Shown here: piece by piece, positions 1 through 64,000 of the stretch
Position numbering within the stretch: the first letter of the stretch is position 1
Layout: each line of letters begins with the position of its first letter
Source: a bacterium
GTDB taxonomy: Bacteria > Margulisbacteria > WOR-1 > O2-12-FULL-45-9 > XYB2-FULL-48-7
Assembly (NCBI GenBank): GCA_043812655.1
Contig: JBDRLW010000003.1
Location: 32,001-96,000, forward strand
Length of the DNA stretch: 64,000 nt
Reading direction: 5' to 3'
Program-made: the position numbers and the translations under genes
The notes under the pieces: model-generated
The model's input: the letters and a program-made list of their open reading frames with translations, nothing else
What the model was told of the DNA's origin: nothing
Database searches by the model: none

Positions 1-210
1 TACAAATATCGATGTTTTCACCTGAAAAAGATGCGTGCTCAATAAATGTCCTGTTAGCAGCGTTTTCATGACGGACCCATGGTAACCTTGCATCAAAATC
101 ATATTAACCACAAAGAGCTTGCTCAACATGAATAATGCTAGAATTGCGGTAATCAATACAGGAGTACGATATACAAACAATAATAATTTAATTTTACTCG
201 TTTTACCCAT
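1..210 (-). CDS. Hypothetical protein of the polysaccharide operon, N-terminal part only (runs off window)
   Basis: Own translation MGKTSKIKLLLFVYRTPVLITAILALF..., open to position 1; AGAGGAG RBS upstream of the ATG at 210. Confidence 0.55.
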   Translation of the reverse strand, partial: MGKTSKIKLLLFVYRTPVLITAILALFMLSKLFVVNMILMQGYHGSVMKTLLTGHLLSTHLFQVKTSIFV

Positions 211-252
211 TTTTAATCTCCTCTAATTCTAGCAAATTCAGATAATGATCAA

Positions 253-1785
253 TCATGATATTCTACCTTCGATCTCATCCATCATTTCCTCTTCTTCAAT
301 TGCAAGACTAAAGCGGTTTAATGGCCGTCTGAAAGCCTGATTTAATACCCTTTTGAGAACAACAAAATCGGTCAGTCCCAAACCAATAACAGAATACACA
401 ACGAGCGCAAAGGCGGAAATTATCCAGGAAAGCAATAAGGATACTGGAAAAGCAAGGAAAACAAGTTTGGTTACAACCAGAATCCCTATCCCCAGCAAGG
501 ATACTAGCGTAATTTTCTTCCAAGGATATATAATCCTTAATATTTTCACCGACACCATTTCGGCAATAATAAATGTCAGCAAATATGCAAATACTGTCAC
601 CCAGGCAGCACCTAATATACCCCATTTTGGGATTGCAAATATATTAAGTGCCACACTTGTGCCTCCGGCGATTAAAGTAATGATCGGAATAAGATAGGTG
701 TGCTTTTTGAAAAACAATGGGCTGACAGCAAACATATACAGGCCTCTAAATATACTCGAAAATACAAGGATCCCAGCTACTCCGGATGCCGCATAATAGG
801 CCTGGGAAGCCATTACTTTAAGTATCAGGCTGGAAAATAAAATAAAACCCAGAACCATTGCCAGCACTGCAACATACCAATAGCCGATAATATCCGCATT
901 AATTGCGATAGCCTTATTTTCGTTTTTTTCTGCTGATTCAATAAAATATGGATTGTAAGCCATATTAAAACAACCAACCAGCAGCAATGGCACCGAAGCG
1001 ATGCGGCTGGCTAGGGAAAATAGCCCGATATCAGAAAGAGGCACAAATTTCTCTAGTATAATTTGATTTGCCCCGGTAAACATGAAGGTGCCTAATGAAT
1101 GAGGAATTAGAGGTAAAGAATAGGCTAAAGCCAGCGGAACAAAGCCCCAAACAAACCTCCTGCAAAACCAATCTCTAATCAACCAAAAAGCCACCAGGCA
1201 ACCAATTAGGGCCGCCAATAAGTTTGCCCAGAAAAAACCCAACATCCCAACCTGTTTATAAACAACAAGGTAAACCGAAAGCAAAATAGTCGCTAGTAAA
1301 ACAACGACATTTAAAACAAAGAAATGTTTGGCCATTTGCATAACTTTAAAAATGGCTGTCGGCGCTTGATAAAGAGCAATCAGCACAACAGTAATCAAAG
1401 ACAAACGAAAATAAGGTTGATAAGTTAACCCGCTATTAGGGTAGACAAAGCTAACAAGCTGATTACCAAAAAGCTCTAAAAGCAGGAAGCTAGCGATCAT
1501 CATTGCAATCATTATTAAAATAACTGTGCTTAGAAACTCCCTAGCCTTTTGTTTTTCACCTTTTGCTATAAACTGCAATACATATCTGGCAATCCCACTT
1601 TGGAGCTGCAAAGCAATAAATATTCCGACAATCGCCGTGAAAGAGCTTACCAAGCCAATAACGGCATATTCTGCCGGCGTCAAATATCTTGTATACAAAG
1701 GCAAAAGAAAAAAACCAGCTACAAGCGGCAGGATCAACGCAATTGTATAAATACCAGTATTAGTCAATATTTTCAGTTTTGACAT
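253..1785 (-). CDS. wzx: Wzx-type polysaccharide flippase (MOP family)
   Basis: 510 aa with many TM segments; LLPLYTRYLTPAEY and YSLPLIPH motifs typical of Polysacc_synt flippases; locus context. Confidence 0.85.
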   Translation of the reverse strand: MSKLKILTNTGIYTIALILPLVAGFFLLPLYTRYLTPAEYAVIGLVSSFTAIVGIFIALQLQSGIARYVLQFIAKGEKQKAREFLSTVILIMIAMMIASFLLLELFGNQLVSFVYPNSGLTYQPYFRLSLITVVLIALYQAPTAIFKVMQMAKHFFVLNVVVLLATILLSVYLVVYKQVGMLGFFWANLLAALIGCLVAFWLIRDWFCRRFVWGFVPLALAYSLPLIPHSLGTFMFTGANQIILEKFVPLSDIGLFSLASRIASVPLLLVGCFNMAYNPYFIESAEKNENKAIAINADIIGYWYVAVLAMVLGFILFSSLILKVMASQAYYAASGVAGILVFSSIFRGLYMFAVSPLFFKKHTYLIPIITLIAGGTSVALNIFAIPKWGILGAAWVTVFAYLLTFIIAEMVSVKILRIIYPWKKITLVSLLGIGILVVTKLVFLAFPVSLLLSWIISAFALVVYSVIGLGLTDFVVLKRVLNQAFRRPLNRFSLAIEEEEMMDEIEGRIS

Positions 1786-1797
1786 ATCTAAATCTCA

Positions 1798-2286
1798 TTA
1801 TGGCTCGATCCTAAACATTATCTGTCGATCATTAACAATATGATCTGTAATAAATCCGACGTTCTTAAATAGTTTCTGCGAAGCTAGATTATCAACATCG
1901 ACCCCCGCCTCTATTTTCTTCAGTTTTAATGAGAAAAACGCATAATTAATAACCTCTTTTAATGCTTCAGACGCATAACCCTTCCCCCAATATGCCTTGT
2001 CCCCGATCGCAATGCCAACCGTGCCAAACCCATTCTCCCGATCGATTGATGAAAACGTTATATTTCCGATATGCTTCTCGTTAGTTTTGTCAAAAACACC
2101 AAGTAGCAACCGCTCCTTAACCCCTTCATAGGATCGGACATAGGCTTGCACCATATCAATATCTTGTCTTATATCCTTAACCGATAGGAAGTGATTGACC
2201 TCAGGATCATTCAACCAATCGACATAGCGTTGTGTAACATCAACAACCTTTAACGGCCTAAGATTGACTCTATTGCCGCTTATCAT
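1798..2286 (-). CDS. GNAT N-acetyltransferase (RimJ/RimL type)
   Basis: IGDKAYWGKGYASEA acetyl-CoA motif, NLASQKLFKNVGF; start moved to the ATG of MISGNRV. Confidence 0.8.
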   Translation of the reverse strand: MISGNRVNLRPLKVVDVTQRYVDWLNDPEVNHFLSVKDIRQDIDMVQAYVRSYEGVKERLLLGVFDKTNEKHIGNITFSSIDRENGFGTVGIAIGDKAYWGKGYASEALKEVINYAFFSLKLKKIEAGVDVDNLASQKLFKNVGFITDHIVNDRQIMFRIEP

Positions 2287-2287
2287 C

Positions 2288-2809
2288 TTATGCGGCATCC
2301 CTATAATATTCATGCGCCAACATGCTAATTATGATCGTATCCATATATTTGCCATCCCAAAAAGTCGCTTCTCTCATAATTCCTTCCTGAATAAAACCAC
2401 ATTTTAATGCGAGCTTAACCGCCCCCTCATTAAAAGCAAAAGCTTCCCCCCAAAGGCGGTGTAAATTATATTCACCAAACCCCTTCCTCTTAAAAAAATC
2501 ATAGATTTCAATCCCTAAAGCAACATCTTCGGTAGGACTAATTGATTGACCAAGATAATACGAAATTTCCGCAGAACGATCTTTCCAATTAATATGCGTT
2601 AAGCCACAGAGCCCAACCGGCTTTTCATCCATCAGAATCAGGAACATGTCATCCACCTTAGAAGTAGAAACCCTTTCAAACCAGTTATTTTGGTTGACCA
2701 TATTAAGAAGCCTATATTCGCGACAATACTTCCTAACCTTTTCTTGATTCCTCCAATCTCTTAGTAATGGAAGGTCCTCCCTTTCCATTTGCCGATACTT
2801 AATATCCAT
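2288..2809 (-). CDS. GNAT N-acyltransferase, PseH-like
   Basis: WRNQEKVRKY, INWKDRSAEI, GFIQEG motifs; nonulosonate locus context. Confidence 0.75.
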   Translation of the reverse strand: MDIKYRQMEREDLPLLRDWRNQEKVRKYCREYRLLNMVNQNNWFERVSTSKVDDMFLILMDEKPVGLCGLTHINWKDRSAEISYYLGQSISPTEDVALGIEIYDFFKRKGFGEYNLHRLWGEAFAFNEGAVKLALKCGFIQEGIMREATFWDGKYMDTIIISMLAHEYYRDAA

Positions 2810-2829
2810 TTCATCCTCCTTTAAAATAA

Positions 2830-3513
2830 TTACAAACCGCCATCAATGGCTATTTTCGCTCCGTTGACATAAGGAGATCTGATTAAAAAATCAATTGCAT
2901 TAACGATATTTGAGACTTTCCCAAATGATTTTGACGGAATCTTATCTAAGATACTCTTTTGGTCATTTTCACTTAGCGTTTCAATTAAACCAACATCAAA
3001 ATAACCCAACACCAACAAATTCGAAGTAATATTAAAACGCGCATATTCCTTTGCTAGGACACGTGACATACCAATCAGCCCAGTTTTAGTTGTGGAGTAT
3101 GCAATGGTGCCTATCCGTCCCTCCATGCCTACAACGGAAGAAACATGAACAATACGTCCCCAGCGTTCGTTAATCATAATAGGAAGCAAGGCCTTGGTCA
3201 GTAAAAAATCACCTTTTAAATTAGTTGCTAGCACTTTATCCCAATCAAGCTCGGAGTAATTAGCCGCCAATGCATCAATACTAGACGCTGCCAAATTAAT
3301 TAAAGTAACTTTTTTTAGCTCACTTCTACGCTTCTCCACAAATGCATTTATAGCCGTAGAGTCAGTGATATCTAATTTTTCAATTGAAAACCCGTTCATC
3401 GCAATCACTTTTGGCTTGGTTTTATTGTAAATCCCAATAACCTGATCCATTGCCAATAATTTGCTCAAGATTTCTTTTCCGATTCCACCAGACACACCGG
3501 TTAGAATGATCAT
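2830..3513 (-). CDS. SDR oxidoreductase, FabG-like 3-oxoacyl-ACP reductase
   Basis: TGVSGGIG, YSTTK catalytic motif, IDGGL end; ATGA overlap with the FabH-like gene. Confidence 0.8.
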   Translation of the reverse strand: MIILTGVSGGIGKEILSKLLAMDQVIGIYNKTKPKVIAMNGFSIEKLDITDSTAINAFVEKRRSELKKVTLINLAASSIDALAANYSELDWDKVLATNLKGDFLLTKALLPIMINERWGRIVHVSSVVGMEGRIGTIAYSTTKTGLIGMSRVLAKEYARFNITSNLLVLGYFDVGLIETLSENDQKSILDKIPSKSFGKVSNIVNAIDFLIRSPYVNGAKIAIDGGL

Positions 3514-4475
3514 TGATTTTCTCCCCACTTAATCAAACAACCGCCCCAAGACAAGCCTACTCCAAACCCAATTAACATAACTTGATCCCCCTTTTTTAGA
3601 CGCTTCTGTTCGGCGGCATCCTTAAGGGCGATCGGAATTGAAGCGGAAACAGTATTACCAACCTTTTGACAATTGATAAAGACTTTTTCTTCTGGCAGCT
3701 GTAGTCGACGAATAATATTTTCCATAACAAGCTTGCTGGCTTGGTGAAAAACAAATAAATCAATATCTTCAATGGTTTTCCCGGCTTTTTCTAATAAAGA
3801 ATTAACACACTTGGGGACCCTATCCATAGTAAACATAAAGACCTTCGCCCCGTCCATGACCAACTTATCCCCTTCCTCTTTTCTAGCCCCGCTTGATGGA
3901 ACAATTAAGCTACTAAAGCCAGAGCCGTCAGTCCCCAACTCAAAGGGGCCAAGCAAGTCAGCTTTGCTCTGGGCTAACACGATTGCGGCTCCTCCATCAC
4001 TAAATAATGGTCGACAGGTTCGATCTGATTTATCAATATATTTTGTATAAGTTTCACTGCAAACGATCAACCCTTTCCTTGCTATTCCGGCCTCTAGCAT
4101 CGAACCACCAATGGCCAGAGCGTAAACAAAACCTGAGCAACCAAGATTGACGTCAAAAGCAGCACAATCCTTTTTAATCCCCAGACGATCCTGCAGAATA
4201 CAAGCTGAAGTTGGCAAGGCATAGTCAGGTGATTGCGTAACCATAATAATAAAATCAATATCATGCCTTGAATGAACAGATGAAAACAACTTTTCCGACG
4301 CAATTAATGCCAGATCAACAGCTGTTTGCCCTGGCTCAGCTATATGACGGACATAAACACCTGTTTTCTTCTCAATATCATCAATCCGCCAATCCGGATT
4401 ATCATTTTTAAGAACCTTCCCATCCTCAGTTTTTTCAGGAAGATAGTATTCAATTGCCTGTATCTCAACTTTCAT
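3510..4475 (-). CDS. 3-oxoacyl-ACP synthase III (FabH-like)
   Basis: DVNLGCSGF (Cys), VFHQAS (His), GNTVSASIP (Asn), GFGVGLSWG. Confidence 0.9.
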   Translation of the reverse strand: MKVEIQAIEYYLPEKTEDGKVLKNDNPDWRIDDIEKKTGVYVRHIAEPGQTAVDLALIASEKLFSSVHSRHDIDFIIMVTQSPDYALPTSACILQDRLGIKKDCAAFDVNLGCSGFVYALAIGGSMLEAGIARKGLIVCSETYTKYIDKSDRTCRPLFSDGGAAIVLAQSKADLLGPFELGTDGSGFSSLIVPSSGARKEEGDKLVMDGAKVFMFTMDRVPKCVNSLLEKAGKTIEDIDLFVFHQASKLVMENIIRRLQLPEEKVFINCQKVGNTVSASIPIALKDAAEQKRLKKGDQVMLIGFGVGLSWGGCLIKWGENQ

Positions 4476-4495
4476 TATTGCCTACTTATAAATAT

Positions 4496-4741
4496 TTATA
4501 TTAAGCTATTATCTTTCAAGATGTGCATAATCCCCTTAACCGAATTGGCCGTCGCCATCTCTTTTATTGCTGCGATCTTTCCATCAAAAAGCTCATCTAA
4601 TGATGAAAGAATCGCCAAATGCCCTAAAGAATCCCATTCTTCCAACCCTCCGACCATGCTATCTAACGTCAATTTTTTACCTTTGAGGCTCAATGCCTTT
4701 TCCATCGCCGCTAACACTTCACTCTCTGTTTTATTTACCAT
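4496..4741 (-). CDS. Acyl carrier protein
   Basis: 81 aa, WDSLGHL phosphopantetheine site, adjacent to the FabH-like gene. Confidence 0.85.
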   Translation of the reverse strand: MVNKTESEVLAAMEKALSLKGKKLTLDSMVGGLEEWDSLGHLAILSSLDELFDGKIAAIKEMATANSVKGIMHILKDNSLI

Positions 4742-4759
4742 AACAAACCTCCTTATAAT

Positions 4760-5485
4760 CTAACTATTATAGGCAACATAAATATCAGTAAAACAAAGGA
4801 CCAGGCCAAACTTCTCTGTAAATTGGACATATCCCCTTTGTTGCAGCGCTTTTAATGCCCCAAGATGTTCGCTCATCTCTTTGGGGAGCGGCCATACATC
4901 ATGGGCTAAACGTTCAACATGTGAAAAATGATCGTTAGCAACTTTAACGATTTTATCTACATCAGAAAAGGAAATAATCGGGAAAAATAATCGGCCACCA
5001 TGATTAAGATACTTTGCTGCTTGTTGAATTACTTGAACGATAAGAAATGTTCCATCCGCCCCAGCAACACAAGGAACATTGTTGAACCAAGGGGAAATTT
5101 TTGCCGCTTCTTCAGAAACCCCAGAAATATCATCAACAATGCAATCAAATTTTTCATCACTCCACGGCTCAAAAAGAGATCCGGCTCTTGCCTCCACAGG
5201 ACAATTATACTTTTTAGCATTGAGATTGACTGATTCAACCGCTTTTTCGCTCAGATCTGACGCATAGAGGGATCCTTCTATTAAGCCTAGTTTATGCAAC
5301 GCTATTCCAACCGCGCCACAACCACACCCAAGGTCAACCGTTTTTCCAGGGCTTTTAACATATCCCTTTACAGCCTTAACTAAACTTTGGCTAGTTCCAG
5401 TTGGAACAAATACTCCTGCCGGCACATTTAACAATAATTCTTCGGATGGTCCATACTTAAAAGTATAGGAAGCCTGTTCTAGCAT
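4760..5485 (-). CDS. Class I SAM-dependent methyltransferase (HemK/MTS-like)
   Basis: VDLGCGCG motif I, ASDLS, GSLFEP. Confidence 0.8.
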   Translation of the reverse strand: MLEQASYTFKYGPSEELLLNVPAGVFVPTGTSQSLVKAVKGYVKSPGKTVDLGCGCGAVGIALHKLGLIEGSLYASDLSEKAVESVNLNAKKYNCPVEARAGSLFEPWSDEKFDCIVDDISGVSEEAAKISPWFNNVPCVAGADGTFLIVQVIQQAAKYLNHGGRLFFPIISFSDVDKIVKVANDHFSHVERLAHDVWPLPKEMSEHLGALKALQQRGYVQFTEKFGLVLCFTDIYVAYNS

Positions 5486-5497
5486 ATTAATTCCCCC

Positions 5498-6526
5498 TCA
5501 TATTGATTTCCAAGTTATCCACTCATCAGCCTTAATGGATCTTTTTGTTTTTTTACCGACAACTTTATCAAAATATTTCGGCTGAATACCAAAACTTGGT
5601 CTTTTAACAATCAGCATTTCATCTTTAATAATTGTCCCTTTCGGGATTTCTGTTTTAGCGTGGATACTGCGGCGACCAATTTGATAATTCTCCATCTCAC
5701 AAGCTCTTGGGCCAAGTTTTTTACCTGACCCAATCGCTGCTTCAACCTCACGGATTTGGCTTACAAGCGCTTTTAATTCTTTCGGCTCAACAGCAAAGGG
5801 ATGATCGGGCCCCTCCATCTTTTTATCAAGCGTAAAATGCTTTTCGATTACTTTCGCTCCCATCGCAACGGCGGCAACAGAGATATGAATTCCCAAGGTA
5901 TGATCTGATAAACCAGAAATAACACCAAGAGAACCGCTAATATTCTTCATTGCGGATAAATTCATAATTTCGGCCTTTGCCGGATAAGCGGAAGCGCACT
6001 GCAGGAAAATAACTTTCTTATTCCCTGCGTTAATACAGGTTGAATAGGCATCTTTAATTTCTTGCATTTTTGCTAGACCGGTAGATATGATTATTGGTTT
6101 TTTTTTCTTTGCAATAAATTTGATCAAGGGAATATCAACCAACTCAAAAGAGGCGATTTTATATAGATCCACGTATGGAGCTAGTTCATCAACCGCCTCC
6201 GCGTCAAAAGGAGTGGCAAAGAACGTTACATTCTTTTTATTGCAATAGGCTTTAAGCTCAGGAATCCATTTACGCGGCAGTTCAATGTCTTTTATCATTC
6301 TCCATAAGTCTTTTTTGTAATAAGAATGACGTGGGACATTTTTAGAATACAGCTTTTCAGCTGAATAAATCTGAAACTTAACCGCATTTGCACCAGCCTC
6401 TGCTGCTTTATCGATCAGCTTTTTTGCAGTTCTTAAGCTCTTGTTATGATTTGCCCCAATATCTACAATAATAAAGCATGGATCGTCCCCGCCAATCATA
6501 ATGTTTCCAACTTTAATTCTGTTCAT
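5498..6526 (-). CDS. NeuB/PseI-family nonulosonic acid synthase with C-terminal SAF domain
   Basis: GANHN, AVKFQ, KIASFE, STG, GLSDHT, IEKHFTLD motifs. Confidence 0.9.
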   Translation of the reverse strand: MNRIKVGNIMIGGDDPCFIIVDIGANHNKSLRTAKKLIDKAAEAGANAVKFQIYSAEKLYSKNVPRHSYYKKDLWRMIKDIELPRKWIPELKAYCNKKNVTFFATPFDAEAVDELAPYVDLYKIASFELVDIPLIKFIAKKKKPIIISTGLAKMQEIKDAYSTCINAGNKKVIFLQCASAYPAKAEIMNLSAMKNISGSLGVISGLSDHTLGIHISVAAVAMGAKVIEKHFTLDKKMEGPDHPFAVEPKELKALVSQIREVEAAIGSGKKLGPRACEMENYQIGRRSIHAKTEIPKGTIIKDEMLIVKRPSFGIQPKYFDKVVGKKTKRSIKADEWITWKSI

Positions 6527-6534
6527 GTTTGTCG

Positions 6535-7845
6535 TTAATCCAACCTCTTAAACCCTGCATGGCAAACCGGCCCCTTTAAACTAGACTCCACCTTAGCCGA
6601 CTGAATGGCACTGGCTATAACAGCAAATGCTTCATCCACTGCAAAAAGATACTTATCTACAATCTCCGGCGAATGGGCAAAGGACGCGTAGAAAGAATTT
6701 GTCGCTAGGCACCCTTTTTCAAGCATAATTTGGGTAAATAAGGTTTTTATGGCCAGAGCATTATCGTATTTGAACGAAAAATGACCCAATGGTGGAATTC
6801 CTTCAACAGAGATGATAATTCGATGTTTTTTCGCCAAGTTGTCCCATCCCGCTTGGACCATTTTTCCAATCTTGATCAAATGCGCCGGCACATTTTCTTT
6901 TTGCATTTTCGCAATTGTTGCCAGAGCGGCCACCGGCCCAATTCTTTCTGTCCAGTATGTACTACTAATAAAGCTCTCCTGGGCCACCTGCATTACTGAT
7001 TTTTTACCTATTATGGCGGCCATCGGAAATCCGTTACTGATCCCTTTGGCAAATACTGCGATATCCGGCTCAAACCCATATTTTAAATGTGCACCACCAA
7101 CATTTAACCGCCAACCAGAACTTACTTCGTCACAAATCATCACGATCCCCAGCTCCTTGGTTGTTTTTCTAATCGTTTCAATAAAACCAGGCTTCGGTTC
7201 ATGATTCCTAACGGCTTCGGTAACAACACCGGCAATTCTTCCCTTATATTTATTTAGGAGTGCCAAATATTCTTCTGTGTCATTGTAAATAAATGGTTTC
7301 GCTGTTCCCTTTAATCCTCTAGGTACCCCTTTTGGGGAAAGCCCTGGCATTAAATGTCCGTCTAAGGCCGCATCATCCGCTAAGTTTGATGATAAGTACC
7401 AATCATGCCAACCGTGGTATCCTGAAAATAAGATAACATCCTTGTCAGCGGCCGCTCGAGCAATCCTGACCGCAATGCTCATCGCCTCTCCACCGGTTCG
7501 GGAATATCTAACCATCTCCGCCCAAGGATGTAATTCACATAAAAGTTCAGCTAACTCAACGTCTTCATAGCAATTTAAAGTTGTAGATGACCCTTTTGCA
7601 ATAGCCTGAGTTACTGCGGCATTAACATCGTCATCCGAATAACCCAAGATACTAGCGCCTACTCCCATAAAACTCATATCAATATATTTTTCACCATCAA
7701 GATCCCAAATCTCACACCCTTTTGCTTTTTCATAGTACGCAGGCCAGAGGTCGGGCAGATGCATCTCTGGTCTTTTTGATAAAAGTTGGGTTCCTCCAGG
7801 GATAATTGTCTTTGCTTTGTTATATAAGTCTTGTGAAATCCCCAC
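6535..7845 (-). CDS. Class III PLP aminotransferase (GSA-aminomutase-like)
   Basis: IPGGTQLLSKRP, DEVSSGWR, PDIAVFAKGISNG. Confidence 0.85.
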   Translation of the reverse strand: MGISQDLYNKAKTIIPGGTQLLSKRPEMHLPDLWPAYYEKAKGCEIWDLDGEKYIDMSFMGVGASILGYSDDDVNAAVTQAIAKGSSTTLNCYEDVELAELLCELHPWAEMVRYSRTGGEAMSIAVRIARAAADKDVILFSGYHGWHDWYLSSNLADDAALDGHLMPGLSPKGVPRGLKGTAKPFIYNDTEEYLALLNKYKGRIAGVVTEAVRNHEPKPGFIETIRKTTKELGIVMICDEVSSGWRLNVGGAHLKYGFEPDIAVFAKGISNGFPMAAIIGKKSVMQVAQESFISSTYWTERIGPVAALATIAKMQKENVPAHLIKIGKMVQAGWDNLAKKHRIIISVEGIPPLGHFSFKYDNALAIKTLFTQIMLEKGCLATNSFYASFAHSPEIVDKYLFAVDEAFAVIASAIQSAKVESSLKGPVCHAGFKRLD

Positions 7846-7847
7846 TA

Positions 7848-8750
7848 TTAGTTCCCCACCTTTGTTGCCATGCCTAGTTTTTCCTTATAGATGTCAATTA
7901 GGTGCTGGTAAATAAGATCTACTCTCTCATGTTGGAATGCTACAAAACTTAAATTTAATTTTTCGATTTTTTCCAGATCACCAATCGATTGACGAATTTC
8001 CTGAAAATTATTCAGACTATCAACGCCAATAATGACTTTATCTACATATTTATTAAGTAAAACAAAATTAATACATAAAGCCACTTTTGAGATGTGTTCT
8101 TGGGTAGAAAGCCGGCTAAGCTCTTCCACCTTATCCTTAATGGCAATCAAGGGACCGGTAAATTCAGCCTGATTACGAAAAGCAATCCCTTGCAGGAAAA
8201 CCGACCGCACATTGATCTCAATGCCTAAACCATGTAATTTCTCAAAATATGGCCCAAATCGCTGATCAAACACACTATAAGGGACCTGAACAATATCTAA
8301 ATTAATGCCTTGTTCAAGAAGTACATCAAGCTCATCCGGCGAATAAATCGATAAACCAATTTTTTTTATCCTCCCTAGCTTTCTTAACTCTACAAGCTGC
8401 GGCCATAATCCCGGATTATCGATATGATATTGATAATTATGGATCAAATAACCATAAAACGAATCAACCCCCAATGTATCTAGTGAAGTTTGAATTATCG
8501 CTTTAACTTCAGTAGCAGAAACGTTACCAGCTTTTGAGATAATACTAAAATATTTTTTATTAGCTTTAATATATTTTCCAATAACAGCCTCGCTCTCCCC
8601 ATATAGGGCAGCCGTATCAAGCGTATTTACCCCGGCTTGGGCTGCCACATCTAATATTTTAAAAACATCATCAATCGGGACTTTTCCCCGTTGATTATTA
8701 ATCCCATAATCAAATCCAAATTGGGCGGTTCCTAAAGTTATCCTATTCAT
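7848..8750 (-). CDS. Aldo/keto reductase
   Basis: LGTAQFG, LDTAALYGESE, RSVFLQG; start moved to MNRITLG (TAATG coupling). Confidence 0.85.
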   Translation of the reverse strand: MNRITLGTAQFGFDYGINNQRGKVPIDDVFKILDVAAQAGVNTLDTAALYGESEAVIGKYIKANKKYFSIISKAGNVSATEVKAIIQTSLDTLGVDSFYGYLIHNYQYHIDNPGLWPQLVELRKLGRIKKIGLSIYSPDELDVLLEQGINLDIVQVPYSVFDQRFGPYFEKLHGLGIEINVRSVFLQGIAFRNQAEFTGPLIAIKDKVEELSRLSTQEHISKVALCINFVLLNKYVDKVIIGVDSLNNFQEIRQSIGDLEKIEKLNLSFVAFQHERVDLIYQHLIDIYKEKLGMATKVGN

Positions 8751-9514
8751 TACTTCCATATCCGCCCATGCCCCCAATCCACCCCAATCTCTTCTACGGG
8801 TTTGCGAAGTTGCTTGTTTTTATCCCAATAATCAATAATTTCTTCGAGCTTAATCAGTCGATCCTTCCCCTTTAAGTCCCTATAGATGTAGCGACAAAAC
8901 ACTAAGTCTTCTGGGTAATCTACGGTTATCCGAATATCCGATCTTCTTAATTTTGATTCCGGACTTACCATCAAAACCTTAAAATCATCCTGATTATCAA
9001 AGATATAGGAGGTAATTAATTCTTTGTTGCGCTGTGTTCCATTCTTGTGGGATTTTTGCATCGATCCAAGGTCCATAATTGCAAAACTCGCCCCGTCAGG
9101 AAGCTCAGAAATGCTAGATAAGTGTAGCTTATCTTCAACGAACTTGGCAAATAACTCGTCGATTCGATCGTAATATAAATATGGGGATTCGGTTGAGTCA
9201 AGCAAGGCAACCTCAGTTCCAAATTTTTTAGCCGCCTCAATAATCCTGCCAAGCATGTCTTCTTCACTGCCAAACATATAGTTCCATCCCTGTTTTTCGG
9301 CTAATTCGGCAAACCCATAATTTTGCTTCCCTTCTGCAATGGCTAGGCAGATTGAATCAACACTCTTAATCTGCTTAATGTGTTTAACTAGGTATTCAAG
9401 AATTGTTATCCTATTTTCAATGTCTAGAAATTGTAGGGGTTTCCCATACAAACGGGTTCCGCCCACCCGGCAAGGTAAAATAGCATCAAATTTAATGTTC
9501 TTCATTTTTTCCAT
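8750..9514 (-). CDS. Cytidylyltransferase, SpsF/NeuA-like
   Basis: CRVGGTRLYGKPL, GSEEDML, RITVDYPEDL. Confidence 0.8.
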   Translation of the reverse strand: MEKMKNIKFDAILPCRVGGTRLYGKPLQFLDIENRITILEYLVKHIKQIKSVDSICLAIAEGKQNYGFAELAEKQGWNYMFGSEEDMLGRIIEAAKKFGTEVALLDSTESPYLYYDRIDELFAKFVEDKLHLSSISELPDGASFAIMDLGSMQKSHKNGTQRNKELITSYIFDNQDDFKVLMVSPESKLRRSDIRITVDYPEDLVFCRYIYRDLKGKDRLIKLEEIIDYWDKNKQLRKPVEEIGVDWGHGRIWK

Positions 9515-9523
9515 TTATGAAAG

Positions 9524-10312
9524 TTAAAACAAGCTTTTTGAGATGCCTCCATCGATCTGGATCGTCGTTCCTGTTATACCACAAGCCTGTTCAGAGCATA
9601 AAAATGTAACCAAATCACCCAATTCTTTTGGTTCCTGGTATCTCCTTAGAGGTAGATCCTTTACCGCATTCTTTTCAAATTCTTCGACCGTAATATTTTG
9701 TTTTTTTGCCGCATTAGTCATTAGCTCAATTGCCCTGTCAGTTTTAAAAGCACCCGGACATATATTATTAATTGTAATATTATCTTTGATCAATTCCCTA
9801 GATAGAGATTTCGCCATACTAATAACCCCAGTTCTAAAAACGTTTGAGAGGATTAGAGTTTCGGCTGGTTCTTTAACCGTTAGCGAGGTGGAATTTATAA
9901 TTCTCCCCCATTTATTCTCCTTCATCACCGGAATTACCAGGCGACACAGCCGAACAACATACATCAATAATGAATTAAAGGCTTTTTCCCACTCCTCATT
10001 CTTAAGATCAAAAAAGCTTCCTGGAGGTGGACCACCCGAATTATTCACTAATATATCAATTCGGCCAAACTTATTAAGGGTTTCCTTTACGATTCGCTCG
10101 TTATCAGTTTGCGATGACATATCTGCTTCTAAAGCTAAAACACTTACCCCAAGATCAGCCAGCTCTTTTCTGGTTGTATCTAGCGAGGGACGGTCATTTG
10201 CACAAATCGCTATGGCCACTCCTTCCTTGGCAAGTTGAAGAGCACACCCTTTACCCAAGCCCTTACTCGCTCCCCCAATTAACGCAACTCTGCCTTTTAA
10301 TTTTAGATCCAT
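9524..10312 (-). CDS. SDR oxidoreductase (atypical, no clear YxxxK)
   Basis: GGASKGLG, LVNNSGGPPPG, ITGTTIQIDGG. Confidence 0.85.
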   Translation of the reverse strand: MDLKLKGRVALIGGASKGLGKGCALQLAKEGVAIAICANDRPSLDTTRKELADLGVSVLALEADMSSQTDNERIVKETLNKFGRIDILVNNSGGPPPGSFFDLKNEEWEKAFNSLLMYVVRLCRLVIPVMKENKWGRIINSTSLTVKEPAETLILSNVFRTGVISMAKSLSRELIKDNITINNICPGAFKTDRAIELMTNAAKKQNITVEEFEKNAVKDLPLRRYQEPKELGDLVTFLCSEQACGITGTTIQIDGGISKSLF

Positions 10313-10314
10313 AA

Positions 10315-11331
10315 TTATTTACTCCTTAAGTCAGATGGCTTGATCTCTTCATCGCAATTAATATCTTGTAATGCAATTCGGCCGATAAGCTCCATAAACC
10401 TTAAAGGCTCAAGGCCAGTCCCCGGTCGTTTAAATTCAAGATCGCTCCGCTCAATCGCTTTCCCCTTAGGTATCTTTTTTGCAGCAACGATACTTCTACG
10501 CATAATCGAGCGATCAATCATTTCTCCAGGTGCTAACACCTTATTTTTAATATTCATACTTTCCTTCATTTTAACGGCTAAGCCAACGGCCTGCTTCATT
10601 TCCTCCGGCTCAAGACATACGTGCCAATCAGGTCCTTTTTCAGCGCGGGATAAAGCAATATGCTTGGAAACAATATCGGCTCCGGCAGCTACTGCAGCCG
10701 CCGGTCCCCAAATCGCGGAGGTATGGTCAATATATCCGGCCGGGAGAGCATATTGCTCTTTAATCGCCGAAAGATAACCTAAAGAAGTATGTTCAATCTC
10801 AACCCCATGTTCACCGCTTGCCATCGTATGTTGGCCATGCAACAGTGCAAATTCCGCCTTACCTAGGGTTCTTATCCGATTTAAAGCCCATTCAACTTCA
10901 GTCACATTAGCTAATGGTAGACTAAGGAAAAAGGGCAAGCCACTATCACGAACAGCATCGATCATATCTGGGTTGGTCAAATCGGATGCATTAATATTAA
11001 AGCCTGAGCAACCAGCTTTAGCCAACGGCTCTACTAGTTTATGACTTAAAGTCGTTGCAATAAAGCCTAATCCCTTATTTTGCGCAGCTGCAATCAAGTC
11101 CCGATGCTGTTCGTCAGAAAATTCACGCCCCAAATATAGTACATAGCCAGGGTTACTCTTTACATAAAAATCCCCTGCACGGGCTAATTGAAACTCAATC
11201 GCATCTGCTCCGGTCTTAGCAACGACATCGACCATAGCCAAGGCTCTTGTAAAGTCTCCAAGATTTGCCTGACCTTCCTCTATCATAAAAAAAAGCTTAT
11301 CGGCACCTATCTGTTTGTCCCCTATTTGCAT
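10315..11331 (-). CDS. Second, divergent NeuB-family protein with SAF domain
   Basis: GADAIEFQ, GYIDHT, KGPDW, RRSIVA...KRPGTG. Confidence 0.75.
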   Translation of the reverse strand: MQIGDKQIGADKLFFMIEEGQANLGDFTRALAMVDVVAKTGADAIEFQLARAGDFYVKSNPGYVLYLGREFSDEQHRDLIAAAQNKGLGFIATTLSHKLVEPLAKAGCSGFNINASDLTNPDMIDAVRDSGLPFFLSLPLANVTEVEWALNRIRTLGKAEFALLHGQHTMASGEHGVEIEHTSLGYLSAIKEQYALPAGYIDHTSAIWGPAAAVAAGADIVSKHIALSRAEKGPDWHVCLEPEEMKQAVGLAVKMKESMNIKNKVLAPGEMIDRSIMRRSIVAAKKIPKGKAIERSDLEFKRPGTGLEPLRFMELIGRIALQDINCDEEIKPSDLRSK

Positions 11332-12455
11332 CTAACCACCTTGTTAATTACCTCAATCACCCTAGCAATATCTTTATCGCTCATTTTCGGGAACATCGGG
11401 ATGGAGAGCGCTTTTCCGTAGAAATCTTCCGCCCTGGGGCATAAACCGGAAGTATATCCCAGTTTCTGATAATAAGGTTGAAGATAAACGGGAATATAGT
11501 GGACATTAACGATGATGTCGGCCGCCCGTAATTCGTTAAAAATTCGCTGTCGGTCCTTGACTATTAAAACATACAGATGATAGGCAGATCTTGCCTGCGC
11601 AGACTCATTAATAACGGTGATCCCAGCATTATGACTAAACGCTTCATTGTATATTAAAGCAATCTCTCGACGGCGGTCGACAAATTCATCCAATTTCGCT
11701 AGCTGACTAATCCCTAAAGCGCACTGGAGATCACTCAGCCGGTAATTTAAACCCAACTCATTCATCTCATAGTACCAGACCCCGTCATTTTTTGTTAAGT
11801 ATTTGTCATCCCGTGTTATGCCATGAGACCTGAATAATTTCAATTTCTCGTATAATTCTTCATTATTAGTCAAGACCATCCCCCCCTCACCAGTCGTAAT
11901 GTGCTTTACAGCATGAAAACTCAAGATCGTCATGTCAGAATATTTACATGAGCCGATCTTACTCGCTTTGTATTCCGCCCCCAGTGCGTGCGCTGCGTCT
12001 TCGATCACAATCAAATTATTAGCCCGAGCGATGGCCCAAATCTCTTCGAGATCGCACGGATTTCCCGCAAAGTGGATAGGAATAATGGCTTTTGTTCTGG
12101 CAGTTATTTTCTTCTGTATTTCTTGAGGATCGATATTAATGGCGTCGCCCTGGACATCGGCAAAGACCGGCCGGGCACCGCAATACATAACGCAATTAGC
12201 TGAAGCAACAAACGTTATGGGGGAAGTAATGACCTCGTCACCGGCGGTGATCCCAGCCGCTAAACAAGCAATATGCAAGGCCGAAGTGCCGCTGTTAACC
12301 GCGACCCCATATTTTGCGCCGCAATATTCAGCAACTTTTGATTCGAACTCATTTACCAGGGGTCCCTGTGTGAGATTAGCCGACTTTAAAGCGGCCACGA
12401 CCGCTTCAATATCATCATCGTCAATCCACTGCGTGGCATAGGGTATCTTATCCAA
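11322..12455 (-). CDS. pseC: UDP-4-amino-4,6-dideoxy-N-acetyl-beta-L-altrosamine transaminase (DegT family)
   Basis: IPYATQWIDDDDI, LTQGP, EDAAHALG, SFHAVKHITTGEGG; next to pseB. Confidence 0.85.
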   Translation of the reverse strand: MDKIPYATQWIDDDDIEAVVAALKSANLTQGPLVNEFESKVAEYCGAKYGVAVNSGTSALHIACLAAGITAGDEVITSPITFVASANCVMYCGARPVFADVQGDAINIDPQEIQKKITARTKAIIPIHFAGNPCDLEEIWAIARANNLIVIEDAAHALGAEYKASKIGSCKYSDMTILSFHAVKHITTGEGGMVLTNNEELYEKLKLFRSHGITRDDKYLTKNDGVWYYEMNELGLNYRLSDLQCALGISQLAKLDEFVDRRREIALIYNEAFSHNAGITVINESAQARSAYHLYVLIVKDRQRIFNELRAADIIVNVHYIPVYLQPYYQKLGYTSGLCPRAEDFYGKALSIPMFPKMSDKDIARVIEVINKVVRCK

Positions 12456-12457
12456 GT

Positions 12458-13444
12458 TTAAGCCCCTATCATTTTATTGAGTTGCGGTATCGTAAGCCAT
12501 TCATTGTTCGTGTCACTACTGTAATAAAAATCCGCCTTGACCTTTTTACCCCGGGGATGATTGTTTGAGTCCCACCAGTTAAAGTCAGGTTCAATCACAA
12601 AACAATCATCAAGCTCTACCGTGTGCCTGGCGTCATCGGCCGAGATCATCACTTCGTGAAGCTTTTCACCCGCCCGGATGCCAATGAAGTTAACTTTACA
12701 ATCAGGAGCGACGGCCTTTTTAAGGTCCATTATGTTCATGCTCGGAATCTTGGGAACAAAAACCTCTCCGCCGTGCATCCTCTCAAAATTCTTCAGTACA
12801 AACCTGACCCCCAGTTCCAGTGTTATCCAAAACCGCGTCATCCGCTTATCGGTTATCGGGATAACCCCTTCTTTCATTTTCTCTCTAAAAAATGGAACCA
12901 CACTCCCCCTGCTGCCTACTACATTCCCATATCTAACAACCGCAAACCTGGTTCCTTGCAATCCCGAATATGAATTAGCGGCGGTAAATAATTTGTCAGA
13001 ACAAAGCTTTGTCGCTCCGTAAAGGTTCACTGGATTACAAGCTTTATCAGTACTTAAGGCTATGACCTTTTTCACTTTGTGCTGCAGTGCCGTTTCGATA
13101 ATGTTCATTGCTCCTAATACATTGGTTTTAATCGCTTCCGAGGGATTGTATTCCATAGAAGGGACGATCTTTAATGCGGCAGCATGAACAACATAATCAA
13201 CCCCCGACATAGCTAAAGAAAGTCGTTCTTTATCCCGCACGTCTCCAATAAAAAATCGAACATTTTTGTCTTTTTCATAACCTTGCTGCATTTCAAATTG
13301 TTTCATCTCATCGCGGCTATAAATAATTAGTTTTTTGGGCTTATATTCTTTCAATACTATTTCTATAAGTTTTTTACCGAACGAACCAGTTCCTCCTGTC
13401 ACCAGTACAACCGCACCATCAAAACAACCTTGCTTTTTATTCAT
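12458..13444 (-). CDS. pseB: UDP-N-acetylglucosamine 4,6-dehydratase (inverting)
   Basis: TGGTGSFG, SRDEMKQ, STDKACNPVNLYGATK, RYGNVVGSRGSV. Confidence 0.92.
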   Translation of the reverse strand: MNKKQGCFDGAVVLVTGGTGSFGKKLIEIVLKEYKPKKLIIYSRDEMKQFEMQQGYEKDKNVRFFIGDVRDKERLSLAMSGVDYVVHAAALKIVPSMEYNPSEAIKTNVLGAMNIIETALQHKVKKVIALSTDKACNPVNLYGATKLCSDKLFTAANSYSGLQGTRFAVVRYGNVVGSRGSVVPFFREKMKEGVIPITDKRMTRFWITLELGVRFVLKNFERMHGGEVFVPKIPSMNIMDLKKAVAPDCKVNFIGIRAGEKLHEVMISADDARHTVELDDCFVIEPDFNWWDSNNHPRGKKVKADFYYSSDTNNEWLTIPQLNKMIGA

Positions 13445-13664
13445 CTAATTTCTCAACCACCTTTTTATATGCTTTTTTTACCTTACTTGGGAGTGTCGGG
13501 TTCAACATTGCCAGTAATTCATGCCCAAGTATCCGATATTGGCCCCCGATCTTACCAGCGCGCAACACCCCCTTCTTTATTAAACGGCGGAAAGTGGAAT
13601 CGGAGATCTTGAGCAGTTTTTGTGCTTCTTCCGAAGTATAAACTTCAGCTTCTTGAAGTATCAT
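13437..13664 (-). CDS. Small Xis/MerR-like helix-turn-helix protein (HTH_17 type), first gene of the sugar operon
   Basis: YTSEEAQKLLKISDSTFRRLIKKGVLRAGKIGGQYRI. Confidence 0.8.
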   Translation of the reverse strand: MILQEAEVYTSEEAQKLLKISDSTFRRLIKKGVLRAGKIGGQYRILGHELLAMLNPTLPSKVKKAYKKVVEKLDE

Positions 13665-13670
13665 GTTGCT

Positions 13671-13699
13671 ATTATAAATAGGTATGCAAAACTTGTCAA
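13671..13699 (-). promoter_or_regulatory. Consensus sigma70 promoter, leaderless start
   Basis: Minus strand TTGACA-17 nt-TATAAT, then 6 nt to the ATG at 13664. Confidence 0.85.
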
Positions 13700-13730
13700 G
13701 AGGCTATCAATAGTAGTCAACAGTAGTCAC
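13694..13730 (-). promoter_or_regulatory. 10-bp-phased direct repeats next to the -35 box (putative operator)
   Basis: Minus strand gtgactactg ttgactacta ttgatagcct cttgaca. Confidence 0.5.
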
Positions 13731-14638
13731 TAATTGGCGGCTATCTTATGCCAATATTCTTGAATAAATAAGAAGAACACGCCAGCAAATAATCCGAGCG
13801 CCACCCCGATCATCACATTCAATTTAGTCCGTGGCCTACTCTTCGACTCTGGTTTTTCAGCTTTATCAACTACGGAAAAAGGTGGGATTTCTTTTGAAGC
13901 CTCAAGCTTGTTAGATTCCTTTTCCCGGCGCAACATAGTGTAAATAGAATTATATATCTCATAATCTCTTTGCAACCCACTTTGCCCCCCACCGAGAGGA
14001 CTCCCTACAGAAGATAGCGGAACTAATTTCAATTTATCTTCAACTACTTTTAAATCCTTCTCCACTCGTGGCAACTCCTGTTCAATATATTTAAGTTTTT
14101 TTTGAGTTTCGGTAAAATTAAGCTCATTCCAATAATACTCTATAGCACTAATAAAACCATCGGCAACATCGGCCGCCAGCTGCGGTTCATTCGCTTCAAC
14201 CTTAAGCTCTAAGATATTCCCATTCATTTTTGGCGGTTTCAGCATCCCTCTAACCGCTAAAACCAGATTTTTCCTTTTAAGTTTTGGGTTATCCCACCCT
14301 TTTATTCTTTTGGTTAGATCAAGATCGTCAAGCACCTTAGCCGCTACTACTTTACTTTTTAAAAGTTCCGTAATGTCTCCCGCTCCTCCTCCTCCTCCTC
14401 CTCCTAAATTGACACCCAGCATGCTAGCCATCCCAGCATATTGCGATAAATTCCCGCCACCGCCCGAGCGGAATAAAAGAGTCGTTTTAGCTTCATAAAC
14501 CAGCGGCTGCCTAAAGCTATAAAATAAAGCCGCAATCGCAACAAATAATGTTACAAGCGCGATCGTTTTCCATTTTTTTAATATTACTTCAAGATATTCC
14601 CGCAAGTCAATTTCGTCGTCGTAAGATTCATTTGTCAT
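13730..14638 (-). CDS. Wzz/GumC-type chain-length determinant
   Basis: DEIDLREYLEVILKKWK, N- and C-terminal TMs, VVDKAEKPESKSRP. Confidence 0.85.
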   Translation of the reverse strand: MTNESYDDEIDLREYLEVILKKWKTIALVTLFVAIAALFYSFRQPLVYEAKTTLLFRSGGGGNLSQYAGMASMLGVNLGGGGGGGAGDITELLKSKVVAAKVLDDLDLTKRIKGWDNPKLKRKNLVLAVRGMLKPPKMNGNILELKVEANEPQLAADVADGFISAIEYYWNELNFTETQKKLKYIEQELPRVEKDLKVVEDKLKLVPLSSVGSPLGGGQSGLQRDYEIYNSIYTMLRREKESNKLEASKEIPPFSVVDKAEKPESKSRPRTKLNVMIGVALGLFAGVFFLFIQEYWHKIAAN

Positions 14639-14654
14639 CGTTTAGGCCTCCTTT

Positions 14655-14785
14655 AACTTATGAACTTAGGAACTAAAGAACGAAAAAACTTAGAAACTAA
14701 GGGACTAAAGAACTTAAAGACTTAAAACCAAGGGACTAAAAAACCAAAGAACTTAAAAAACAAAAGAACCTAGGAACTTAAGAAC
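14655..14785 (+). repeat. Degenerate 8-bp tandem array (about 16 units, consensus AACTWAAG)
   Basis: aacttatg aacttagg aactaaag aacgaaaa aacttaga aactaagg gactaaag... Confidence 0.85.
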
Positions 14786-15176
14786 TGCGAGTCATGCCAT
14801 CCTTGCGAACTCTAGATGTAAAAGCTTTGAGTTGGCGGAAAATGTTTTCCGCTTTACTTAAGTACAATTTATGGTCAGCATCAATAATGTATCCATCGTC
14901 CAATGCCGCGTCCAAACAAGCCACCACTTCACCAACCGAAGTTAAAGCTGTATTGAGAAATCTGCTAAAATCAACATCCGAATATCTTTCCGATCCTTCG
15001 GCAATATTTAGTAGGATTGAGTCCATGGCTCGCCATAATTGTGAAGTTAAACAATATTGTTCTTCTTTAGGGAATTTTTTCTTGCTTAATTGTTTTAATC
15101 CAACCCTAAATTCGCGAGCATCTTTGTATACCGGAAACTCTCTAAATCTAAATACGCTTATTGTTTTTTCGTTCAT
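14778..15176 (-). CDS. Four-helix-bundle protein (23S rRNA IVP / TIGR02436-like)
   Basis: FREFPVYK, FPKEEQYCLTSQLWRAMDSILLNIAEG, FSRFLNTALTSVGEV. Confidence 0.88.
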   Translation of the reverse strand: MNEKTISVFRFREFPVYKDAREFRVGLKQLSKKKFPKEEQYCLTSQLWRAMDSILLNIAEGSERYSDVDFSRFLNTALTSVGEVVACLDAALDDGYIIDADHKLYLSKAENIFRQLKAFTSRVRKDGMTRSS

Positions 15177-15228
15177 AAGTTCATAAGTTTATCAGTTTAT
15201 AAGTTCTTCAGTCTTTCCGTTCTTCATG
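15171..15228 (-). repeat. 8-bp tandem array, inverted relative to 14655-14785
   Basis: gttcataa gttcataa gtttatca gtttataa gttcttca gtctttcc gttcttca. Confidence 0.7.
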
Positions 15229-15860
15229 ATAAAATCAATTACCCGACCAAACGAATCATCAATGAACCGTTGGTCACGGTAAGTTATTAGTTGCTTTAGC
15301 TCTGGCTGATAAACATCTTTTATGAGTTGGCAACGCTCAAGCAATATTGGCAATTTCCCCTTAAAAACATCTAAATTCGCGATAAGCTTCTCCCTATCTT
15401 CATCTATCACTACTGCCAGGTCAAAAATATCCCGGCTTTTAAACTGTTCCGCCCGATAAAATATTTTTTTGACTATTATCTCCGGCGGGGTTTCAATGTT
15501 GATTTGATAACGTCCAACCTTCATCTTTCCAATTGGCTCCTTGGTCAAATAAGGAGCGGCAATAAAATCAATAAAAACATCACCCTTTAACTTTATTTTG
15601 AGATAATTAGATTGTTCTTCCGCTCCAGCATAATCCTTGTCGCTTTCCACATGATCATTTAAACGTGGCGATAAACACGTTAAATATTGTACGTCGGTCA
15701 AAAAAATGTCTATGTCCTTACTGTAGCGGTGATGATAATAGGACATCAACGCCGTCCCTCCGCCAAACGACCATTTATTGACCGGTATTTGTGCTGATTC
15801 CAGGTAAGCAATAGCTTTCAATAAAATTTTTTCCCACTTTTCAGTTCTATTATTTAGCAT
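15192..15860 (-). CDS. AbiEii/AbiGii-family nucleotidyltransferase toxin
   Basis: FGGGTAL...HRYSKDIDIF, KSRDIFDL. Confidence 0.8.
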   Translation of the reverse strand: MLNNRTEKWEKILLKAIAYLESAQIPVNKWSFGGGTALMSYYHHRYSKDIDIFLTDVQYLTCLSPRLNDHVESDKDYAGAEEQSNYLKIKLKGDVFIDFIAAPYLTKEPIGKMKVGRYQINIETPPEIIVKKIFYRAEQFKSRDIFDLAVVIDEDREKLIANLDVFKGKLPILLERCQLIKDVYQPELKQLITYRDQRFIDDSFGRVIDFIMKNGKTEELIN

Positions 15861-16128
15861 ACTTGAAATACTCCTCGAACATAAGGTTGCGATAATATTT
15901 TCTCACGTTTTTTTTATAATAATTCAATGTTTGTAGCGCCGTCAACTTATGTTTCTTAATAAAACTCAGGATCGTGCTTAATGGTAATTCCGTAAAAAAA
16001 GCAAAGATATGGGCGTAATACTCGGCTTTCAATAAACCACTTCGAATGAGAGCGGCCGCCGTTTCCTCAGAAATCGGCTTTTTAACTGAAATATTGATAA
16101 TGGAAAACAATGAATTATCTTTTTTCAT
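15850..16128 (-). CDS. Small hypothetical protein, probable cognate antitoxin
   Basis: 92 aa, overlaps the AbiEii start; gene order of type IV TA pairs. Confidence 0.55.
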   Translation of the reverse strand: MKKDNSLFSIINISVKKPISEETAAALIRSGLLKAEYYAHIFAFFTELPLSTILSFIKKHKLTALQTLNYYKKNVRKYYRNLMFEEYFKYAK

Positions 16129-16135
16129 TTTTTCA

Positions 16136-16268
16136 GTTCCTTCGTTCTTTGGTTCTTTAGTCCTTTGGTCTGTTCTTCCTCTTCACCATTCATTATTCAC
16201 GATTCACTTAATCCTTACCATGGCTCGACAGGCTCGCCATCCCAGCCATCCCGAGCTCAGTCGAGGGA
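16136..16268. repeat. Composite repeat patch: 8-mers, 7-mers and two REP-like hairpins
   Basis: gttccttc gttctttg gttcttta gtcctttg; ttcacca ttcatta ttcacga; atggctcgacaggctcgccat; tcccgagctcagtcgaggga. Confidence 0.65.
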
Positions 16269-16285
16269 CTTACTACTTAATCTTT

Positions 16286-17119
16286 TTACTTCTTAATCAC
16301 GCTATATAACGTCAAGCCAAGCATGATCGTATTAACAAAGCCGGCAAAATCGGAAAAGTAAAAGAAATTCCCTGGGACATTAATCACATCGCCCCCTAGT
16401 ATTTCCACATCATTTTTCGAGTCCCCATCATAAATGATCCTTGAGGCATTGATATATTTTTTATCAGGTTTTCCGTTTGCCTGCCTGGCAATTGTCACCG
16501 AGCCTAAAAGAGCCTTGGGGCTTGGCCCGCCGGCAAAGCTGATATAGTCAGACAACTTTTTACCTGGCAAATATTCAAACCGTCCAACCTTGTTCACTTC
16601 CCCATAAACGGAAACGTATTTTTTTTCGCCCATAAAAACCGGTTGGGCGCTATCCCCTGTCGCGTAGATATTAACCATTCTCGGTTGGATCAGCCGAAAC
16701 GAAAAAACATATTTTTCCTTGTACCCGCTTTTTATTTTTTTATCGATCGCTTTTTTGGCTTCAACAATAGAAAGTCCAAGCAGGTTGATCGCCCCAACTT
16801 TTGGGAAATAAATTGTCCCTCCCGGTTCAATCGTAAATATCTGATCGAGAGACATTTCATCTTCTCCAATGATCAGATTAGCAGAAACTATATCGCCAGG
16901 GCCAAGCTTATAGGTATTAACATCGATCGCGTCACCAACATAATCAGAAGTTACTGGCAAGCTAGAAGCTGGATTAGCCGCCGCATAAGCCCTTTTAACA
17001 TCAGGAATTTGAAACCCCGAGTTTTTTAGATCATCCAAATTAACAGCAAAAATCGGAGAGCTCAATAAAATTATATTAATAACAAGAAAACTAGCTATAT
17101 GCTTGATGATCTTTTTCAT
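16286..17119 (-). CDS. Polysaccharide export protein, Poly_export + SLBB (Wza-like)
   Basis: Signal peptide, YKLGPGDIV, GTIYFPKVG, VYGEVNKVG, AGG, GDVINVP. Confidence 0.8.
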   Translation of the reverse strand: MKKIIKHIASFLVINIILLSSPIFAVNLDDLKNSGFQIPDVKRAYAAANPASSLPVTSDYVGDAIDVNTYKLGPGDIVSANLIIGEDEMSLDQIFTIEPGGTIYFPKVGAINLLGLSIVEAKKAIDKKIKSGYKEKYVFSFRLIQPRMVNIYATGDSAQPVFMGEKKYVSVYGEVNKVGRFEYLPGKKLSDYISFAGGPSPKALLGSVTIARQANGKPDKKYINASRIIYDGDSKNDVEILGGDVINVPGNFFYFSDFAGFVNTIMLGLTLYSVIKK

Positions 17120-17167
17120 AATCTCCCCCCCCCATTGATTTTATTTTACCAGATATTAGGCACATAT

Positions 17168-17812
17168 TTAGCCTGCCTCCTTGATCTTGTTGCGGAAAAA
17201 AGCGGCAATAGTCTTTGGTGCAGCCGGCTGTTCGCTTAGGTAACGAAGCTTTTCATCGACAACAATATCACCAGTAAATGCCAACTGCTCCAGGAACATC
17301 CGCTCGCTAAAGACCTCTCCATATTTCTTTTTGGCTATATCAGTTATTTGATCAAGCGCGAGAAAATTATTTTTTACCATGACATAAAGATCAAAATAAT
17401 CACGGTAATTACCGCGTCGGCCCAAAGCATATGCCTTGGTCGCCGCGATATCCTTGATCGATAATAACGGTAAATTTCCTGTTGTTTTCACCAATGGAAA
17501 AAGCGGTCGCCAATAATAATTCAAGAGCGTAATTTTAATATTGCCATCTAGAACTATTGTCAACTCATCAGCCGTATCGACTAGAGTGGTAAGATGATAT
17601 TGGCGCAGTCCGCCCAGAAGTTTTCTTTTAACGGCAAAGGTAATATCCTTATCACGAAAAAGGTCGAAATCGAGTGACTCACGATGTCCTATCTGCAAAG
17701 CTAAAGCCGTACCACCGGCTAGATAATAATCATGGCCTAATACTTTATTGAGCCTGGAAAAAACTGTCTTTCTTTCCGGATCAAGTATTTTCCAAAATAA
17801 TTTTTTATTCAT
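17168..17812 (-). CDS. AbiEii/AbiGii-family nucleotidyltransferase toxin
   Basis: YLAGGTALALQIGHRESLDFDLF, KAYALGRRGNYRDYFDLY. Confidence 0.85.
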   Translation of the reverse strand: MNKKLFWKILDPERKTVFSRLNKVLGHDYYLAGGTALALQIGHRESLDFDLFRDKDITFAVKRKLLGGLRQYHLTTLVDTADELTIVLDGNIKITLLNYYWRPLFPLVKTTGNLPLLSIKDIAATKAYALGRRGNYRDYFDLYVMVKNNFLALDQITDIAKKKYGEVFSERMFLEQLAFTGDIVVDEKLRYLSEQPAAPKTIAAFFRNKIKEAG

Positions 17813-17815
17813 TAT

Positions 17816-18052
17816 TTATGCAAACAAAGCCTTAGCGAAAGGCAAGATACTTTTTCGGCTGAATTGCCTGCCATGTTTTTTGGCAAAATTATAGACCGAT
17901 TTCCTTCCCAATTTCTTTGCCAAATAACGCAAATGTTCCATCCTTCCTTTTTCCAAAGCCTGGAAGAGGATCGTATCCCTGTCCTTTTCCAGGGACATTT
18001 TATCAAAATCAGCAAACCATAAAATTGACTTGAAATATAACGGCAGTCTCAT
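17816..18052 (-). CDS. Small partner protein (DUF6922-like), probable antitoxin
   Basis: LPLYFKSILWFADFDKM...ILFQALEKG; directly upstream of AbiEii. Confidence 0.65.
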   Translation of the reverse strand: MRLPLYFKSILWFADFDKMSLEKDRDTILFQALEKGRMEHLRYLAKKLGRKSVYNFAKKHGRQFSRKSILPFAKALFA

Positions 18053-18056
18053 GATA

Positions 18057-19163
18057 TTATTTTACCAGATTTTCAAGATACTTTCCAATCGCCAAACAAC
18101 TTGTCAACCCGGGACTCTCTATCCCAATCAAATTAATAAACCTTGGACAACCATTTTCTTTCTCTTCCTTGATCACAAAATCCCTAAACCCATCGTTTGG
18201 ACCTTGAAGTTTTGGCCGCATTCCCGCTGTATCTGGCGCCAGCATCGCTTCATCGACCCAAGGCAAATAGGTTTTAACCGCTTGATAAAAATCTTTCCTT
18301 TTAGCTGGATCTACATCATAATAAATTTTTTCGACATATTCAGTATCCGGCCCCAGTCTAATGTACCCATCAAGATCAAGAGTAGCATGCACTCCAAGCC
18401 CATGTCCCTGTTCATGCGGCACCGGATAAACCAGATGGTTTAATTTCCCTTTAGACCCAGTTACCCCGAAATAATCACCTTTACAATAATAGAGCCTGTA
18501 ACCAAGCTTATCAATATCAAACCCGGCTAACTGCGCCATTTTATCGGCGTTTAAACCAGCACAGTTGATCACCCATTCACTCTGAATACTTTCCCCATTC
18601 TGATCAGTTAAAACATACCCATCCCCTTGTTTCTTTATCTCTTTTGTCTCGCTTCCAAACGCGAACATAACCCCGTTCTTCTCGGCTTTTTTATTTAAGC
18701 AATCCATTAAACCATGAGAATCAATGATCCCCGTCGAACCGGAAAAAATACCGTTCAACGCAAAAACATTTGGTTCGAGAGCCAAAACATCTTCTTTTGT
18801 CAATAATCTTAGATCAGGGACCCCAACCGAAACAGCATTATTATAAATTGATTCTATTTTTTTGGCTTCAGCTTCGTTGGTTGAAATAATTATCTTGCCG
18901 CATTTTTTATGCTTCACACCATTTTCCGCACAAAACTGATATAAAAGTTTGTTACCTTGAAGACATAAAAGACTTTTCAATGAGTCTTTAGGATAATAAA
19001 TCCCAGCGTGGATAACTTCACTATTGCGGCTGCTAGTCTCTTGGCCAAAGCTATCATGCATCTCAAAAACTACGATATCGCCATCAATTTTTTGTGATAA
19101 GGCTTCGGCGATCGCAAGTCCAATAACGCCGGCTCCAATTATTGATACTTTGACATTGTCCAT
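18057..19163 (-). CDS. FAD-dependent oxidoreductase, L-2-hydroxyglutarate oxidase (LhgO) family
   Basis: IIGAGVIG, ETSSRNSEVIHAGIYY, GIESPGLTS. Confidence 0.85.
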   Translation of the reverse strand: MDNVKVSIIGAGVIGLAIAEALSQKIDGDIVVFEMHDSFGQETSSRNSEVIHAGIYYPKDSLKSLLCLQGNKLLYQFCAENGVKHKKCGKIIISTNEAEAKKIESIYNNAVSVGVPDLRLLTKEDVLALEPNVFALNGIFSGSTGIIDSHGLMDCLNKKAEKNGVMFAFGSETKEIKKQGDGYVLTDQNGESIQSEWVINCAGLNADKMAQLAGFDIDKLGYRLYYCKGDYFGVTGSKGKLNHLVYPVPHEQGHGLGVHATLDLDGYIRLGPDTEYVEKIYYDVDPAKRKDFYQAVKTYLPWVDEAMLAPDTAGMRPKLQGPNDGFRDFVIKEEKENGCPRFINLIGIESPGLTSCLAIGKYLENLVK

Positions 19164-19165
19164 AT

Positions 19166-19222
19166 TTACCCCATCTGTCCCGCCTTCGGCGGGACATCTT
19201 CCCCTTGGTAAGGGGAAGAATA
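19166..19222 (-). repeat. REP-like palindrome at the DUF559 3' end with a nested CCCGCC-GGCGGG hairpin
   Basis: Minus strand tcttccccttaccaaggggaagat gtcccgccgaaggcgggac agatggggtaa. Confidence 0.7.
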
Positions 19223-19585
19223 TAAGGAATTATCAATCTTATCTCGAATACTAGCAATCACTTGTTCAAGATTATTAAAAACCTCTTCATTTGTAAAACG
19301 AATGAAATTGATTTCTAAACATTCTATCAATTTCTGTCGTGCTTTATCATAATTGCGTTGATTTCTACTAAGATGATAACCACCATCAATTTCAATTCCC
19401 AACCTGACTTCTGGTGAATAAAAATCAATCACAAAACCCTTAATGCTATATTGTCTTCGGAACTTATGCCCATTAACTTTTCGTTTTCTTATTTGTTCCC
19501 ATAATATTTTCTCGGCTTCCGTCATATTCTTACGCAGTATTTGTCTTTTTTCTCGATCACGACTTCTATTATATATCTTTGTCAT
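19166..19585 (-). CDS. DUF559 / Vsr-like endonuclease
   Basis: LRKNMTEAEKILW, KFRRQY, DFYSPEVRLGIEIDGGYH, IRFTNEEV. Confidence 0.85.
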   Translation of the reverse strand: MTKIYNRSRDREKRQILRKNMTEAEKILWEQIRKRKVNGHKFRRQYSIKGFVIDFYSPEVRLGIEIDGGYHLSRNQRNYDKARQKLIECLEINFIRFTNEEVFNNLEQVIASIRDKIDNSLYSSPYQGEDVPPKAGQMG

Positions 19586-19617
19586 AAACGCTGATTCTCC
19601 CCTATCTTTAACGCCGA

Positions 19618-19686
19618 TATCTCCCCCTTACCAAGGGGGAGATTATAGAGGGGGTAATCCATGTCACGAAGTGACAGAGGGGGTAT
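19618..19686 (+). repeat. Inverted partner REP upstream of DUF559, plus a partial second copy overlapping the carB stop
   Basis: atctcccccttaccaagggggagattatagagggggtaa; atgtcacgaagtgacagaggggg. Confidence 0.7.
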
Positions 19687-22600
19687 GATAATCCTGCAGT
19701 GCCTTAACATCAAACCCTTTCTTCTTCGCGGCTTCAATGCCATTAACCGTAGCCTGGGCGCCAGAGATGGTGGTAATAAGAGGAATGTTATGCATAACCG
19801 CAGCGGAGCGGATCTTGGTTTCATCAACCTTGGTCTGCTTGCCGCCAGGAGTATTTATTAGAAGTGAAATCTCCCCTTTATTAACTAAATCAAGAATGTC
19901 ATTGCCACTTTCGCTTAATTTTTGAATAACTTCACAATCAATCCCGTTCTTCTTTAATACTCCGCCCGTCCCAGCCGTAGCCACAATGGAGAAGCCTAGG
20001 TCAGCCAATTTTTTAACAATATAAACGATCGACCGCTTATCCCGGTTGTTGACCGAAACAAAGATCTTCCCCTTTAATGGTAAATTCTGCCCTGCCGCAA
20101 TCTGCGACTTCATAAAAGCAGTCCCAAAATCGTTATCGATCCCCATCACTTCACCGGTTGAGCGCATCTCGGGACCCAAGATCGCATCGGCTCCAGGGAA
20201 ACGATTAAACGGAAAGACCGCTTCTTTAACCGAGACATGTTTAGGCTCAACTTCGGTTAAAATCCCTTGCTGTTTTAGCGTTTTGCCAATCATCACCTTG
20301 GTCGCCACTTTGGCCCAAGGAACACCGGTTGCCTTGGAGACAAAGGGAACGGTCCGTGAAGCCCGGGGATTGACCTCCAAAACATAGACCCGATCATTCT
20401 TGACCGCGAATTGGATATTCATTAAACCTTTAACTTTGAGCTCTTTAGCCATGGCATAAGTATTATGCTTAATGGTTTCAATGATATCGGCGCTTAAAGA
20501 AAATGGGGGTAATGAACAAGCGGAATCTCCCGAATGGATCCCCGCTTCTTCGATATGCTCCATGATACCGCAAACCACCGTCTGCTTCCCATCAGAGACC
20601 GCGTCAACATCAACTTCGATCGCGTCTTCCAAAAACTTATCGACCAAAACTGGATGTTCAGGCGAAACTTGAACTGCTGTTGACATAAATTCATCTAGGT
20701 CTTTATCGTCATAAACAAGCCGCATTGCCCGGCCGCCTAAGACGTACGAGGGCCGGACCAAACAAGGATAACCGATCTTTTTGGCGATCTTCCGCGCTTC
20801 CTTGGTTGAGTAAACGGTCCCGTTTGGCGCTTGATGCAATTTTAATTTTTTAAGCATGGCCGCGAAGCGTTTGCGGTCTTCCGCCCGGTCGATCTGCTTT
20901 GGGGAAGTCCCAATTATTCTTGCCCCTGCTTCTTTTAAAGGCAGAGCCAGATTCAACGGCGTTTGGCCGCCAAACTGGACAATGATCCCATCAGGCCTTT
21001 CTTTTTCAATGATACTTAGAACATCTTCCCGCGTTAATGGTTCAAAATAAAGTTTGTCGGAAGTATCATAATCGGTCGAAACCGTTTCGGGGTTGGAATT
21101 GACCATGATCGATTCGATCCCTTCTTCCCGCAAGGCGAACGAGGCATGGACGCAGCAATAATCAAATTCGATCCCTTGCCCGATCCGATTCGGACCGCCG
21201 CCTAAGATCATTACCTTCTTTTTTTGGGTTCGCTTTACTTCATCTTCTTGCTCATAAGTCGAGTAATAATAAGGCGTGTAAGCTTCAAACTCAGCCGCGC
21301 AGGTATCGACCAGTTTATAAACTGGCGCGACCCCAAGCGCATTTCGCTTGGCATAAATTTCTTTTTCGGTTTTCCCGATCAAATAAGCCAGCTGTTTATC
21401 AGAAAATCCGCATTGCTTAGCTTGATACAACAAATCTTTCTCTTCTAATATTCCCGGACCTTGGACCTTGATCCTGGTCTCTTCTTCTATTATCTCAACG
21501 ATATTTTCTAAGAACCACGGATCAACCTTGGTCAATTCATAGACCTTTTTTACCTGCATCCCCGTTTTAAGAGCGTGCTTAATATAGAAAATCCGGCGGT
21601 CATTGGGTGTCTTTAACTTTTCAATTAATAATTCTTCTTTGATAAATTCTTTGCCGTCAGCCCCCAACCCCGCCCGGCCAACTTCGAGCGAGCGCAAACC
21701 TTTCTGCAGCGCTTCTTTAAATGTCCGCCCGATCGCCATCGTTTCACCAACCGACTTCATTGAGGTGCCGATTACAGCCGGAGTATCGGGGAACTTCTCA
21801 AACGTGAACCGGGGGATCTTCACTACGCAATAATCGATCGACGGCTCAAACGAGGCCGGAGTTTCTTTGGTTATATCATTGGGGATTTCATCTAATGTAT
21901 AGCCGACCGCCAACTTGGCCGCGATCTTGGCGATCGGAAAACCGGTCGCTTTTGATGCCAAGGCTGACGAACGGGAAACTCGCGGATTCATTTCAATTAT
22001 CACCATTCGCCCGGTATCTGGATGGACACCAAATTGGATATTGGAACCACCGGTTTCAACCCCGATCGCTCGGATCGCCGCTAGCGACTGGTCACGCATC
22101 TTTTGGTATTCTCTATCGGTTAAGGTTTGTGCTGGTGCCACAGTGATCGAATCACCAGTGTGAACCCCCATCGCGTCAAGATTCTCGATCGAACAGATAA
22201 TGACAACATTATCTTTCTTGTCACGCATCACCTCAAGTTCGTACTCTTTCCAACCAGTCAGGTCTTCTTCAATTAATACTTCGGAAGTCGGTGAAAGTTC
22301 CAGTCCTTTGCTCACTACTTCTTTATATTCTTCCATCGTGTGGGCAACGCCAGAACCAGTGCCGCCAAGCGTAAAACTGGGACGAATAATAACTGGTAAA
22401 CCAACACCATCGATCTTTTTTAGAGCTTCTTCAATCGTCTTGGCAAAAAAGCTCTTCGGAAGATCAAGCCCCGCTTCTTCCATCGCTTTTTTGAAGAGTT
22501 CTCGATTTTCCGCTTTTTTGATCGCTTTAACATCGGCCCCGATCATCTCGATCCCATATTTATCAAGGATCCCTGTTTCGGCAATCCCGATCGCGGTATT

Positions 22601-22888
22601 AAGCGCTGTTTGTCCGCCAATTGTCGGCAAGATCGCCTGCGGCCGCTCTTTTTCAATGATCTTGCAGCACATTTCCACCGTGATCGGTTCGATATAAGTC
22701 CGATGCGCCATTTCGGGGTCGGTCATGATCGTGGCTGGGTTGGAATTAATTAAAACAATCTCATACCCTTCTTCGCGCAAGGCTTTACACGCCTGCGAAC
22801 CAGAATAATCAAATTCGCAGGCCTGACCAATTATGATCGGCCCCGCGCCAATGATCATTATTTTTTTTATGTCCGTCCTCTTAGGCAT
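19664..22888 (-). CDS. carB: Carbamoyl-phosphate synthase large subunit
   Basis: [30 protein letters not shown]; two ATP-grasp domains and MGS domain. Confidence 0.97.
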
Positions 22889-24014
22889 GTCTCGACTCAC
22901 TTCGTTCGCTCGACATTAAACTTGCGAAGTCATTAAACAAGTAATGGGCATCATGCGGTCCTGGTCCCGCCTCCGGATGATATTGGACAGAAAAGATCGG
23001 TAAGGTTTTATGTTTCATCCCTTCAACTGTCTTATCATTTAAATTAATGTGGGTCAGCTCGACCGTTCCTTTGGGAATGGAATCGATATCAACAGCAAAC
23101 CCATGGTTTTGGGCAGTGATAGCCACTTTTCTCGTCTGCAAATCCATAACCGGTTGGTTGCCGCCATGATGGCCAAACTTTAATTTATAGGTCTTGCCGC
23201 CTAAAGCTAGCCCTAACAATTGGTGTCCCAAACAGATCCCAAAGATCGGTTTCTTCCCGATTAGTTGTTTAATATTTTTGATCGCGTAAGTCACCGCCGC
23301 TGGATCAGCTGGCCCGTTAGACAGGAATATCCCGTCTGGATTCATGGCCATGACTTTTTCCGCCGGAAAATCGGCGGGGACAACAGTGACTCGACAACCC
23401 GCCGCAACAAGATTATTTAGAATACTAAACTTGATCCCATAATCATACGCCACCACATTAAATTCAGGCTTTCTACATTCATTGGTCATTGGAAATTGGT
23501 CATTGGTCATTTTCCACTCATGCGGCTCTTTACAAGTAACGGTCTTAACCAGATCAACCCCTTCAACTCCCTGACAATTTTTGGCTCTCCTTATCAAATG
23601 CCTTTCATTTAAATCAACTGTCGAGATTATTCCTTTCAAAGAACCCTTTGTCCGCAGCCGCCGAGTTAACATCCGGGTATCGATCCCTTCGATCCCCACG
23701 ATCCCATATTTTTTAAGATAGTCGCCAAGCCCGCTGGTCGAGCGGAAATTTGAAGCTATCCTTGAATTTTCCCTGACAATAAAACCTTCGCATTGGGGGA
23801 TGGTCGACTCCAGGTCTTCTTCATTAACACCGTAATTGCCGATCAAGGGGTAAGTCATCGTTACGATCTGGCCTTTGTAGGAAGGATCGGTCAAGATTTC
23901 TTGATAACCAGAAAGAGAGGTATTGAAAACGATCTCCCCGCTCTTCTCACCCTCGGAGCCAAAAGAGCGACCATGAAAAACCGTCCCATCTTCTAAAGCT
24001 AAAACTGCTTTCAT
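22881..24014 (-). CDS. carA: Carbamoyl-phosphate synthase small subunit
   Basis: [30 protein letters not shown]. Confidence 0.97.
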
Positions 24015-24098
24015 TTTGTCATAAAAAAAGCGCCTGGCAAAAAACTCCACGCGCTTAGTCCCATTAAAGCAAAATTATAACAGCTTTAAGTTGTCCGG

Positions 24099-24923
24099 TC
24101 AAACTGAGAAGATCTCAACCCCACTATCAGCAGTTTCAACATAATAACTTCGACCATATTCTTTGCGGATCTCGCGTAATTTTTTATCATCAGCCGGGAA
24201 ACCAAAGACGCTCGAGCCACTTCCCGACATCTGCGCAAAAGTACAACCCAATTCCAGCATTCGATCCTTAACTTTTTGAATGACCGGATATTTCTTTATC
24301 ACTACAGATTCTAAATCGTTCTTACTACCTTCATTTTTCATTTTGCATTTTTCATTTTTCATTTGACTCTCATCCCATGCGTCATATGCCCATTTTGTAG
24401 AGACCTCAACTTCAGGAATTACTAAAAGGTAATTACGCGTTTCGTTTAACGTATTACGCGTTACCCTTTCCCCCCGCCCCTTCACCGTACAATTCCCCCC
24501 CATAATGCAAAAAGGAACATCGGAACCGATCTTAGCGCCTACGACCATTAGCTCTTCCTGGCTAAGCTTCTTACCATATATATTATTAAGGCCGACCAAA
24601 ACCGCGGCGGCATCTGCCGAACCCCCAGCCAGCCCTGCCCCCACCGGGATCTGCTTCTCAATATATATCTTTATTCCGCTACTCCCTACCCCCTGCACCC
24701 TAAAAAACTCTTCTGCCGCCTTATAAGCTAAATTCTTATTATTAGTTGGTAGCTGTAAATTGGTCGTAATGACTTCAATGCCGGAGTCAATTGGAGTTAA
24801 TGTAAGAGTATCAAAAAGAGTGACCGACTGCATGACCGACTCGAGTTCATGGTAGCTATCTTGGCGAGTCCCCAGGATTTTAAGCGAGAGGTTGATCTTG
24901 GCAAAAGCTTTAAGCTTCAGCAC
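24099..24923 (-). CDS. ispE: 4-diphosphocytidyl-2-C-methyl-D-erythritol kinase
   Basis: AKINLSL, IPVGAGLAGGSADAAA, MSGSGSSVF. Confidence 0.95.
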   Translation of the reverse strand: MLKLKAFAKINLSLKILGTRQDSYHELESVMQSVTLFDTLTLTPIDSGIEVITTNLQLPTNNKNLAYKAAEEFFRVQGVGSSGIKIYIEKQIPVGAGLAGGSADAAAVLVGLNNIYGKKLSQEELMVVGAKIGSDVPFCIMGGNCTVKGRGERVTRNTLNETRNYLLVIPEVEVSTKWAYDAWDESQMKNEKCKMKNEGSKNDLESVVIKKYPVIQKVKDRMLELGCTFAQMSGSGSSVFGFPADDKKLREIRKEYGRSYYVETADSGVEIFSV

Positions 24924-25199
24924 TTATTTGTTTTTGTTAAAAGCGATCATCAAGCGTGATTTCAAGCGGGCTGCTTTATTCGCATGGATGATCCCGCGTT
25001 CGGCCGCTTTATCAAGGATAGAAACAACTTGCTTCAGTTTATCGGCCGCCTCGGCAATTTTACCAGTGATCGCGGTCCTGGCAGCCTTAATGGCTTTCTT
25101 TATGGTATCTTTTTCTTTGATATTGCGTGCGCGCCGCTTCTTGGTCTGGCGGACGTTCTTAATTCCTTTTCGTTTAACAACTTTTTTCTTTTCTGCCAT
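24924..25199 (-). CDS. rpsT: 30S ribosomal protein S20
   Basis: LDKAAERGIIHANKAARLKSRL; AGGAGG RBS before the ATG at 25199. Confidence 0.92.
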   Translation of the reverse strand: MAEKKKVVKRKGIKNVRQTKKRRARNIKEKDTIKKAIKAARTAITGKIAEAADKLKQVVSILDKAAERGIIHANKAARLKSRLMIAFNKNK

Positions 25200-25270
25200 T
25201 TTTCTCCTCCTAAACAGGATCAACTACAATTGACATGATAACACAAATAATAGTAAAATATCAAGCTAGA

Positions 25271-26128
25271 TTGAGTATAAGCGATTGGTTTAAACGAAAA
25301 AAGCTGGCTCAGGAAGCCACCGCAACCCGCGCCCGACTAGATATCCCCAATAATTTATGGGTCAAGTGCGGTCAGTGCGGTACGGCTATTTATAAGAAAG
25401 ATCTGGAAGCCAACCAAAAAGTTTGCCCCAAATGTGAATTTCATTTTAAGGTGAGCTCGGCCGAAAGGATCGCCCAGTTATTTGAGCCGGAAAGTTTTGT
25501 GGAGATCAACCACGATATTACTTCGAAAAACTTCCTTGATTTCTCCGACACTAAAAATTACACCGCCAGGATCGATGGATCGATCGCTAAATCAGGGCTG
25601 AAAGACGCCATCGTTACCGGCACCGGCAAGATCGGCCAGCATGAAGTCGCCTTTGGCGGGATGGATTTTTCTTTCATGGGGGGAAGCATGGGTTCGGTCG
25701 TCGGGGAGAAAATTGCCCGATTGATAGAGGTCGCTGTTGAGCAGAAGATCCCGGTCATTATTGTCTCAACCTCCGGCGGGGCCAGGATGCAGGAAAGCAT
25801 AATGTCGCTGATGCAAATGGCTAAAACTTCCGCTGCCCTGGGACGCCTGCGGGAAAACGGCCTCCCCTATATTTCAATTTTAACCGACCCAACAACCGGC
25901 GGCGTTTCCGCCAGCTACGCCATGCTGGGCGATATTAATATCGCGGAACCGGGCGCTCTTATCTGTTTTGCCGGTCCCCGGGTAATTGAACAAACGATCA
26001 GGCAAAAACTCCCGCCCGGTTTTCAACGGGCTGAATTCTTGCAAGAGCACGGGATGATCGACGTAGTGTGCTCAAGAAAACATTTAAAAGAAACATTAAC
26101 AAGAATATTAAAATTCTTTAAAAATTAG
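25271..26128 (+). CDS. accD: Acetyl-CoA carboxylase carboxyltransferase beta subunit
   Basis: WVKCxxC...CPKC zinc finger, GGSMGSVVGE, SGGARMQE; probable TTG start. Confidence 0.95.
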   Translation: MSISDWFKRKKLAQEATATRARLDIPNNLWVKCGQCGTAIYKKDLEANQKVCPKCEFHFKVSSAERIAQLFEPESFVEINHDITSKNFLDFSDTKNYTARIDGSIAKSGLKDAIVTGTGKIGQHEVAFGGMDFSFMGGSMGSVVGEKIARLIEVAVEQKIPVIIVSTSGGARMQESIMSLMQMAKTSAALGRLRENGLPYISILTDPTTGGVSASYAMLGDINIAEPGALICFAGPRVIEQTIRQKLPPGFQRAEFLQEHGMIDVVCSRKHLKETLTRILKFFKN

Positions 26129-26134
26129 GTAACG

Positions 26135-26203
26135 ATGGAACCTGAGAATGAAATTCTCGGTTCCATAGAAAACCGGAACCGCGACTTTTAGTCGCAGGTT
26201 CCG
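26135..26203. repeat. GAACC-family REP doublet (inverted pair)
   Basis: atggaacctgagaatgaaattctcggttccat ... cggaaccgcgacttttagtcgcaggttccg. Confidence 0.8.
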
Positions 26204-26218
26204 AATAAAGGAATTAAA

Positions 26219-27190
26219 ATGGCAAAAATAAATAATAACAAACCAAAACTCCTCCTCGAAAAACCGCTGGAGGAGCTTTACGCTAAGATCGAAAAATTAA
26301 AAGTCCTTCAGGAATCCGGCAAAATGGACATGACCGAGGAGATCAAAATGCTGGAGAAAAGGATCGAAAATACCCGTAAAGAAATATTCTCCAAGATTAC
26401 GCCGATCCAATGCGTCCAAGTTGCCCGTTACATTATGAGACCGACTACGCTTGATTATATCGATCTGCTATTTAAAGACTTTGTTGAACTCCATGGCGAT
26501 CGTAATTTTTCTGACGATCCAGCTTTAGTTACCGGGATCGCCAATCTCGATGGCCGCTCGGTCATTGTGATGGGCCACCAAAAAGGCCATTCAACCAAAG
26601 AAAATATTGCCCGCAATTTTGGGATGGCAAATCCTGAAGGCTACCGCAAAGCCCTCCGGCTAATGCGCCTGGCCGAGCGTTACAACAAGCCGATCATTTC
26701 TTTTGTTGATACGCCGGGAGCATATTGCGGTTTAGGCGCTGAAGAACGTGGCCAAGCCGAAGCGATCGCTAAAAACCTTCGGGAAATGGCAGAGCTGACT
26801 GTCCCCTTTATTTCCATTATTACTGGTGAGGGTGGCTCTGGAGGGGCGCTAGGAATAGCGATGGGAAATAAAGTTTTGATGCTTGAATATTCAATTTATT
26901 CGGTGATCTCCCCCGAAGGCTGCGCCTCGATCCTTTTCCGTGACGCATCACGCGCTAATGAAGCGGCTAATGCGATGAGGATCACCGCGCCAGACCTGCT
27001 TGAACTCGGGGTAATTGATGAAGTGATCAAAGAACCGATCGGCGGCGCGCACAACGATCCGGCCTTTATGGCCAAAAATATCAAGGCCGCCATTTTAAAA
27101 CATCTAGAACCGCTTCTCTCCCTCTCTCACCGCGAGCTAATAGCCGACCGGTACAACAAATACCGGAAGATGGGAATTTTTAACGGATAA
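26219..27190 (+). CDS. accA: Acetyl-CoA carboxylase carboxyltransferase alpha subunit
   Basis: ELHGDRNFSDD, GYRKALRLM, GEGGSGGALG, YSVISPEG. Confidence 0.95.
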   Translation: MAKINNNKPKLLLEKPLEELYAKIEKLKVLQESGKMDMTEEIKMLEKRIENTRKEIFSKITPIQCVQVARYIMRPTTLDYIDLLFKDFVELHGDRNFSDDPALVTGIANLDGRSVIVMGHQKGHSTKENIARNFGMANPEGYRKALRLMRLAERYNKPIISFVDTPGAYCGLGAEERGQAEAIAKNLREMAELTVPFISIITGEGGSGGALGIAMGNKVLMLEYSIYSVISPEGCASILFRDASRANEAANAMRITAPDLLELGVIDEVIKEPIGGAHNDPAFMAKNIKAAILKHLEPLLSLSHRELIADRYNKYRKMGIFNG

Positions 27191-27202
27191 ATATTTGGTA
27201 AA

Positions 27203-27604
27203 TGCCGCGGAGAGGAATTGAACCTCCATGGGTTTAACCCCGCTAGCTCCTGAAGTCCCGCTTCATTAATATTTTATCATAATGACTTGCGGGATCCCGA
27301 CGATTACATTATTATCATATCTTAATGACCGTCGGGACTAGTGCGCCCGCCTTCGGCGGGTAAATCTGCCAGATAATAAACTTGCTTCTTCAAATGCCCA
27401 GGAGAGGAATTGAACCTCCATGGGTTTAACCCCGCTAGCTCCTGAAGCTAGTGCGTCTGCCAGTTCCGCCACCTGGGCATTTGAAGGTGGAAATATTCTC
27501 TCATAAATTGACTGCTGATTCAAGATATTTTTCTGAAAAAAAAGGAGATAGTTCCGCTTTACCCGCCACAGGTGGGTTTACCCGCCGCAGGCGGGCATAG
27601 CGGC
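27203..27604 (-). pseudogene. Fragmented outer tRNA-Leu(CAG) copy enclosing the intact gene
   Basis: tRNA segments 27596-27604, 27551-27557, 27365-27372, 27338-27345 and 27203-27255 in correct order, separated by hairpin inserts. Confidence 0.75.
27395..27478 (-). tRNA. tRNA-Leu(CAG), CCA not encoded
   Basis: GCCCAGG/CCTGGGC acceptor stem, ctagc-ttCAGga-gctag anticodon arm, long variable arm, GGTTCAATTCC. Confidence 0.93.
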
Positions 27605-27610
27605 ATAAAA

Positions 27611-27695
27611 TGCCGCTGGCCGGAGTTGAACCGGCACGGGGGTTAACCCCACTTGATTTTGAGTCAAGCGCGTCTGCCAATTCCACCACAGCGGC
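27611..27695 (-). tRNA. tRNA-Leu(CAA), CCA not encoded
   Basis: GCCGCTG/CAGCGGC acceptor stem, cttga-ctCAAaa-tcaag, GGTTCAACTCC. Confidence 0.93.
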
Positions 27696-27760
27696 ATTTC
27701 GACTCCGTCTCGACTCACTGCGTTCGCTCGACGTCGCTCAATGCCGAGAGAAGCCGAGAC

Positions 27761-27815
27761 ATTCCACTTTACCCGCCTGCCTACCGGCAGGCAAGCCGTA
27801 GGCGGGCACAGCGGC
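27761..27815 (-). pseudogene. Extra 5' fragment of tRNA-Leu(CAA) interrupted by a CCCGCC-GGCGGGTAAA insert
   Basis: Minus strand gccgctgtg [39-nt insert 27768-27806] gtggaat matches the first 16 nt of tRNA-Leu(CAA). Confidence 0.7.
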
Positions 27816-27852
27816 ACGACAACTATGGTGAGTATAGCAAAATAATTAAAGC

Positions 27853-27882
27853 TTGACAATAAACTATCTTATAATGTATTAT
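27853..27882 (+). promoter_or_regulatory. Probable sigma70 promoter for rho
   Basis: TTGACA-18 nt-TATTAT. Confidence 0.45.
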
Positions 27883-27974
27883 AAAGATGTCCCAATAAAC
27901 GACCACATTTTACAATTTTTTCTTAATGACAACAAAATTAACAATTTCTCAATCAAACAAAAACAAGTTTATCT

Positions 27975-28040
27975 AACCTGCGACTAAAAGTCGCGGTTTC
28001 GTTTATCCAAATGGAACCGAGGCTTTCAGCCTCAGGTTCC
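27975..28040. repeat. GAACC-family REP doublet in the rho leader
   Basis: aacctgcgactaaaagtcgcggtttc ... atggaaccgaggctttcagcctcaggttcc. Confidence 0.8.
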
Positions 28041-28066
28041 AAAACAAATCACTCGAGGAGGAAGAA

Positions 28067-29311
28067 ATGGATATTGTAGAGTTAGAAGGTAAGACCCTGC
28101 CCCAATTATACGAGGTCGCCAAAGGTTTGAACATTGCCAACCTGCGGCAATTAAAAAAGCACGACCTGGTTTTTAAGATCCTCGAAGCCCAGACCGAAAA
28201 GAACGGCCACATTTTCACCAAAGGGATCCTAGAGATCCTGCCCGAAAATTATGGTTTCTTGCGGACCGGCGGCTATCTCCCCAGCCGGGAAGACGTTTAT
28301 GTTTCGCAAACCCAGATCCGCCGCTTTGATATGCAAAACGGTGATTTTGTCACCGGCCAGGTCCGGCCGCCTAAAGAGGGCGAAAAATATTATAGTTTGC
28401 TGAAGATCGAAGCGATCAACGGCGAAAATCCGGAAGGGGCGAGACAGCGCATACCATTTGACAGCTTAACACCAATTTTCCCCAACCGCCGCTTTGGTTT
28501 GGAATTTCCCGGTTGCCCCATGGCTTGCCGGTTGATTGACATGGTCGCGCCGATCGGCGCCGGCCAAAGAGCAATGATCGTCTCGCCGCCAAAGGCCGGT
28601 AAAACCACGGTCTTGAAAAATATCGCTAACTCGATCACTGAAAATTTCCCTGAAACCCTGATCAAAGTCTTACTGGTTGATGAACGGCCGGAAGAAGTGA
28701 CCGATATGCAAAGGTCAGTTAAAGGCGAAGTCGTTGCTTCAACTTTTGATGAGCCGCCGGAGGACCACATTAGGATCGCCGAATTATTACTGGAAGCTTG
28801 CAAACGCTTAGTTGAAGCAGGCAAAGATGTCGTAATCCTCCTTGATTCGATCACCCGCTTAGCTCGGGCTTACAATTTAGTTACCCCACCCTCCGGCCGG
28901 ACGCTGTCCGGCGGTCTTGACCCGACTTGTCTCCACCGGCCAAAGCGCTTCTTCGGCGGCGCGCGGAATATTGAAGAAGGCGGCAGTTTAACGATCATCG
29001 CTACTGCTCTAGTTGAAACCGGCTCCAGGATGGACGATATTATTTATGAAGAGTTCAAAGGAACAGGTAATATGGAACTCCACCTCAACCGTAAGCTGGC
29101 TGACCGGAGAATTTTCCCAGCGATCGACGTGCGGCTCTCCGGCACCAGGCGCGAAGAGCTCCTAATGGACGATAAGGAACTGAAAAAGATGTGGCTCTTG
29201 CGCAAAGTGATGGACAATTACGAGGCGGTTGAAGCGACCGAACAATTAATTGAACGGCTCAAAACCTTTAAGACTAATAAGCAGTTCTTTGATTCGGCTG
29301 ATGTAAAGTAA
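28067..29311 (+). CDS. rho: Transcription termination factor Rho
   Basis: [43 protein letters not shown]. Confidence 0.97.
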
Positions 29312-30173
29312 TTTGATTTAACTTTCCAAATTGAAACAATTCAACTTGCGAAGCAGGTTTTTCAGTACCATTTTCATCTTGTATAACAAATAATTGGCTT
29401 TCTGGATATGGCACTTTCCCCCAGGCGAATTGGAGCTTTTGGAAATAGGCAACTCCTTTATTTCTTAACAATTCCTTTTCTCCCCTTGATTTGAACGCAT
29501 TATTATTTAATAACCTATAAATAAAACTATAAGCATAAGCAGAGGCGAAAAATTCGGTCGTAAATTTAGACGTCTGTCTTCCAACTTGTTCGACAATTTT
29601 TAAATACCCAAGCTGACAAATTAATGCTACGGCTAAGTTGATCGCCTCAATTTTTTCAGTATTTTTAAAACTGCTGCGCAACAAGATAGCTTTGGTTGGT
29701 TTTCTCCTTTCACGGGAAGGATCAATCGCCCCATTCTTTTCCAGGCAATATTTAATGTTCTGTATTACCGTTCCGGAAATTGGCAGAAACCCTTGACGAT
29801 TCTCCATTGCTTCCCCCAAATAGGTTGAAAAACCAACGTAGCGGCAATAGGATTTCAAATCCATCCGATAAAACACTTCCGCCTTTTCAACAATATCTAA
29901 TATTTCTTTGGGCAAATTCCCTGCGCGTAAAATCAGGACGGTATCACCAATACTCTGTTCAGCAGGCCGCATAGCTTGCCTTAATTCAGAAAAACTCAAG
30001 CCGTGTTTCCTTTGCGCTGGGGAAAGCCTAACTATCCGAAAATCCAGTGTCCTTTCCACTAATGAAATGTCTCTTCCTTGCCCGGGCAGTCTCTCAATTT
30101 GAATTTGCGATGCTTGAACAGCCCCGTTTTTCCCCCAACGTATTCTACCTTTGCCGCTTATTCTTGTATTCAT
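29274..30173 (-). CDS. Hypothetical protein, AT-rich orphan, probably co-transcribed with the PtsI-like gene
   Basis: 299-aa ORF starting 1 nt after the upstream stop; no recognisable motif. Confidence 0.55.
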   Translation of the reverse strand: MNTRISGKGRIRWGKNGAVQASQIQIERLPGQGRDISLVERTLDFRIVRLSPAQRKHGLSFSELRQAMRPAEQSIGDTVLILRAGNLPKEILDIVEKAEVFYRMDLKSYCRYVGFSTYLGEAMENRQGFLPISGTVIQNIKYCLEKNGAIDPSRERRKPTKAILLRSSFKNTEKIEAINLAVALICQLGYLKIVEQVGRQTSKFTTEFFASAYAYSFIYRLLNNNAFKSRGEKELLRNKGVAYFQKLQFAWGKVPYPESQLFVIQDENGTEKPASQVELFQFGKLNQITLHQPNQRTAY

Positions 30174-30174
30174 A

Positions 30175-32484
30175 TTATTTTATTCCCTCGATCATGCTAA
30201 TGCTTTTGGCTTTTTTCCTTACGTTTAAATAACTCACCGGCCTTGGTGACTTAACTAATTCTCCAATAACGGTCCTGGTATCATAATGCTTGCTTTTTTG
30301 AGCTAAGCGAACTAATAACTTTCTAACTTCCATCGCATTTTTTTGATCCAATAAAGCTTCAATTAATGGCTTTTTTAATTTCCGCTCAAATTTTTTCCAT
30401 TCCCCATAATGAAAATATGATAACAAATACTTTATCTGGTTTTGCCAGGCAGGATTCATGCTCAACGAATCTATCCCCATTAAAGTTAATACTAACGCTC
30501 CTAATGGGTCTCTAGCCATTTCCCCGCAAAAACCAATTCTACCTTTATGCCTTTCTTGATATAACTTTGTTAATAACCCATGAGCTGCTAATTTTTCTTT
30601 TTCCGAAACTTTACTAGCCGATAAAAAGGCCGTAAAATCAGCTTCAGGCTCTTTCATGATTATATAAGCATCTCTAGTTACCTTTAACAAATATCCATGT
30701 TTCTGCAGCTCATTTTTCAGCGGTTCAGACCAGCTGGCAATTTCTTCCACCTTTATGGAACCCTTAACGCCTTTAATCGCCTCAAATATATACCCTAATA
30801 CTTTTGGTGACAGCCAATCATATTCCATTCCGGTCATTAGTTTTGCTCGATCATCAATCTCTAATACCGCGGCAGTTAGATCATTGCCCCCAATAGAAAA
30901 CACCTGGCATTTTTGGGCGATCGCTTCAATATTTTCTACTGCTTCTGGCGTCTCAACCATAGCGCCAAGCTGAATGAATTGGCTGACACGTCGCTGATCA
31001 ATAGTGTAATCGGTAATTAAATCAGTCTCATATTTTTTTACTAAATGTGCGACTTGCTCAACCTGTTCAGGGGTCCGGATCATTGGGATAATAACAGAAA
31101 CCTTTTTCCCTGCTAAACCATCTTCATCTGGATAATATTTCAGACGATCACAAGCAATCAATAGATCCCTGATCTGATCCCTTAAAATGGCTTTCCCTTT
31201 GTCAACTTGTAGCAAAAAATCAACCCCTCTTTTCCCTTGCGTAAAATCATCAAAAGTGCTTTCCGCTTTTGGATACTTATCCTTATCCACGTCAAAAAAG
31301 CGAAAAACAATATCTGTCGTTGCTTCAATAGCATTAATAAATTGTCTTATTAAAGACGGATTTGTTGGTCTCCCCAGCGTATAATGATCTTCCGTGCGAT
31401 AAAGACCAACTTCTTGAGTCTGCGCCCCCTCACTCCCCATATTTTCCATGATCTTTGGCAACGGTAAACGTTGATCATCTCCAGATAACCCTGTCCAGTG
31501 TGTGTCTGCATACTTCTTTGCTTGAGCCATCGCATCACCGATCTCTTTATTCATTAAACTAATATTGCGATCATCAACATTCACCACAACTTGTCCTGTA
31601 TGGGGGTTCATTATTACTTTTACTTCCGGATCTATGTGCGCAAATACTTTTTTGGCTTCTGACATCAAAACTACAGGAATCCCGCGATTAAATGCCAATA
31701 AATATGGATGGCTTGCCAAACCCATAAATTGATGGTCAAAAATAAAGCCTCTCGCCCCAAGATGAACATGAGATTGAATCTCTCCCCAAGCAAGATAATC
31801 AGCTACTAAATAATAACCTGTTTGCTGTATGGGACAATTAACGCCATCAATATGCGCCAATAATCGGGGCAAATACAACTCTGCGTCCTTGTATTGCTCC
31901 TGTTGCCGCATGTGTATTGGGACTTGGCTATTAAATATAATCCTTAACTCTTTTAACTTCCTATATATTGAAGCTCGATCATTAGGTTCTACCAGTTTTT
32001 TTTCTTGTAACAATCTTGATTTATCCACAACATCTCTTTCTGTCTTATTAAACAAATCAACTGAAACCTGAAGAAAAGCCTTAAAAGAAGCAACAAATTG
32101 CGGCCATACCGTTTCAAATGCTTGATGGGCAGAAATATTCTGCTGTTCAATCATCATTTTAGATTGTGTAGCCGCTTCTTTAATCACATAACCAAAGGCC
32201 TCATCTTTTTTATATGCTTCAACCAATGAATCTATTTTTTTAAGTTCATCCTCTTTTTTAATCGGCAGTAATTGATTATTCGTACCGCAAACAACCTGAT
32301 CGATCAATAGACAACTGGGTAAAACATAAGCTGGGTTTTTATCTAGAGGTATTTGTTTCTCTGGTGGAGGCAAAACTCCATTCCCTCGACCAGTAAAAGT
32401 CAAATTTTTTGTAAGTGGCCGGCGCTTTGAAAATGAATGGTTTTCTTTTCGTACTACTCCGTTTATTATCTTACTAAGGGTCAT
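30175..32484 (-). CDS. Divergent PEP-utilising enzyme (PTS enzyme I-like) with N-terminal extension
   Basis: GLASHPYLLAFNRGIPVV (phospho-His region), VGLYRTE, IIPMI, GAMVETP, SIGGNDLT, FCGEMARDP; AGGAG before MTLSK. Confidence 0.75.
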   Translation of the reverse strand: MTLSKIINGVVRKENHSFSKRRPLTKNLTFTGRGNGVLPPPEKQIPLDKNPAYVLPSCLLIDQVVCGTNNQLLPIKKEDELKKIDSLVEAYKKDEAFGYVIKEAATQSKMMIEQQNISAHQAFETVWPQFVASFKAFLQVSVDLFNKTERDVVDKSRLLQEKKLVEPNDRASIYRKLKELRIIFNSQVPIHMRQQEQYKDAELYLPRLLAHIDGVNCPIQQTGYYLVADYLAWGEIQSHVHLGARGFIFDHQFMGLASHPYLLAFNRGIPVVLMSEAKKVFAHIDPEVKVIMNPHTGQVVVNVDDRNISLMNKEIGDAMAQAKKYADTHWTGLSGDDQRLPLPKIMENMGSEGAQTQEVGLYRTEDHYTLGRPTNPSLIRQFINAIEATTDIVFRFFDVDKDKYPKAESTFDDFTQGKRGVDFLLQVDKGKAILRDQIRDLLIACDRLKYYPDEDGLAGKKVSVIIPMIRTPEQVEQVAHLVKKYETDLITDYTIDQRRVSQFIQLGAMVETPEAVENIEAIAQKCQVFSIGGNDLTAAVLEIDDRAKLMTGMEYDWLSPKVLGYIFEAIKGVKGSIKVEEIASWSEPLKNELQKHGYLLKVTRDAYIIMKEPEADFTAFLSASKVSEKEKLAAHGLLTKLYQERHKGRIGFCGEMARDPLGALVLTLMGIDSLSMNPAWQNQIKYLLSYFHYGEWKKFERKLKKPLIEALLDQKNAMEVRKLLVRLAQKSKHYDTRTVIGELVKSPRPVSYLNVRKKAKSISMIEGIK

Positions 32485-32524
32485 ATTAATACTCCTGATC
32501 ATTAAATAGCATTCAACCACATAT

Positions 32525-32551
32525 TTATCGCCTTATTATTCAATTAATTTC
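32525..32551 (-). promoter_or_regulatory. Sigma28/FliA-like promoter
   Basis: Minus strand GAAA-N15-GGCGATAA (canonical TAAA-N15-GCCGATAA). Confidence 0.55.
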
Positions 32552-32588
32552 ACTTCTTTTTGGCTTTCTAGCCTGTTATAATCAAGTT

Positions 32589-33830
32589 ATGTTTGGAATA
32601 AATGAAGTCGAGAGAGAAATAGGGTCAAGGGTCCAGGGTCCAAGGTCCAGAAGAATTAGCAGCATCTCCATCGATTCCCGCACTGTCCAACCCGGTGAAC
32701 TATTTATCCCGATCAAAGGGGAGAAATTTGATGGGAATAAGTTTATTAAAGACGCTCTAGCCAAAGGGGCTTTTGTCGTCGAAACAAAAGACGGGCTAAC
32801 CGCCCTGCACCAGCTCGCCGCTTACCACCGCAGTAAATTTGATCTTCCGGTCATCGCCATCACCGGCAGTGTGGGGAAAACGACGACCAAAGACATGCTT
32901 GCCTCGATCCTCTCCCAAGCGATGCCAACCTTAAAGAACGAACAGAACTATAATAATGAAATAGGCGTCCCCCTCACCCTCCTTAAGCTGACCAAAAAGC
33001 ATAAAGCCGCGGTAATTGAGATGGGCATGCAGGGAAAGGGAGAAATTGAGCTTTTGGCCAAGATCGCCAGGCCAACTATCGCCATTGTTACCAATATCGG
33101 CGAAGCCCACCTTGAACAACTGGGGACTAAAGCTAATATTGCCAAAGCTAAAGCCGAAGTCTTTAAATTCCTAAAAAAAGAAGATTGGGTGGTGATCAAC
33201 GCGGATGATGAATACTACGAACATTTAGTAGCCAGGGTCCAGGGTCCAGGGGCCAGGGTAAAAACCTTTGGTATTATTGAGAAGGCTGACATTAGAACAA
33301 AAGAATTGACGGGGATCAATCTGCCGCTGCCCGGCGAACACAACATTTATAACGCCCTGGCGGCGATCGCGGTGGCGAAAATCTTAAAAATTAAAAAGCC
33401 AGCCATTAAAAAAGGGCTGGAAACTTTTAAGCCTTCCAGCAAGCGGATGGAAGTGATCAACCGGCCAGACGGGACAAAGATCATTAACGATACCTATAAC
33501 GCTAATCCCCAATCAATGGCGGCAACCCTAAAAGTCTTAGCCGGTATTGAGCGGCCAAATGTAAAAAGGATCGCAGTCTTGGGAAGTATGCTGGAACTTG
33601 GCAAACGCTCCAAAGCCGCTCATGCCAAGATAATTAAACTGGCCAAACAATTAAAGATCGACAAAGTCTTAACTTTTGGCGAATTCTGGCCAAGCCTGGC
33701 TCCAGCGGAAAAAACCAAAAAGAACTTAATAAAAAAATTACGGCAATTAATAGCGCCTCGTGATATAATTTTAATCAAGGGCTCCCGGGGAATGAGGATG
33801 GAAGACGTGGTCGACGCGATCAGAACTTAA
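32589..33830 (+). CDS. murF: UDP-N-acetylmuramoyl-tripeptide--D-Ala-D-Ala ligase
   Basis: IDSRTV, AITGSVGKTTTK, NNEIGVPLTL, NDTYNANP, KGSRGM. Confidence 0.93.
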   Translation: MFGINEVEREIGSRVQGPRSRRISSISIDSRTVQPGELFIPIKGEKFDGNKFIKDALAKGAFVVETKDGLTALHQLAAYHRSKFDLPVIAITGSVGKTTTKDMLASILSQAMPTLKNEQNYNNEIGVPLTLLKLTKKHKAAVIEMGMQGKGEIELLAKIARPTIAIVTNIGEAHLEQLGTKANIAKAKAEVFKFLKKEDWVVINADDEYYEHLVARVQGPGARVKTFGIIEKADIRTKELTGINLPLPGEHNIYNALAAIAVAKILKIKKPAIKKGLETFKPSSKRMEVINRPDGTKIINDTYNANPQSMAATLKVLAGIERPNVKRIAVLGSMLELGKRSKAAHAKIIKLAKQLKIDKVLTFGEFWPSLAPAEKTKKNLIKKLRQLIAPRDIILIKGSRGMRMEDVVDAIRT

Positions 33831-33833
33831 CGT

Positions 33834-34137
33834 GCCGCGGTGGCCCGCCTACGGCTTGCCTGCCGGTAGGCAGGCGGGTAAATGGAACTGGCTGGCACTT
33901 ACATCCCGAAGTTGAATGCAATTTTTTGCCGAGGTGGTGGAACTGGCAGACACACCAGCTTGAGGGGCTGGCGCCGTTAAAAGCGTAGGAGTTCAAATCT
34001 CCTCCTCGGCATAAAAATTGCTTTCAAATTCAGAGATGGAGGTTCTCCCGACGGACATTATAATAGAATAATGATGAAATCGTCGGGATCCCGATTTCCG
34101 CCAAAGGCGGAACATCGGGAAAGTCCTCTCCGCGGCA
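33834..34137 (+). pseudogene. Outer tRNA-Leu shell (5' and 3' ends) interrupted by hairpins and enclosing tRNA-Leu(GAG)
   Basis: gccgcggtgg[insert]tggaactggc ... ggaggttc[two hairpins]aagtcctctccgcggca; perfect GCCGCGG/CCGCGGC acceptor stem. Confidence 0.75.
33928..34011 (+). tRNA. tRNA-Leu(GAG), CCA not encoded
   Basis: GCCGAGG/CCTCGGC acceptor stem, ccagc-ttGAGgg-gctgg, GTTCAAATC. Confidence 0.93.
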
Positions 34138-34140
34138 TTA

Positions 34141-34788
34141 TTAATTTGCCTTTTTTCTTAATCCCGAAACTGTTGTAAAACTATACCCCTTTTTCTTTAG
34201 ATCTTTGATCATTATTGGCAGGGCCTCGACTATTTGCCGGCTATTATCATGCATCAACACTACCGAGCCATTCCGCACCAGGGAAGTAACCCTTTTGGCG
34301 ATCGAAGCCGCCGTTCGCATCCCCTTTTTTGGCTGGTAGAAATCGTCAGCGTTCGCGTTCCATAACACGATCTCATAGCCCGCTTTTTCGATCAGCTTTC
34401 TTTTAGAATATGGTAATCGCCCGTGCGGCGGGCGGAAAAGAACAACCTTTTTATTAGTAGCCTTCATGATCAAAAGGGAAGTCTCTCTAATCTCTGCCAG
34501 CGTTTTCTTATCATCCATCTGGTCCAAGGACGTATGGCTGTAGGTGTGGTTCCCGATCTCGTGCCCGTCCGCGCTTGCCTGGCTGACAAACTGCGGATTA
34601 TCCTTAACTTTCCAGCCGATCACAAAAAAGGTCACCGGGACATTTTCCTTTTTCAGTATAGGCAAGAGCTTATCGATGACGCCAGGCGTTGGCCCATCGT
34701 CAAAAGTTAAAGCAACCTGCTTTTTCGCGCTCGCGGAAAAAGCTAAACATAATGCCAAGATCAAGATAATGGATATTTTTCTTACCAT
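34141..34788 (-). CDS. Polysaccharide deacetylase (NodB/CE4), exported
   Basis: Signal peptide, LTFDDGP, GNHTYSH, FRPPHG, VLMHD. Confidence 0.92.
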   Translation of the reverse strand: MVRKISIILILALCLAFSASAKKQVALTFDDGPTPGVIDKLLPILKKENVPVTFFVIGWKVKDNPQFVSQASADGHEIGNHTYSHTSLDQMDDKKTLAEIRETSLLIMKATNKKVVLFRPPHGRLPYSKRKLIEKAGYEIVLWNANADDFYQPKKGMRTAASIAKRVTSLVRNGSVVLMHDNSRQIVEALPIMIKDLKKKGYSFTTVSGLRKKAN

Positions 34789-34931
34789 ATAATAAAACCA
34801 GTTTTCATTATAGCACTATAATAAAATAAACATTGATCCCTCATTACTCATTACTCATCCCTCCCTTGCTTCTATAAAAAGTATTCGGTATAATCAAAAC
34901 AATTGTTAAATCGATCGGTGGTAAATTAAAT

Positions 34932-36407
34932 ATGGTTACTATGTGGACAAAAGAAACCTTAAAACAGCTTATTAAAGAAAAATTGAACGGCGATCTTTTT
35001 ATTGTCGCTTCAAACCGCGAGCCGTATATCCATAAAAGCGGCCCTGAAGGGATCGAATGCATTAACCCGGCGAGCGGCTTGACCTTGGCGCTTGACCCGG
35101 TCTTGCGAGCCAGCGGCGGCGTTTGGGTCGCGCACGGCAGCGGCGATGCCGACCGCAAGGTCGTGGACGAAAAATGCCGCGTGCAGGTCCCTCCCAAAGA
35201 CCCAAAATATGCCTTAAGAAGGGTCTGGCTAAATAAGGCCGAAGAAACCGGTTACTATTACGGTTTTTCCAATGAAACTCTTTGGCCGCTCTGCCATATT
35301 GTTTACACCAAGCCAAATTTCGATGAGTCGGACTGGCTCCACTATAAAGCTGTCAACGAAAAATTCGCCAAAACTATTTTGGATGAGGTTGGCGACCGAA
35401 AAGCTTTTGTTTTTATCCAGGACTATCACCTCACGCTGGTACCAAAGATGTTAAGGGATGCTAATCCAGAGATTAAATCCGCCCTTTTCTGGCATATCCC
35501 CTGGCCAAACCCGGAAGCCTTCCGCATCAATCCCTGGAAAGAAGAAATATTGTGGGGAATGCTGGGCGCCGACTTGCTTGGTTTTCATATCCACTATCAT
35601 GTCGACAATTTTTTAAAGACGGTTGACCAGACCCTAGAGGTCAGGGTCGATAAGGTCGGGACATCTGTGGTTTCCGGCGGCCGGGAAACATTGGTCAAGC
35701 CTTTTCCCATCAGCGTTGACTATGCACAGATCCAAAAAGATGCCAACGCCCCCGAAACTAAACAATTGACCAGCAAACTTAAGAAAGAATATAACCTTGG
35801 CTCGCAATTTATCGGGATCGGCACGGACCGGATCGATTACACCAAAGGGATCGTCGAGCGGTTTAACGCCGTTGATAAATTATTCGAAAAGTACCCGGAA
35901 TACGTTGGTAAATTCACCTTTATCCAAGCGGGCGTCCTAAGCCGGATCCACATCCAAAAATATAAAGACCTCAATGATGACATTAACGCGACCGTTGAGC
36001 GGATCAACTGGAAATACAGCAGTGACAGCTGGCAGCCGATCGTCATGATCAGGCGGCATTTCACCCAGAAAGAATTAATGGCTTTGTACCAGATGGCCGA
36101 TGTTTGCCTCGTTTCTTCACTGCATGACGGGATGAACCTGGTGGCCAAAGAATATGTCGCGGCGGCTGACGCCAGCAAAGGGATGCTGGTCCTGTCACAA
36201 TTCACCGGGGCGGCAAGAGAATTGACGGATGCTATCTTGATCAACCCTTACGCTCCAGATAGCTTTGCCGAAGCGATCAAGTCCGCGATCGAAATGCCGC
36301 AGGAAGAAAGGGAACGGCGGATGAATAAAATGAAAGAAGACGTCGCCGAGAATAATATTTACAAGTGGGCCGGCAAGATCATTCAGTCCCTCCTCAGGCT
36401 CTCCTGA
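34932..36407 (+). CDS. otsA: Trehalose-6-phosphate synthase (GT20)
   Basis: VASNREPY, LWPLCH, QDYHL, FWHIPWP, DRIDYTKG, DGMNLVAKEY. Confidence 0.93.
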   Translation: MVTMWTKETLKQLIKEKLNGDLFIVASNREPYIHKSGPEGIECINPASGLTLALDPVLRASGGVWVAHGSGDADRKVVDEKCRVQVPPKDPKYALRRVWLNKAEETGYYYGFSNETLWPLCHIVYTKPNFDESDWLHYKAVNEKFAKTILDEVGDRKAFVFIQDYHLTLVPKMLRDANPEIKSALFWHIPWPNPEAFRINPWKEEILWGMLGADLLGFHIHYHVDNFLKTVDQTLEVRVDKVGTSVVSGGRETLVKPFPISVDYAQIQKDANAPETKQLTSKLKKEYNLGSQFIGIGTDRIDYTKGIVERFNAVDKLFEKYPEYVGKFTFIQAGVLSRIHIQKYKDLNDDINATVERINWKYSSDSWQPIVMIRRHFTQKELMALYQMADVCLVSSLHDGMNLVAKEYVAAADASKGMLVLSQFTGAARELTDAILINPYAPDSFAEAIKSAIEMPQEERERRMNKMKEDVAENNIYKWAGKIIQSLLRLS

Positions 36408-37371
36408 CTATAAATAACAGATACCAGCTGCCGATAACAGTTAGGATGATCAATAATGAATTCCAAGAAAACCGCATAAATAATTTCTCTTTTGACTTAT
36501 TAATGATCGCAACAATGACCAGGCAAAGGCAGATCACGCCGGCCAGCGCGGTTAAGATGTTCAGGCTGGAGACCGCGCTTAGTAATGGCGCCTGGCGGTA
36601 AAACGGGTCAATTACCGAGATCAGGGCGATGTTAAAAAGAACAGACCCTAAAAGGCTGCTGATAGCCATATCCGGCGCCCCCATCCGCATGGCTGAAGTG
36701 GAAACGGTCAACTCCGGCAAAGTCGTGATCAGCGACAAGATTATGCTGCCGACGAACGTAGCTCCCAATCCGGTCTGGATCGCCAAACTATTGCCCAGGG
36801 TTGAAAGCCAGATGCCAGCCACCACCACTAGCGCGCCAAAAAAAACGAATTTAGCCAAAACTGAAGCAACTTTCTCTTTGGTGTAGATATTTTCGACCTC
36901 AAGTATTTTCCCCTTCTCAAAAATAAATATTTGCCTTTGGCCGATCAAATAAATGATGATGACCGCCAGTGTAAATACGTGCCCATTGACTATTGAAGAA
37001 AAGAAGATCCCCAGGCAAACTAAGCCCAACAGTAAAATGGCAAAACCGGCCGATAGAACGTGGCCAAGGTCAAGCTTGCTAAAAACCGACTTGTTCTTGT
37101 AAAGGTAATCCATAAAAGCGACCAGCAGCAAGTTCATCAGGCAAGCGCCAAGAAGATTCCCCACCCCCAGGTCTGGCTTGCCGACAAAAGTCGCGGCGCT
37201 CAAGCTATTTGAAAGTTCGGGGAGAGAAGTGATCGTAGCGAGCAGAACGATCCCGATCCAGCTTCGGCTCAAATTTAATTTTTCGGCCAGGATATCGGCA
37301 TACTTGGTCAGTAAACTGGCCGCGACAAAGATGATCCCGGCACAAAGAAATAATTCTAAAAACAGGGGCAT
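36394..37371 (-). CDS. Na+/Ca2+ (CaCA/YrbG-like) antiporter
   Basis: Two alpha-repeats, ATITSLPEL and LITTLPEL...GSVLFN. Confidence 0.85.
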   Translation of the reverse strand: MPLFLELFLCAGIIFVAASLLTKYADILAEKLNLSRSWIGIVLLATITSLPELSNSLSAATFVGKPDLGVGNLLGACLMNLLLVAFMDYLYKNKSVFSKLDLGHVLSAGFAILLLGLVCLGIFFSSIVNGHVFTLAVIIIYLIGQRQIFIFEKGKILEVENIYTKEKVASVLAKFVFFGALVVVAGIWLSTLGNSLAIQTGLGATFVGSIILSLITTLPELTVSTSAMRMGAPDMAISSLLGSVLFNIALISVIDPFYRQAPLLSAVSSLNILTALAGVICLCLVIVAIINKSKEKLFMRFSWNSLLIILTVIGSWYLLFIVRRA

Positions 37372-37444
37372 ATAAGGATGATACTTAATATTAGCCTTTT
37401 TGTCCAACGTAAACATGTGCTATACTAAAAAAGGAGGTGTTGAT

Positions 37445-38488
37445 TTGTCTGATTTATACAATATATTAAGCAATCGCCTTTATTTGGTCGCGGGAATAAC
37501 TTATCTATTTTGGATATTGTTTTGCTGGATCTTTGTCGGGTATTTTAACCAGTTTGTCGGCAAGCTGGTAAGGAAGACTGAATCCAGGATCGACGATGTC
37601 TTGTTGCGTGAGGCAAAGCTTCCGCTCTGGTTAACCCTGATCGTCCTCGGGTTCTTTGTTGTTTCCAAGACTGTGGGGCTCCCAAACCAGGTAGCGCTCC
37701 GGGTCGAGCGTATTACCGGGCTCACGATCGTTTTTGTCCTTATTTATTTCATCGCCAGGCTGCTATTGAACATGGCCAAGTTGGCGGCGGAAAAAAATGC
37801 CGGGATAAGGAATATCATGCCCACTTTTTCGCGGCTGGCAAATTTAGTCGTCTGGGGAACTGGCCTTCTGATGCTGATGGATATTTTTGGGATCTCCGTA
37901 ACGCCGGTCTTGGCTTCTTTGGGCATCGCGGGTTTGGCTGTTGGTTTGGCCCTCCAAGATACGCTCAGTAATTTTTTTGCCGGTATTTATATTTCCGTCA
38001 GCCAGCCAGTGAGGCTCGGTGATTATATTCAGCTGGAAAATGGCCTGAACGGCTACATAACGAATATTGGCTGGCGCGAAACCAGGATCAAGACCTTGCC
38101 CAATAATATGGTCATCGTCCCTAATTCAAAATTATCCCAGTCGATCGTCACTAATTATTATCTGCCTCAGGCCGAAATGGCCTGTTTGGTGCAAGTCGGC
38201 GTTAGTTATGACAGTGATCTGGCCAAAGTGGAAAAAGTTACGGTTGAAGTCGGCCGTGAAGTTTTACAGAAAGTCTCCGGCGGAGTAAAGTCGTTCGAGC
38301 CTTTTATCCGCTACCATACATTCGCTGATTTCAGCATTAATTTTACGGTGATCTTGCGGGTCCTTGAATTTACAGACAAGTATTTAGTGACCCACGAATT
38401 CATCAAGGCCTTGCATCAGCGATATAAACAGGAAGGCATCCAGATACCTTTCCCGATCAGGGATATAAACATCAAAAAAAGCGGATAA
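37445..38488 (+). CDS. Small-conductance mechanosensitive channel (MscS family)
   Basis: LAVGLALQDTLSNFFAG, IGWRETRI, IVPNSKL, IPFP; AGGAGG before TTG. Confidence 0.92.
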   Translation: MSDLYNILSNRLYLVAGITYLFWILFCWIFVGYFNQFVGKLVRKTESRIDDVLLREAKLPLWLTLIVLGFFVVSKTVGLPNQVALRVERITGLTIVFVLIYFIARLLLNMAKLAAEKNAGIRNIMPTFSRLANLVVWGTGLLMLMDIFGISVTPVLASLGIAGLAVGLALQDTLSNFFAGIYISVSQPVRLGDYIQLENGLNGYITNIGWRETRIKTLPNNMVIVPNSKLSQSIVTNYYLPQAEMACLVQVGVSYDSDLAKVEKVTVEVGREVLQKVSGGVKSFEPFIRYHTFADFSINFTVILRVLEFTDKYLVTHEFIKALHQRYKQEGIQIPFPIRDINIKKSG

Positions 38489-38492
38489 AAGC

Positions 38493-39833
38493 TCAAGAAG
38501 ATTCAGTTTTTGCCAAATACTTTTTTGGGATCTCCCCGGCCAGTGCCAGCGCCACTTTGGTCAGTAAAGGTCCGATAAGTTCATAGATGATCACCGATGA
38601 CAGGACGATGGTGATGATCACCGCTCCGATCTCCGGAAGTTTGGCCTCCACTGACATTGACACTCCGATCGCTACCCCAGCTTGCGGGATCAAGCTGATA
38701 CCTAAGTATTTTTGGACAGGGGCCGGCTCTTCAGTTAACCTGGCGCTCCAAAACGCGCCAATAAATTTACCAATGACCCGGGAAATAATATAGACAACGC
38801 CGACCAAGCCGATCTGGTTCAAGAGGCCAAGGTGTAACATCGCTCCGGAGATCACAAAAAAAGCGACGTAAAAAGGCGGACCGGTTAATTTTAGGCCATC
38901 CAGCACTTTCCGCCCTTTGGTCGAGATATTAACAATCGTGGCGCCAACCGCCATTGTCGTCAAAAGCGGAGAAAGATTAAAAGTAGTGGCCGCGCCAACG
39001 CTAAACAGGACCCCTCCCAAGATGACCATTAGTTGCTCATTATCGTTTTTAGTCGACTGCTCCCAAAGGTTAAGAGCGTAACCGATCAATATCCCAAAGG
39101 CCAACGATCCAATGATCACCCAGAACGGTTCAATGAAAAAAGTGATAGTGCTAAGCAGGTCCAGAGGATTTGCCCTGGCGGCAACGATCATTTTAGTTAT
39201 AGAAAAGAATATATGGAAAAGCAGCAAGCAAAAGATATTGTTTAAGGCCACGACCGCGAGTAAGACATCCGTTAACCTTCCCCGGCTGCGATATTCCCTG
39301 ACGACCATCAGGGTTGCCGCCGGCGCGGTGGCGGTGGCGATCGCCCCGATCAAAAGCGCAATATGCAAAGGCTGGCCTAGCATGAACATTGCCCCTCCTA
39401 CTATTAAAAAGGCGCCTAAAACTTCGGCGAGCGCGATGTAAATAACTTTAGGCCCGACAGCAATAAAGTGTTTAAGCTCAAATTCCGCGCCGATCGCTAA
39501 AATTATCAGGCCAAGCGTAAATTCGCTGATCACTGTCACATTGCTGATCGTTTCGCTGGTCATTAAACCCAGGACTGAAGGGCCGATCAAAATGCCGGCG
39601 ACCAGGTAGCCGGTCACTTTCGGTATTTTAATATTTTGGGCAAGCTCTCCCATGATCAGGCCAAAGAGCAAAGTCAGCGCGACCGCCATGATGCTGTTCA
39701 TCGGACGGAAAAAACGAGTGGCCAGAAAACCCAGGACAAGGATAAAGCCGATGATAATAATAAAATCGCCGGTTTGCGGCAGACGCCGGATGGTCTTTAA
39801 ATAATTGCGCAGCCGTTTTAAGCGGTCGATCAT
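38493..39833 (-). CDS. Cation:proton antiporter (CPA family)
   Basis: PKVTGYLVAGILIGPS, ATATAPAAT, PQAGVAIG. Confidence 0.85.
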   Translation of the reverse strand: MIDRLKRLRNYLKTIRRLPQTGDFIIIIGFILVLGFLATRFFRPMNSIMAVALTLLFGLIMGELAQNIKIPKVTGYLVAGILIGPSVLGLMTSETISNVTVISEFTLGLIILAIGAEFELKHFIAVGPKVIYIALAEVLGAFLIVGGAMFMLGQPLHIALLIGAIATATAPAATLMVVREYRSRGRLTDVLLAVVALNNIFCLLLFHIFFSITKMIVAARANPLDLLSTITFFIEPFWVIIGSLAFGILIGYALNLWEQSTKNDNEQLMVILGGVLFSVGAATTFNLSPLLTTMAVGATIVNISTKGRKVLDGLKLTGPPFYVAFFVISGAMLHLGLLNQIGLVGVVYIISRVIGKFIGAFWSARLTEEPAPVQKYLGISLIPQAGVAIGVSMSVEAKLPEIGAVIITIVLSSVIIYELIGPLLTKVALALAGEIPKKYLAKTESS

Positions 39834-39900
39834 GCCGTCAATTATAAACACAATTAACGGCCAGGGCAAATGTTTTTAATTTCTGTTATAATAACTGGCA

Positions 39901-40620
39901 ATGCGCTACCTATTATTGCTTGATTACGATGGCACCTTGGCCCCGATAAAAAAACACCCAAAACTCGCCCGTCTTTCTCCGCCCAGAAAAACATTTTTGC
40001 GCCAGCTGGCTAAACATCCAAAAATAAAGATCGCGGTGATCTCAGGCCGAAAGTTGTCAGACCTAAAAAAAATGATCGGCCTCCCCAAGATCATCTATGT
40101 CGGCAACCATGGGTTTGAGATCGAAATTAATGGGAAACATAAAACCCACCCTGCCGCCAGAAAGATCATCCCGACTCTCAAGCGGATCAAGGCGATCTTA
40201 GCCAATAAGCTCAAAGTTAAAGGGGCCTGGGTTGAAGATAAAGACCTGACCCTGACCATTCATTACCGCCAAGCAGCCAAGAAGAGGTTAAAAGAATTTT
40301 ATCAGCTATTTGATCAATTAACTAAACCCTGGCAAGGAAAAATAAAGATTACCAAAGGCAAAAAGGTCTTCGAGATCCGCTCACCCTTTGACTGGGATAA
40401 GGGAAAAGCGGTAGAATGGCTGATCGCTAAATTAAAAATGGAAAATTACCTGCCGATCTATATTGGCGATGATAAAACGGATGAGGATGCCTTCATCGTT
40501 TTAAAAGGCAGGGGCAAGACGATTCACGTTGGCAACGGAAAGACCCTAGCTGAAACGCGGGTTAAAAATATTAGCGGCGTTTACGGTTATTTAAGAGGAC
40601 TTTATAATGATGCGAGCTAA
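39901..40620 (+). CDS. otsB: Trehalose-6-phosphate phosphatase (HAD)
   Basis: LDYDGTLAPI, ISGR, GNHGFE, DKGKA, GDDKTDEDAF. Confidence 0.92.
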   Translation: MRYLLLLDYDGTLAPIKKHPKLARLSPPRKTFLRQLAKHPKIKIAVISGRKLSDLKKMIGLPKIIYVGNHGFEIEINGKHKTHPAARKIIPTLKRIKAILANKLKVKGAWVEDKDLTLTIHYRQAAKKRLKEFYQLFDQLTKPWQGKIKITKGKKVFEIRSPFDWDKGKAVEWLIAKLKMENYLPIYIGDDKTDEDAFIVLKGRGKTIHVGNGKTLAETRVKNISGVYGYLRGLYNDAS

Positions 40621-41302
40621 GGCTCCTTTTACTTTCTATACCTCATCACAGCTAGTTGAGATCACTGGCCGAAAAGCCGCGACCCTGAAAGAATTTCTGG
40701 GAACCATCAAAGAGATCGAAGAGCCTTCGATCTTCTACCATGTCCACCATGCCTTCCGGGAGCACCAGTTCGCGCCCGGCCTTTATACCAACGACTTCGC
40801 GCATTGGGTCGCCGATGAATTAAATGAAAAAGCCCTGGCCGAAAAACTGGCCAACATTAACCTCAAGGATTACTTGGAAATAAACTCCCTGCGGGCAAAG
40901 ATCGTTGAAATAATCACCAACCATTTAAAGACCAATCCCGATGACAACAGCAACCTTGTAGCCAAGCATAAGTTTTATTTCTGTAAAAATGTTGGGGTTG
41001 TCATGAAGACCAAATGCGCCGCCTGGGACCTGGAAGAGTTTTGTGAGATGCTGCGCCGGGTCGGCCTCCGCTCCCTTTTCTTCCATTTTTTTGAGGCCCG
41101 CCTAAGGCTGGGGCATAAGACCAATGACTTTTCCGATTGGATCAAATTTAATTTTAATAACGACAAGCTAGCGCGGCAGATCGAAGCTTTGGACCCCTAT
41201 TTATACACGATGGACCAGCTCCGGGACCAGATCATCAGTTTGATCCAAGGAAAAAAAGAGGATCTGGTCAGCAAAATAATAAAATGGCTAAAAATAGGAT
41301 AG
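40607..41302 (+). CDS. DUF5752-like protein (internal duplication) upstream of treT
   Basis: Two repeats, SIFYH...NDFAHW and SLFFH...NDFSDW. Confidence 0.7.
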   Translation: MMRAKAPFTFYTSSQLVEITGRKAATLKEFLGTIKEIEEPSIFYHVHHAFREHQFAPGLYTNDFAHWVADELNEKALAEKLANINLKDYLEINSLRAKIVEIITNHLKTNPDDNSNLVAKHKFYFCKNVGVVMKTKCAAWDLEEFCEMLRRVGLRSLFFHFFEARLRLGHKTNDFSDWIKFNFNNDKLARQIEALDPYLYTMDQLRDQIISLIQGKKEDLVSKIIKWLKIG

Positions 41303-42513
41303 AAGAATATTCAAAGATAATCCGGCCGCAAAATTTTGATGAGATCATGCTTTTGGCCGAAAAAGTCAAGGGCCGGCGCATTAAGATGGTCAACGCGACC
41401 GCGGTCGGCGGAGGAGTGGCGGAAATATTGACCCGCGTCGTCCCGCTTTTTAACGATCTTGGGATCAAGACAAAATGGGAAGTCATTAAAGGGAGCGGTG
41501 AATTCTTTGGAGTAACTAAAGCTTTTCATAACGCCCTCCATGGGAGTAAAGCTGATATTACCGAACAAATGTTGAATATTTTCAACGAAACCACGAAAGC
41601 CAATATTGCCGAAATGAATTTTGAAGAAGATGTTATCATCATTCATGACCCCCAGCCCGCTGGTCTGATTGAAGCCAAAGAAAGATCAAAAGCCAAATGG
41701 GTCTGGCGTTGTCATATCGATACTTCCCACCCGCAAGCTGATGTCTGGGGTTTTCTCAAGAATTACGTCGGGAAATATGACGCTTCTATCTTTTCGACGC
41801 CTTGGTTCGCTAAAGAACTGCCGATACCGCAATATTTTATTTATCCGGCGATCGACCCTCTCGCCGAAAAAAACCGCGATTTGCCGGCCCACGAAGTGAA
41901 CGCGATCATGCAAAAATACAAGCTCGACCGGTCCCGCCCGATCATTACCCAGGTCTCAAGATTCGATTATTTAAAAGACCCTCTGGGAGTGATCGAAACA
42001 TATAAACTAGTAAAAAAACATCTTAATTGCCAGCTGGTGCTGGCTGGCGGCGGAGCCAGCGATGATCCCGAGGGCGGCCAGGTCTTAAATGCGGTCCAAG
42101 AAGCGGCCAAAGGGGATCCTGACATCCATATTTTATTGCTCCCGCCGTTCGCTGACCTGGAAATTAACGCCCTGCAACGGGCTTCGACCGTGATCTTGCA
42201 AAAATCGCTGCGGGAAGGCTTTGGCTTAACCGTCACCGAAGCTTTATGGAAGGCCAAACCGGTAGTAGCTTCAGCCGTTGGAGGGATAACTCTTCAGGTT
42301 ATCCATAATTTTACCGGAATGCTGGTCCATTCAATTGAAGGCGCGGCCTATCAGATCCGATATTTGATCAATAACCCTCAAGTTGCCAAAAAGTTGGGAG
42401 AATATGGCAGGGAACATGTCAGGGAAAAATTCCTGATAACCAGGAAGATCCGGAATTATTTGCTCCTGCTTATTGCCTTAGAAAACCCCGGGAAAGATGT
42501 TATCCAGTTGTAA
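41284..42513 (+). CDS. treT: Trehalose glycosyltransferring synthase (GT4, TreT-like)
   Basis: NATAVGGGVAEIL, IHDPQP, WRCHID, QVSRFD, EGFGLTVTEALWK. Confidence 0.85.
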   Translation: MAKNRIEEYSKIIRPQNFDEIMLLAEKVKGRRIKMVNATAVGGGVAEILTRVVPLFNDLGIKTKWEVIKGSGEFFGVTKAFHNALHGSKADITEQMLNIFNETTKANIAEMNFEEDVIIIHDPQPAGLIEAKERSKAKWVWRCHIDTSHPQADVWGFLKNYVGKYDASIFSTPWFAKELPIPQYFIYPAIDPLAEKNRDLPAHEVNAIMQKYKLDRSRPIITQVSRFDYLKDPLGVIETYKLVKKHLNCQLVLAGGGASDDPEGGQVLNAVQEAAKGDPDIHILLLPPFADLEINALQRASTVILQKSLREGFGLTVTEALWKAKPVVASAVGGITLQVIHNFTGMLVHSIEGAAYQIRYLINNPQVAKKLGEYGREHVREKFLITRKIRNYLLLLIALENPGKDVIQL

Positions 42514-42535
42514 TGCCATATGGGGTTGACGGGTG

Positions 42536-42562
42536 CAAGTTTTTTGTTTATGATACCGATAA
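42536..42562 (+). promoter_or_regulatory. Sigma28/FliA-like promoter for the export operon
   Basis: CAAG-N15-ACCGATAA, 4 nt before the ATG at 42567. Confidence 0.5.
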
Positions 42563-42566
42563 ATAA

Positions 42567-43304
42567 ATGGAGGAGCATTTGACTTTTAAGCTCGCGCAAA
42601 TTGATGCCACCTTCCCTCGCCTGCAACCGGATAATAGTACGCAAACCAACTCGAACCAATCATTCGACGAGAAATTAAAATTCGCCCAAGCCCGGCTGGG
42701 CGGGATCTTTGGCCAATTCGGTCCTTTTTTTTCTTATCCGCCGAATTTATACTTTTCTTTTGAACAACCAGAAAGTGACTATAAAACTTACGAGATCCCG
42801 GAACAATATAAGGCCCAGACGGAAAAAAACAATGATGCGGCTAAAGATATCAGTACCAGGAACGATCATACTCCCCATATTTTTGAATCTTTGCCGACAC
42901 AAACCATCAGCAAACAAACGCTTCAACAGCTGTTAACCCAAACCGGTTGGCTGGTGCCAAATATGGAAGCCTCACCTAGCATGTTCCAAGCCTTCCTTGA
43001 CGGGAAATTAGCCCCTAAGCTTGATATGCAATCGCTGATCGACCAAATAGCCGAACAAGTTAAAATGGTCAAAGGGAAAGGAAAAACAGAATTATCGATG
43101 ACGCTTAAACCGGCCGAGCTGGGAGACATCTTATTAACATTGACATCTAACGCCGGCGCGGTTTCGATCCAGATCCAGGCAACCCAAGAAACAAAGAAAT
43201 TAATCGACGCTAAAAAAGAAGAGCTTGAACGGGCGCTAAAAAGCGCTAAAATAGAGCTGGCCCAATTAAAGATCATGGAGGTGAAGCCGTATGTCGATGT
43301 TTGA
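42567..43304 (+). CDS. fliK: FliK-like hook-length control protein (short)
   Basis: C-terminal ELSMTLKPAELGDILLTL...IQIQA...EELERAL; position before a hook/rod gene. Confidence 0.7.
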   Translation: MEEHLTFKLAQIDATFPRLQPDNSTQTNSNQSFDEKLKFAQARLGGIFGQFGPFFSYPPNLYFSFEQPESDYKTYEIPEQYKAQTEKNNDAAKDISTRNDHTPHIFESLPTQTISKQTLQQLLTQTGWLVPNMEASPSMFQAFLDGKLAPKLDMQSLIDQIAEQVKMVKGKGKTELSMTLKPAELGDILLTLTSNAGAVSIQIQATQETKKLIDAKKEELERALKSAKIELAQLKIMEVKPYVDV

Positions 43305-44112
43305 TGTCATGTCCCAGGCCAAAAACGCGATCGATGCTTATAACCAAGCCCTGCAGGTCAACTCGGCTAATATCGCCGGCATGAATGTCCCCGGCTTCAA
43401 ACGGATTGACGCTTCTTTCCAAACTATTTTTGAAAGAGTCCTCTCCCAGGGAACGGCGGCAAGCAATAATATGGGTGGAACTAATCCGCGGCAAGAAGGA
43501 TCCGGCATCTCTCTTTCCAGTGTTGCCGTTGATTTTTCCAACGGCCAAACAACGACCGGCGCACCGCTTGATTTAGCCATTTCCGGTTCAGGGTTGTTCG
43601 TTGTCTCTCCCGACGGCGGCAATACTTATTTGTATTCCAGGGTCGGTAATTTCCAGATCAATAGTGCTGGCAATTTAACTTCAAATGGGATGCAGGTTTA
43701 CGGCTTTAATTCTTCCGGTGCGGTCACTCCGATCACCGGCCTTCCTTCCGGCAATAAGTCTAATTACCAGTGGCAGCCAGATGGAACACTAGAATATACT
43801 TCAGACGGCGGCACCACATACACTTCAACCGGTTACAAGATCGCCTTAACTTACTTTGCTAATCCTGGCGGTCTAGCACAGGCTCAAGGTTCATCTTTTA
43901 GGGAAACCATTGCCTCCGGTTCTCCCGCCACCTTTGGAAATCCTGGCGGAGTTTATGGTACAGTGAGCGGCGGCTTTATCGAACAATCAAATGTTGTTTA
44001 CCTGACCGAAACTATCAATTCTCTTGAATTGCAAAAAGCGCTCAACGGTAATTTAACAGTAATAAAAATGGCGTCGGACTTGATCACCAGTTTCATCCAA
44101 AAGTTAGGATAA
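43291..44112 (+). CDS. Flagellar hook/basal-body rod protein (FlgE/FlgG family), short
   Basis: ANIAGMNVPGFK, GGTNP, DLAISGSGLF, YSRVGNF, FANPGGL, IEQSNV. Confidence 0.85.
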   Translation: MSMFDVMSQAKNAIDAYNQALQVNSANIAGMNVPGFKRIDASFQTIFERVLSQGTAASNNMGGTNPRQEGSGISLSSVAVDFSNGQTTTGAPLDLAISGSGLFVVSPDGGNTYLYSRVGNFQINSAGNLTSNGMQVYGFNSSGAVTPITGLPSGNKSNYQWQPDGTLEYTSDGGTTYTSTGYKIALTYFANPGGLAQAQGSSFRETIASGSPATFGNPGGVYGTVSGGFIEQSNVVYLTETINSLELQKALNGNLTVIKMASDLITSFIQKLG

Positions 44113-44121
44113 GCTATATAA

Positions 44122-45342
44122 ATGGCTGAAAGAACTGCCGGTAAACCGGAAATTAGCTCGCAAAAAAGGGCGATAAAACTACCGCCGGCGATCGGTGATT
44201 GGACCACCTATCACCCTCCGCAGATCCTGGTCAAAAAAGTTAAGACCGGGCTTTACGGTTTTGACCGCTTATCCGAAGAAGAATTGGATCATGTCCTCCT
44301 TATCCACTACCGTTTTATCGAACAATTGTTCAAGCAATTCAAGACCGACCTGCGGCTGGGCATTGAATTTTTCTCTTGCCAGGTAGAACAAACTACTTAC
44401 CTGAATTTTTTAAGGAAGATCACTGACCCTGTCACCCAGGGAAAAATTAAACTTGAAGGGTTCCACGATCCGGTCCAGCTATTTTTTGACCTTAATCTCA
44501 CTAACTCCCTGATCAACCACGCGCTTGGCAGCAGCGACCTAGAACCAATAAACCGGTCTTTAACCGAAGCCGAAACAGTAGTCTTAACGACCGCTTTGAA
44601 CGAATATCTCCCCCACTACACTAAAAACTTTGAACAACCGACCCTCGCGGCTGAATATGTCCTGGTCAGTTCGCCCGATGTAACCCTCGACCAATCGATC
44701 AGCCCGGCTTCAACTTTTGTTTTCTTTTTGGCTGAAGTAGCACTGAACGATAACCCGGCCGGTAAAATTATCTTTGGCTACCCGGTCGCTTTGCTAAAAA
44801 ACCTGCTTAAGACTTACCAGGAAAAGACCGCGGTCAAGCCGCTTAATTTCAACCGTTTAAGTTCCGCCGCCTTGAATAAGATCAAAGTCCCAGCCAAGGC
44901 GATCTTGGGGACCACGACACTTTTAATGTCCGAACTTCACTCGCTGGAGGTCGGAGACGTAGTTTCGCTCGATACCGCGATCAACTCGCCGGTAACTTTG
45001 TCGCTTGGCAACTTGCTTAAAGTTTTATGCCAGCCCGGCCAAATAAATAAAAAGAAATCGGTCCGGATCGCCGGCTTTGAAGCTGAAGAAAAATTAGAGC
45101 TTGAACCACCGTTGCAATTCCCTGAAGCAGAGGAGGAACAAGGCATAGGTGAAGACACAGGCGTAGGCGTGGGCATAGGAGAGACAGAAGACCAAGCCGA
45201 AGAAAATGAGACAGAGGTTTTACCGGAAGAAGAAGAGGAAGAATTCAAAGAAGAAGACCTCTTCCCCGAAGATTTTGAAGAAGACTTAAGCGAAGAAGAA
45301 GAAGAAGAAGAAGAAGAAGAAGAAGAAAAGGAGGGTTCATAA
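44122..45342 (+). CDS. fliM: FliM-like C-ring protein with acidic C-terminal tail
   Basis: NRSLTEAE, C-terminal SpoA domain LEVGDVVSLD; precedes fliN. Confidence 0.7.
   Translation: MAERTAGKPEISSQKRAIKLPPAIGDWTTYHPPQILVKKVKTGLYGFDRLSEEELDHVLLIHYRFIEQLFKQFKTDLRLGIEFFSCQVEQTTYLNFLRKITDPVTQGKIKLEGFHDPVQLFFDLNLTNSLINHALGSSDLEPINRSLTEAETVVLTTALNEYLPHYTKNFEQPTLAAEYVLVSSPDVTLDQSISPASTFVFFLAEVALNDNPAGKIIFGYPVALLKNLLKTYQEKTAVKPLNFNRLSSAALNKIKVPAKAILGTTTLLMSELHSLEVGDVVSLDTAINSPVTLSLGNLLKVLCQPGQINKKKSVRIAGFEAEEKLELEPPLQFPEAEEEQGIGEDTGVGVGIGETEDQAEENETEVLPEEEEEEFKEEDLFPEDFEEDLSEEEEEEEEEEEEKEGS
45292..45327 (+). repeat. (GAA)12 microsatellite encoding poly-Glu
   Basis: 12 perfect GAA units. Confidence 0.9.
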
Positions 45343-45632
45343 TGGAAGTGCAAAATGTTAAATTTCCCGACCTGCCGGAAGGTGAAAAGGGAGAAAAGAT
45401 GGAGGCCAGGGCGCTGGGTGACGTCCCGGTAATGGTCACTGTCGAACTGGGCGGCGCCCAATTATCGCTCAAAGAGATCCTTGATTTTTCCGAAGGGTCT
45501 ATTGTTGAGCTCAATCGCTTGGCTGGAGAACCGCTCGACCTGAAGGTCGGCGGCCAGGTGGTGGCACAGGGAGAAGTTGTGGCGGTTGACGATTATTATG
45601 GTTTGCGGATCACTAACGTGGTGATGAAGTGA
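45342..45632 (+). CDS. fliN: Flagellar switch protein FliN
   Basis: DVPVMVTVELG, GSIVELNRLAGEPLD, GEVVAVDDYYGLRI. Confidence 0.92.
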   Translation: MEVQNVKFPDLPEGEKGEKMEARALGDVPVMVTVELGGAQLSLKEILDFSEGSIVELNRLAGEPLDLKVGGQVVAQGEVVAVDDYYGLRITNVVMK

Positions 45633-45919
45633 CGACAGAGACCCTGGTGCTACAATCGTCCCCGATCATTACGACCGGCTATATTATGCAAGTGTTTCTT
45701 TCCCTTTTGATCGTCGTGGCCCTGATCTACGTCGGCGCCAAGTATCTTTTGCCCAAGTTCAAGGTTGACAGCCGAAGTAAGCTGATCAAGATCGTCGACC
45801 GCGTCTACCTGGAGCCGCAAGTTAGCGCTTACATATTAAAGGTCGGCAAAAAAGCCTGGCTCTTGGCGGTTAGCAATAAACAGATCACCAAAATTGACCA
45901 GGTCGAAGAGGAGTTTTAA
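45629..45919 (+). CDS. fliO: FliO-like protein
   Basis: One TM plus IKIVDRVYL...ILKVG; lies between fliN and fliP. Confidence 0.75.
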   Translation: MTTETLVLQSSPIITTGYIMQVFLSLLIVVALIYVGAKYLLPKFKVDSRSKLIKIVDRVYLEPQVSAYILKVGKKAWLLAVSNKQITKIDQVEEEF

Positions 45920-46584
45920 TGGCACCGCTTGATTTTAACCAGCTCCTCGCTTCGCCCCAATTTTCTAACAGCATCAATGTGATCCTCTCGCTCGCTATGA
46001 TCTCGCTGATCCCTTTCTTTTTGGTCTCTGTCACTTCATTCTTGCGGATCATTATTGTTTTCTCGCTTTTGCGGACAGCGATCGGCACCCAGCAAGTCCC
46101 GCCCAGCTCTGTTCTGCTTGGGCTAGCGCTTTTCATGACGGTTTTTATCATGTCGCCGGTCTGGCAGGAGATCAACACTAACGCAGTTATCCCTTACAAC
46201 ACTAAAAAGATCTCGCAGGCCAAAGCCTTTGAAGTCGGCTCAAAACCACTGATGCAATTCATGCTCAAACAGACCAGGGAAAAAGATCTAGCGCTTTTTG
46301 TCCAGTTCTCCAAGATCCCGCCGCCCAAAACCGCCGACCAAGTCCCGTTCTATGTTCTAGTCCCGTCCTTTATGATCTCGGAGCTTAAAACCGCTTTCCA
46401 GATCGGCTTTTTGCTCTTTATCCCATTTGTTATTATTGACCTGGTCGTCGCTAATATTTTACTGTCACTCGGCATGTTCATGTTGTCGCCAGTCATGGTC
46501 TCCCTTCCTTTCAAGATCCTTTTATTTGTCCTGGTCGACGGTTGGAATTTGATCACCCGCGGCCTGCTGATGAGTTTTAAATGA
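45919..46584 (+). CDS. fliP: Export gate protein FliP
   Basis: TSFLRIIIVFSLLR, ISELKTAFQIGF, SLPFKILLFVLVDGW. Confidence 0.95.
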   Translation: MAPLDFNQLLASPQFSNSINVILSLAMISLIPFFLVSVTSFLRIIIVFSLLRTAIGTQQVPPSSVLLGLALFMTVFIMSPVWQEINTNAVIPYNTKKISQAKAFEVGSKPLMQFMLKQTREKDLALFVQFSKIPPPKTADQVPFYVLVPSFMISELKTAFQIGFLLFIPFVIIDLVVANILLSLGMFMLSPVMVSLPFKILLFVLVDGWNLITRGLLMSFK

Positions 46585-46850
46585 ACCAAGATTTTGCCGT
46601 AAATGTTTTGTATCAGGCCATTTATCTGACGCTCCTTATTTCCGCTCCAGCCGTCGGCATTGGCCTCTTGGTCGGTTTTATTATCAGCCTCTTCCAGGCG
46701 GTTACCCAGATCCAAGAGCAAACGCTAACCTTTGTCCCTAAAGTGATCTCGGTTTTATTAATGATCGCTTTTACTTCGCCTTGGATCTTTTCCATGATCG
46801 TTGATTTTACCAACACCCTCTGGAGCGCTATTCCTAACATGGCCAAATGA
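46581..46850 (+). CDS. fliQ: Export gate protein FliQ
   Basis: ISLFQAVTQIQEQTLTFVPK. Confidence 0.95.
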   Translation: MNQDFAVNVLYQAIYLTLLISAPAVGIGLLVGFIISLFQAVTQIQEQTLTFVPKVISVLLMIAFTSPWIFSMIVDFTNTLWSAIPNMAK

Positions 46851-47620
46851 TCATCTCGAGCATCCAGCTAACGGCTGGACTTTTGATCCTAGCCCGGATC
46901 GCCGGCGTTTTTATCCAAGCCCCATTGTTTAGTTCCAGAAGCTTCCCCATGCAAGCCAAAACGGCTTTCGCAATTTGGCTGGCTGCCCTGCTCTGGTTCG
47001 TTACTCCTATTTCGCCAGGATTGCCAACTGATTTTTTTTCATTCGTTATCGCTTTAACGTTTGAAGTTATTATCGGCTACTTGATCGGTTTTGTCTGTTA
47101 TATCATTTTTATCGCCCTGCAATCAGGCGGCGAAATTATCGACCTGCAAATGGGGTTATCCGTCGCGTCGGCCCTTGACCCGGTCTTTGGCGCGGTCATT
47201 TCGGTCATTGGCCGCTTGATCTTTTTTGTCACACTGCTTATTTTTATTACTTTAGACGGGCACCACCTGCTCCTTTCCGCTTTTCATCAAAGCTTCACAC
47301 TTATTCCAGCCGGGAAGATCCCTAACCTTATGTCTTACGACTTATTTAACCAGCTGATGGGCCTCGGAACAATGCTCTGGTTAACCGCGATCAAGATCGC
47401 CGCCCCCATTATCCTTTTAATATTTTTGGCCGATTTTACGTTTGGCATCGTTTCGCGCGTCGCTCCTCAAGTTAATGTCTTCATGTTAGGTTTCCAGATC
47501 AAGCCGATCTTGGGTCTTTTTGCTATTTCCCTCCTTAGCCCCTTTCTGTTAAGATACGTAGAGAAATTAATTGAAGTGATGGGGTCAGAAGTCCTCAAAC
47601 TTCTAACCATTATCAAATAG
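46847..47620 (+). CDS. fliR: Export gate protein FliR
   Basis: GEIIDLQMGL, LDGHH, SRVAPQVNVF. Confidence 0.93.
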   Translation: MIISSIQLTAGLLILARIAGVFIQAPLFSSRSFPMQAKTAFAIWLAALLWFVTPISPGLPTDFFSFVIALTFEVIIGYLIGFVCYIIFIALQSGGEIIDLQMGLSVASALDPVFGAVISVIGRLIFFVTLLIFITLDGHHLLLSAFHQSFTLIPAGKIPNLMSYDLFNQLMGLGTMLWLTAIKIAAPIILLIFLADFTFGIVSRVAPQVNVFMLGFQIKPILGLFAISLLSPFLLRYVEKLIEVMGSEVLKLLTIIK

Positions 47621-47632
47621 AAGGAGAGAAAA

Positions 47633-48733
47633 ATGGCCGAAGGCGGCGATAAATCAGAAGAACCAACGCCCCACCGCCTGCGCGAAGCCCGGGAAAAGGG
47701 CCAGGTCGCCAAAAGCAAGGAAATTACGACTGCTTTTCTGCTTCTTCTTTCCTATTTTATTTTCCGCTATTTAGGCGAATTTATGTGGCGCAACCTAGTG
47801 GAAATGGCCCAAGGAATATTCCAGCTTATTCCACAGGCTAAAGAGTTCAACCTTTCTTTTGCCGGTTATGTTATGCTGATCGGCCTGCGGGCCATGGCGT
47901 TTGTCCTCCTCCCTATTTTAGGGTCGGTTTTTCTCATCGGTTTTTTAGCGGAGGCGCTGCAAACCGGTTTGGTCTTTGCCGCTGATCCCCTAAGCCCAAA
48001 AATAGAAAGGATCAACCCGCTCGAAGGGTTTAAGCGGATGTTTTCAATCCAAGGGTTTGTTGAGCTTTTAAAATCTCTTTTAAAGATCATCATTGTTTTC
48101 TATATCTCTTGGTACGCTTGTAAAGATGACCTCCCTTACATTATTGTTTTGATCGAAGCCCATCCTTGGGACGCGCTCGTCTTGGGCGGTGACATTGCCT
48201 ACCGGATCGCGATCAGGGTCGGCATGTTCTATATTGCCATCGCCATCCTGGATTATTTTTACAAACGCTGGGAATACATGCGTAATCTCAAGATGACCAA
48301 ACAGGAAGTGAAGGAAGAATATAAGCGGCTGGAAGGAGACCCAATGGTCAAGCAAAGGATGCGCGACCTCCAGCGCCAGGTAGCCCAACAGCGGATGATG
48401 TCGGCTGTGCCCAAAGCGGACGTGGTCGTCACCAACCCCACCCATTTGGCGATCGCCTTAAAATACGACGTCGCAAAAATGAAAGCGCCGGTCGTTTTAG
48501 CCAAGGGGGAAAGAAAGATCGCGGAAGAAATCCGGCGCATTGCCGAAGCCCATGAAATAAGCATTGTCAGGAATGAAGTTCTAGCCCGGTCAATTTATAA
48601 AACGACCAGAGTTAACCAAGAAGTTCCCGCCGATCTTTACCAGGCGATCGCTGAAGTCCTAGCGTACGTTTACAAGATTAAAAGAGACAGGGAAGCCAGG
48701 AAAAAAGCGTCTATTGCCCTGGCTCCCAGGTAG
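47633..48733 (+). CDS. flhB: Export switch protein FlhB
   Basis: KSEEPTPHRLREAREKGQVAKS, EGDP, NPTH autocleavage motif. Confidence 0.95.
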   Translation: MAEGGDKSEEPTPHRLREAREKGQVAKSKEITTAFLLLLSYFIFRYLGEFMWRNLVEMAQGIFQLIPQAKEFNLSFAGYVMLIGLRAMAFVLLPILGSVFLIGFLAEALQTGLVFAADPLSPKIERINPLEGFKRMFSIQGFVELLKSLLKIIIVFYISWYACKDDLPYIIVLIEAHPWDALVLGGDIAYRIAIRVGMFYIAIAILDYFYKRWEYMRNLKMTKQEVKEEYKRLEGDPMVKQRMRDLQRQVAQQRMMSAVPKADVVVTNPTHLAIALKYDVAKMKAPVVLAKGERKIAEEIRRIAEAHEISIVRNEVLARSIYKTTRVNQEVPADLYQAIAEVLAYVYKIKRDREARKKASIALAPR

Positions 48734-48753
48734 GTATATAATCGAGGGAAATC

Positions 48754-50841
48754 ATGGCAGCACCTGGACTTGACCTAAGGGATATCCGCAAACTTTTCTC
48801 GACCGGCGATTTCATGGTTGCCGGCGTTCTTGTTGTCATTATCGCTTTGATGCTGGTTCCCCTTCCCCCTTTCTTCCTGGATATTTTACTCACGATGAAC
48901 ATTGCTTTTTCACTTGTCATATTACTAGTGGCAATGTATCTAAAAGAGCCGCTGGAATTCGCCTCCTTCCCCTCGATCCTCTTGATAGTTACGGTCTTGC
49001 GCTTGGCCCTTAACATCGCGGCTTCCCGGCTCATCCTTTCTAATGCTTATGCCGGCCAAGTGGTCGAGGCTTTCGGTAATTTCGTCGTCGGCGGAAATTA
49101 TATCGTTGGCACGATCATTTTTATCATCATTACGATCGTTAATTTCGTTGTCATCACCAAAGGTTCGGAGCGGGTAGCCGAAGTTGCCGCCCGGTTCACC
49201 TTGGACGCGATGCCCGGCAAACAAATGTCGATCGATGCCGATCTCAACGCCGGACTGATCGACGCGACCGAAGCCCGGGGAAGACGGCGGAAGATAGAAC
49301 AAGAGGCAACTTTCTTTGGCAGTATGGACGGTGCCAATAAATTTGTCCGTGGAGACTCTATTGCCGGCATCATTATCGTCATAGTAAATATTTTGGGTGG
49401 TGTCCTGGTCGGCTGGCTTCAGCTAGGGATGGCTCCGCTGGAAGCCCTCTCAATCTATGCCCTGTTGACCATTGGCGCCGGGCTGATCGCCCAGGTTACC
49501 GCCCTGCTTATCTCGATCGGCACCGGTTTAGTCATTACCAAATCTGCCTCGGAGCTTAGCCTTGGCAACGACGTCTCCAAACAACTTTTTGCCCAGCCAA
49601 GAGCTTTCGCTTTCGTCTGTCTGATCCTTGGCATCTTTGCGATGATCCCGGGATTGCCAACTGTCCCCTTTTTAATAATGGCGTCAGCTTCCGGCGCCTT
49701 AGCGCTTGTCTTACTGCGCGCCCAATCGGCGTCAGAAGAAGCAAAGGTCGTGACCGAAGAGGTCTCCGCCAAAGATGTCCTGAAAAAACCGGAAAGCATC
49801 CTTGGCACGCTCGGGCTTGATCCGCTCTCCCTAAAAGCGGGGCGTAATTTGATCCCGCTGATCGACCCTGGCCAAAAAGGCCCGCTGCTTGAGCGGATCA
49901 CTTTGATCCGTTACAACATCGGCCAGGAGCTTGGGTTTGTCATCCCCGGAGTCCGGGTCATGGATGACCTGAGCCTGCCGCCGCAGCAGTATACCGTTGA
50001 GATCCGAGGGACCAAAGTCTCGAACGGTGAAGCTTATGTCGGCAGCCATCTAATTGATATGTCGCTCGCCCAAGCCAAGGCCAAAAAACTTTCTGGCATT
50101 GAAGCCAAGGACCCATTATCAAATGACCTGGTCACTTGGGTGCCGGATGATCTTCTTCCCCAACTGCAAAAGCTGGGGATCACCGCTAAGCCACCAGTTG
50201 ATGTCATCTCCGACCATTTCTCGGAGATCGTAAAGCGTTACGCCGACGAAATAATGACGAGGCAAAATGTCCAGTCGCTCATTGAATTAGTTAAAAATAA
50301 TAATGCCGCGATCGTCCGCGAGCTTATCCCCGACCTCTTATCTCTCGGCCAAGTGCATAAAGTCTTGCAGCTCTTGGTCAGGGAGCGCGTTTCTATCCGC
50401 GACCTGTCAACGATCCTTGAACGTTTAGCTGATTATGCCCATCTTTCAAGAGATATTAATATTTTGGCCGAATACGTCAGGCAATCGCTGGCAAGGCAAA
50501 TATGCGAAGCTTACACGGATAAGAAAGGGGTTATTACGGTCGTCACCATCGATCCGGGCTTGGAAGAAACCTTGATCGGTTCGATCCACCAATCAGAGTA
50601 TGGTTCTTTCTTGGCGGTCGATCCCAATGTCGGCGAAAAGATATTGGTCCAAATTTCCGGCCACATCCAAAACTTTAAACGCTTAAAACTTAAGCCGGTC
50701 ATCCTTTGCTCCCCAAGATTACGGCCGCACTTTAAACGCTTTATAGAAAGAAGCTATCCTGACCTGGCCGTCCTTTCTTATAATGAAATTGTCCCGCAAG
50801 TCAAAGTCCAATCGATCGGCATGATCGGGGTCGAGTCATAA
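48754..50841 (+). CDS. flhA: Export apparatus protein FlhA
   Basis: RVAEVAARFTLDAMPGKQMSIDADL, GSMDGANKFVRGD, VLSYNEI. Confidence 0.95.
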   Translation: MAAPGLDLRDIRKLFSTGDFMVAGVLVVIIALMLVPLPPFFLDILLTMNIAFSLVILLVAMYLKEPLEFASFPSILLIVTVLRLALNIAASRLILSNAYAGQVVEAFGNFVVGGNYIVGTIIFIIITIVNFVVITKGSERVAEVAARFTLDAMPGKQMSIDADLNAGLIDATEARGRRRKIEQEATFFGSMDGANKFVRGDSIAGIIIVIVNILGGVLVGWLQLGMAPLEALSIYALLTIGAGLIAQVTALLISIGTGLVITKSASELSLGNDVSKQLFAQPRAFAFVCLILGIFAMIPGLPTVPFLIMASASGALALVLLRAQSASEEAKVVTEEVSAKDVLKKPESILGTLGLDPLSLKAGRNLIPLIDPGQKGPLLERITLIRYNIGQELGFVIPGVRVMDDLSLPPQQYTVEIRGTKVSNGEAYVGSHLIDMSLAQAKAKKLSGIEAKDPLSNDLVTWVPDDLLPQLQKLGITAKPPVDVISDHFSEIVKRYADEIMTRQNVQSLIELVKNNNAAIVRELIPDLLSLGQVHKVLQLLVRERVSIRDLSTILERLADYAHLSRDINILAEYVRQSLARQICEAYTDKKGVITVVTIDPGLEETLIGSIHQSEYGSFLAVDPNVGEKILVQISGHIQNFKRLKLKPVILCSPRLRPHFKRFIERSYPDLAVLSYNEIVPQVKVQSIGMIGVES

Positions 50842-50844
50842 ATG

Positions 50845-50873
50845 TTTACAATTCCCCCCGCCTTTGCTACAAT
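50845..50873 (+). promoter_or_regulatory. Sigma70 promoter for the small ORF plus sigma gene
   Basis: TTTACA-17 nt-TACAAT with extended TG. Confidence 0.6.
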
Positions 50874-50882
50874 ATCAAGGCC

Positions 50883-51092
50883 TTGACAATACGACGGATA
50901 GACCAATCAAAATCAAAAGAGTTACGGAAGATCGGCCGCGCCGGCATAGAAGATGCCCCGCCAGCCGGTATCTCTCCAGTTTTACGGGCTTCCTGGCGCT
51001 TTGCCAGGGACACAGCCGAAAGATTTAATAAGGAACTGCTAAACGACCGGACAAAAGAATTCCTTAAAAGTTTAGCTAGAAAGTTCTCATGA
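50883..51092 (+). CDS. Small basic hypothetical protein coupled to the sigma gene
   Basis: 69 aa, TTG start after the promoter, ATGA overlap with the sigma gene. Confidence 0.5.
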   Translation: MTIRRIDQSKSKELRKIGRAGIEDAPPAGISPVLRASWRFARDTAERFNKELLNDRTKEFLKSLARKFS

Positions 51093-51679
51093 CCACGCGC
51101 CGTGAAGTTGAAGACCGCATAGTCTCCCTTATCCGCGAACAATTCCTAAAGCATAGCGATGAAACGCTTGAAAAATATAAGAACCAGATCAATGCTACCG
51201 TTAGATGGTATGTCTCCACCCTGCCCCGCCATATCGCTTCTTCGGAGGCGCATGACCTGGAATCGGAAGCCAAGATCGCGTTCGTCGAATGTTTAAAGAC
51301 CTGGGACCCGCGGAAAGGCAATTTGTGGACGTATGTCTCGGTCCGCCTCAAAGGCTCGATGCAGGATTACCTCCGCAAGCGCGGCGGCGACCCGGTGGCC
51401 GGCCTGTACGAATTCGTCGCTTCGGCCGCCAATGTCTACATGGCTTTTAACAAGAAGAATATTGTCCATGAAGAAGTCGATAAGCTCTCAAACCTGGATT
51501 CGGTCATGAAAGACTTTTCAAACAAAGAAAAAACCGTGCTGGAAAATTATTATCAGAATGACAAGACCTTTAAAGAGATAGGCAAAGAGATCGGCCTTTC
51601 CGAATCGCAAGTTTCGCGCATTTGCAAAGAAGCCACTCTCAAATTGAAAAAAGGTTTAAAAGCCGAAGACGAAGAATAA
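51089..51679 (+). CDS. FliA/WhiG-like sigma factor, short (regions 2 and 4)
   Basis: WDPRKGNLWTYVSVRLKGSMQDYLRK (region 2); TFKEIGKEIGLSESQVSRI (region 4). Confidence 0.8.
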   Translation: MTTRREVEDRIVSLIREQFLKHSDETLEKYKNQINATVRWYVSTLPRHIASSEAHDLESEAKIAFVECLKTWDPRKGNLWTYVSVRLKGSMQDYLRKRGGDPVAGLYEFVASAANVYMAFNKKNIVHEEVDKLSNLDSVMKDFSNKEKTVLENYYQNDKTFKEIGKEIGLSESQVSRICKEATLKLKKGLKAEDEE

Positions 51680-51708
51680 TTGGGGCCCCCAGGATCAGAG
51701 GCCCCAAT
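51679..51708. terminator. Hairpin between convergent genes
   Basis: attggggcc...ggccccaat. Confidence 0.45.
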
Positions 51709-51725
51709 CGCTAGTCACTCCCCAG

Positions 51726-51950
51726 TTATTTCACGCAATGAGTTTTACTTTTGTGACAATTTTTTGGACAACCGCAATCACGGCATTTTTTAGCAGGATC
51801 GCATTTGGTTTTGTCACAAGTTTGGCAGAGCTTCACTGGACAATTGCCGGCCTGGCATTTGGCAAGAACTGGTTCTTTTACCGCGGCCAGAGCAACGCTT
51901 CCGCCTAAGATCAAAGCCAAGAGAAGTGAAGACAATATCGTTTTTTTCAT
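51726..51950 (-). CDS. Small secreted Cys-rich protein
   Basis: Signal peptide, 10 Cys in the mature part, AGGAGG RBS. Confidence 0.7.
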   Translation of the reverse strand: MKKTILSSLLLALILGGSVALAAVKEPVLAKCQAGNCPVKLCQTCDKTKCDPAKKCRDCGCPKNCHKSKTHCVK

Positions 51951-52000
51951 AAGAGACCTCCTAAATTTTATTTGATCAGGATCAGTACAAATGGCTGGTC

Positions 52001-52312
52001 TTAAGCTAAAGGCGGGCCATTGGGAGGGTGCAAGATCTTATTTTGCACCGAAGAATAGAGAGGAGCTATTTCTCTGACTTTAAAAAGAGCCGAAATTTTT
52101 AAGATCGGCATGGCTTTATTCGAAGCGGCAAGGCTAGTTAAATGCAGCGTTGGCGTTTCAAATTGGCTATCGGCTACTTTATCTTGCGCCGACTCCATCG
52201 AGCATTGGTTGGTTTCATGATGGCAACAATTACAATGGGTTTGCGTATAACAGACCGGCTGGCTAATTAAAAAAAACGGCAAAAGATAGGCAAGGCACAT
52301 CTTTTTAAGCAT
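52001..52312 (-). CDS. Small Cys/His-rich hypothetical protein
   Basis: HCNCCHH motif and C-terminal HPPNGPP. Confidence 0.5.
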   Translation of the reverse strand: MLKKMCLAYLLPFFLISQPVCYTQTHCNCCHHETNQCSMESAQDKVADSQFETPTLHLTSLAASNKAMPILKISALFKVREIAPLYSSVQNKILHPPNGPPLA

Positions 52313-52431
52313 GTTATAAGTGTAGGCATTAAAACTGATAAAAGCAAGGGTTTACAGACAAATCTTGAGTTGTTTAATGATGATCAATGTTGTCGCTGCC
52401 AATCTTTTAGTGTAAAATGATGACTTATCAT

Positions 52432-52504
52432 GCGGGAGTAGCTCAGCTGGTAGAGCTTCTGCTTCCCAAGCAGACGGTCGCGGGTTCGAACCCCGTCTCC
52501 CGCT
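52432..52504 (+). tRNA. tRNA-Gly(CCC)
   Basis: GCGGGAG/CTCCCGC, tctgc-ttCCCaa-gcaga, GGTTCGAACCC. Confidence 0.94.
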
Positions 52505-52512
52505 TTTTTATT

Positions 52513-52583
52513 GGCGGCATGGCCGAGTGGTTAGGCAGCGGTCTGCAAAACCGTTTACTCCAGTTCAAATCTGGATGCCGCCT
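52513..52583 (+). tRNA. tRNA-Cys(GCA)
   Basis: GGCGGCA/TGCCGCC, gcggt-ctGCAaa-accgt, GTTCAAATC. Confidence 0.94.
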
Positions 52584-52606
52584 TGTGTTATAATTATTGT
52601 ATTGAT

Positions 52607-52975
52607 GCGCGCTTAGTCCCGACGATTCGACTTGCGTCGAATGTCGGGATCCCGATTTCCGCTGTAAGCGGAACATCGGGACTCAGCTGGTTAGAGTACT
52701 TGTCCCGATGGTCATTAGAATAGATAGTAATGGAATCATCGGGATCCCGAGGCTGAAGCTACCATTATTGCGCGCGCGCTTAGCTCAGCTGGTTAGAGTA
52801 CTTGCTTGACAGGCAAGGGGTCACAGGTTCGAAACCTGTAGCGCGCAATAATGGATTAGTTTACTCGGGACTTGACAGGTGCCTTGACTTAGCTCGGCAC
52901 AGGCAAGGGGTCACAGGTTCGCCTGCCCCGAGCGAGGAACGAAGTGACGAGTCGAGGGGAAACCTGTAGCGCGCA
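52607..52975 (+). pseudogene. Outer tRNA-Val(GAC) split into five segments by four inserts, one carrying the intact gene
   Basis: Segments 52607-16, 52682-702, 52871-79, 52904-21 and 52960-75 concatenate to a sequence identical to 52774-52847. Confidence 0.9.
52774..52847 (+). tRNA. tRNA-Val(GAC), CCA not encoded
   Basis: GCGCGCT/AGCGCGC, cttgc-ttGACag-gcaag, GGTTCGAAACC. Confidence 0.94.
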
Positions 52976-52981
52976 TTTTTA

Positions 52982-53585
52982 TTACCCCGCTCGCTGGAAG
53001 GCGTAAAACTCTCCACCATTAAAACAACCCCTATCTGTAAAATCTCTTGGTGGGAAAAGTCGGTCATTACTGCAACGACAAGAAATTATCCAGGTCCCCG
53101 GTTTTAATTCCAATAAAGCTTTTCCCATTAAGGGAAAAAAATCATGGCAAAAAGGCAAAAAAAAAGGAAACCACATTAAAAGTACAAAGGTCCGCTTCTA
53201 AGAAATCTTGGTTACGAAACGTAATATTGCGGACGTCAAAGCTAGCCCTGATCTCTTCGGCCGCATTGTAAATGTCAAGATCAATTTCAAATCCGGTCAC
53301 TCTCATAAACCGGGTCGCGGCATAAAAGGCATCCAAACCAAAACCGGTCCCTAAAATCCCTAAAGATTGACCGGTCCCTAGTCCTAATTCGTCAACATAA
53401 GTCACAAAATGGTCGACCGGCATCGCCCAGTAAATCGCGTCCCGCGGCCCCGCTGTCCCAAAAACTCGATTATCAAGCGAGGGGTTAAAACCACTTTTTT
53501 GATAGACATAATCACGCTCGGCGTTATGGACCGCTTGTTTGATCGCCGGTAATTTTTTCCTGTCCAATAATCTCCCAACTCTCAT
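52982..53585 (-). pseudogene. Class I SAM methyltransferase frameshifted at a T9 tract
   Basis: LGTGFG, GFEID, NQDFL in 53142-53585; continuation ELKPGTWIIS in another frame after the A9 run at 53157-53165. Confidence 0.7.
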
Positions 53586-53591
53586 GATTTT

Positions 53592-53618
53592 TTATCGGTG
53601 GTTTCTTTTGGGGATTTC
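53592..53618 (-). promoter_or_regulatory. Sigma28/FliA-like promoter
   Basis: Minus strand GAAA-N15-ACCGATAA, 6 nt before the ATG. Confidence 0.55.
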
Positions 53619-53689
53619 AAGTAATATTACTTTTTACAATAGAAGATAGAATTTTTTTGGCAGATGTTCTATAATTCACTCAAGTTATA

Positions 53690-55069
53690 ATGAGTTTAGA
53701 AGCAATTCGACAAATTATTTTGATGACCGGCTGGCCGATCCTCGCGACCGGCAGTGTTTTATTATTTTTCCTCGCTTATAAATTTTATTTGGATGTGAAC
53801 CGGGTCGCCCTGGGCAAATTGGTCATGATTATGACCTCGGGCTGGCTGGTCACAATGTATTCCCTGGGCGTTGTCGCGACTTTAGCCATGTTTCTTGATG
53901 TCAGGCAAGGGGTCTTTGTCGTTTTCCCCATCTTTTTAGTCTGGGCGATAACCATGGTCCTGCTTTCGGCTAATGTATTCCAATGGTCGCGCAAAACCGT
54001 TGATATCAATAATTTCTATCAGGACATTGAAAGAAAATACCAATTAATATTTGATATTTCTCCCGAAGCAATCCTGCTTTTGGATGTTAACGGCAATGTT
54101 ATCACTGCCAATAAGCGCTTGGAAGAATGGGTCAATTATCGGACTGAAAACATTCTTGGGTCAAAATTAACCGGCCTTAATTTTATTACCGAAAAAAGCC
54201 GCGAACTGATCAATCAAAACTTTAACCGCCGGTTAAAAGGCGAAATCCTTCAGCCCTACCAAATAGAGATCATTGCCCGTGACGGCTCGCATAAATACTG
54301 GCGGGTGATCGACACTATGGTCCATAATGATAAAGGACAGCCGCTTAATAGCCTGACCATGATAAGCGATGTCACCAAACAGGTGGAGATCGAAAAATTG
54401 CATGATGACCTCATTCACATGATCGTGCACGATCTTAAAAATCCTTTGTCCGCTATCTCCGGCACAGCTGATCTATTCCTTTCTGGTACCGCTTGCCAAT
54501 TTGATGAGAAGCAAAAGAACCTGGTCGAAAATATCGATTTCGCCGCCAAAAAGATGACCAACCTGGTCATGGACCTATTACAGGTCAAACAAACAGAAGA
54601 AAATAAACTAGTCTTAAATAAAACTACTTTCCCTGCCACAGAGCTGCTGCAAAATATTAGTTGGCTCAAACAATATTCGGAAAAACAAGAACGGCGGTTA
54701 AAGGCCGAGATTCCTGCCGATCTAATGATCACCGCTGATAAAAATCTTGTGGGCCGTATCTTGGAGAATTTGCTTTCCAATGCCATTAAACATACTCCAG
54801 CCAACGGGGAAATAAATCTTCGGATCAAAAAAGACGGTGAACGGATTAACTTTGAGGTCCAAGATGCTGGCGAAGGCATCCCCAAAGAATATCTGGACAG
54901 AATTTTTAACAAATTTTTCAAGGTCGAAGGCCAGATCCAGTCAACTAAAATTGACACTGGCTTAGGCTTGACCTTTTGTAAAATGGCCGTGGAGGCCCAT
55001 GGCGGAGAGATTGGAGTGGCCAGTGAGCCTGGCAAGGGATCGCGTTTTTACTTCTATCTGCCGGTTTGA
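53690..55069 (+). CDS. Membrane PAS-domain sensor histidine kinase
   Basis: N-terminal TMs, PAS domain, HDLKNPL H-box, NAIKH, DAGEGI, GLGL. Confidence 0.92.
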   Translation: MSLEAIRQIILMTGWPILATGSVLLFFLAYKFYLDVNRVALGKLVMIMTSGWLVTMYSLGVVATLAMFLDVRQGVFVVFPIFLVWAITMVLLSANVFQWSRKTVDINNFYQDIERKYQLIFDISPEAILLLDVNGNVITANKRLEEWVNYRTENILGSKLTGLNFITEKSRELINQNFNRRLKGEILQPYQIEIIARDGSHKYWRVIDTMVHNDKGQPLNSLTMISDVTKQVEIEKLHDDLIHMIVHDLKNPLSAISGTADLFLSGTACQFDEKQKNLVENIDFAAKKMTNLVMDLLQVKQTEENKLVLNKTTFPATELLQNISWLKQYSEKQERRLKAEIPADLMITADKNLVGRILENLLSNAIKHTPANGEINLRIKKDGERINFEVQDAGEGIPKEYLDRIFNKFFKVEGQIQSTKIDTGLGLTFCKMAVEAHGGEIGVASEPGKGSRFYFYLPV

Positions 55070-55105
55070 CTCCGCTTCTCCCCTTCTGCTAAAATGATAG
55101 TTGTA

Positions 55106-55909
55106 ATGCCCATTCAGGAACAGTGCCGAATAATTGAGCAGAAAAAAGTCGGGCCAAGGCATTTCAAATTAACCCTTCTCTCGCCAAACATTACCTCACA
55201 AGCTAAACCCGGACAATTTGTAGAGGTTAAATGTTCTGATAATTATGAGCCCCTCCTCCGTCGCCCGATCAGCCTCCACAAGGTCAACTTAATTGATGGC
55301 ACTTTTGAACTTTTATATGAAGTGGTTGGCATTGGCACTGAATTATTAAGCAAATACAAAGCTGACCAAGAACTTGATATCTTGGGCCCGCTCGGTACCG
55401 GTTTTAAGATCGACCCAGCCAAAAAAGTCCACGTTCTAATTGGCGGCGGCATGGGCGTTGCGCCTTTGCTAGCTCTTGCAACGCAAATTACAAACAACAA
55501 ATTACAAATCACAAATGCCACTTACATTCTTCTAGGCGCAAGATCAAAAGACTTTGTCATAGAAGAAAAAACGTTCCGCAGTATGACAGACCAAATATTG
55601 GTTTCTACCGACGACGGAACTTACGGCAAAAAGGGTTTTATTTCGGACATCTTACTTGATTTACTCAACAACACCCTAACCCCTACCACCTACAACCTAA
55701 CCACTCTCTACGCCTGCGGCCCCAAGCCGATGCTCCGTGCCGTAGCCGAGATCGCCTACCAGAAAAAGATCGATTGCCAACTTTCGATGGAAGAGCGGAT
55801 GGCTTGCGGGATCGGTGCCTGTAAAGGGTGCGCGGTTAAGACCACCAATGGTTATAAAATGGCTTGCAAAGATGGCCCGGTTTTCGACTCGAAAGAGATA
55901 ATTTGGTGA
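55106..55909 (+). CDS. pyrK: Dihydroorotate dehydrogenase electron-transfer subunit
   Basis: PGQFV, LRRPIS, GGGMGVAP, MACGIGACKGC, CKDGPVF. Confidence 0.92.
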   Translation: MPIQEQCRIIEQKKVGPRHFKLTLLSPNITSQAKPGQFVEVKCSDNYEPLLRRPISLHKVNLIDGTFELLYEVVGIGTELLSKYKADQELDILGPLGTGFKIDPAKKVHVLIGGGMGVAPLLALATQITNNKLQITNATYILLGARSKDFVIEEKTFRSMTDQILVSTDDGTYGKKGFISDILLDLLNNTLTPTTYNLTTLYACGPKPMLRAVAEIAYQKKIDCQLSMEERMACGIGACKGCAVKTTNGYKMACKDGPVFDSKEIIW

Positions 55910-56419
55910 ACCTGAGAATGAATTCTCGGTTCCATTTAACGGATGCAAAAATAAATTTTCGCATCCTAGGAAACGATAAAAATGCTCTATCATTATAATT
56001 TCAGGACTTATTTAAGGAAACCGACCTTGGAAGATAAGGAAATAAGGTTATTTCTAAAAGAAATTTTCCTTGAAATATCCAAAGAAAAAGGTTTTGATAT
56101 TATCGAATGCGAAATACTATCGGAACATGTCCATATTTTAATTGAACACAGCTATACCTTAAGCACTTCGCAAGTCATGAAATTTTTGAAAGGTATTTCC
56201 GCAAGGAGACTTTTCCAGCAATATCCTACTAATAGGTTTGAACACAAAAAACTTTGGGGAAGATCATTTTTCGCCAAAAAGATCACTAATGAAGAAAAAG
56301 ATAATGTTATTGATTATATTAGGAACCAAAGAAATGAAGAAGGTATTGATAAAAGATTCTAAGGGTGCGAGAATTTATTCTCGCGGGCCCCTGAATAACC
56401 GCGAATTCATTCGCAGGTT
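55908..56419 (+). mobile_element. IS200/IS605-type (Y1 HUH) element without tnpB, bounded by hairpins, between pyrK and pyrD
   Basis: tnpA flanked by inner hairpins (55941-55966, 56362-56390) and outer inverted GAACC REPs (55908-55935, 56397-56419). Confidence 0.8.
55982..56362 (+). CDS. tnpA: IS200-like Y1 transposase
   Basis: EHVHIL (HUH), KGISAR, LWGRSFF, YIRNQ catalytic Tyr. Confidence 0.9.
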   Translation: MLYHYNFRTYLRKPTLEDKEIRLFLKEIFLEISKEKGFDIIECEILSEHVHILIEHSYTLSTSQVMKFLKGISARRLFQQYPTNRFEHKKLWGRSFFAKKITNEEKDNVIDYIRNQRNEEGIDKRF

Positions 56420-56433
56420 GGAGGGTTTTGAAC

Positions 56434-57318
56434 ATGCTTAATATAGAATTGTTAGGGCTTAAGCTAAAAAATCCGATCATGGTCGCTTCGGGGACCTTTG
56501 GTTGGGGAAAAGAATACGCGGATTATATTGATTTAAATCAACTTGGCGCAATCATCACCAAGAGCATTACGCTTCAAGCTCGAGCCGGCAACCCACCACC
56601 CCGGATAGTTGAAACGCCAAGCGGGATGCTTAATTCGATCGGCCTGCAAAACGATGGCATAGAATCGTTCATAAAAAACGACCTCCCCTTCCTGGCTAAG
56701 TTTGAAACACCAACCATTGTGAATATCGCCGGCGAGTCAGCAAATGAATATTCTAAACTCGCGCAGCTATTAGATAAAGAAAACACCGTTAAAGCGATCG
56801 AAATAAATATTTCTTGCCCTAATGTAAAGAAAGGCGGCATGTCTTTTGGTGTCGACGCCAAATTAACAAAAGAAGTTGTTTCCGCCGCGCGCAAAGCAAC
56901 TAAAAAGCCGCTGATCGCCAAGTTAACTCCTAACGTAACGGATATCACCGTGATCGCCAAAGCGGCCGTTGATGGCGGCGCTGACGCCCTCTCCCTCATC
57001 AATACCGTAGTCGGCATGGCGATCGATATTGAAACTGGAAAATCAAGGCTTGGGATGTTAACCGGCGGATTATCCGGCCCGGCGATCAAACCGATCGCGG
57101 TCAGGATGGTTTATGAAGCCGCTCACGCGGTGAAAGTGCCGATTATCGGGATCGGCGGGATCATGTCCGGGAGCGACGCGGTCGAGTTTTTCTTAGCCGG
57201 TGCTAAGGCGGTTCAAATCGGCACCTGCAATTTTGTTGATACCAAGGCTCCAATTCGTATCATTCAAGAGGTAGCCAATTATGTACATCGACACCCACGC
57301 GCACTTAACTTTTCCTGA
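56434..57318 (+). CDS. pyrD: Dihydroorotate dehydrogenase (family 1B)
   Basis: NPIMVASGTFG, NISCPN, AKLTPN, GGLSGPAIKP. Confidence 0.95.
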   Translation: MLNIELLGLKLKNPIMVASGTFGWGKEYADYIDLNQLGAIITKSITLQARAGNPPPRIVETPSGMLNSIGLQNDGIESFIKNDLPFLAKFETPTIVNIAGESANEYSKLAQLLDKENTVKAIEINISCPNVKKGGMSFGVDAKLTKEVVSAARKATKKPLIAKLTPNVTDITVIAKAAVDGGADALSLINTVVGMAIDIETGKSRLGMLTGGLSGPAIKPIAVRMVYEAAHAVKVPIIGIGGIMSGSDAVEFFLAGAKAVQIGTCNFVDTKAPIRIIQEVANYVHRHPRALNFS

Positions 57319-58048
57319 ATTTAAACCGGATCTTCCCGAAGTTATTAAACGAGCCAAAGAAGCCGGGCTTGAAGCCATAATTAATATCGCTCTTGATGAT
57401 GAAGCGATTAAACGATCGTTAGAGATCGCGGCCGCTTACCCCGGTTATATTTTTAACGCGGCCGGCATCCATCCCCACGAAGCATCCACCTGGCACGAAA
57501 ACGATTATCAGAAATTCAAAGACTTATCTTTAAAGCACACTTTCGTCGCCATTGGTGAGATCGGCCTTGATTATCATTATAAGTTATCACCTATAGAAGA
57601 GCAGACAAAGGTTTTCCGTAAATTTCTCCAGCTCGCTCAAGAGCTTGATCTGCCGGCGATCATCCATTCCCGTGAAGCCGCCAAAGATACGATCGATATC
57701 TTAAAAGAGGAGAATAAAGGCAAACTTAAAGGAGTTCTTCACTGCTTTGCCGGCGATATGGAACTGGGTAAAATAGCGCTGGAAATGGGTTTATATATCT
57801 CTTATACCGGGAACATCACCTTCCCCAAAGCGGAGAATTTCCGTCAAACCATTAAACAAATCCCTTTAGATCGATTATTAATAGAAACTGATTGCCCGTT
57901 TCTGGCACCACAACAATATCGAGGTAAAAGAAATGAGCCGGCCTATGTTGTTAAGGTGGCGGAGAAGATCGCGGAAATAAAAGGTATAACGCTAGAAGAA
58001 GTCGCTAAACAAACCACAAAGAACGCAAAAGTTTTATTTATTGGCTGA
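57281..58048 (+). CDS. tatD: TatD-family hydrolase
   Basis: IDTHAHL, GIHPH, GEIGLDY, HSRE, ETDCPFL. Confidence 0.92.
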   Translation: MYIDTHAHLTFPEFKPDLPEVIKRAKEAGLEAIINIALDDEAIKRSLEIAAAYPGYIFNAAGIHPHEASTWHENDYQKFKDLSLKHTFVAIGEIGLDYHYKLSPIEEQTKVFRKFLQLAQELDLPAIIHSREAAKDTIDILKEENKGKLKGVLHCFAGDMELGKIALEMGLYISYTGNITFPKAENFRQTIKQIPLDRLLIETDCPFLAPQQYRGKRNEPAYVVKVAEKIAEIKGITLEEVAKQTTKNAKVLFIG

Positions 58049-58301
58049 CTTTGCGGGCATAAAGATAAGCATTACCAGCCGAGACGGCGGTTGTTCCAGC
58101 TAATATAATATTCCAGTTGATCGCGCCGGGAGTTACCTGCGCAGCAATGACATAACCCCAAAAAGTAGCAAAGGGGACAGTTTGCCAAAAAGTAACGTCA
58201 AATTCTGTCCAGAAGTTCCGTTTTTCCGCTTCATTGGTGGCGGCAAAACAGAACCCGCCCAAGAGAACAATAATTAATAATAGCGATAATATCCTGCGCA
58301 C
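58038..58301 (-). CDS. Small membrane/exported hypothetical protein
   Basis: Signal-like N-terminus, directly follows bioC. Confidence 0.5.
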   Translation of the reverse strand: MRRILSLLLIIVLLGGFCFAATNEAEKRNFWTEFDVTFWQTVPFATFWGYVIAAQVTPGAINWNIILAGTTAVSAGNAYLYARKVSQ

Positions 58302-58302
58302 G

Positions 58303-59031
58303 TTAAGGAATTATAACATGGCCGAAGATGATCTCATAAGTCGCGGGGATAAAACCGTCCTGGCCATATTTATTCTGATATTTCCTAAAGGCAGAAAAAT
58401 TGACCGACTTGCTTTTATCTGTGGTTTGCGCCCCGATCCCTTTTAAATGAAGAAGAAGCTCTTTAATGGTCTTAAATTTTTGCTCGACTTTTATTGTCTC
58501 AAAGCTTACTACTGCAAATTTATCTTTAGCCAAAGAAATCAACTCGTTAATAGAAAGGAATGTATTGACCCTAAAACCGCTCTCTTTTAATTCTTTCAAC
58601 GTCTCCGGCCCAAAAGTTGAAAAATGGAACCCCCCCCCAGGCTTAAGAACTCTGCTAACTTCAGAAAAGACTTTGCCGGCATCCATCCATTGAAGTGAGG
58701 CATTAGAAACAACCAGGTCAAAAGCATCATCAGTAAAGGGAAGTGCTTCTCCATCACCAAGCTGACAGCCTTCATGCTTATTGCTTGCCACTTCGACCAT
58801 TCCCGGCGCAATATCAAGGCCGATCATTGAAGCTCCTGGGAATAACCCTTTCATCTTGCCAATTAGATAACCGGTGCCGCAGCCAAGGTCGAGGATTGAA
58901 ACAAGTTCGGAGTTAGGAGTTGGGAGTTGGGATAATAATTTGTCAGCCAAGGTCTTCTGTAAAACAGCGTGCTGGTCGTAATTTTTGGCGCTGGCGGAAA
59001 AATTACGGCTAATTTCTTTTTTATCCAACAT
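58303..59031 (-). CDS. bioC: Malonyl-ACP O-methyltransferase
   Basis: FSASAKNYDQHAVLQ, LDLGCGTG, SNASLQW, STFGPETLKEL. Confidence 0.9.
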   Translation of the reverse strand: MLDKKEISRNFSASAKNYDQHAVLQKTLADKLLSQLPTPNSELVSILDLGCGTGYLIGKMKGLFPGASMIGLDIAPGMVEVASNKHEGCQLGDGEALPFTDDAFDLVVSNASLQWMDAGKVFSEVSRVLKPGGGFHFSTFGPETLKELKESGFRVNTFLSINELISLAKDKFAVVSFETIKVEQKFKTIKELLLHLKGIGAQTTDKSKSVNFSAFRKYQNKYGQDGFIPATYEIIFGHVIIP

Positions 59032-59677
59032 ATTTTTTAAATTCTTCAGGGGCTTCCAGCATCGGCGCGTGCCCTGCCCCTTTAAGTATGATCAATTTAC
59101 TGTTTTTAATTTCTTTGTTCATATATTCCGCCGCGCCAGGCAAACAGATCTCGTCTTGGTCGCCATGGATGATTAGAGTTGGGCAGTTAATTTTTGGCAA
59201 TAACGATCTCAAGTCAACTTTGGCTAGTTCAGCCAATTCTTCAAAAACCCTCACCCCATTCCCCTCTCCCCCGCCTACGGCGGGCAAGCACGGTAGAGGG
59301 GTAGTCTTTATTTTATCGGTAAAGATTAAATCATAAAAAACCTTGATACCTTCCACTTTTATTTTCTTCTCCAATCTTCGCAATATGGCTAAAGGGATCG
59401 CGTGGGGAAAATCATCGGAACGAATAAATTTGGGGGTTGTTGAGACTAGAACTAGAGAATTGATCTTCTCTGGCGCCATCGCTGCCATCAGCATCGCTAC
59501 CATCCCTCCCATCGACCAGCCGACTATCCTTATCTTTTCTCCTACGCCTATGCCTTTTAATAATCCCTCCGCCGTCCCTTTTATATCTTCAAACATCAAA
59601 TGCGGCTTTTCACCATTGGTTTGATTGCGCCAAACCTCCGGAGTAGTCGCAAAGCCATGTAAATAAACGGTTTCCAT
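59021..59677 (-). CDS. bioH: Pimeloyl-ACP methyl ester esterase (alpha/beta hydrolase)
   Basis: LHGF, GWSMGG, HGDQD, GHAP; next to bioC. Confidence 0.8.
   Translation of the reverse strand: METVYLHGFATTPEVWRNQTNGEKPHLMFEDIKGTAEGLLKGIGVGEKIRIVGWSMGGMVAMLMAAMAPEKINSLVLVSTTPKFIRSDDFPHAIPLAILRRLEKKIKVEGIKVFYDLIFTDKIKTTPLPCLPAVGGGEGNGVRVFEELAELAKVDLRSLLPKINCPTLIIHGDQDEICLPGAAEYMNKEIKNSKLIILKGAGHAPMLEAPEEFKKYVG
59247..59302 (+). repeat. REP-like palindrome with nested CCCGCC-GGCGGG, in frame inside bioH
   Basis: accctcaccccattcccctctcc cccgcctacggcggg caagcacggtagagggg. Confidence 0.7.
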
Positions 59678-59700
59678 ATAACCATGTTATAATTTATCAG

Positions 59701-60684
59701 ATGAATTATCAAGAATTAGCCGACAGAATTATTACTAAGAACGATCTTGATCCGTTAGAAGCCCTTTCTCTTCTCCATACTCCCAACTCCCAACTCCTAA
59801 CTTTTCTAGCTGCCGCCGAAAAGATCAAGTGGCACTTTAAAGGAAATAAAGTAAAACTCTGTGCCATTGTTAACGCCAAATCCGGCCGCTGCAGTGAAAA
59901 CTGCAACTTCTGCGCCCAATCAAGCCATCACCAGACTGGCGTAAAAACCTACCCGCTTCTATCGGCGGAAGAGATGACTAACGCTGCTAAATCGGCCGAA
60001 AAAGTGATGTCCGCGACTTGTTTCTCGATTGTCACCTCCGGCAAAACTGTCCATTCAGAGGCGGAAATGGCTGCCATTGCCTCATCTGTCCAGGCAATGA
60101 CCAATGAAACAAACCTCAACCGTTGCGTCTCTCTTGGCATTTTAAATAAAGAACAGATCATGCAATTAAAAGAATCGGGGCTAAAGCGTCTCCACCATAA
60201 CCTTGAAACAGCCGAAAGTTTTTTTAGTCGGATGTGTACGACCCATACTTATCAAGATCGGATCAAAACGATTAAATTGGCCAAAGAAGCGGGACTTGAA
60301 GTCTGCTCCGGCGGGATCTTTGGCCTGGGTGAAACCTTGGAGCAAAGGATTGAACTCGCTTTTGCCTTAAAAGAATTGAAAGTCCAGTCTGTCCCCATTA
60401 ATATCTTAAACCCAATCCCTGGAACCCCAGCGGAAAAAAATCACCAACCCCTCACCCCATTTGACACCCTAAAACTTGTTGCCGCTTATCGCTTTATTTT
60501 GCCAACCTGTGATCTTGGCCTTTTTGGCGGCCGGGAGCAAGCGCTCGGCAGCCTACAACCATTAATGTTCTTAGCCGGCGCCAATGTTACGCTAGTCGGC
60601 AACTATCTAACTACTAACGGCCAAGCTCCGGAAAATGATCTGCGAATGATCAGAGATCTGGAATTAGTGGTTGCCAACAACTAA
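59701..60684 (+). CDS. bioB: Biotin synthase
   Basis: CSENCNFCAQS, HNLET, CSGGIFGLGE, GNYLTT. Confidence 0.95.
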   Translation: MNYQELADRIITKNDLDPLEALSLLHTPNSQLLTFLAAAEKIKWHFKGNKVKLCAIVNAKSGRCSENCNFCAQSSHHQTGVKTYPLLSAEEMTNAAKSAEKVMSATCFSIVTSGKTVHSEAEMAAIASSVQAMTNETNLNRCVSLGILNKEQIMQLKESGLKRLHHNLETAESFFSRMCTTHTYQDRIKTIKLAKEAGLEVCSGGIFGLGETLEQRIELAFALKELKVQSVPINILNPIPGTPAEKNHQPLTPFDTLKLVAAYRFILPTCDLGLFGGREQALGSLQPLMFLAGANVTLVGNYLTTNGQAPENDLRMIRDLELVVANN

Positions 60685-60781
60685 ACTCTTCTGTTATGAT
60701 ATGCTTAAATCTAAAGACTCATTAAATGAGGGGGTGATAGCGAACAGTTTTTTTGGCCCAAAATATTTCTAGGAGGGAAAA

Positions 60782-61423
60782 ATGAAGAATTTTATTGGTG
60801 TATTGCTTGTTGTTGTTTTATTTGCTTCTGCCTCTTTCGCGGAATTATTAACGACTGCCAACCCTATCGGCCAAGGTAAATGGGCTGTCTTGGGGGCTTA
60901 CGCGTCGGATTCTCAGTTGTTTAACTCTAATGTCACTGGTTCGACCATTGGCGGTTATGTCGGTTATGGCCTAGATAATAAGAGTGATCTCCTTATCCAA
61001 GCCGGACAAACAACTTTTGGTAATGGCTTATCCGCAAAAATTACCGGCTATGGCGCTTTTCTAAAACACCAGCTATTTGCTGAAAATGCTGATCTTCCAG
61101 TTTCAATCGCTGTTGGAGCCGGTTATAAGTTAACATCTTATGATAACACTGCCGGATCTGTGACTGGAGGCAATCAATTAATCGCCGCGGTCGGAGTCAG
61201 TAAGATGATGCTTCCTTTAATTCCTTACGGCGGCCTGACTTACAGGGGAACAAATTTTAATGGCGTCACCATGCTAACCCAAACGGATCTAACTGTAGGC
61301 TCCGCTTTCCCTTGGTCAGAACAAGGTGTGATCTTTGTTGAATATACTAACCAATTTTCATCACAGAACGGGCTAAATTATACTGCCGGACAGATCGCTG
61401 CTGGTGTCGGCTATACGATCTAA
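60782..61423 (+). CDS. Putative outer-membrane beta-barrel protein
   Basis: Signal peptide, Gly/aromatic alternating strands, C-terminal GVGYTI; AGGAGG RBS. Confidence 0.6.
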   Translation: MKNFIGVLLVVVLFASASFAELLTTANPIGQGKWAVLGAYASDSQLFNSNVTGSTIGGYVGYGLDNKSDLLIQAGQTTFGNGLSAKITGYGAFLKHQLFAENADLPVSIAVGAGYKLTSYDNTAGSVTGGNQLIAAVGVSKMMLPLIPYGGLTYRGTNFNGVTMLTQTDLTVGSAFPWSEQGVIFVEYTNQFSSQNGLNYTAGQIAAGVGYTI

Positions 61424-61445
61424 TTCCAGTTTCTTGTGAGCTTAG

Positions 61446-61477
61446 ACAGCCCCGTTTAACCGCGGGGCTGTTTTTTT
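61446..61477 (+). terminator. Rho-independent terminator
   Basis: acagccccg-tttaaccg-cggggctgt followed by a T run. Confidence 0.8.
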
Positions 61478-63999
<2,522 letters not shown>

Positions 64000-64000
64000 T

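What the first reader, a model, noticed from the sequence alone, without database searches (positions are those of the whole stretch)
27203..27604. Second nest: tRNA-Leu(CAG) inside a fragmented Leu(CAG) shell, interrupted at the same tRNA position as in Val
Seen on the minus strand: shell segments 27596-27604, 27551-27557, 27365-27372, 27338-27345 and 27203-27255 are in correct tRNA order. They are separated by two tandem CCCGCC..GGCGGGTAAA units, a block of about 180 nt holding the intact tRNA (CTTCAAAT/ATTTGAAG arms extend its acceptor stem), one more CCCGCC unit, and a TCCCG hairpin pair (27256-27337). The TCCCG pair sits at ctag|c in the anticodon stem (about position 30/31), the same place as cttg|c in the Val shell. 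The shell matches the inner gene except in the acceptor stem, where only 5 of 7 pairs remain. Inference: inserts target tRNA structure rather than one sequence, and this shell is older or decaying.
Basis: partly seen in the sequence, partly recalled or inferred. Interest (0 to 1): 0.85.

Follow-up and report, generated by a model that had tools for sequence, protein, structure and literature searches.

The report
Broken tRNA-Leu gene around replacement copy
The original leucine-tRNA gene at this spot has been cut into five pieces by small hairpin DNA inserts and by a cassette that brought in a working replacement tRNA, a layout that in related bacteria still carries a tiny selfish nuclease gene and that recurs at about a quarter of this genome's tRNA genes.

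Summary
On the minus strand, five pieces (27604-27596, 27557-27551, 27371-27365, 27345-27338, 27255-27203) join into an 84-nt tRNA-Leu(CAG). It matches the intact inner gene (27478-27395) at 78 of 84 positions, and all six differences lie in the acceptor stem.

The shell is the resident gene. It sits where relatives keep an intact Leu(CAA)-Leu(CAG) tandem beside accA, and some of those carry the shell's acceptor type (gccgcgg/ccgcggc).

The 179-nt block is an incoming promoter-plus-tRNA unit. In relative G023 the same D-loop site holds the same block with an intact 89-aa GIY-YIG nuclease gene. G005 carries a homologous nuclease-tRNA cassette at the anticodon-stem site, at another locus.

My best reading (about 0.62): the decayed, nuclease-less footprint of a tRNA-targeting GIY-YIG cassette, later hit by hairpin elements.

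The pattern is genome-wide. Eleven of 45 tRNA genes have shells. All 10 TCCCG double hairpins lie in tRNA nests, and all 6 GIY-YIG minigenes lie beside tRNAs.

This scan has noted such tRNA-nested GIY-YIG cassettes before on other DNA. Four of my literature searches aimed at a bacterial description and found none. The closest in print are fungal mitochondrial mobile ORFs and double-hairpin elements, and phage T4 SegB.

The parts
27596..27604 (-). Shell piece 1: tRNA-Leu(CAG) positions 1-9 (gccgctatg). This is the 5' acceptor strand, with two substitutions relative to gccgcgg.
   Evidence: Relatives with an intact gccgcgg-type Leu(CAG) at this locus.
27558..27595 (-). Two tandem 19-nt hairpin units (CCCGCC-N3-GGCGGG-TAAA) inserted between tRNA positions 9 and 10.
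   Evidence: One unit sits at the same position in G023 and G005.
27551..27557 (-). Shell piece 2: positions 10-16 (gcggaac). It may also be the junction of the deletion that removed the nuclease gene, because AAAGCGGAA recurs in the nuclease coding sequence of relatives.
27480..27550 (-). Left part of the inserted block. It holds a remnant homologous to the 3' end of the GIY-YIG gene of relatives, and the promoter of the inner tRNA: TTGAAT at 27523-27518, a 17-nt spacer, then GAGAAT at 27500-27495.
   Evidence: Alignment A2: the promoter hexamers are invariant, apart from one column each, in 5 of 5 sequences. The consensus scan did not flag this promoter.
27395..27478 (-). Inner, intact tRNA-Leu(CAG), the only Leu(CAG) gene ARAGORN finds in the genome. 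Its acceptor is gcccagg/cctgggc.
27372..27394 (-). Trailer of the inserted block. Its first 7 nt (tttgaag), together with A73, pair with cttcaaat upstream of the inner tRNA.
27365..27371 (-). Shell piece 3: positions 17-23 (tggcaga).
27346..27364 (-). One hairpin unit in inverted orientation (tttacccgccgaaggcggg), inserted between positions 23 and 24. It is identical, 19 of 19, to the unit at the same position in G023.
27338..27345 (-). Shell piece 4: positions 24-31 (cgcactag).
27256..27337 (-). Double-hairpin element (two TCCCG..CGGGA hairpins of 43 and 39 nt) inserted at canonical position 30/31 of the anticodon stem (ctag|cttc).
   Evidence: The nuclease cassette junction in G005 is at the same tRNA position.
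27203..27255 (-). Shell piece 5: positions 32-84. It is identical to the inner gene except at 79-80 and ends 12 nt from the stop codon of accA.
27611..27695 (-). tRNA-Leu(CAA), the upstream partner of the ancestral Leu(CAA)-Leu(CAG) tandem.

Best explanation
This is the decayed footprint of a tRNA-targeting GIY-YIG nuclease cassette.

1. The native tRNA-Leu(CAG) gene sat directly after tRNA-Leu(CAA) and just before the end of accA. It had the acceptor stem gccgcgg/ccgcggc.
2. It was split in its D loop, between positions 16 and 17, by a cassette made of a small GIY-YIG nuclease gene, a promoter, and a complete replacement tRNA-Leu(CAG) with a different acceptor stem (gcccagg/cctgggc).
3. The replacement keeps the cell viable, so the broken native gene (the shell) is free to decay.
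4. Small hairpin elements then sit in the shell at positions that recur across genomes: 9/10, 23/24 and 30/31.
5. In this genome the nuclease gene has since been lost. The likely route is a deletion between an AAAGCGGAA repeat in the shell and one in the nuclease coding sequence. That left promoter plus tRNA.
6. Gene conversion with the inner copy has kept the body of the shell identical. Only the extreme ends, the acceptor strands, escape conversion and still show the original difference.

Shown: the anatomy; the native position of the shell and its acceptor type; the same nest with an intact nuclease gene in G023 and a homologous nuclease-tRNA cassette in G005; the genome-wide and class-wide linkage of nuclease, hairpins and tRNA genes.

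Inferred: that the nuclease cuts tRNA genes; that spread is by homing (break repair copied from a cassette-bearing allele); the route of nuclease loss; gene conversion at this locus.
For: (1) The shell is positionally native.
- Relatives have Leu(CAA), then 10-23 nt, then Leu(CAG), next to the accA gene.
- G022, G018 and G038 have intact tandem Leu(CAG) genes with the acceptor gccgcgg/ccgcggc, the type of the shell's 3' strand.

(2) The same nest with a nuclease gene.
- G023 (another family): shell 1-9, hairpin unit, 10-16, an intact 89-aa ORF, promoter, complete Leu(CAG), 18 nt, shell 18-23, the identical 19-nt unit, 24-85.
- The ORF matches Pfam GIY-YIG at E = 2.3e-18.
- G005 (same family as this genome, but at a locus away from accA): shell 1-9, unit, 10-23, a variant unit, 24-31, then a 70%-identical nuclease gene, promoter and intact tRNA.

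(3) Block homology.
- The G000 block aligns with the 3' end of the nuclease ORF and the promoter of G023 and G005, and with the promoters of standalone Leu(CAG) genes of G006 and G009.

(4) Linkage in this genome.
- 6 of 6 GIY-YIG minigenes lie 9-117 nt from a tRNA gene.
- 11 of 45 tRNA genes have shell fragments (curated by eye).
- All 10 true TCCCG double hairpins lie in tRNA nests, although only 1.66% of the genome lies within 400 nt of a tRNA.

(5) Linkage in the class.
- The nuclease is found in 59 of 65 genomes.
- In 30 fetched loci, 24 of 31 nuclease hits lie within 120 nt of a tRNA, and 22 of those have the tRNA directly downstream on the same strand.
- 7 of the 8 hits most similar to the Leu(CAG) nuclease lie within 91 nt of a Leu tRNA; for the eighth the nearest tRNA, also Leu, is 690 nt away.

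(6) Concerted evolution in the sister nest.
- The Val nest is shared with G006: same site, first hairpin identical at 40 of 42, same 20-nt insert at 18 of 20.
- All 4 lineage-specific T-arm differences are carried by both shell and inner in each genome.

(7) Support from outside the assembly.
- A Logan contig from a different study (run X6) covers 27338-27439, spanning shell piece, hairpin unit, shell piece, trailer and inner tRNA, with 3 substitutions.
Against: - No nuclease gene is present at this locus in G000, so its past presence rests on homology to about 50-70 nt of block sequence and on relatives.
- The alignment of the first ~30 nt of the block to the nuclease 3' end is weak.
- In G023 the acceptor types are reversed: the 5' shell is gcccagg and the inner is gccgcgg. 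No single direction of replacement holds across genomes, and the G023 3' shell does not match its own 5' shell.
- An intact inner tRNA still contains the presumed target sequence. How a cassette-bearing allele would escape its own nuclease is not explained.
- No cleavage activity or target is known for this UPF0213-like subfamily. The nearest solved structures are annotated only as hypothetical proteins.
- Double hairpins persist in G006 and G016, where this nuclease query found nothing.
- 4 of 17 resolved double hairpins in relatives have flanks that do not look like tRNA.
- The first hairpin of the Val nest is 95% conserved between genera while the arms next to it have diverged. Pure junk would not do that.
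Confidence: 0.62

Rival explanations
1. The hairpin units and double hairpins are autonomous miniature transposable elements that target tRNA-like DNA. A partial or whole tRNA duplication arose independently, by replication slippage or recombination. Insertions are tolerated only in the spare copy. The GIY-YIG genes are passengers, or use the same safe sites.
For: - Solo double hairpins occur in shells with no nuclease nearby, for example this locus and the Val and Met nests.
- At position 23/24 G005 carries a different hairpin variant from G000 and G023, which suggests independent hits on the same site.
- Double hairpins are present in G006 and G016, where the nuclease query found nothing.
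- 4 of 17 resolved pairs in relatives lie outside tRNA-like sequence.
- The Allomyces double-hairpin elements are held to be mobile on their own (PMC2800124, passages read).
Against: - No transposase is linked to these hairpins. The three Y1 transposase/RAYT-like genes of the genome are flanked by a different hairpin family, GGAACCTGCGAG...
- It does not explain why the intact copy sits inside the broken one at exactly complementary break points (16|17) in two families.
- It does not explain why 6 of 6 nuclease genes sit at tRNA genes.
Confidence: 0.2
2. The whole nest is a functional RNA unit. The shell and hairpins are kept by selection, for example as a processing scaffold, a promoter or terminator module, or a decoy that draws insertions or tRNA-directed nucleases away from the working copy.
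For: - The first hairpin of the Val nest is 40 of 42 identical between two genera, whose accA genes share about 72% DNA identity, while neighbouring arms are scrambled but stay complementary next to the tRNA.
- The shell bodies stay identical to the inner genes.
- The A-type hairpins carry TATAAT-like loops (read by eye).
Against: - The shell acceptor stem has two mismatches.
- Shells differ in which inserts they carry between genomes: G000 has two extra inserts in Val.
- Many relatives do well with a plain tandem.
- There is no tRNA-splicing endonuclease (PF01974: 0 hits in a 93% complete genome, while the control rang in 4 archaea).
- The inserts form a perfect four-way junction rather than a bulge-helix-bulge (by eye).
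Confidence: 0.08
3. The fragments are attachment-site remnants of an integrase-driven island or phage that entered and left the tRNA gene.
For: - tRNA genes are classical integration sites for such elements (general knowledge, recalled).
- The genome has three tyrosine-recombinase genes.
Against: - None of the three lies on this contig near the locus; they are at C1 and C30.
- The neighbours here are accD, accA and rho.
- The break points lie in the D arm and the 5' anticodon stem, and they duplicate 5' parts, rather than the 3'-end repeats that integrases leave.
- The inserted block is only 179 nt.
Confidence: 0.03
4. The nest is an assembly artefact of a metagenome-assembled genome, in which strain variants of the tRNA region were stitched together.
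For: - The genome is a 46-contig assembly.
- Repeats are hard to assemble.
Against: - The same architecture, with lineage-specific sequence, is present in independent genomes G023, G005 and G006.
- Logan contigs match parts of the nest: run X1 matches 27258-27401 exactly, and run X6, from another study, covers 27338-27439.
- X1 may be the source sample, so it may not be independent.
Confidence: 0.02

Closest known systems
Mobile ORF elements (mORFs) of fungal mitochondria: Allomyces macrogynus atp6; Glomus atp6, atp9, cox2, nad3 (PMC3630166, passages read; the Allomyces papers known only through its citations)
   Same: - A free-standing endonuclease gene (GIY-YIG in Glomus atp9) enters a conserved gene.
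- It brings its own copy of the displaced gene part, so the gene stays functional.
- The native part is left beside it as an unexpressed remnant.
- Inserted and native parts differ in sequence, which points to a foreign donor.
   Different: - Here the host is a bacterial chromosome and the targets are tRNA genes.
- The nuclease is a minimal 80-90 aa catalytic domain.
- The duplicated part is the 5' part or the whole gene with a promoter, not a C-terminal coding part.
- The remnant is riddled with hairpin inserts.
- At this locus the nuclease gene is gone.
Double-hairpin elements of Allomyces mitochondrial DNA and other repetitive hairpin-forming elements (PMC2800124, passages read; it cites Paquin, Laforest and Lang 2000, which I did not read)
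   Same: - Short elements made of two adjacent hairpins.
- No flanking target duplication.
- Different loads in close relatives, and suspected mobility.
- They can lie inside RNA genes.
   Different: - By the passages read, the fungal elements avoid structurally important parts of genes.
- Here all 10 copies in the genome sit inside tRNA sequence at six defined positions, always in a disabled copy.
SegB of phage T4/T6, a free-standing GIY-YIG homing endonuclease in the phage tRNA gene cluster (PMC2330249 and PMC13096335; search listings and abstracts only)
   Same: A GIY-YIG homing endonuclease living among tRNA genes, which promotes inheritance of its own tRNA region.
   Different: - SegB is phage-borne and larger (size recalled, not checked), and sits between tRNA genes.
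- No split or nested tRNA, and no hairpin tags, appear in the abstracts I saw.
REP/REPIN elements mobilised by RAYT (Y1) transposases (PMC8049555, search listing only; otherwise recalled)
   Same: Short GC-rich hairpins with a conserved tail, in multiple copies and sometimes in tandem or inverted pairs.
   Different: - The RAYT-like genes of this genome are flanked by another hairpin family.
- The CCCGCC..TAAA units are found mostly in tRNA shells: 4 of the 5 exact CCCGCC-N3-GGCGGGTAAA-type copies that the scan detected, plus a variant unit and nested copies it missed.

Membership tests
tRNA-nested GIY-YIG nuclease cassette (as seen repeatedly in this scan; free-standing homing-endonuclease kind) | A GIY-YIG nuclease ORF lies inside the insert. 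| tested here: not met
   There is no ORF in the 179-nt block, and tblastn finds no hit on C3 near the locus. It is met in the corresponding nest of G023 and in the cassette of G005. This locus is therefore at best a degenerate member.
tRNA-nested GIY-YIG nuclease cassette | The insert lies inside a tRNA gene and supplies a working copy of the displaced part, leaving a partial or whole disabled copy. | tested here: met
tRNA-nested GIY-YIG nuclease cassette | The disabled copy carries hairpin inserts at recurrent positions. | tested here: met
   Positions 9/10 and 23/24 are shared with G023 and G005, and 30/31 is shared with the Val nests.
tRNA-nested GIY-YIG nuclease cassette | Presence and absence vary among relatives at the same locus. 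| tested here: met
   Plain Leu(CAA)-Leu(CAG) tandems occur in G007, G010, G014, G021, G024, G022, G018 and G038. A Logan contig of a relative joins the two tRNAs with 15 nt between them.
Homing endonuclease (functional definition) | Site-specific cleavage of the insert-free allele, and copying of the insert by break repair. | not testable with these tools
   There are no biochemical or genetic data. The nearest solved structures are unannotated UPF0213 proteins.
REP/RAYT system | The hairpins flank, or match the flanks of, a RAYT (Y1 transposase) gene. | tested here: not met
   Three Y1_Tnp genes were found. Their flanks carry GGAACCTGCGAG-type hairpins, not CCCGCC or TCCCG units.
Integrase-borne island in a tRNA gene | A tyrosine recombinase lies next to the tRNA, and the island is bounded by direct repeats of the tRNA 3' end. 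| tested here: not met
   The recombinase genes are elsewhere, the neighbours are accD, accA and rho, and the break points are in the 5' half.
Archaeal-type (bulge-helix-bulge) tRNA introns or split tRNA | A splicing endonuclease (EndA) is present and there is a bulge-helix-bulge at the exon-intron junctions. | tested here: not met
   PF01974 gave 0 hits in the genome (93% complete), while the control rang in 4 archaea. The junctions form flush helices (by eye).
Group I intron in tRNA-Leu | A group I ribozyme fold lies in the anticodon loop. | tested here: not met
   The Rfam gathering-threshold scan of the whole window returned only 6 tRNAs. The inserts are 19-179 nt, and none is in the anticodon loop.

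The most novel reading that the evidence does not exclude
tRNA genes in this bacterial class are under steady attack by a two-part selfish system: a minimal GIY-YIG nuclease, and hairpin elements that read the cloverleaf-forming DNA itself. In favour of that, insertion sites face each other across the D stem and the anticodon stem. The disabled shells would then be retained as sacrificial landing pads that soak up further hits and shield the single working copy. The working copies would escape by swapping acceptor-stem base pairs, gccgcgg to gcccagg here and the reverse in G023.
Probability: 0.12. Interest if true: 0.85.

Novelty: new variant of a known kind. Interest (0 to 1): 0.62.

Why it matters
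tRNA genes are usually seen as the most stable and conserved genes a bacterium has.

- **What is unusual here.** About a quarter of them are rebuilt loci: a native gene broken into pieces, with a working replacement nested in or beside it. The pattern extends across a whole bacterial class.
- **What it would mean if the reading is right.**
  - It is a bacterial-chromosome counterpart of the mitochondrial mobile-ORF phenomenon.
  - It is a route for horizontal replacement of tRNA genes, including acceptor-stem variants that matter for synthetase recognition.
  - It gives a possible biological role to the large, unexplained UPF0213 family of mini GIY-YIG proteins.
- **Practical side.**
  - Such shells can mislead tRNA annotation and synteny analysis.
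  - The six discrete insertion positions give a concrete target for biochemical tests of the nuclease and of hairpin mobility.

Tried and rejected
- **RNA evidence.** No RNA holder was listed for this stretch. All four runs laid were DNA contigs, so nothing can be said about transcription or processing.
- **Reads.** Most laid pieces were tRNA-only matches from other organisms. Only two short contigs bear on the nest: run X1 record 3 and run X6 record 22.
- **Splicing.** No EndA and no group I intron.
- **Integrase.** Three recombinase genes exist, none near the locus.
- **RAYT link.** The flanks of the three Y1 transposase genes carry another hairpin family.
- **Promoter scan.** The consensus scan did not flag the TTGAAT-17-GAGAAT promoter (8 of 12 matches). 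It did flag TTGTCA-17-TATACT upstream of the Leu(CAA) 5' shell. The promoter call therefore rests on conservation.
- **First k-mer scan.** It used k = 11 genome-wide and was too noisy. Searches replaced it.
- **Loose hairpin scan.** It gave 150 hits, and most were chance matches to the 5-nt ends. I kept only full-length hairpins, judged by eye.
- ** rows dropped as shells.**
  - Thr (2), Lys (2), Ser gct (2), Gly (3), Pro tgg, Arg tct, Arg gcg, Ala ggc, Val tac, Val cac, Ser gga.
  - Their matches are to neighbouring paralogous tRNA genes or are chains of 5-nt pieces.
- **Alignment.** It used wrong coordinates for L036. One search is the valid one.
- **Alignment.** It is of limited use because one row was a 31-nt stub.
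- **Literature.**
  - Six searches in all.
  - combined GIY-YIG, homing endonuclease and tRNA gene with terms such as free-standing, adjacent, partial tRNA, duplication or Patescibacteria.
  - searched for hairpin-bearing GIY-YIG mobile elements.
  - searched for double-hairpin elements, Allomyces and mobile ORFs.
  - I saw listings and abstracts only, apart from the two papers read in passages. None describes nested bacterial tRNA genes with GIY-YIG cassettes.
- **Earlier scan note e1-2415367.** It says a hairpin-flanked sister family is in print. I could not identify that paper.
- **Order of events.** I did not try to resolve the full order of events in G023 versus G000. The reversed acceptor types remain unexplained.
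Full report
**1. The observation**

| Coordinates | Element |
|---|---|
| 27604-27596 | shell piece gccgctatg |
| 27595-27558 | two tandem units CCCGCC-N3-GGCGGG-TAAA |
| 27557-27551 | shell piece gcggaac |
| 27550-27372 | 179-nt block |
| 27371-27365 | shell piece tggcaga |
| 27364-27346 | one inverted unit, tttacccgccgaaggcggg |
| 27345-27338 | shell piece cgcactag |
| 27337-27256 | two TCCCG..CGGGA hairpins |
| 27255-27203 | 53-nt 3' part |

- The block holds the only tRNA-Leu(CAG) that ARAGORN finds in the genome. Rfam places it at 27395-27478 with 52.5 bits.
- I joined the five pieces by coordinates in a script. Using 27365-27371 gives 84 nt.
- The 84-nt shell is identical to the inner gene at 78 of 84 positions. 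All six differences lie in the acceptor stem, at positions 4-7 and 79-80.
- ARAGORN calls the joined shell tRNA-Leu(CAG) with two acceptor mismatches.
- The three exact short pieces appeared in order in 0 of 200,000 shuffles of the surrounding 263 nt.
- The hairpin pair folds as two hairpins, z = -5.2. The arms cttcaaat and atttgaag prolong the acceptor helix of the inner gene.

**2. Which copy is native**

In 41 related genomes the accA gene is found. In the loci I read, many relatives keep a plain tandem: Leu(CAA), then 10-23 nt, then Leu(CAG).

Two acceptor types of Leu(CAG) circulate in the class.
- The type gcccagg/cctgggc is the type of the inner gene.
- The 5' strand of the gccgcgg type, joined to the D arm, occurs in 20 of 65 genomes, in Leu(CAG) and in other Leu isoacceptors.
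- G022, G018 and G038 have an intact gccgcgg-type Leu(CAG) directly after Leu(CAA).

The shell ends in ccgcggca and begins gccgcta. It is therefore the gccgcgg type with two substitutions in its 9-nt 5' piece. It occupies the native tandem position, 6 nt after Leu(CAA) and 12 nt before the accA stop. The shell is the resident gene and the inner gene is the newcomer.

**3. What the block is**

- **The same nest in G023.** G023, from another family of the same order, has the same nest at the same break point. It runs: shell 1-9, one CCCGCC unit, shell 10-16, about 60 nt, an intact 89-aa ORF, a complete Leu(CAG), 18 nt, shell 18-23, the identical 19-nt inverted unit, shell 24-85.
- **The ORF.**
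  - It matches the Pfam GIY-YIG catalytic domain at E = 2.3e-18.
  - Its closest solved relatives are two UPF0213 proteins of unknown function.
- **A related cassette in G005.**
  - G005, from the same family as this genome, has a variant. It runs: shell 1-9, unit, 10-23, a variant unit, 24-31, then a 70%-identical nuclease gene, promoter and intact tRNA.
  - That cassette lies on another contig, away from accA.
  - Its junction at 31|32 is the same tRNA position as the double hairpin in the G000 shell.
- **Block homology.** Alignment A2 shows that the G000 block is homologous to the 3' end of these nuclease genes plus a promoter.
- **The promoter.**
  - It reads TTGAAT, 17 nt, GAGAAT or GAAAAT.
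  - It is conserved in 5 of 5 sequences, including the standalone Leu(CAG) genes of G006 and G009.
- **Loss of the nuclease gene.**
  - The nuclease coding sequence contains AAAAGCGGWAT, next to TAAAGCGGAAC at the end of shell piece 2.
  - A deletion between these would produce the G000 state. This is inference.

**4. The wider pattern in this genome**

- **Shells.**
  - Shell fragments flank 11 of 45 tRNA genes.
  - They are Ser(tga), Leu(cag), Leu(caa), Leu(gag), Val(gac), Met(cat), Arg(ccg), Pro(ggg), Pro(cgg), Tyr(gta) and Glu(ttc).
  - I curated these by eye. The dropped rows are listed under Tried and rejected.
- **Nuclease genes.**
  - All 6 GIY-YIG minigenes lie 9-117 nt from a tRNA gene.
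  - Three are upstream of the tRNA: Ser, Tyr and Arg.
  - Three are downstream: two Gln and Pro.
- **Double hairpins.**
  - All 10 true TCCCG double hairpins, and the 8 of 8 exact matches to their junction motif, lie in tRNA nests.
  - Only 1.66% of the genome lies within 400 nt of a tRNA.
- **Hairpin units.**
  - The loose hairpin scan found 6 of 20 hits within 400 nt of a tRNA.
  - The strict CCCGCC..GGCGGGTAAA subfamily is mostly in shells.
- **Transposase genes.** The three Y1 transposase or RAYT-like genes are flanked by a different hairpin family.

**5. The wider pattern in the class**

- **Nuclease.**
  - It is found in 59 of 65 genomes.
  - In 30 fetched loci, 24 of 31 hits lie within 120 nt of a tRNA, 22 of them with the tRNA directly downstream on the same strand.
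  - Of the other 7 hits, 3 lie 251-690 nt from a tRNA. For 4 no tRNA was found in the locus, and at least two of those are at contig ends.
  - 7 of the 8 hits most similar to the Leu(CAG) nuclease lie within 91 nt of a Leu tRNA. For the eighth the nearest tRNA, also Leu, is 690 nt away.
- **Junction motif.**
  - The double-hairpin junction motif occurs in 40 of 65 genomes, against 1 genome for the reversed control.
  - Of the 30 loci, 10 are chance matches inside coding sequence, 4 are hairpin-like but unresolved, and 16 hold 17 resolved pairs.
  - Of the 17 pairs, 12 have tRNA flanks, 1 is ambiguous and 4 have AT-rich flanks unlike tRNA.
- **Insertion positions.**
  - I read them off conserved tRNA landmarks by eye.
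  - The tRNA-embedded pairs of G000 and relatives fall on six positions: 10/11, 15/16, 24/25, 30/31, 39/40 and 56/57.
  - The first five share AG|C, often AG|CT. The last is GTTC|RA.
  - 10/11 faces 24/25 across the D stem, and 30/31 faces 39/40 across the anticodon stem.
- **Complete cassettes in relatives.**
  - In G017 Pro(ggg) and G004 Pro(cgg), the double hairpin lies inside the displaced 5' fragment at 15/16.
  - The nuclease junction lies further on, near 27-28.
  - The hairpin is therefore a tag in the dead fragment, not the cassette boundary.

**6. Age and concerted evolution**

The Val nest of this window is shared with G006, a different genus.
- It is at the same site, 30/31.
- The first hairpin is identical at 40 of 42.
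- The same 20-nt insert is identical at 18 of 20.
- The inner tRNA sits in the second hairpin. That hairpin's arms have diverged but still pair next to the tRNA.
- G000 has two extra inserts.
- All four lineage-specific T-arm differences are shared by shell and inner within each genome. The two copies therefore evolve in concert.

Applied to Leu(CAG), gene conversion would keep the body identical. It would leave only the outermost acceptor bases, and the isolated 9-nt 5' piece, unconverted. That is where all six differences lie. This step is by analogy.

**7. Mechanism, with odds**

I put about 0.62 on a decayed GIY-YIG cassette footprint, as stated under Best explanation.

The main rival, at about 0.2, is that the hairpins are autonomous tRNA-targeting miniature elements and that the nuclease genes are fellow travellers.

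A functional role for the shell and hairpins gets about 0.08. The 95% conservation of the first Val hairpin between genera is not explained by neutrality.

Open problems:
- How a nest allele escapes its own nuclease, given that the inner gene is intact.
- Why G023 shows the reverse acceptor arrangement.
- How hairpins are inserted without target duplication.

**8. Comparison with what is known**

- **Fungal mobile ORFs.**
  - The closest published parallel is the mobile-ORF phenomenon of fungal mitochondria. There, an endonuclease gene brings a replacement for the displaced gene end and leaves the native end as a remnant (PMC3630166, passages read).
  - The Allomyces double-hairpin elements belong with it (PMC2800124, passages read; the primary papers were not read).
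- **Phage T4 SegB.** It is a GIY-YIG homing endonuclease in a tRNA cluster (PMC2330249, abstract only).
- **This scan.**
  - Its earlier notes report tRNA-nested GIY-YIG cassettes with hairpins in many other genomes (187 notes). The kind is not new to the scan.
  - One note claims that a sister family is in print, which I could not trace.
- **Literature searches.** Of my six searches, four aimed at a bacterial description and one at hairpin-bearing GIY-YIG elements. None turned up a description of nested bacterial tRNA genes.
- **Taxonomy.** The names Saganbacteria and Margulisbacteria come from earlier notes. I did not test them.

**9. Verdict**

- The finding is real and is not an artefact.
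- This locus is a degenerate, nuclease-less member of the kind.
- What it adds:
  - clear polarity (native shell, incoming inner copy);
  - a nuclease-bearing counterpart at the same break point in G023, and a homologous cassette in G005;
  - acceptor-type swapping;
  - a map of six discrete hairpin insertion positions.

Noticed in passing
window 27697-27859 (minus strand): tRNA-Leu(CAA) also has a displaced 5' copy. A consensus promoter (TTGTCA-17-TATACT, 27859-27831) is followed by gccgctgtg (27815-27807). Next comes a CCCGCC unit with a second hairpin (cttgcctgccggtaggcagg) nested inside it (27806-27768), then gtggaat (27767-27761). A 64-nt GC-rich hairpin-like filler follows, and then the intact gene.
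   Followed up: partly
window 33834-34138 (plus strand): tRNA-Leu(GAG) (33928-34011) is nested too. A 5' shell gccgcggtgg, the same nested hairpin-in-hairpin unit, and tggaactggc lie upstream. Downstream lie ..atggaggttc, a TCCCG double hairpin (34047-34121) at T-loop position 56/57, and aagtcctctccgcggca. The shell has the gccgcgg acceptor, and its T arm resembles Leu(CAG) rather than the inner Leu(GAG). The cassette may therefore have landed in a different Leu gene.
   Followed up: partly
window 52607-52976 (plus strand): The Val(GAC) nest holds four inserts. They are a double hairpin at 10/11, a double hairpin at 30/31 whose second hairpin holds the intact tRNA, a 20-nt tgcc..ggca element with a 4-nt cagg repeat in the anticodon loop region, and a 38-nt element in the T loop. 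The second and third are shared with G006.
   Followed up: yes
G000 contig C9 50750-51430 (minus strand): The tRNA-Arg(CCG) locus has a single TCCCG hairpin, a GIY-YIG ORF and the intact tRNA. These are followed by two successive 3' remnants (positions 42-76, then 59-76 with two changes). Each is preceded by the same 26-nt spacer and a double hairpin, as if the locus had been invaded twice.
   Followed up: partly
window 52929-52966 and 27697-27760; G000 contig C30 106800-106900: A third family of inserts is rich in the motif GAGCGAACGAAGTGAGTCGAG. It occurs in the Val shell T loop, upstream of Leu(CAA), and in the 3' remnant of tRNA-Glu(TTC).
   Followed up: no
window 55979-56329 (plus strand): This is one of three IS200/IS605-type Y1 transposase or RAYT-like genes of the genome. 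It is flanked by GGAACCTGAGAAT..-type hairpins, unrelated to the tRNA-nest hairpins.
   Followed up: partly
L043 (G023) 694-712 and L049 (G005) about 1698-1716: The conserved K-S-G-x-G-R codons near the C-terminus of the nuclease read AAAAGCGGWATTGGCMGAG, which resembles the tRNA-Leu D arm (GCGGAACTGGCAGA). This may be coincidence, or it may be the microhomology behind loss of the nuclease gene in G000.
   Followed up: no
L092 (G030) 1949-2031: ARAGORN calls a second tRNA-Leu(TAA) whose 5' end is replaced by a CCTGCC hairpin unit (gcctgcctgccggcaggcagg). It is probably a hairpin-tagged shell mis-annotated as a tRNA.
   Followed up: no

Follow-up and report, generated by a model that had tools for sequence, protein, structure and literature searches.

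Hairpin pairs in broken tRNA genes

The window – the 64,000-nt stretch of DNA analysed here, to which all coordinates refer unless a contig is given – holds three loci, two Leu and one Val, at which pieces of a tRNA gene, an intact tRNA gene and back-to-back TCCCG...CGGGA hairpins lie together. Their features are listed below, with a slash marking the point of insertion between positions or letters.

27209..27255, minus strand: 3' part (position 33 to end) of a dead tRNA-Leu(CAG)-like shell, 100% match to tRNA-Leu(CAG) 33-79
27256..27337, no strand: hairpin pair 1 (units 27256-27294 and 27295-27337), at Leu shell position 30/31
27338..27372, minus strand: more Leu shell pieces (27338-27345 and 27365-27372) with a second-family hairpin between them
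27346-27364: the second-family hairpin that splits these pieces, CCCGCC-N4-GGCGGGTAAA
27394..27479, minus strand: intact tRNA-Leu(CAG), which with its flanks sits between the shell's 5' and 3' pieces
27550..27604, minus strand: Leu shell 5' remnant (27550-27557 and 27596-27604), short pieces assigned to the shell by eye
27558-27576 and 27577-27595: two second-family hairpins splitting the 5' remnant
33927-34012: intact tRNA-Leu(GAG), upstream of a tRNA-Leu-like 3' fragment
34033..34045, plus strand: T-arm 5' piece of that fragment, as read from the sequence
34046..34120, no strand: hairpin pair 2 (units 34046-34088 and 34089-34120), in the T loop at 56/57
34121..34137, plus strand: remaining T-arm sequence and acceptor 3' strand of the tRNA-Leu-like dead fragment
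52607..52616, plus strand: dead tRNA-Val(GAC) shell, positions 1-10
52617..52681, no strand: hairpin pair 3 (units 52617-52649 and 52650-52681), at Val shell 10/11
52682..52702, plus strand: Val shell, positions 11-31, 100% identity
52703..52870, no strand: hairpin pair 4 (short hairpin 52703-52744 and cargo hairpin 52745-52870), at Val shell 30/31
52774-52847: intact tRNA-Val(GAC), enclosed by the arms of the pair 4 cargo hairpin
52871..52975, plus strand: remaining Val shell (52871-52879, 52900-52921 and 52960-52975)
52880-52899: 20-nt insert in the Val shell
52922-52959: GC-rich hairpin of 38 nt inserted in the T loop of the Val shell
55982-56362, plus strand: IS200/IS605-type Y1 tnpA (NF033573, 86 bits), not part of the element

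An initial annotation of this DNA had described eight TCCCG...CGGGA units in four back-to-back pairs; all were recovered where it had placed them, with CGGGATCCCG as the joint. This palindrome occurs four times in the window (27290, 34084, 52645 and 52740) against 0.04 expected, a count that none of 100 shuffles reached, and the pattern TCCCG-N15-45-CGGGA has eight matches against 1.75 expected, seven of them being the annotated short units. The remaining match, at 26010-26054, is unrelated and partnerless. All eight units fold as DNA hairpins (z = -3.3 to -7.6), and unit 52745-52870 does have a whole tRNA as its loop. The further impression that stems are conserved while loops vary is borne out mildly: mean identity is 0.65 and 0.63 in the two arms and 0.51 in the loops.

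All four pairs lie in dead tRNA fragments, and each insertion is exact: compared with the intact paralogue – tRNA-Leu(CAG) in the case of pair 1 – the flanks are continuous, with neither duplication nor deletion. At both Leu loci, including the Leu(CAG)-like shell with its intact neighbour, the acceptor strand of the shell differs from that of the intact copy. The window copies encode no enzyme of their own and are non-autonomous, as had been supposed. One sub-type recurs, with exact borders, between unrelated flanks, and sub-types are common to different genera. It had also been claimed that one sub-type always lies in the tRNA sense; this fails beyond the window, where this sub-type is antisense to tRNA-Arg (contig C9:50908). 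Because pairs are usually dyad-symmetric, their orientation carries little meaning.

Alleles of the Val locus

In the Gly-Cys-Val cluster, 9 of the 14 genomes compared have a plain tRNA-Val, while in five the gene is split at 30/31 by a hairpin followed by a unit of the form TCCCG-arm-tRNA-Val-arm'-CGGGA. Two of these five split alleles have an inner tRNA-Val that differs from the split resident gene: in G020 the shell is the common family allele and the inner tRNA departs from it at several acceptor- and T-stem positions, its stems still paired; in G019 the T stem of the inner gene is unlike the shell's. In the genome under study (G000) and in G006, the inner tRNA-Val is identical to its own shell, an identity that local duplication or gene conversion would explain as readily as import. 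Extra pairs in the dead shell vary by lineage: G000 has one at 10/11 and G020 one at 56/57, and G016 has a remnant at 10/11.

Distribution in the genome and its relatives

Across the whole genome, each of the ten pairs interrupts tRNA-derived sequence, with nothing duplicated or lost; together they occupy fragments at seven tRNA loci (Val, Met, Arg, Pro-GGG, Pro-CGG and two Leu), and none is in ordinary intergenic DNA. Ten of the 19 genomic CGGGATCCCG sites are hairpin-pair joints, and 18 of 22 matches to TCCCGA..TCGGGA lie no more than 310 nt from a tRNA gene. The shell has an intact copy of the same tRNA beside or inside it at Val, Met, Arg, Pro-GGG and Pro-CGG, five of the seven. The sequence of the Arg locus suggests two insertions in series: a full tRNA comes first, then a 3' fragment starting at position 41, each with the 27-nt trailer and a pair behind it, and a fragment starting at position 57 closes the series.

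The tRNA specificity proposed by the initial annotation thus holds in this genome (10/10) but is weakened because 21 of 76 pairs in relatives occupy non-tRNA sites, an outcome that the annotation itself had named as counting against it. No cassette is present at these sites, and many of them share /AAAT. In silico removal of the pair restores continuous tRNA-like sequence over the joint for 49 of the 76, and no target duplication was seen at any of the 49 joints in relatives that can be read against a tRNA. Together with the flanks in the window, these joints uphold the description of a dispersed family that inserts precisely and without target duplication. Target motifs among 84 pairs are RYTY/RA (37), AG/CT (16) and N/AAAT (12), the last accounting for most of the non-tRNA sites. 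Symmetry is marked: of 51 typed pairs, 11 have the arrangement (A,A') and none has (A',A).

Cargo is variable, as had been suggested, ranging from short loops to an entire tRNA, and one relative has a stretch with a DUF5677 ORF of 304 aa; this stretch starts with a hairpin-type end, and its closing arm was not traced. A tRNA lies inside a hairpin in seven cases (Val in four genomes, Met in two and Ala in one Patescibacteria record). The inner stems of these hairpins vary in sequence with pairing kept, and in all seven the cargo is within hairpin 2 and the CGGGA/TCCCG joint is intact.

Small GIY-YIG nuclease genes

This genome has six small GIY-YIG ORFs, none of them more than 117 nt from a tRNA gene, and a duplicated tRNA fragment is visible at four (Arg, Tyr, Pro-GGG and Ser). 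The encoded proteins are stand-alone catalytic domains of 80-99 aa, in which PF01541 is the sole significant Pfam domain (some ORFs have weak overlapping T5orf172 and MUG113 matches). Among solved structures, UPF0213 BH0048 and EF2693 come closest to them, followed by SLX1. No GIY-YIG gene is present at the three window loci, the nearest being on other contigs.

The initial annotation had advised looking for copies beside a nuclease or transposase gene, and such copies do occur: in relatives, hairpin pairs directly flank GIY-YIG genes within split tRNA genes, at several loci abutting one or both ends of the ORF at a distance of tens of bases. A tree of the nucleases has two clades separated by a 100/97 branch, and 9 of 9 pair-adjacent genes fall in clade 2, none in the other. 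Each of these nine has a pair within ~160 nt (in two cases there is one on either side), and most clade-2 genes have none; a shared preference for tRNA loci might by itself yield such proximity, which amounts to ~9 of ~68 clade-2 genes among the matches listed. Of 25 pair-bearing genomes, searches detected a clade-2 nuclease in 22 and Y1_Tnp in 17; 14 of 16 genomes that lack pairs also gave a clade-2 nuclease, so that the co-occurrence of pair and nuclease does not discriminate. Empty and occupied alleles were seen for the nuclease-free Val cassette only.

Discussion

The double-hairpin anatomy, its precise insertion, its presence/absence polymorphism and its physical linkage to nuclease genes are all directly observed. 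We consider the chances about evenly balanced that the units are insertion elements made of two hairpins and linked to tRNA-replacement cassettes.

The initial annotation had attributed movement to an HUH Y1 transposase, the units being non-autonomous IS200/IS605-like elements (PATE or REP-like) moved as single-stranded DNA by an enzyme encoded in trans. Precise insertion without target duplication, two imperfect hairpins, a short target motif and the three Y1_Tnp genes of this genome, one of them 3 kb from the Val locus, are all in keeping with that idea, but hairpins, gene distribution, symmetry and cargo position speak against it, and we regard it as highly improbable. The local tnpA (55982-56362) is flanked by other, unrelated palindromes and by no TCCCG...CGGGA unit. 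A Y1_Tnp search gave no match in 8 of 25 pair-bearing relatives, some of those genomes being incomplete; the eight are G012 (nine pairs, 91% complete, 5 contigs), G002 (six pairs), G017 (four), G020 (three), G006, G007, G029 and G033. IS200/IS605 elements carry their cargo between two like-oriented subterminal hairpins, and their ends are not known to form mirror-image pairs with cargo in one hairpin; neither the dyad symmetry of the pairs (11 against 0 among the 51 typed) nor a cargo inside hairpin 2 with an intact joint agrees with this plan. Still less credible, to the point that we give it almost no weight, is the idea that the interrupted tRNA genes still function, the hairpins acting at the RNA level as introns or processing elements. 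Positions 30/31, 56/57 and the D loop are reminiscent of non-canonical archaeal tRNA intron sites. Against this, no tRNA-splicing endonuclease was found (PF01974 had no match in this 93% complete genome, and the control matched in four archaea); shells are incomplete (Leu in pieces, the Pro(CGG) copy without its first 5 bases, the Leu(GAG)-side fragment a T arm only); intact copies exist at five of seven loci and two Leu shells have a different acceptor strand; and ARAGORN misses only tRNA-Ile(GAT) and tRNA-Ala(TGC) among the expected species. Archaeal-type (BHB) introns were rejected on the endonuclease, the incomplete shells and the intact copies. Duplications of tRNA att sites made by an integrase were likewise rejected: here 5' as well as 3' parts are duplicated, tens of bases from the intact gene, and between duplicate and intact gene lie hairpins or a GIY-YIG ORF only.

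A more serious contender, though in our view still unlikely, is an independent MITE-like hairpin family with its own short target motif and a mobiliser unrelated to GIY-YIG, the tRNA duplications being a separate matter; pairs would pile up in dead tRNA fragments because target motifs are kept there and insertions tolerated. The 21 non-tRNA pairs in relatives, many sharing /AAAT, fit this account, as do the separate extra pairs gained by separate lineages in one dead Val shell, the sub-type found beside unrelated flanks and the uninformative co-occurrence with nucleases. Of the classical MITE features, inverted ends are present and target-site duplication is absent at 49 of 49 readable joints. 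What an independent family would leave unexplained is that at Val and Met the pair carrying the replacement tRNA is itself the inserted unit relative to empty alleles, that pairs abut GIY-YIG ORFs at several loci and in one nuclease clade only, and that none of the ten pairs of this genome lies in ordinary intergenic DNA. Alternatively the pairs might be immobile by-products of repair, template-switch copies made at nuclease-induced breaks in tRNA genes and joined via the 10-base palindrome. The many partner combinations around one invariant joint would suit such an origin, for which the nuclease-dependent amplification reported at tRNA loci for SegB offers a precedent (PMC13096335); a sub-type with exact borders between unrelated flanks, sub-types common to different genera and pairs at non-tRNA sites do not, and we judge this improbable.

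For the insertion elements that we favour, we infer both a mobilising role for the nuclease and a mechanism of copying. The element comprises two imperfect hairpins abutted at CGGGA/TCCCG, usually as mirror images; its family is spread across this lineage, with a preference for short motifs typical of tRNA T loops (GTTC/RAAT) and D loops (AG/CT). Every copy in this genome marks the remains of a resident tRNA gene, and a working gene for the same tRNA is either adjacent to those remains or nested among them. In the Val case, and in that of Met on another contig, this working tRNA is carried between the arms of the second hairpin, so that the element would both break the host gene and supply its replacement. 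The likeliest mobilisers of these non-autonomous copies are stand-alone GIY-YIG nucleases of 80-90 residues, all of one clade, because pairs flank their genes within the tRNA genes of relatives. On the model of Ssn, such a nuclease would act on single-stranded DNA, reading its hairpins and nicking next to them; the break might then be mended by recombination, a repair that would copy the cassette and leave parts of the tRNA in duplicate. We know of no GIY-YIG nuclease that joins DNA, so insertion would need host repair.

It is possible, though we put it forward tentatively and with some doubt, that these elements form a distinct class: a hairpin-bounded 'tRNA replacement cassette' that kills the resident tRNA gene, leaves the cell dependent on the carried copy, is moved by minimal hairpin-reading GIY-YIG nucleases and spreads across a Saganbacteria/Margulisbacteria-type lineage, Omnitrophota and Patescibacteria. 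Our literature searches found no published description of such an element. In routine annotation, split tRNA genes with a nested spare may pass as assembly noise, introns or integrase scars; here their anatomy is regular and repeatable. If the cassette reading is true, selfish DNA has found a habitat in essential tRNA genes and spares its host by bringing a replacement – a solution distinct from that of introns or inteins – and the very common small GIY-YIG proteins gain a biological role that points to new hairpin-specific DNA nucleases with defined sites.

Comparison with known systems

IS200/IS605 elements and their derivatives (PATEs, REP/RAYT) resemble the present family in their hairpin ends, short target motif and lack of target duplication; they differ in pair symmetry, cargo position and the hairpins at the local tnpA, and their transposase was not found in 8 of 25 carriers. 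Fungal mitochondria reportedly contain small mobile double-hairpin elements and mobile endonuclease ORFs (Paquin et al. 2000, as cited in PMC5910586), and free-standing endonuclease ORFs there are said to enter a gene together with a second copy of the end that they displace. Like the elements described here, the fungal ones are small, mobile and made of two hairpins; compared by description only, they are organellar, target protein and rRNA genes and are unrelated in sequence.

Endonucleases of the SegB type are larger, with the GIY-YIG domain joined to a DNA-binding domain, unlike the ORFs here, which are catalytic domain only (80-99 aa). According to the available parts of the SegB papers, SegB of phages T4 and T6 is a free-standing GIY-YIG homing endonuclease in a tRNA gene cluster (PMC2330249), and its nuclease activity leads to recombination-dependent tandem amplification of a segment comprising tRNA genes and segB (PMC13096335). 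A GIY-YIG gene lodged among tRNA genes and duplicated tRNA-containing segments are thus common to both systems; hairpin pairs, a split resident gene or a hairpin-borne tRNA are not described for the phage in those parts.

The available portion of the Ssn report describes single-domain GIY-YIG enzymes that cut single-stranded DNA beside hairpin repeats flanking their own genes (Chenal et al. 2025, PMC11893778). These repeats, of 20-50 nt, lie on one or both sides of the gene and are also dispersed in the genome, a layout that its authors liken to an insertion sequence (PMC11893778). A search with the published SRM consensus gave four matches in our genome, none overlapping the eight short pairs, and a term search shows the word 'tRNA' to be absent from the main text of the Ssn paper (PMC11893778). 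Unlike the NTS/SRM repeats, as far as that portion describes them, the hairpins here are abutted mirror-image pairs inside tRNA genes, some bearing a tRNA. What the two systems share, on the same portion of the report, is a very small GIY-YIG protein of one domain (94 aa in Neisseria, 80-90 aa here) whose gene is flanked by a hairpin repeat, as is the case here for nine clade-2 genes, most having none.

Hairpin pairs in interrupted tRNA copies

The TCCCG...CGGGA hairpins of the window stand as eight units in four abutted pairs: their coordinates are as first annotated, and all eight fold as DNA hairpins (z -3.3 to -7.6). The joint sequence CGGGATCCCG occurs four times against an expectation of 0.04, while TCCCG-N15-45-CGGGA, expected 1.75 times, has eight matches. 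Seven correspond to units already annotated; the eighth, at position 26010, is solitary and unrelated to the family. The remaining annotated unit surrounds a tRNA gene. At the gathering score Rfam recognised six tRNAs in the window and nothing further.

Hairpin pairs and other hairpins in the window and genome
Pair 1: tRNA-Leu(CAG)-like copy, site 30/31
Pair 2: tRNA-Leu-like 3' fragment, T loop (56/57)
Pair 3: second copy of tRNA-Val(GAC), site 10/11
Pair 4: the same second copy of tRNA-Val(GAC), site 30/31
52745-52870: unit surrounding tRNA-Val(GAC) at 52774-52847
27346-27364, 27558-27595; contig C1:8884: second hairpin family, TTTACCCGCC-N4-GGCGGG
52922-52959; contigs C30:106811-106904, C44:56415-56530: third hairpin family, GC-rich (ACTTCGACTCGG...GAGTCGAGG type)

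Every pair is hosted by tRNA-derived sequence whose two sides run on uninterrupted in an intact paralogue. Read on the tRNA strand, the borders show neither duplication nor loss, in agreement with the original claim that target-site duplication is absent. The interrupted copies – here called shells – are wrecks, and each has an intact tRNA adjoining it or nested inside it. The Leu shell is fragmented and holds extra small hairpins of the second family; the Val shell holds an insert of 20 nt besides a GC-rich hairpin of 38 nt. At both Leu loci the acceptor strand of the shell is unlike that of its neighbour. Two other readings of the interruptions were rejected: RNA introns, and integrase scars, the latter on anatomy.

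The further hairpin families also keep company with tRNA sequence. The second, for which the pattern used found just five copies, three of them no further than 32 nt from a tRNA gene, was seen inside dead pieces of Leu and Ser shells. The third interrupts the T loop of the Val shell; elsewhere it stands between tRNA-Glu and a duplicate of the final 17 bases of that tRNA, and at another locus it separates tRNA-Gln from a GIY-YIG gene.

Distribution and target preference

The genome under study (1.62 Mb in 46 contigs, with 45 tRNAs and one tmRNA) contains 19 CGGGATCCCG sites, ten of which are pair joints. All ten joints fall within tRNA fragments, which belong to seven loci (Leu-CAG, Leu-GAG, Val, Met, Arg, Pro-GGG and Pro-CGG), and a lone unpaired hairpin likewise lies inside a tRNA 5' fragment; by arithmetic from tRNA positions, the zone 310 nt or less from a tRNA gene is at most about 2% of the genome. 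The Val design recurs at the Met locus – first a short hairpin, then one with an intact tRNA-Met between its arms, both inside a dead tRNA-Met – and the dead copy there bears an additional pair in the T loop. At the Arg locus an intact tRNA is followed by a fragment from position 41, and that by a fragment from position 57; each of the two gaps holds the same 27-nt trailer and then a pair. On sequence, the locus reads as two events in series.

The restriction of pairs to tRNA shells, proposed from the window, extends to the whole of this genome but not to its relatives. The pair pattern was found in 25 of 41 related genomes, and a reversed control pattern in none. Of 76 distinct pairs examined in the loci fetched from relatives, 55 have a tRNA or tmRNA context and 21 are at other sites; for 49, joining the flanks regains tRNA-like sequence across the joint. 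At two loci (L025 and L034) pairs interrupt a duplicated tmRNA 3' end, at a T-loop-like site beside the intact tmRNA end. The targets of 84 pairs comprise RYTY|RA (T-loop-like, 37), AG|CT (16), N|AAAT (12) and an unclassed remainder (19). Because targets form motif classes, with N|AAAT covering most of the non-tRNA sites, the pair element prefers certain sequences, which tRNA loops offer, and does not strictly need a tRNA.

Records under the titles Omnitrophota, Buchananbacteria and Patescibacteria also hold split tRNA genes with pairs, and Patescibacteria adds a further case of a tRNA within a hairpin. In the contig pattern scan GC-rich genomes gave mostly chance matches, and AT-richer loci alone were informative. 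A phage vector was considered and rejected: viral contigs yielded two matches, neither locus holding a tRNA by ARAGORN, and both by eye unlike the family.

Empty and occupied alleles of tRNA-Val

Downstream of tRNA-Gly and tRNA-Cys, tRNA-Val is plain in nine of 14 genomes and split at 30/31 by a hairpin and a hairpin-borne tRNA-Val in five: the genome under study (G000), G006, G020, G016 (a truncated case) and G019 (without the 5' shell). Inner tRNA and shell are alike in G000 and G006; in G019 their T stems are unlike. The G020 shell is the common family allele, and its inner tRNA carries several acceptor- and T-stem differences with stem pairing preserved. Since the shell is unchanged while the inner copy holds several paired changes, import would account for patterns of this type more readily than change in place. 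The arms flanking the inner tRNA vary in sequence among genomes and keep their complementarity, evidence drawn from folded cases only; a simple count over the 45 tRNAs was dropped, ARAGORN ends being uncertain by one base.

Additional pairs within the dead Val shell vary from lineage to lineage, so the arrival of pairs continues after gene death. The 20-nt insert of the Val shell (52880-52899) is bordered by a CAGG repeat, and a similar insert occupies the same place in G006, which suggests a common ancestry for these two occupied alleles. Two "empty" tRNA-Val genes (L203 in G009, L205 in G011) have complementary leaders and trailers of 5-7 nt and could be old cassettes minus their shells. No public sequencing run exceeded 0.14 of the sampled words from window positions 52300-53200.

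Candidate mobilising enzymes

The initial annotation attributed movement to an HUH Y1 transposase acting in trans. The window does contain an IS200/IS605-type tnpA (55982-56362, 126 aa; by eye between pyrK-like and pyrD-like genes), but it has its own end palindromes and is flanked by hairpins other than those of the TCCCG family. Y1_Tnp was not found in eight of the 25 pair-bearing genomes. The pairs, moreover, are mirror-symmetric – among 51 typed pairs (A,A') occurs 11 times and (A',A) never – and the cargo sits inside the second hairpin. Together these features argue against Y1 mobilisation. The annotation also proposed looking for copies that flank a nuclease or transposase gene: none does so at this tnpA, and among the relatives pairs adjoin genes for small GIY-YIG nucleases.

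In the genome under study each of the six small GIY-YIG reading frames has a tRNA gene no more than 117 nt away, and four of them (Arg, Tyr, Pro-GGG and Ser) come with a duplicated, hairpin-split tRNA fragment. In the relatives' regular layout a pair occupies the D loop of a 5' tRNA piece; a GIY-YIG gene and an intact tRNA come next, and in some cases the array ends with a 3' tRNA piece bearing a pair in the T loop. At one tRNA-Pro(GGG) locus (L067, G012) the shell is present also as an inverted copy, and a 304-aa DUF5677 reading frame (372-1286) lies in a stretch that starts with a hairpin-type end.

A 100/97 branch divides the small nucleases into two clades; the genome under study has clade-2 members at C9:51087-51347 and C29:846-1088. 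Every gene with a pair beside it, nine in all, belongs to clade 2 and none to clade 1, although seven of those nine loci had been fetched for their pairs; among loci found via the nuclease alone, three of 11 in clade 2 are pair-adjacent against none of 25 in clade 1. The clade never seen with TCCCG pairs (C13:19661-19903 and C44:56199-56414; L036-L064 in relatives) is better conserved, and stands beside tRNA-Gln or tRNA-Asn at 11 of 25 loci. Across genomes co-occurrence does not discriminate: clade 2 is present in 22 of 25 genomes with pairs and in 14 of 16 without.

Comparison with known systems

The small nucleases match no named NCBIfam family; among solved structures, UPF0213 proteins and SLX1, a structure-specific nuclease, come closest. 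No account of such cassettes came up in literature searches on GIY-YIG and tRNA genes, on homing endonucleases with insertion or partial duplication, and on the Candidate Phyla Radiation, and the word "tRNA" was not found in the main text of the Ssn paper (PMC11893778). Because clade 2 is common without pairs, most of its genes (among the matches listed) have no pair nearby, the hairpins do not match the published SRM consensus and the window holds no nuclease gene, a link between clade-2 nucleases and the pairs is something that we infer from the anatomy of the loci and from precedent, that of the Ssn paper and of PMC13096335.

Follow-up and report, generated by a model that had tools for sequence, protein, structure and literature searches.

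tRNA genes are usually taken as stable, vertically inherited landmarks. How did an intact tRNA-Leu(GAG) gene come to lie inside the remains of a second, different tRNA-Leu gene? This question is raised by a locus between a murF-type gene and a polysaccharide deacetylase gene in the window (the whole 64,000-nt stretch of DNA analysed here), which comes from a bacterial genome of 1.62 Mb in 46 contigs (93% complete, 45 tRNA genes; G000). We resolved the parts of this nest, compared them with tRNA genes and hairpin repeats of the same genome and of its relatives, and weighed the histories that could have produced it.

One tRNA-Leu gene inside the shell of another

Direct reading of positions 33600-34400 resolved the 304 nt at 33834-34137 into a tRNA-Leu shell, hairpin modules and an intact tRNA-Leu(GAG) inside (Table 1). 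The shell begins 3 nt downstream of the murF stop codon (TAA, 33828-33830), and its outer acceptor halves GCCGCGG/CCGCGGC are paired at 7/7 positions, which confirms the perfect 7-bp acceptor stem reported in an earlier, sequence-only reading of this DNA. That reading had also described the anticodon and variable arms of the shell as missing; this held, except that beyond the D-arm piece TGGAACTGGC (33883-33892) a further 11 shell bases, TGGCACTTACA (33893-33903), extend into the anticodon stem. The piece 33883-33903 was set by eye against GGAACTGGCAGACGCACTAGC of relatives' tRNA-Leu(CAG), and the 5' piece before the first hairpin matches the GCCGCGG-type tRNA-Leu of relatives. On the other side of the cargo, the shell piece GGAGGTTC has its last base at 34045, and 34037-34045 joined by coordinates to 34121-34137 gives the 3' end of relatives' tRNA-Leu(CAG). 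Both T-loop hairpins of the shell sit between C56 and A57, and the second is near-identical to a unit in a Val nest of the window (52650-52681).

Table 1. Parts of the nest and its two neighbouring genes, in window coordinates
Feature	Position	Strand	Basis
murF-type Mur ligase gene	32589..33830	+	ORF; Pfam Mur_ligase_M, _C, catalytic domain
Shell 5' acceptor strand GCCGCGG and positions 8-10, GCCGCGGTGG	33834..33843	+	Pairs 7/7 with 34130-34136
39-nt hairpin CCCGCC..GGCGGGTAAA within shell D arm	33844..33882	+	Direct reading
Shell D-arm remainder and anticodon-stem start, TGGAACTGGCTGGCACTTACA, partly decayed	33883..33903	+	Direct reading
Cargo left arm TCCCGAAGTTGAATGCAATTTTTT (TCCCGA.., then GCAATTTTT, prolonging the inner acceptor stem)	33904..33927	+	Reading, complementarity, fold
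Intact inner tRNA-Leu(GAG)	33928..34011	+	ARAGORN; Rfam RF00005
Cargo right arm TAAAAATTGCTTTCAAATTCAGAGA (AAAAATTGC.. to TTCAGAGA, decayed ..TTCGGGA end)	34012..34036	+	Reading, complementarity, fold
Shell variable-region end, T-stem 5' strand, T-loop TTC, TGGAGGTTC	34037..34045	+	Direct reading
T-loop hairpin unit 1, TCCCGACG..CGTCGGGA (TCCCG..CGGGA)	34046..34088	+	Direct reading
T-loop hairpin unit 2, TCCCGATTTCCGCC..GGCGGAACATCGGGA (TCCCG..CGGGA)	34089..34120	+	Direct reading
Shell T-loop AAG, T-stem 3' strand, 3' acceptor strand, discriminator A, AAGTCCTCTCCGCGGCA	34121..34137	+	Direct reading
Polysaccharide deacetylase gene, downstream neighbour	34141..34788	-	Pfam Polysacc_deac_1, E 1.1e-36

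Folded as one DNA strand, the 304 nt gave a single nested structure closed by the outer acceptor stem, in which the cargo arms are predicted to continue straight into the inner acceptor stem. The fold energy was -82.5 kcal/mol, against -45.3 +/- 4.2 kcal/mol in shuffled sequences (z = -8.9; 0/100 shuffles as low). Given this fold and shell ends that lie within 1-3/47 mismatches of real tRNA-Leu genes, the nest is not a chance arrangement. It holds no enzyme gene, its 304 nt being filled by tRNA, arms, hairpins and shell; no ORF of at least 80 aa was found between murF and the deacetylase gene, and a scan of 33600-34300 detected no promoter-like or terminator-like sites.

We compared the 20 surviving 5' bases and the 27 surviving 3' bases of the shell with every distinct tRNA-Leu in the relatives' loci. 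The ten best matches differed from the shell at those 1-3 of 47 positions, and all combined a GCCGCGG acceptor with a Leu(CAG) body (nine Leu(CAG) genes and one Leu(GAG) of G026 with a Leu(CAG) body). The inner gene differed from the shell at 9/47 positions, 8 of them among the 27 of the 3' end. Leu(GAG/AAG) genes of another kind, which share the GCCGCGG acceptor and occur in G015 and G036, differed at 6/47; we dropped this type-B Leu(GAG), as in G015, as an identity for the shell, since the 27-nt 3' piece had 6 mismatches to it and 0-2 to Leu(CAG). With the hairpins removed, the 3' 25-mer of the shell was found with at most two mismatches in 14/31 genomes of the order (the genome studied included) and exactly in six relatives, and the ARAGORN genes at these matches were tRNA-Leu(CAG) 3' ends, G026 excepted. 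These matches indicate that the shell represents a genuine tRNA-Leu gene whose type differs from that of its cargo, as the sequence-only reading had proposed. The proposed kinship with the shell near 27203 was borne out as well: across the whole genome, CCTCTCCGCGGCA occurs in tRNA-like context in these two shells only, and their 3' ends differ by one base. A search of the genome for an intact GCCGCGG-stem tRNA-Leu found none.

Because the Leu(GAG) of G026 has a shell-like, CAG-type body, the shell may once have decoded the same codons as its cargo. The further suggestion that such cassettes could swap tRNA alleles and isoacceptors fared unevenly. Replacement of tRNA alleles is supported by the sequences of hetero-allelic nests in G030, G026 and G015, whereas a swap of isoacceptors is plausible and is not established, since the anticodon of the shell is gone.

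The inner tRNA-Leu(GAG) was called at 33927-34012 by ARAGORN and at 33928-34011 by Rfam (50.1 bits), and it is the sole GAG isoacceptor gene found among the genome's 45 tRNA genes. Its surroundings agree with the earlier description of an imperfect inverted repeat resembling a decayed TCCCG..CGGGA unit: the cargo arms are imperfectly complementary, and 9 contiguous pairs adjoin the tRNA, the top value among the 45 tRNAs. Across the genome the longest complementary run in tRNA flanks averaged 3.9, compared with 3.4 in shuffles, and it reached at least 6 bp at 6/45 tRNAs, four of which are nested cargo genes; flank complementarity that extends the acceptor stem is no general trait of the genome's tRNAs. 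In a by-eye comparison of seven cargo units, the arms were complementary over 6-10 bp and unrelated in sequence, which suggests that structure rather than sequence is kept. The ends of the cassettes are not uniform, as the Leu(CAG) cargo at 27394-27479 is without TCCCG/CGGGA bounds. The inner allele differed at 1-2/84 bases from the alleles of five genomes of another family (f2) and of G008, and at 11 bases from that of the relative with the closest MurF; in genes as short as tRNAs, and among related genomes that are not independent, this may be read as a weak sign of horizontal origin.

Shells, hairpins and tRNA cargo in this genome and its relatives

A self-fragment search combined with reading of the loci placed shell pieces at about 11 of the 45 tRNAs, namely Ser(TGA), Leu(CAG), Leu(CAA), Leu(GAG), Val(GAC), one Met, Arg(CCG), Pro(GGG), Pro(CGG), Tyr and Glu(TTC). 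The Met and Val nests have an almost complete shell, with the working copy in the loop of the second of two tandem TCCCG..CGGGA units; some other shells of the genome are mere fragments. Such shells escape tRNA finders and inflate apparent intergenic DNA in annotation.

The hairpins proved to be specific in their positions. The 39-nt hairpin has exactly two copies in the genome (33844-33882, and 27768-27806 on the minus strand), both at the D-arm start of a Leu shell. Among 21 tandem TCCCG pairs (nine from this genome and 12 from relatives, the latter chosen by junction motif and not by position), all 21 lay within tRNA-like sequence: 13/21 exactly at C56/R57 of the T loop (GTTC/RA), 5/21 at AG/CT of D or anticodon loops, and 3/21 elsewhere inside shells. 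The junction of the tandem units, CRTCGGGATCCCGAYG, was present in 7/146 genomes of the phylum, all seven from the taxonomic order to which this genome belongs, and a reversed-pattern control gave 0; 12 of its 13 loci were in tRNA-like sequence and one was a chance match in a coding region. Single TCCCG regex matches outside tRNAs resembled chance. The flanks of the hairpins rejoin into uninterrupted tRNA sequence with 0 duplicated bases, and no target-site duplication was visible at the nest. TCCCG hairpin units were also found without cargo.

Related designs occurred in other genomes. At the murF locus of G030, a GCCTGGG-type 5' shell is followed by TCCCGATTTGAAG.. and then by a GCCGAGG-type tRNA, and the same locus of G008 has a cargo-type TCCCGA arm like that of G030; a TCCCGA arm followed by a GCCGAGG Leu(GAG) gene was found in 3/65 genomes of the class. 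G026 shows the architecture of the present nest: the D arm of its shell contains a CCCGCC hairpin and the anticodon loop a Leu(GAG) bounded by TCCCG, while the two shell halves are mutually mismatched. At 780-1030 of its locus L037 (G026:C20), Leu(GAG) has a Leu(CAG) body and an encoded CCA, and the shell halves GCCCAGG/CCGCGGC are unpaired; an anticodon change within a CAG-type gene is possible there. In G015 (L137, G015:C16, 1380-1650), a Lys(CTT) with acceptor GCACCAT lies in the T loop of a complete GGCGCCA Lys(CTT) shell.

Two further nests of the window are more elaborate. The one at 27203-27816 on the minus strand is a multi-layer Leu nest. Its layers are, in order, a Leu(CAA) 5' piece carrying the 39-nt hairpin, an intact Leu(CAA), the 5' piece GCCGCTATG with two CCCGCC hairpins, an intact Leu(CAG) whose acceptor is GCCCAGG, and the remainder of a GCCGCGG-type Leu(CAG), into which three hairpins are inserted. 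Leu(CAG) is on the same strand as murF in four relatives' loci (L008, L014, L021, L026) and on the opposite strand here. In the Val(GAC) nest at 52607-52975, the D loop of the shell holds two TCCCG units, the intact Val(GAC) lies in the second of two anticodon-loop units, and the T loop has an insert of another repeat type (..CGAGCGAGGAACGAAGTGACGAGTCGAGG..).

The site behind murF and possible histories of the nest

MurF homologues were found in 40/40 relatives searched, the closest being 71% identical, among relatives none of which belongs to the same genus. A tRNA-Leu lay directly behind murF in 28/29 loci examined (27 GAG, 1 AAG), and it mostly began 0-20 nt past the murF stop, which corresponds to the start of the shell here and not to that of the inner gene. 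By sequence, 19 of these 28 tRNA-Leu genes were of the inner type, four of a third type and one intermediate; 4/28 were of a GCCGCGG/GCCGCGA type with a GGGAG T arm, and the shell-type T arm was found at the murF site in 0/28. Judged from these distant relatives only, the ancestral gene at the murF site would seem to be of the inner type, since that type prevails there and the shell T arm is absent; this goes halfway towards the outcome that the sequence-only reading had named as refuting, and tells against the idea that a shell-type gene was replaced. Contigs of closer strains point the other way. In groundwater runs with related strains (X2 and X4, two of the runs coming from one study), we found three short, low-depth contigs whose middle letters are unseen. 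One X4 contig (151 nt, depth 2.6) follows 33787-33843, apart from 3 differences, and resumes at 34124, which leaves about 58 unseen bases between the two points, the length for an uninterrupted tRNA of 82 nt. One X2 contig tracks 33739-33843 and continues with 45 bases unlike the hairpin, and another has 39 bases unlike the T-loop hairpins, followed by an exact match to 34124-34166. All three diverge from the window exactly at shell/hairpin borders, a hint that an uninterrupted shell-type gene may occupy the site in related groundwater strains. No contig in four contig runs of public data spanned the whole nest, and a metagenome scan gave 0 matches both for the cargo arm with the inner tRNA and for the shell 3' end with its downstream flank; the public runs containing matches had small shares (0.05-0.08), and none was recorded as RNA.

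From how the nest is built and how its shell differs from its cargo, together with the synteny, the site-specific hairpins and the return of the design at other loci, all of which are observed, we infer an order of events and a mobility of the parts. We hold it probable, with some reserve, that a mobile, structure-bounded cassette brought a replacement tRNA into a resident gene, and that tRNA-specific hairpins then colonised the dead shell. The resident would have been a tRNA-Leu directly behind murF, with a GCCGCGG acceptor stem and a Leu(CAG)-like body. A cassette of about 133 nt (33904-34036), closed by its own stem and carrying a divergent tRNA-Leu(GAG), would have inserted into the anticodon arm of the resident, and about 30 nt of the resident gene, from anticodon loop to variable arm, would have been lost at or after insertion. 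The cargo gene, being the only GAG gene, would have taken over decoding and left the resident copy dead; the inner tRNA would probably be transcribed by read-through from murF and released by ordinary tRNA-processing enzymes. The dead shell would then have acquired or kept hairpin modules in the D arm after position 10 and in the T loop at C56/A57, modules that would be lethal in a sole working copy and so are seen only in shells. The net outcome would be the replacement of one tRNA allele by another.

Under this cassette history, an essential single-copy tRNA gene was apparently overwritten by a hairpin-packaged divergent allele, and the old gene persists as a surrounding fossil. If the cassettes are mobile, this would account for why tRNA alleles are patchily distributed at a locus that is conserved, would show how selfish DNA may invade an essential gene without killing its host, by bringing a spare, and would point to an enzyme activity that recognises tRNA loop positions in DNA. 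Tentatively, and with less confidence than in the history of this one locus, we propose a wider reading in which gene-free, stem-closed DNA modules insert at single-stranded tRNA-gene loops (those of the D, anticodon and T arms, mostly at C56/R57) and into one another's loops, some of them with a whole tRNA gene as passenger. If true, tRNA alleles, and perhaps isoacceptors, would spread horizontally and overwrite residents across bacterial families, and tRNA genes would be contested mobile loci, possibly pressed by tRNA-targeting nucleases.

The foremost alternative, which we consider unlikely, is homing by gene conversion: a tRNA-specific nuclease, for example a small GIY-YIG enzyme, would cut the intact tRNA gene, and in its repair the whole nest, shell arms and cargo together, would be copied from another genome with the conserved tRNA ends as homology arms, so that the shell need not be the former resident. 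The genome has seven PF01541 (GIY-YIG) matches, all on contigs other than the window's and hence none in the window. Six are small genes, each of which (6/6) lies 17-117 nt from a tRNA gene, and two of these (C9, C29) lie in nests with TCCCG units. Mismatched acceptor halves in G026 and in the 27203 shell would fit one-sided co-conversion, and free-standing GIY-YIG homing endonuclease genes in tRNA clusters have a reported precedent in SegB of phage T4 (PMC2330249, PMC13096335). By those accounts tRNA regions are preferentially inherited, duplicated or replaced, which resembles the situation here, as do the small GIY-YIG genes beside tRNAs. However, the nest under study has no nuclease gene, its own acceptor halves match perfectly, and the related strains' contigs suggest an uninterrupted shell-type gene at the same site. 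It also differs from the SegB case in lying on a bacterial chromosome and not in a phage, in that cleavage would be putative, and in its design, a complete tRNA within another, plus hairpins whose loop positions are constant.

The six small GIY-YIG proteins share 30-45% identity with one another, save one pair at 71%. The protein of contig C9, the one searched, matches the UPF0213 structures 1zg2 and 1ywl; NCBIfam gave no family name for these proteins, with two weak, sub-threshold matches to a group I intron endonuclease model. UPF0213-type GIY-YIG nucleases may be candidate enzymes acting in trans, and the link is weak because a GIY-YIG gene lies within about 1.5 kb of only 1/11 of the relatives' hairpin-pair loci and none is in this nest. 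The pair at 71% identity belongs to the loci of both tRNA-Gln genes, CTG and TTG (C13:19685-19987 and C44:56199-56601), each of which is followed by a GIY-YIG gene, and both loci are without TCCCG units. In one relative (L035, G023:C105, 976-1630), Leu(CAA) and Leu(CAG) are separated by a small GIY-YIG gene, and about 100 nt downstream the 3' end of Leu(CAG) is present once more.

We judge it improbable that the inner gene is a repair patch and not cargo, that is, that hairpins broke the resident gene and a foreign tRNA-Leu(GAG) fragment recombined in as a rescue. The resemblance of the inner allele to alleles of another family and the occurrence of hairpin units without cargo would agree with such a rescue, but the tRNA occupies precisely the loop of a TCCCG-type unit, flanked by arms that are complementary for 9 bp, and similar stem-closed packaging with unrelated arm sequences was seen by eye in the seven cargo units; an illegitimate patch is unlikely to repeat one design. 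A local origin, in which the Leu(CAG) locus 6 kb upstream supplied the shell pieces and ectopic conversion or duplication placed them around an inner-type gene already resident, strikes us as distinctly improbable. The one-base difference between the two shell 3' ends, the identical 39-nt hairpin in both regions and the inner type at the site in 19/28 relatives would suit it; it would nevertheless require two separate insertions that jointly form a tRNA with a perfect acceptor stem, and it sits badly with the hint, from related strains' contigs, of a shell-type gene without interruption at the site.

Non-canonical archaeal tRNA introns sit in tRNA loops, and transposition has been proposed for archaeal introns at such non-canonical positions. 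The nest resembles them in having inserts in D, anticodon and T loops, with related inserts at several genes, and in folding over its whole length as one nested structure. Even so, we give almost no credence to a shell that still functions as a tRNA, interrupted several times and freed of its inserts by splicing as introns of the archaeal type or of group I: the shell has neither anticodon loop nor variable arm, other shells amount to no more than fragments, a working copy lies in every case within the shell or next to it, the tRNA-splicing endonuclease family PF01974 was not found in the 93%-complete genome of this bacterium, and at the nest Rfam returned tRNA matches only, with no intron family above threshold. 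An assembly artefact of the metagenome bin is just as hard to believe, for although the genome is a 46-contig assembly, the nest is interior to a 111-kb contig and the same design recurs in separate assemblies, including the one-contig G004 (L135) and the five-contig G012.

Comparison with known mobile and repeat systems

Our search of the openly searchable literature turned up no account of bacterial tRNA-in-tRNA nests or of hairpins inserted specifically into bacterial tRNA genes, and the nest departs from each known system compared in the defining features tested. Integrative elements that target tRNA genes restore the tRNA 3' end. Like them, the nest involves a tRNA gene as target, a working tRNA that is kept and a partial copy left beside it. 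In contrast to them, it has no integrase, its insert is 133 nt long, and it carries a complete tRNA instead of a 3' part. Remnants of the old gene lie to either side of the new one and are unlike it in sequence. No direct repeat of the tRNA 3' end was found, as the shell and inner 3' ends differ at 8/27 positions.

REP/BIME repeats with their RAYT (Y1) transposases and MITEs share with the TCCCG units the form of short palindromic modules, often in tandem pairs, which are numerous and encode no gene themselves. The TCCCG units differ from them in lying almost only in tRNA loops and in that one unit type carries a whole tRNA; compared with MITEs, inverted ends are present in the TCCCG units, while target-site duplication is absent, with no duplicated base at the rejoined flanks. 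We rejected a RAYT as the enzyme for the TCCCG units. All three Y1_Tnp genes of the genome have GGAACC..GGTTCC hairpins within 450 nt, and no TCCCG..CGGGA or CCCGCC..GGCGGG unit was found within that distance of any of them; the GGAACC..GGTTCC hairpins together with Y1 are a separate REP-like system in the same genome. In the window, a Y1 transposase (RAYT-like) gene at 55979-56329 (plus strand) is flanked by hairpins of the GGAACC..GGTTCC type, and another such hairpin is found at 27975-28045, between the Leu nest and rho.

The Ssn single-stranded DNA nucleases with their NTS/SRM hairpin repeats (Chenal et al. 2025, PMC11893778) are alike in linking short GC-stemmed hairpins to small single-domain GIY-YIG nucleases, and the NTS core TTCCCGCG..CGCGGGAA given there resembles TCCCG..CGGGA. 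tRNA does not appear in that paper. The copies here number in the tens, not hundreds, and lie inside tRNA shells, and the C9 GIY-YIG protein matches the UPF0213 structures named above. The degenerate SRM pattern had four matches genome-wide, against 3-7 in five shuffles, and 0 in nine nest regions; at this shuffle level, with none in the nests, we rejected the identity of the hairpins with SRM repeats.

The surroundings of the nest held some further features. Two ORFs lie at 29274-32520 on the minus strand, between rho (28067-29311) and murF, one of them with a PEP-utilising enzyme domain. In a scan of genome contigs, the Rho protein (28067-29308) gave distant matches only (55-63% identity). 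Rho was directly followed by murF in 4/9 of the relatives' loci checked (L014, L017, L018, L021). A third repeat family, rich in GAGCGAAGCGAGTCGAG-like motifs, directly adjoins tRNA genes or shell pieces at 27700-27760 of the window; such repeats also occur at C30:106790-106900 and C44:56420-56530 of the same genome, and upstream of Leu(GAG) in three relatives' loci (L003, L025, L026).

Follow-up and report, generated by a model that had tools for sequence, protein, structure and literature searches.

Results

The tRNA-Val(GAC) locus

The DNA analysed here is a stretch of 64,000 nt (positions 32,001 to 96,000 of contig JBDRLW010000003.1), hereafter the window, and all positions are counted from its first letter. 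The genes for tRNA-Gly(CCC), tRNA-Cys(GCA) and tRNA-Val(GAC) are consecutive in the window, and the neighbours of the last include flhA, a sigma factor gene and a histidine kinase gene. The tRNA-Val(GAC) gene at 52774-52847 was called by both ARAGORN and Rfam (65.8 bits), and no other of the 45 tRNA genes in the 1.62-Mb assembly is a Val(GAC) gene. It lies between the pieces of a second, divided copy. Five pieces within 52607-52975 (52607-52616, 52682-52702, 52871-52879, 52904-52921 and 52960-52975) make up 74 nt once joined and match the intact gene at 74 of 74 positions, exactly as stated in an earlier note that had been made from the letters alone. The divided copy is referred to below as the shell, the inner gene as the cargo, and the whole as the nest.

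The features are listed below with their position, strand and nature. G-numbers denote genomes and L-numbers further loci.

52586-52594, + strand: putative extended -10-like box, TGTTATAAT, read in the sequence, 12 nt upstream of the outer shell
52607-52616, + strand: shell piece 1, tRNA nt 1-10, by piece comparison
52617-52681, + strand: insert 1, a double hairpin, both hairpins of the form TCCCGA...TCGGGA, separating nt 10 from nt 11 and leaving the target bases complete and without additions, by folding; absent from the G006 shell
52682-52702, + strand: shell piece 2, nt 11-31, by piece comparison
52703-52744, + strand: cassette part 1, a 42-nt type-A hairpin with an AT-rich loop, by folding; 40 of 42 positions identical in G006
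52745-52773, + strand: cassette part 2, left arm of the carrier hairpin (TCCCGAG ... CCATTAT + TGCGC), by folding
52774-52847, + strand: intact tRNA-Val(GAC), the cargo, by ARAGORN and Rfam
52848-52870, + strand: right arm of the carrier hairpin (ATAATGG ... CTCGGGA), its length of 22-24 nt kept in G006, G019, G020 and G021
52871-52879, + strand: shell piece 3, nt 32-40, by piece comparison
52880-52903, + strand: insert 3, 24 nt, with ACAGG repeated at the borders; homologous same-site insert in G006, G012 and G021
52904-52921, + strand: shell piece 4, nt 41-58, by piece comparison
52922-52959, + strand: insert 4, 38 nt, in the T loop; similar same-site insert in G012
52960-52975, + strand: shell piece 5, nt 59-74, then a T run, by piece comparison

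The shell is interrupted by inserts of 65, 168, 24 and 38 nt, placed after nt 10 (D arm), 31 (5' strand of the anticodon stem), 40 (3' strand of the same stem) and 58 (T loop). Insert 1 consists of a 33-nt and a 32-nt hairpin (DNA fold z -5.2 and -7.6, respectively), and insert 2, the cassette, of a 42-nt hairpin (z -3.5) followed by one of 126 nt (z -6.7) that has the tRNA at its tip. The cassette junction falls exactly between nt 31 and 32 (ACTTG/CTTGAC) with 0 bases gained or lost, and the claim that the TCCCG inserts neither add nor remove tRNA bases was borne out at the Val junctions of both insert 1 and the cassette. The tRNA had also been placed at the tip between CCATTAT/ATAATGG arms. 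The tip position stands, but the 5' arm is not flush with the gene, since the five bases TGCGC separate CCATTAT from the tRNA 5' end.

Neither insert 3 nor insert 4 forms a hairpin by itself (fold z 0.15 and 0.06, not above shuffles). Insert 4 is a single arm of a distinct palindromic repeat family (GAGCGA.../...GAGTCGAGG), a correction to its previous description as REP-like. Copies of insert 1 that are 87-91% alike recur at the Arg(CCG) and Leu(GAG) loci, hairpin copies at unlinked loci of the genome in general being 86-91% alike, and copies related to the type-A hairpin (52703-52744) are found at the Arg(CCG) and Pro(GGG) loci.

The letters of the TG-TATAAT box that had been reported upstream of the outer copy are present at 52586-52594. 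A scan for consensus promoters and terminators gave nothing inside the nest, and TGTTATAAT is missing from the consensus promoter scan because it has no matching -35. There is no integrase near the nest: when the five neighbouring ORFs were compared with Pfam, three matched other families and two matched none. Nor is there a GIY-YIG gene or remnant within 2 kb (window 51000-55000). A permissive Rfam scan of 50000-56000 returned three tRNAs and one weak unrelated match only, with no intron family. A Y1 gene lies about 3 kb from the nest (window 55979-56329). The Y1 transposase was considered as a mobiliser and rejected, the three Y1_Tnp genes being flanked by GGAACC...GGTTCC palindromes and by no TCCCGA hairpin.

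The locus in related genomes

The Val(GAC) locus was fetched from 31 genomes, this genome (G000) included, and the gene was found in 30. All genomes compared are metagenome-assembled drafts, the present one consisting of 46 contigs (1.62 Mb, 93% complete). Alignment of the locus across relatives, a check named in the earlier note, turned up nested and plain alleles alike: 10 of the 30 carry the nest or parts of it, 16 have a plain gene after Gly-Cys, and 4 are ambiguous. The classes were assigned by reading, and the counts are descriptive only, kin being non-independent. A cassette was present at the same site in G000, G006, G019, G020 and G021, which belong to two families. In all five a right arm of 22-24 nt precedes the point, nt 32/33, at which the shell resumes, and the insertion site is therefore the same.

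Further Val alleles were obtained from metagenome contigs (L157-L163), and the same architecture was found on independent contigs, including ones of 708 kb and 35 kb. This repetition in independent genomes and metagenome contigs speaks against an assembly artefact. The cassette, with its cargo of a whole tRNA, occupies a single exact position in the resident gene. It is present or absent by lineage, and the cargo is sometimes another allele.

The remaining inserts vary between alleles. G000 and L160 have the D-arm double hairpin after nt 10, L161 has it after nt 15, and it is missing from G006. A double hairpin is present in the T loop of G020. Insert 3 is found in G000, G006, G012 and G021, insert 4 in G000 and G012, and parts of the shell have been replaced in L161 and G021. 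Judged from these alleles, the shell gathers further site-specific inserts after the cassette. The arm sequences of G000 and G006 are strongly unlike, yet the two genomes agree to 92-95% in the first hairpin and insert 3, and this was counted against the cassette explanation proposed below.

Among the sequencing runs, the best one contains 12% of the sampled words of the Val locus. Contigs from public runs cover chiefly tRNA bodies, the single RNA run covers tRNA bodies only, and the stretches 52682-52803 and 52809-52921 are spanned, with 1-2 differences, by short contigs from two unrelated public runs. The exact 29-nt flank of the nest had 0 matches in metagenome contigs. In one contig of run X4 the upstream spacer runs straight into at least 30 nt of unbroken tRNA 5' part; this one low-depth contig, from a relative, would fit an allele free of insert 1.

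Cargo and shell alleles

In G020, whose allele is that of L157 and L162, the inner tRNA and the shell differ at 6 of 74 positions, which amount to three compensatory pairs, two of them in the T stem and the third in the acceptor stem. G019 shows a single compensatory change, of a T-stem pair, and in G021 the two copies differ in the acceptor 3' strand; in L160 one acceptor pair and one D-loop base differ, and an unusual T arm of the lineage is common to both copies. Cargo and shell are identical in G000, G006 and L161. The shells bear the allele that is usual for these families. A GGGCGC acceptor is found on the cargo of G020, G021 and L160, and the plain gene of G024 has the same acceptor.

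Both alleles are well paired, and each therefore evolved as a working tRNA before the two came together. The inner tRNA is unlike the shell in G020, G019, G021 and L160, chiefly by compensatory swaps, which is direct evidence of a cargo allele foreign to the shell, and the inner copy therefore came with the cassette. L160 looks like a partly homogenised state, and G000, G006 and L161 look fully homogenised or loaded from the same lineage. Identity of cargo and shell, as in the last three, suits local duplication as well as gene conversion.

Other tRNA loci of the genome

A genome-wide scan for tRNA fragments, also named as a check in advance, found 9 of the 45 tRNA genes beside or inside their own pieces (at least 14 nt, within 600 nt): Ser(TGA), Leu(CAG), Val(GAC), Met, Arg(CCG), Pro(GGG), Tyr, Glu(TTC) and Pro(CGG). 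Exact self-pieces of at least 10 nt occur within 600 nt of 14 of the 45 genes, against 1.9 per pass for shuffled tRNAs. The scan also revealed a second full nest, a tRNA-Met on contig C8, in which the shell, in four pieces, matches the inner gene at 74 of 76 nt. This inner tRNA-Met sits in a TCCCG...CGGGA hairpin that adjoins a type-A hairpin, and the Val and C8 Met genes are the only 2 of the 45 tRNAs within TCCCG...CGGGA arms.

In the whole genome 25 TCCCG...CGGGA hairpins with a stem of at least 7 were found, 18 of them no more than about 310 nt from a tRNA gene, in a genome of which just 1-2% is tRNA neighbourhood. The TCCCG hairpins near tRNAs occupy extra pieces of the adjoining tRNA. 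Partial forms are of two kinds: an upstream 5' piece, hairpins, 7 nt and a spacer before the intact tRNA gene, or the intact gene, a spacer and then a 3' piece cut by hairpins. At Arg(CCG) on contig C9 a tRNA piece, hairpins and spacer form tandem units. Two loci lie in the window:

27190-27479, - strand: intact tRNA-Leu(CAG) (27394-27479), then an incomplete shell interrupted by a TCCCG double hairpin and by one other hairpin, by sequence comparison
34034-34137, + strand: T-arm/acceptor piece of a Leu tRNA, its T loop split by a double hairpin (34046-34120), 22 nt behind tRNA-Leu(GAG)

The 53-nt 3' piece at Leu(CAG) is identical to the intact gene at 51 of 53 positions, and both differences fall in the acceptor strand.

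The double-hairpin family across genomes

The TCCCGA...TCGGGA double-hairpin pattern was found in 21 of 41 related genomes and the reversed control pattern in 0. The pattern is present in 10/14 and 10/16 genomes of two families and in 0/10 of other families of the class. A scan of public genomes (one per species) gave at least 116 double-hairpin loci, and the record titles among the matches listed include Omnitrophota (with a complete genome), several Patescibacteria groups, WOR-1/Saganbacteria, Margulisiibacteriota, Planctomycetota and others. A tRNA gene was present within the flanks at 45 of the 116 loci among the matches listed. A separate family of 37+38-nt pairs, without tRNA context, is mixed into the scan. 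In viral contigs two matches to the pattern were obtained, neither of them a proper hairpin pair and neither with a tRNA or GIY-YIG gene.

Junctions were compared for 127 double hairpins, comprising the 116 loci among the matches listed and seven regions of the genome itself. An intact tRNA was present at the loci of 52 of the 127, and for 25 of these 52 the 9+9 flanking bases are contiguous in that tRNA (at most 2 mismatches), which points to a clean insertion with neither duplication nor loss. Target duplication was seen at 0 of the 25 clean junctions. Insertion positions cluster after nt 10-16, 31-41 and 57-63 (D arm, anticodon arm and T loop), and both orientations relative to the tRNA occur. 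There is no one fixed tetranucleotide: the left flanks include TAG, TTAG, CAG, CTTG, GTTC and others. A fixed bulge signature, with a 5' G in the first and a 3' C in the second hairpin, was tried and rejected as a general mark, both hairpins having it in only 12 of 115 pairs. Three tandem units are present in L165, and L014 and L018 are partial copies in which flanking sequence is duplicated too.

Small GIY-YIG genes beside tRNA genes

Six small GIY-YIG ORFs were found in the genome, each directly adjoining a tRNA gene. Five encode 80-99 aa and the sixth 176 aa, and GIY-YIG is their only Pfam domain. Two of the six, at Arg(CCG) and Pro(GGG), share their loci with TCCCGA hairpins and tRNA pieces. 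In relatives a tRNA gene lies at most 150 nt away in 13 of 20 sampled small GIY-YIG loci. Among the matches listed, 10 of 125 double-hairpin loci, from several phyla, have a GIY-YIG piece within 300-700 nt. In G017 (L185) a GIY-YIG gene and an intact tRNA-Pro are enclosed by a four-piece tRNA-Pro shell, the D and T loops of which are cut by double hairpins. NCBIfam gave no family above cut-off for the small proteins, and their nearest solved structures are UPF0213 and SLX1. Since small GIY-YIG genes occur in 41 of 41 relatives and the double hairpin in 21 of 41, no link of presence and absence is seen, and the co-location of the two could reflect that both are merely tRNA-associated.

Discussion

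A proposed invading cassette that brings a spare tRNA

From the comparison of these sequences we consider it somewhat probable (about 0.6) that a resident tRNA-Val(GAC) gene was invaded by a 168-bp non-coding selfish cassette that brought a replacement tRNA with it. A hairpin element carrying a replacement copy, after which the shell collects more inserts, was also the first proposal of the earlier note, and it is supported by the same-site cassette set against plain genes, by the unlike inner alleles and by the varying secondary inserts.

The invading cassette would consist of the 42-nt hairpin and the long TCCCGA...TCGGGA hairpin with a complete tRNA-Val(GAC) at its tip, entering between nt 31 and 32. 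Its insertion would kill the resident copy, and the cargo, perhaps expressed from the upstream TGTTATAAT or from the AT-rich hairpin, would supply the Val tRNA, so that the host keeps the cassette unless it is excised exactly. The dead shell retains conserved tRNA motifs and would therefore be a safe landing place for small elements that target such motifs, with the D-arm double hairpin and inserts 3 and 4 as probable later arrivals. Gene conversion may keep inner copy and shell alike in some lineages. More speculatively, movement may take place in trans by way of the small single-domain GIY-YIG nucleases encoded beside tRNA genes; hairpin-recognising nucleases of this type might cut, with host repair or ligation finishing the insertion, and the Val cassette would be a nuclease-less derivative. 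Since the inner tRNA has the same target as the shell, a nuclease that reads tRNA-internal sequence only should also cut the cargo, and this counts against the cassette explanation. So does the fact that no movement, circle or excised form of the cassette was seen. On the other hand, no special mechanism is needed for the intact twins, since insertion into a sole tRNA gene would be lethal and only cargo-bearing cassettes, and hairpins in dead pieces, would persist.

A wider proposal is put forward tentatively. The elements may represent a new class of mobile DNA, in which a hairpin carrier has a whole essential tRNA as cargo that replaces the resident copy, the single-stranded DNA is mobilised by miniature GIY-YIG nucleases, and motif-homing double hairpins survive only in dead shells; such elements might spread between small-genome phyla and drive the turnover of tRNA alleles. 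A family of tRNA-invading selfish elements that bring a spare is apparently undescribed. A full-text literature search that covered few subscription journals gave no account of a tRNA gene nested in its own copy or of hairpin/GIY-YIG cassettes that split bacterial tRNA genes, in agreement with the previous statement that the architecture was undescribed.

Introns and inteins splice out, and free-standing homing genes sit beside their target. If the cassette explanation is true, bringing along a spare copy is a third way for selfish DNA to reside inside an essential conserved gene. It would explain the litter of tRNA pieces at about a fifth of the tRNA loci in a streamlined genome, and it would provide a route for horizontal replacement of tRNA alleles. 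Shells would likewise confound tRNA annotation in uncultivated lineages, and the small nucleases and hairpins, given how precisely they would target tRNA genes, could be useful tools.

Other explanations

The nests could instead be by-products of local rearrangement, with no mobile cassette at all, if hairpins act as hot spots of slippage, template switching or break repair and thereby duplicate the adjoining tRNA parts. The tandem units at Arg(CCG) on C9 and the three in L165 fit this, as do the partial copies with duplicated flanks (L014, L018) and the identity of cargo and shell in G000, G006 and L161. We nevertheless regard it as unlikely, because it leaves aside the unlike alleles of cargo and shell with their compensatory pairs in G020, G019, G021 and L160, the one site and arm length across two families, the hairpin copies that are 86-91% alike at unlinked loci, and the identical hairpin ends in several phyla.

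Hairpins and tRNA pieces might also be functional parts of the operon, conserved for a role in processing, termination or regulation in the precursor RNA. The same tRNA is encoded by a plain gene in 16 of 30 relatives, the set of inserts varies between close alleles, the elements stand in either orientation to the tRNA and no element has an Rfam family match, all of which make such a role quite improbable, albeit the tRNA-flush stems keep their pairing despite sequence change (CCATTAT/ATAATGG in G000, TCATCAT/ATGATGA in G006), the first hairpin is identical at 40 of 42 positions between genera, and the AT-rich loops resemble a -10 box.

The second proposal of the earlier note, that the inserts are removable, whether intron-like at the RNA level or at the DNA level, and that the outer gene is still in use with the inner copy as a passenger, is not supported and appears very unlikely. 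Removal of the four Val inserts does yield a perfect tRNA, shell and cargo are identical in three lineages, and a related repeat lies inside a presumably functional single-copy RNase P RNA gene. However, removal of the hairpins in silico gave a whole tRNA at only 4 of the 116 loci among the matches listed, and an intact twin was present at 4/4 of these. Ends or arms are missing from the shells at Pro(CGG), Arg(CCG) and Leu(CAG) and from those of L161 and G021. The 93% complete genome gave no match for RtcB or a tRNA-intron endonuclease (EndA), the Rfam scan gave no intron family, and the hairpins directly adjoin the exon pieces and show no bulge-helix-bulge geometry.

Misassembly of repeated tRNA sequence is conceivable in a 46-contig draft but extremely unlikely here, the architecture being the same in independent assemblies (708-kb and 35-kb contigs among them), the inner junctions being bridged by contigs of two unrelated runs, and the repeated pieces of 9-23 nt being shorter than the usual assembly words.

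Comparison with known systems

Archaeal tRNA genes contain introns at non-canonical positions that are mobile between tRNA genes (Fujishima et al. 2010, via the accessible part of PMC10714607). As described there, they resemble the present case in that several short inserts may occupy non-canonical positions of one tRNA gene. They differ in having a bulge-helix-bulge motif, in being spliced by EndA and in residing in genes that are both functional and the only copy. The present genome gave no match for EndA or RtcB, the junctions have no such motif, and the shells are mostly partial, with an intact twin throughout. A group I intron was rejected as well: the permissive Rfam scan of 50000-56000 gave no ribozyme core, in line with the earlier distinction from bacterial group I tRNA introns.

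Tyrosine-integrase elements at tRNA genes restore the gene by carrying the displaced part, and a tRNA fragment is left as the scar. They duplicate the 3' part only, are kilobases long and encode an integrase. The issue of tRNA fragments of integrative elements appears in the accessible part of 10.1101/2022.07.05.498093. Compared with integrase islands, the cassette holds the whole gene in 168 bp and is inserted in mid-gene, with shell pieces on both sides and no integrase nearby (none in the five neighbours), and the contrast drawn earlier with integrase att-site duplications is thereby upheld.

REP, BIME and REPIN sequences with their RAYT, the IS200/IS605-derived PATEs and Y1 HUH elements are short, often paired hairpins that insert without target duplication. 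The elements here are likewise short and often paired hairpins, with no duplication at the 25 clean junctions, and recognition of single-stranded hairpins would suit their anatomy. They differ in carrying a tRNA cargo and in having sites without one fixed tetranucleotide. REP/RAYT and IS200/IS605-type elements are also mentioned in the Discussion of PMC11893778, the Ssn paper.

Among GIY-YIG systems, SegB is a free-standing homing endonuclease in the tRNA gene cluster of phage T4 (accessible text of PMC2330249). The likeness lies in a GIY-YIG gene beside tRNA genes, which in the SegB type is presumably inherited by cutting of naive alleles and repair copying. As far as that text goes, Seg genes lie between genes, have DNA-binding domains and neither split nor duplicate a tRNA, and the Val cassette is without a nuclease gene.

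In the Ssn family (Chenal et al. 2025, main text of PMC11893778), SsnA is a 94-aa single-domain GIY-YIG nuclease for single-stranded DNA, linked to NTS/SRM hairpin repeats, and the marks of the family are CDD cd10448 and cleavage of single-stranded DNA only. The main text does not mention tRNA (0 occurrences) and describes no tRNA nesting. The published SRM pattern is not enriched: it matched the genome 4 times and letter-shuffled versions of it, five in number, 2-12 times. None of the 4 matches lies near the six GIY-YIG genes, the hairpins or the Val nest. The likenesses to what that text describes are tiny single-domain GIY-YIG proteins (80-99 aa here) linked to many short hairpin repeats, an NTS hairpin core TCCCG...CGGGA of similar flavour to the present hairpins, and a repeat-gene-repeat layout in some units (L185). 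With a motif definition that the repeats of this genome do not share, the Ssn/NTS system is the nearest in spirit to the elements described here.

Palindromic repeats in RNase P RNA and at tRNA genes

The 38-nt insert in the T loop of the split tRNA-Val(GAC) copy (52922-52959) is a single arm of a GAGCGA.../...GAGTCGAGG palindromic repeat, and the same repeat is present in the RNase P RNA gene of the source genome, located outside the window:

contig C4:17566-18052 (locus L136, 267-753), RNase P RNA gene (RF00010, 234 bits)

In this gene the tips of P3 and P12 are each extended by an extra hairpin of ~64-71 nt, two in all, and both are made of the repeat. Similar repeats flank tRNA-Glu(TTC) and tRNA-Gln(TTG).

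A third type of small palindromic repeat at tRNA loci is found around the two Leu tRNA genes of the window:

27500-27610 and 27700-27800, hairpin runs of the form TTTACCCGCC-N4-GGCGGG

One copy of this hairpin also splits the partial tRNA copy beside the intact tRNA-Leu(CAG). Other small palindromes interrupt the 5' tRNA pieces at two loci elsewhere in the genome, where such a piece is followed by a GIY-YIG ORF as well as by the intact tRNA gene:

contigs C30:57494-57883 and C1:8510-8923, Tyr and Ser(TGA) loci

At the Tyr locus nt 8-10 of the tRNA, TAG, form the stop codon of the ORF.

As regards the tRNA complement of the assembly, Arg(GCG) is present and Arg(ACG) absent, and neither tRNA-Ile(GAT) nor tRNA-Ala(TGC) was found in its tRNA list; the latter two are probably located in an unassembled rRNA operon.

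Hairpins in other genomes

Four metagenome contigs of another tRNA-Val(GAC) lineage (L158, L159, L164 and L165) carry upstream 5' tRNA copies in which a 16-nt mini hairpin, TCCCGAC..GTCGGGA, replaces the anticodon loop region, with the left junction after ACTTG as in the Val cassette. In L165 this copy forms three tandem units.

The loci listed by the double-hairpin scan of public genomes also include a regular 37+38-nt pair, TCCCGAATG...CTTCGGGA followed by TCCCGAAG...CATTCGGGA, recurrent in Omnitrophota and Planctomycetota records (L013, L017, L019, L022, L024, L027, L041, L043 and many other loci). Its outer halves are mutually complementary, and it mostly lies without a nearby tRNA, some loci such as L017 having one. 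Probably it is a separate repeat family picked up by the same pattern.

Y1 transposase and its palindromes

The window also contains a transposase gene with GGAACC...GGTTCC-type palindromes on its flanks:

55979-56329 (flanks 55900-56450), + strand, gene for an IS200-like Y1 transposase (90.7 bits to Pfam Y1_Tnp)

Two further copies, on contigs C5 and C10, have similar palindromes. These palindromes are distinct from the TCCCGA hairpins inserted in the tRNA pieces, and together with the Y1 gene they look like a RAYT/REP pair.
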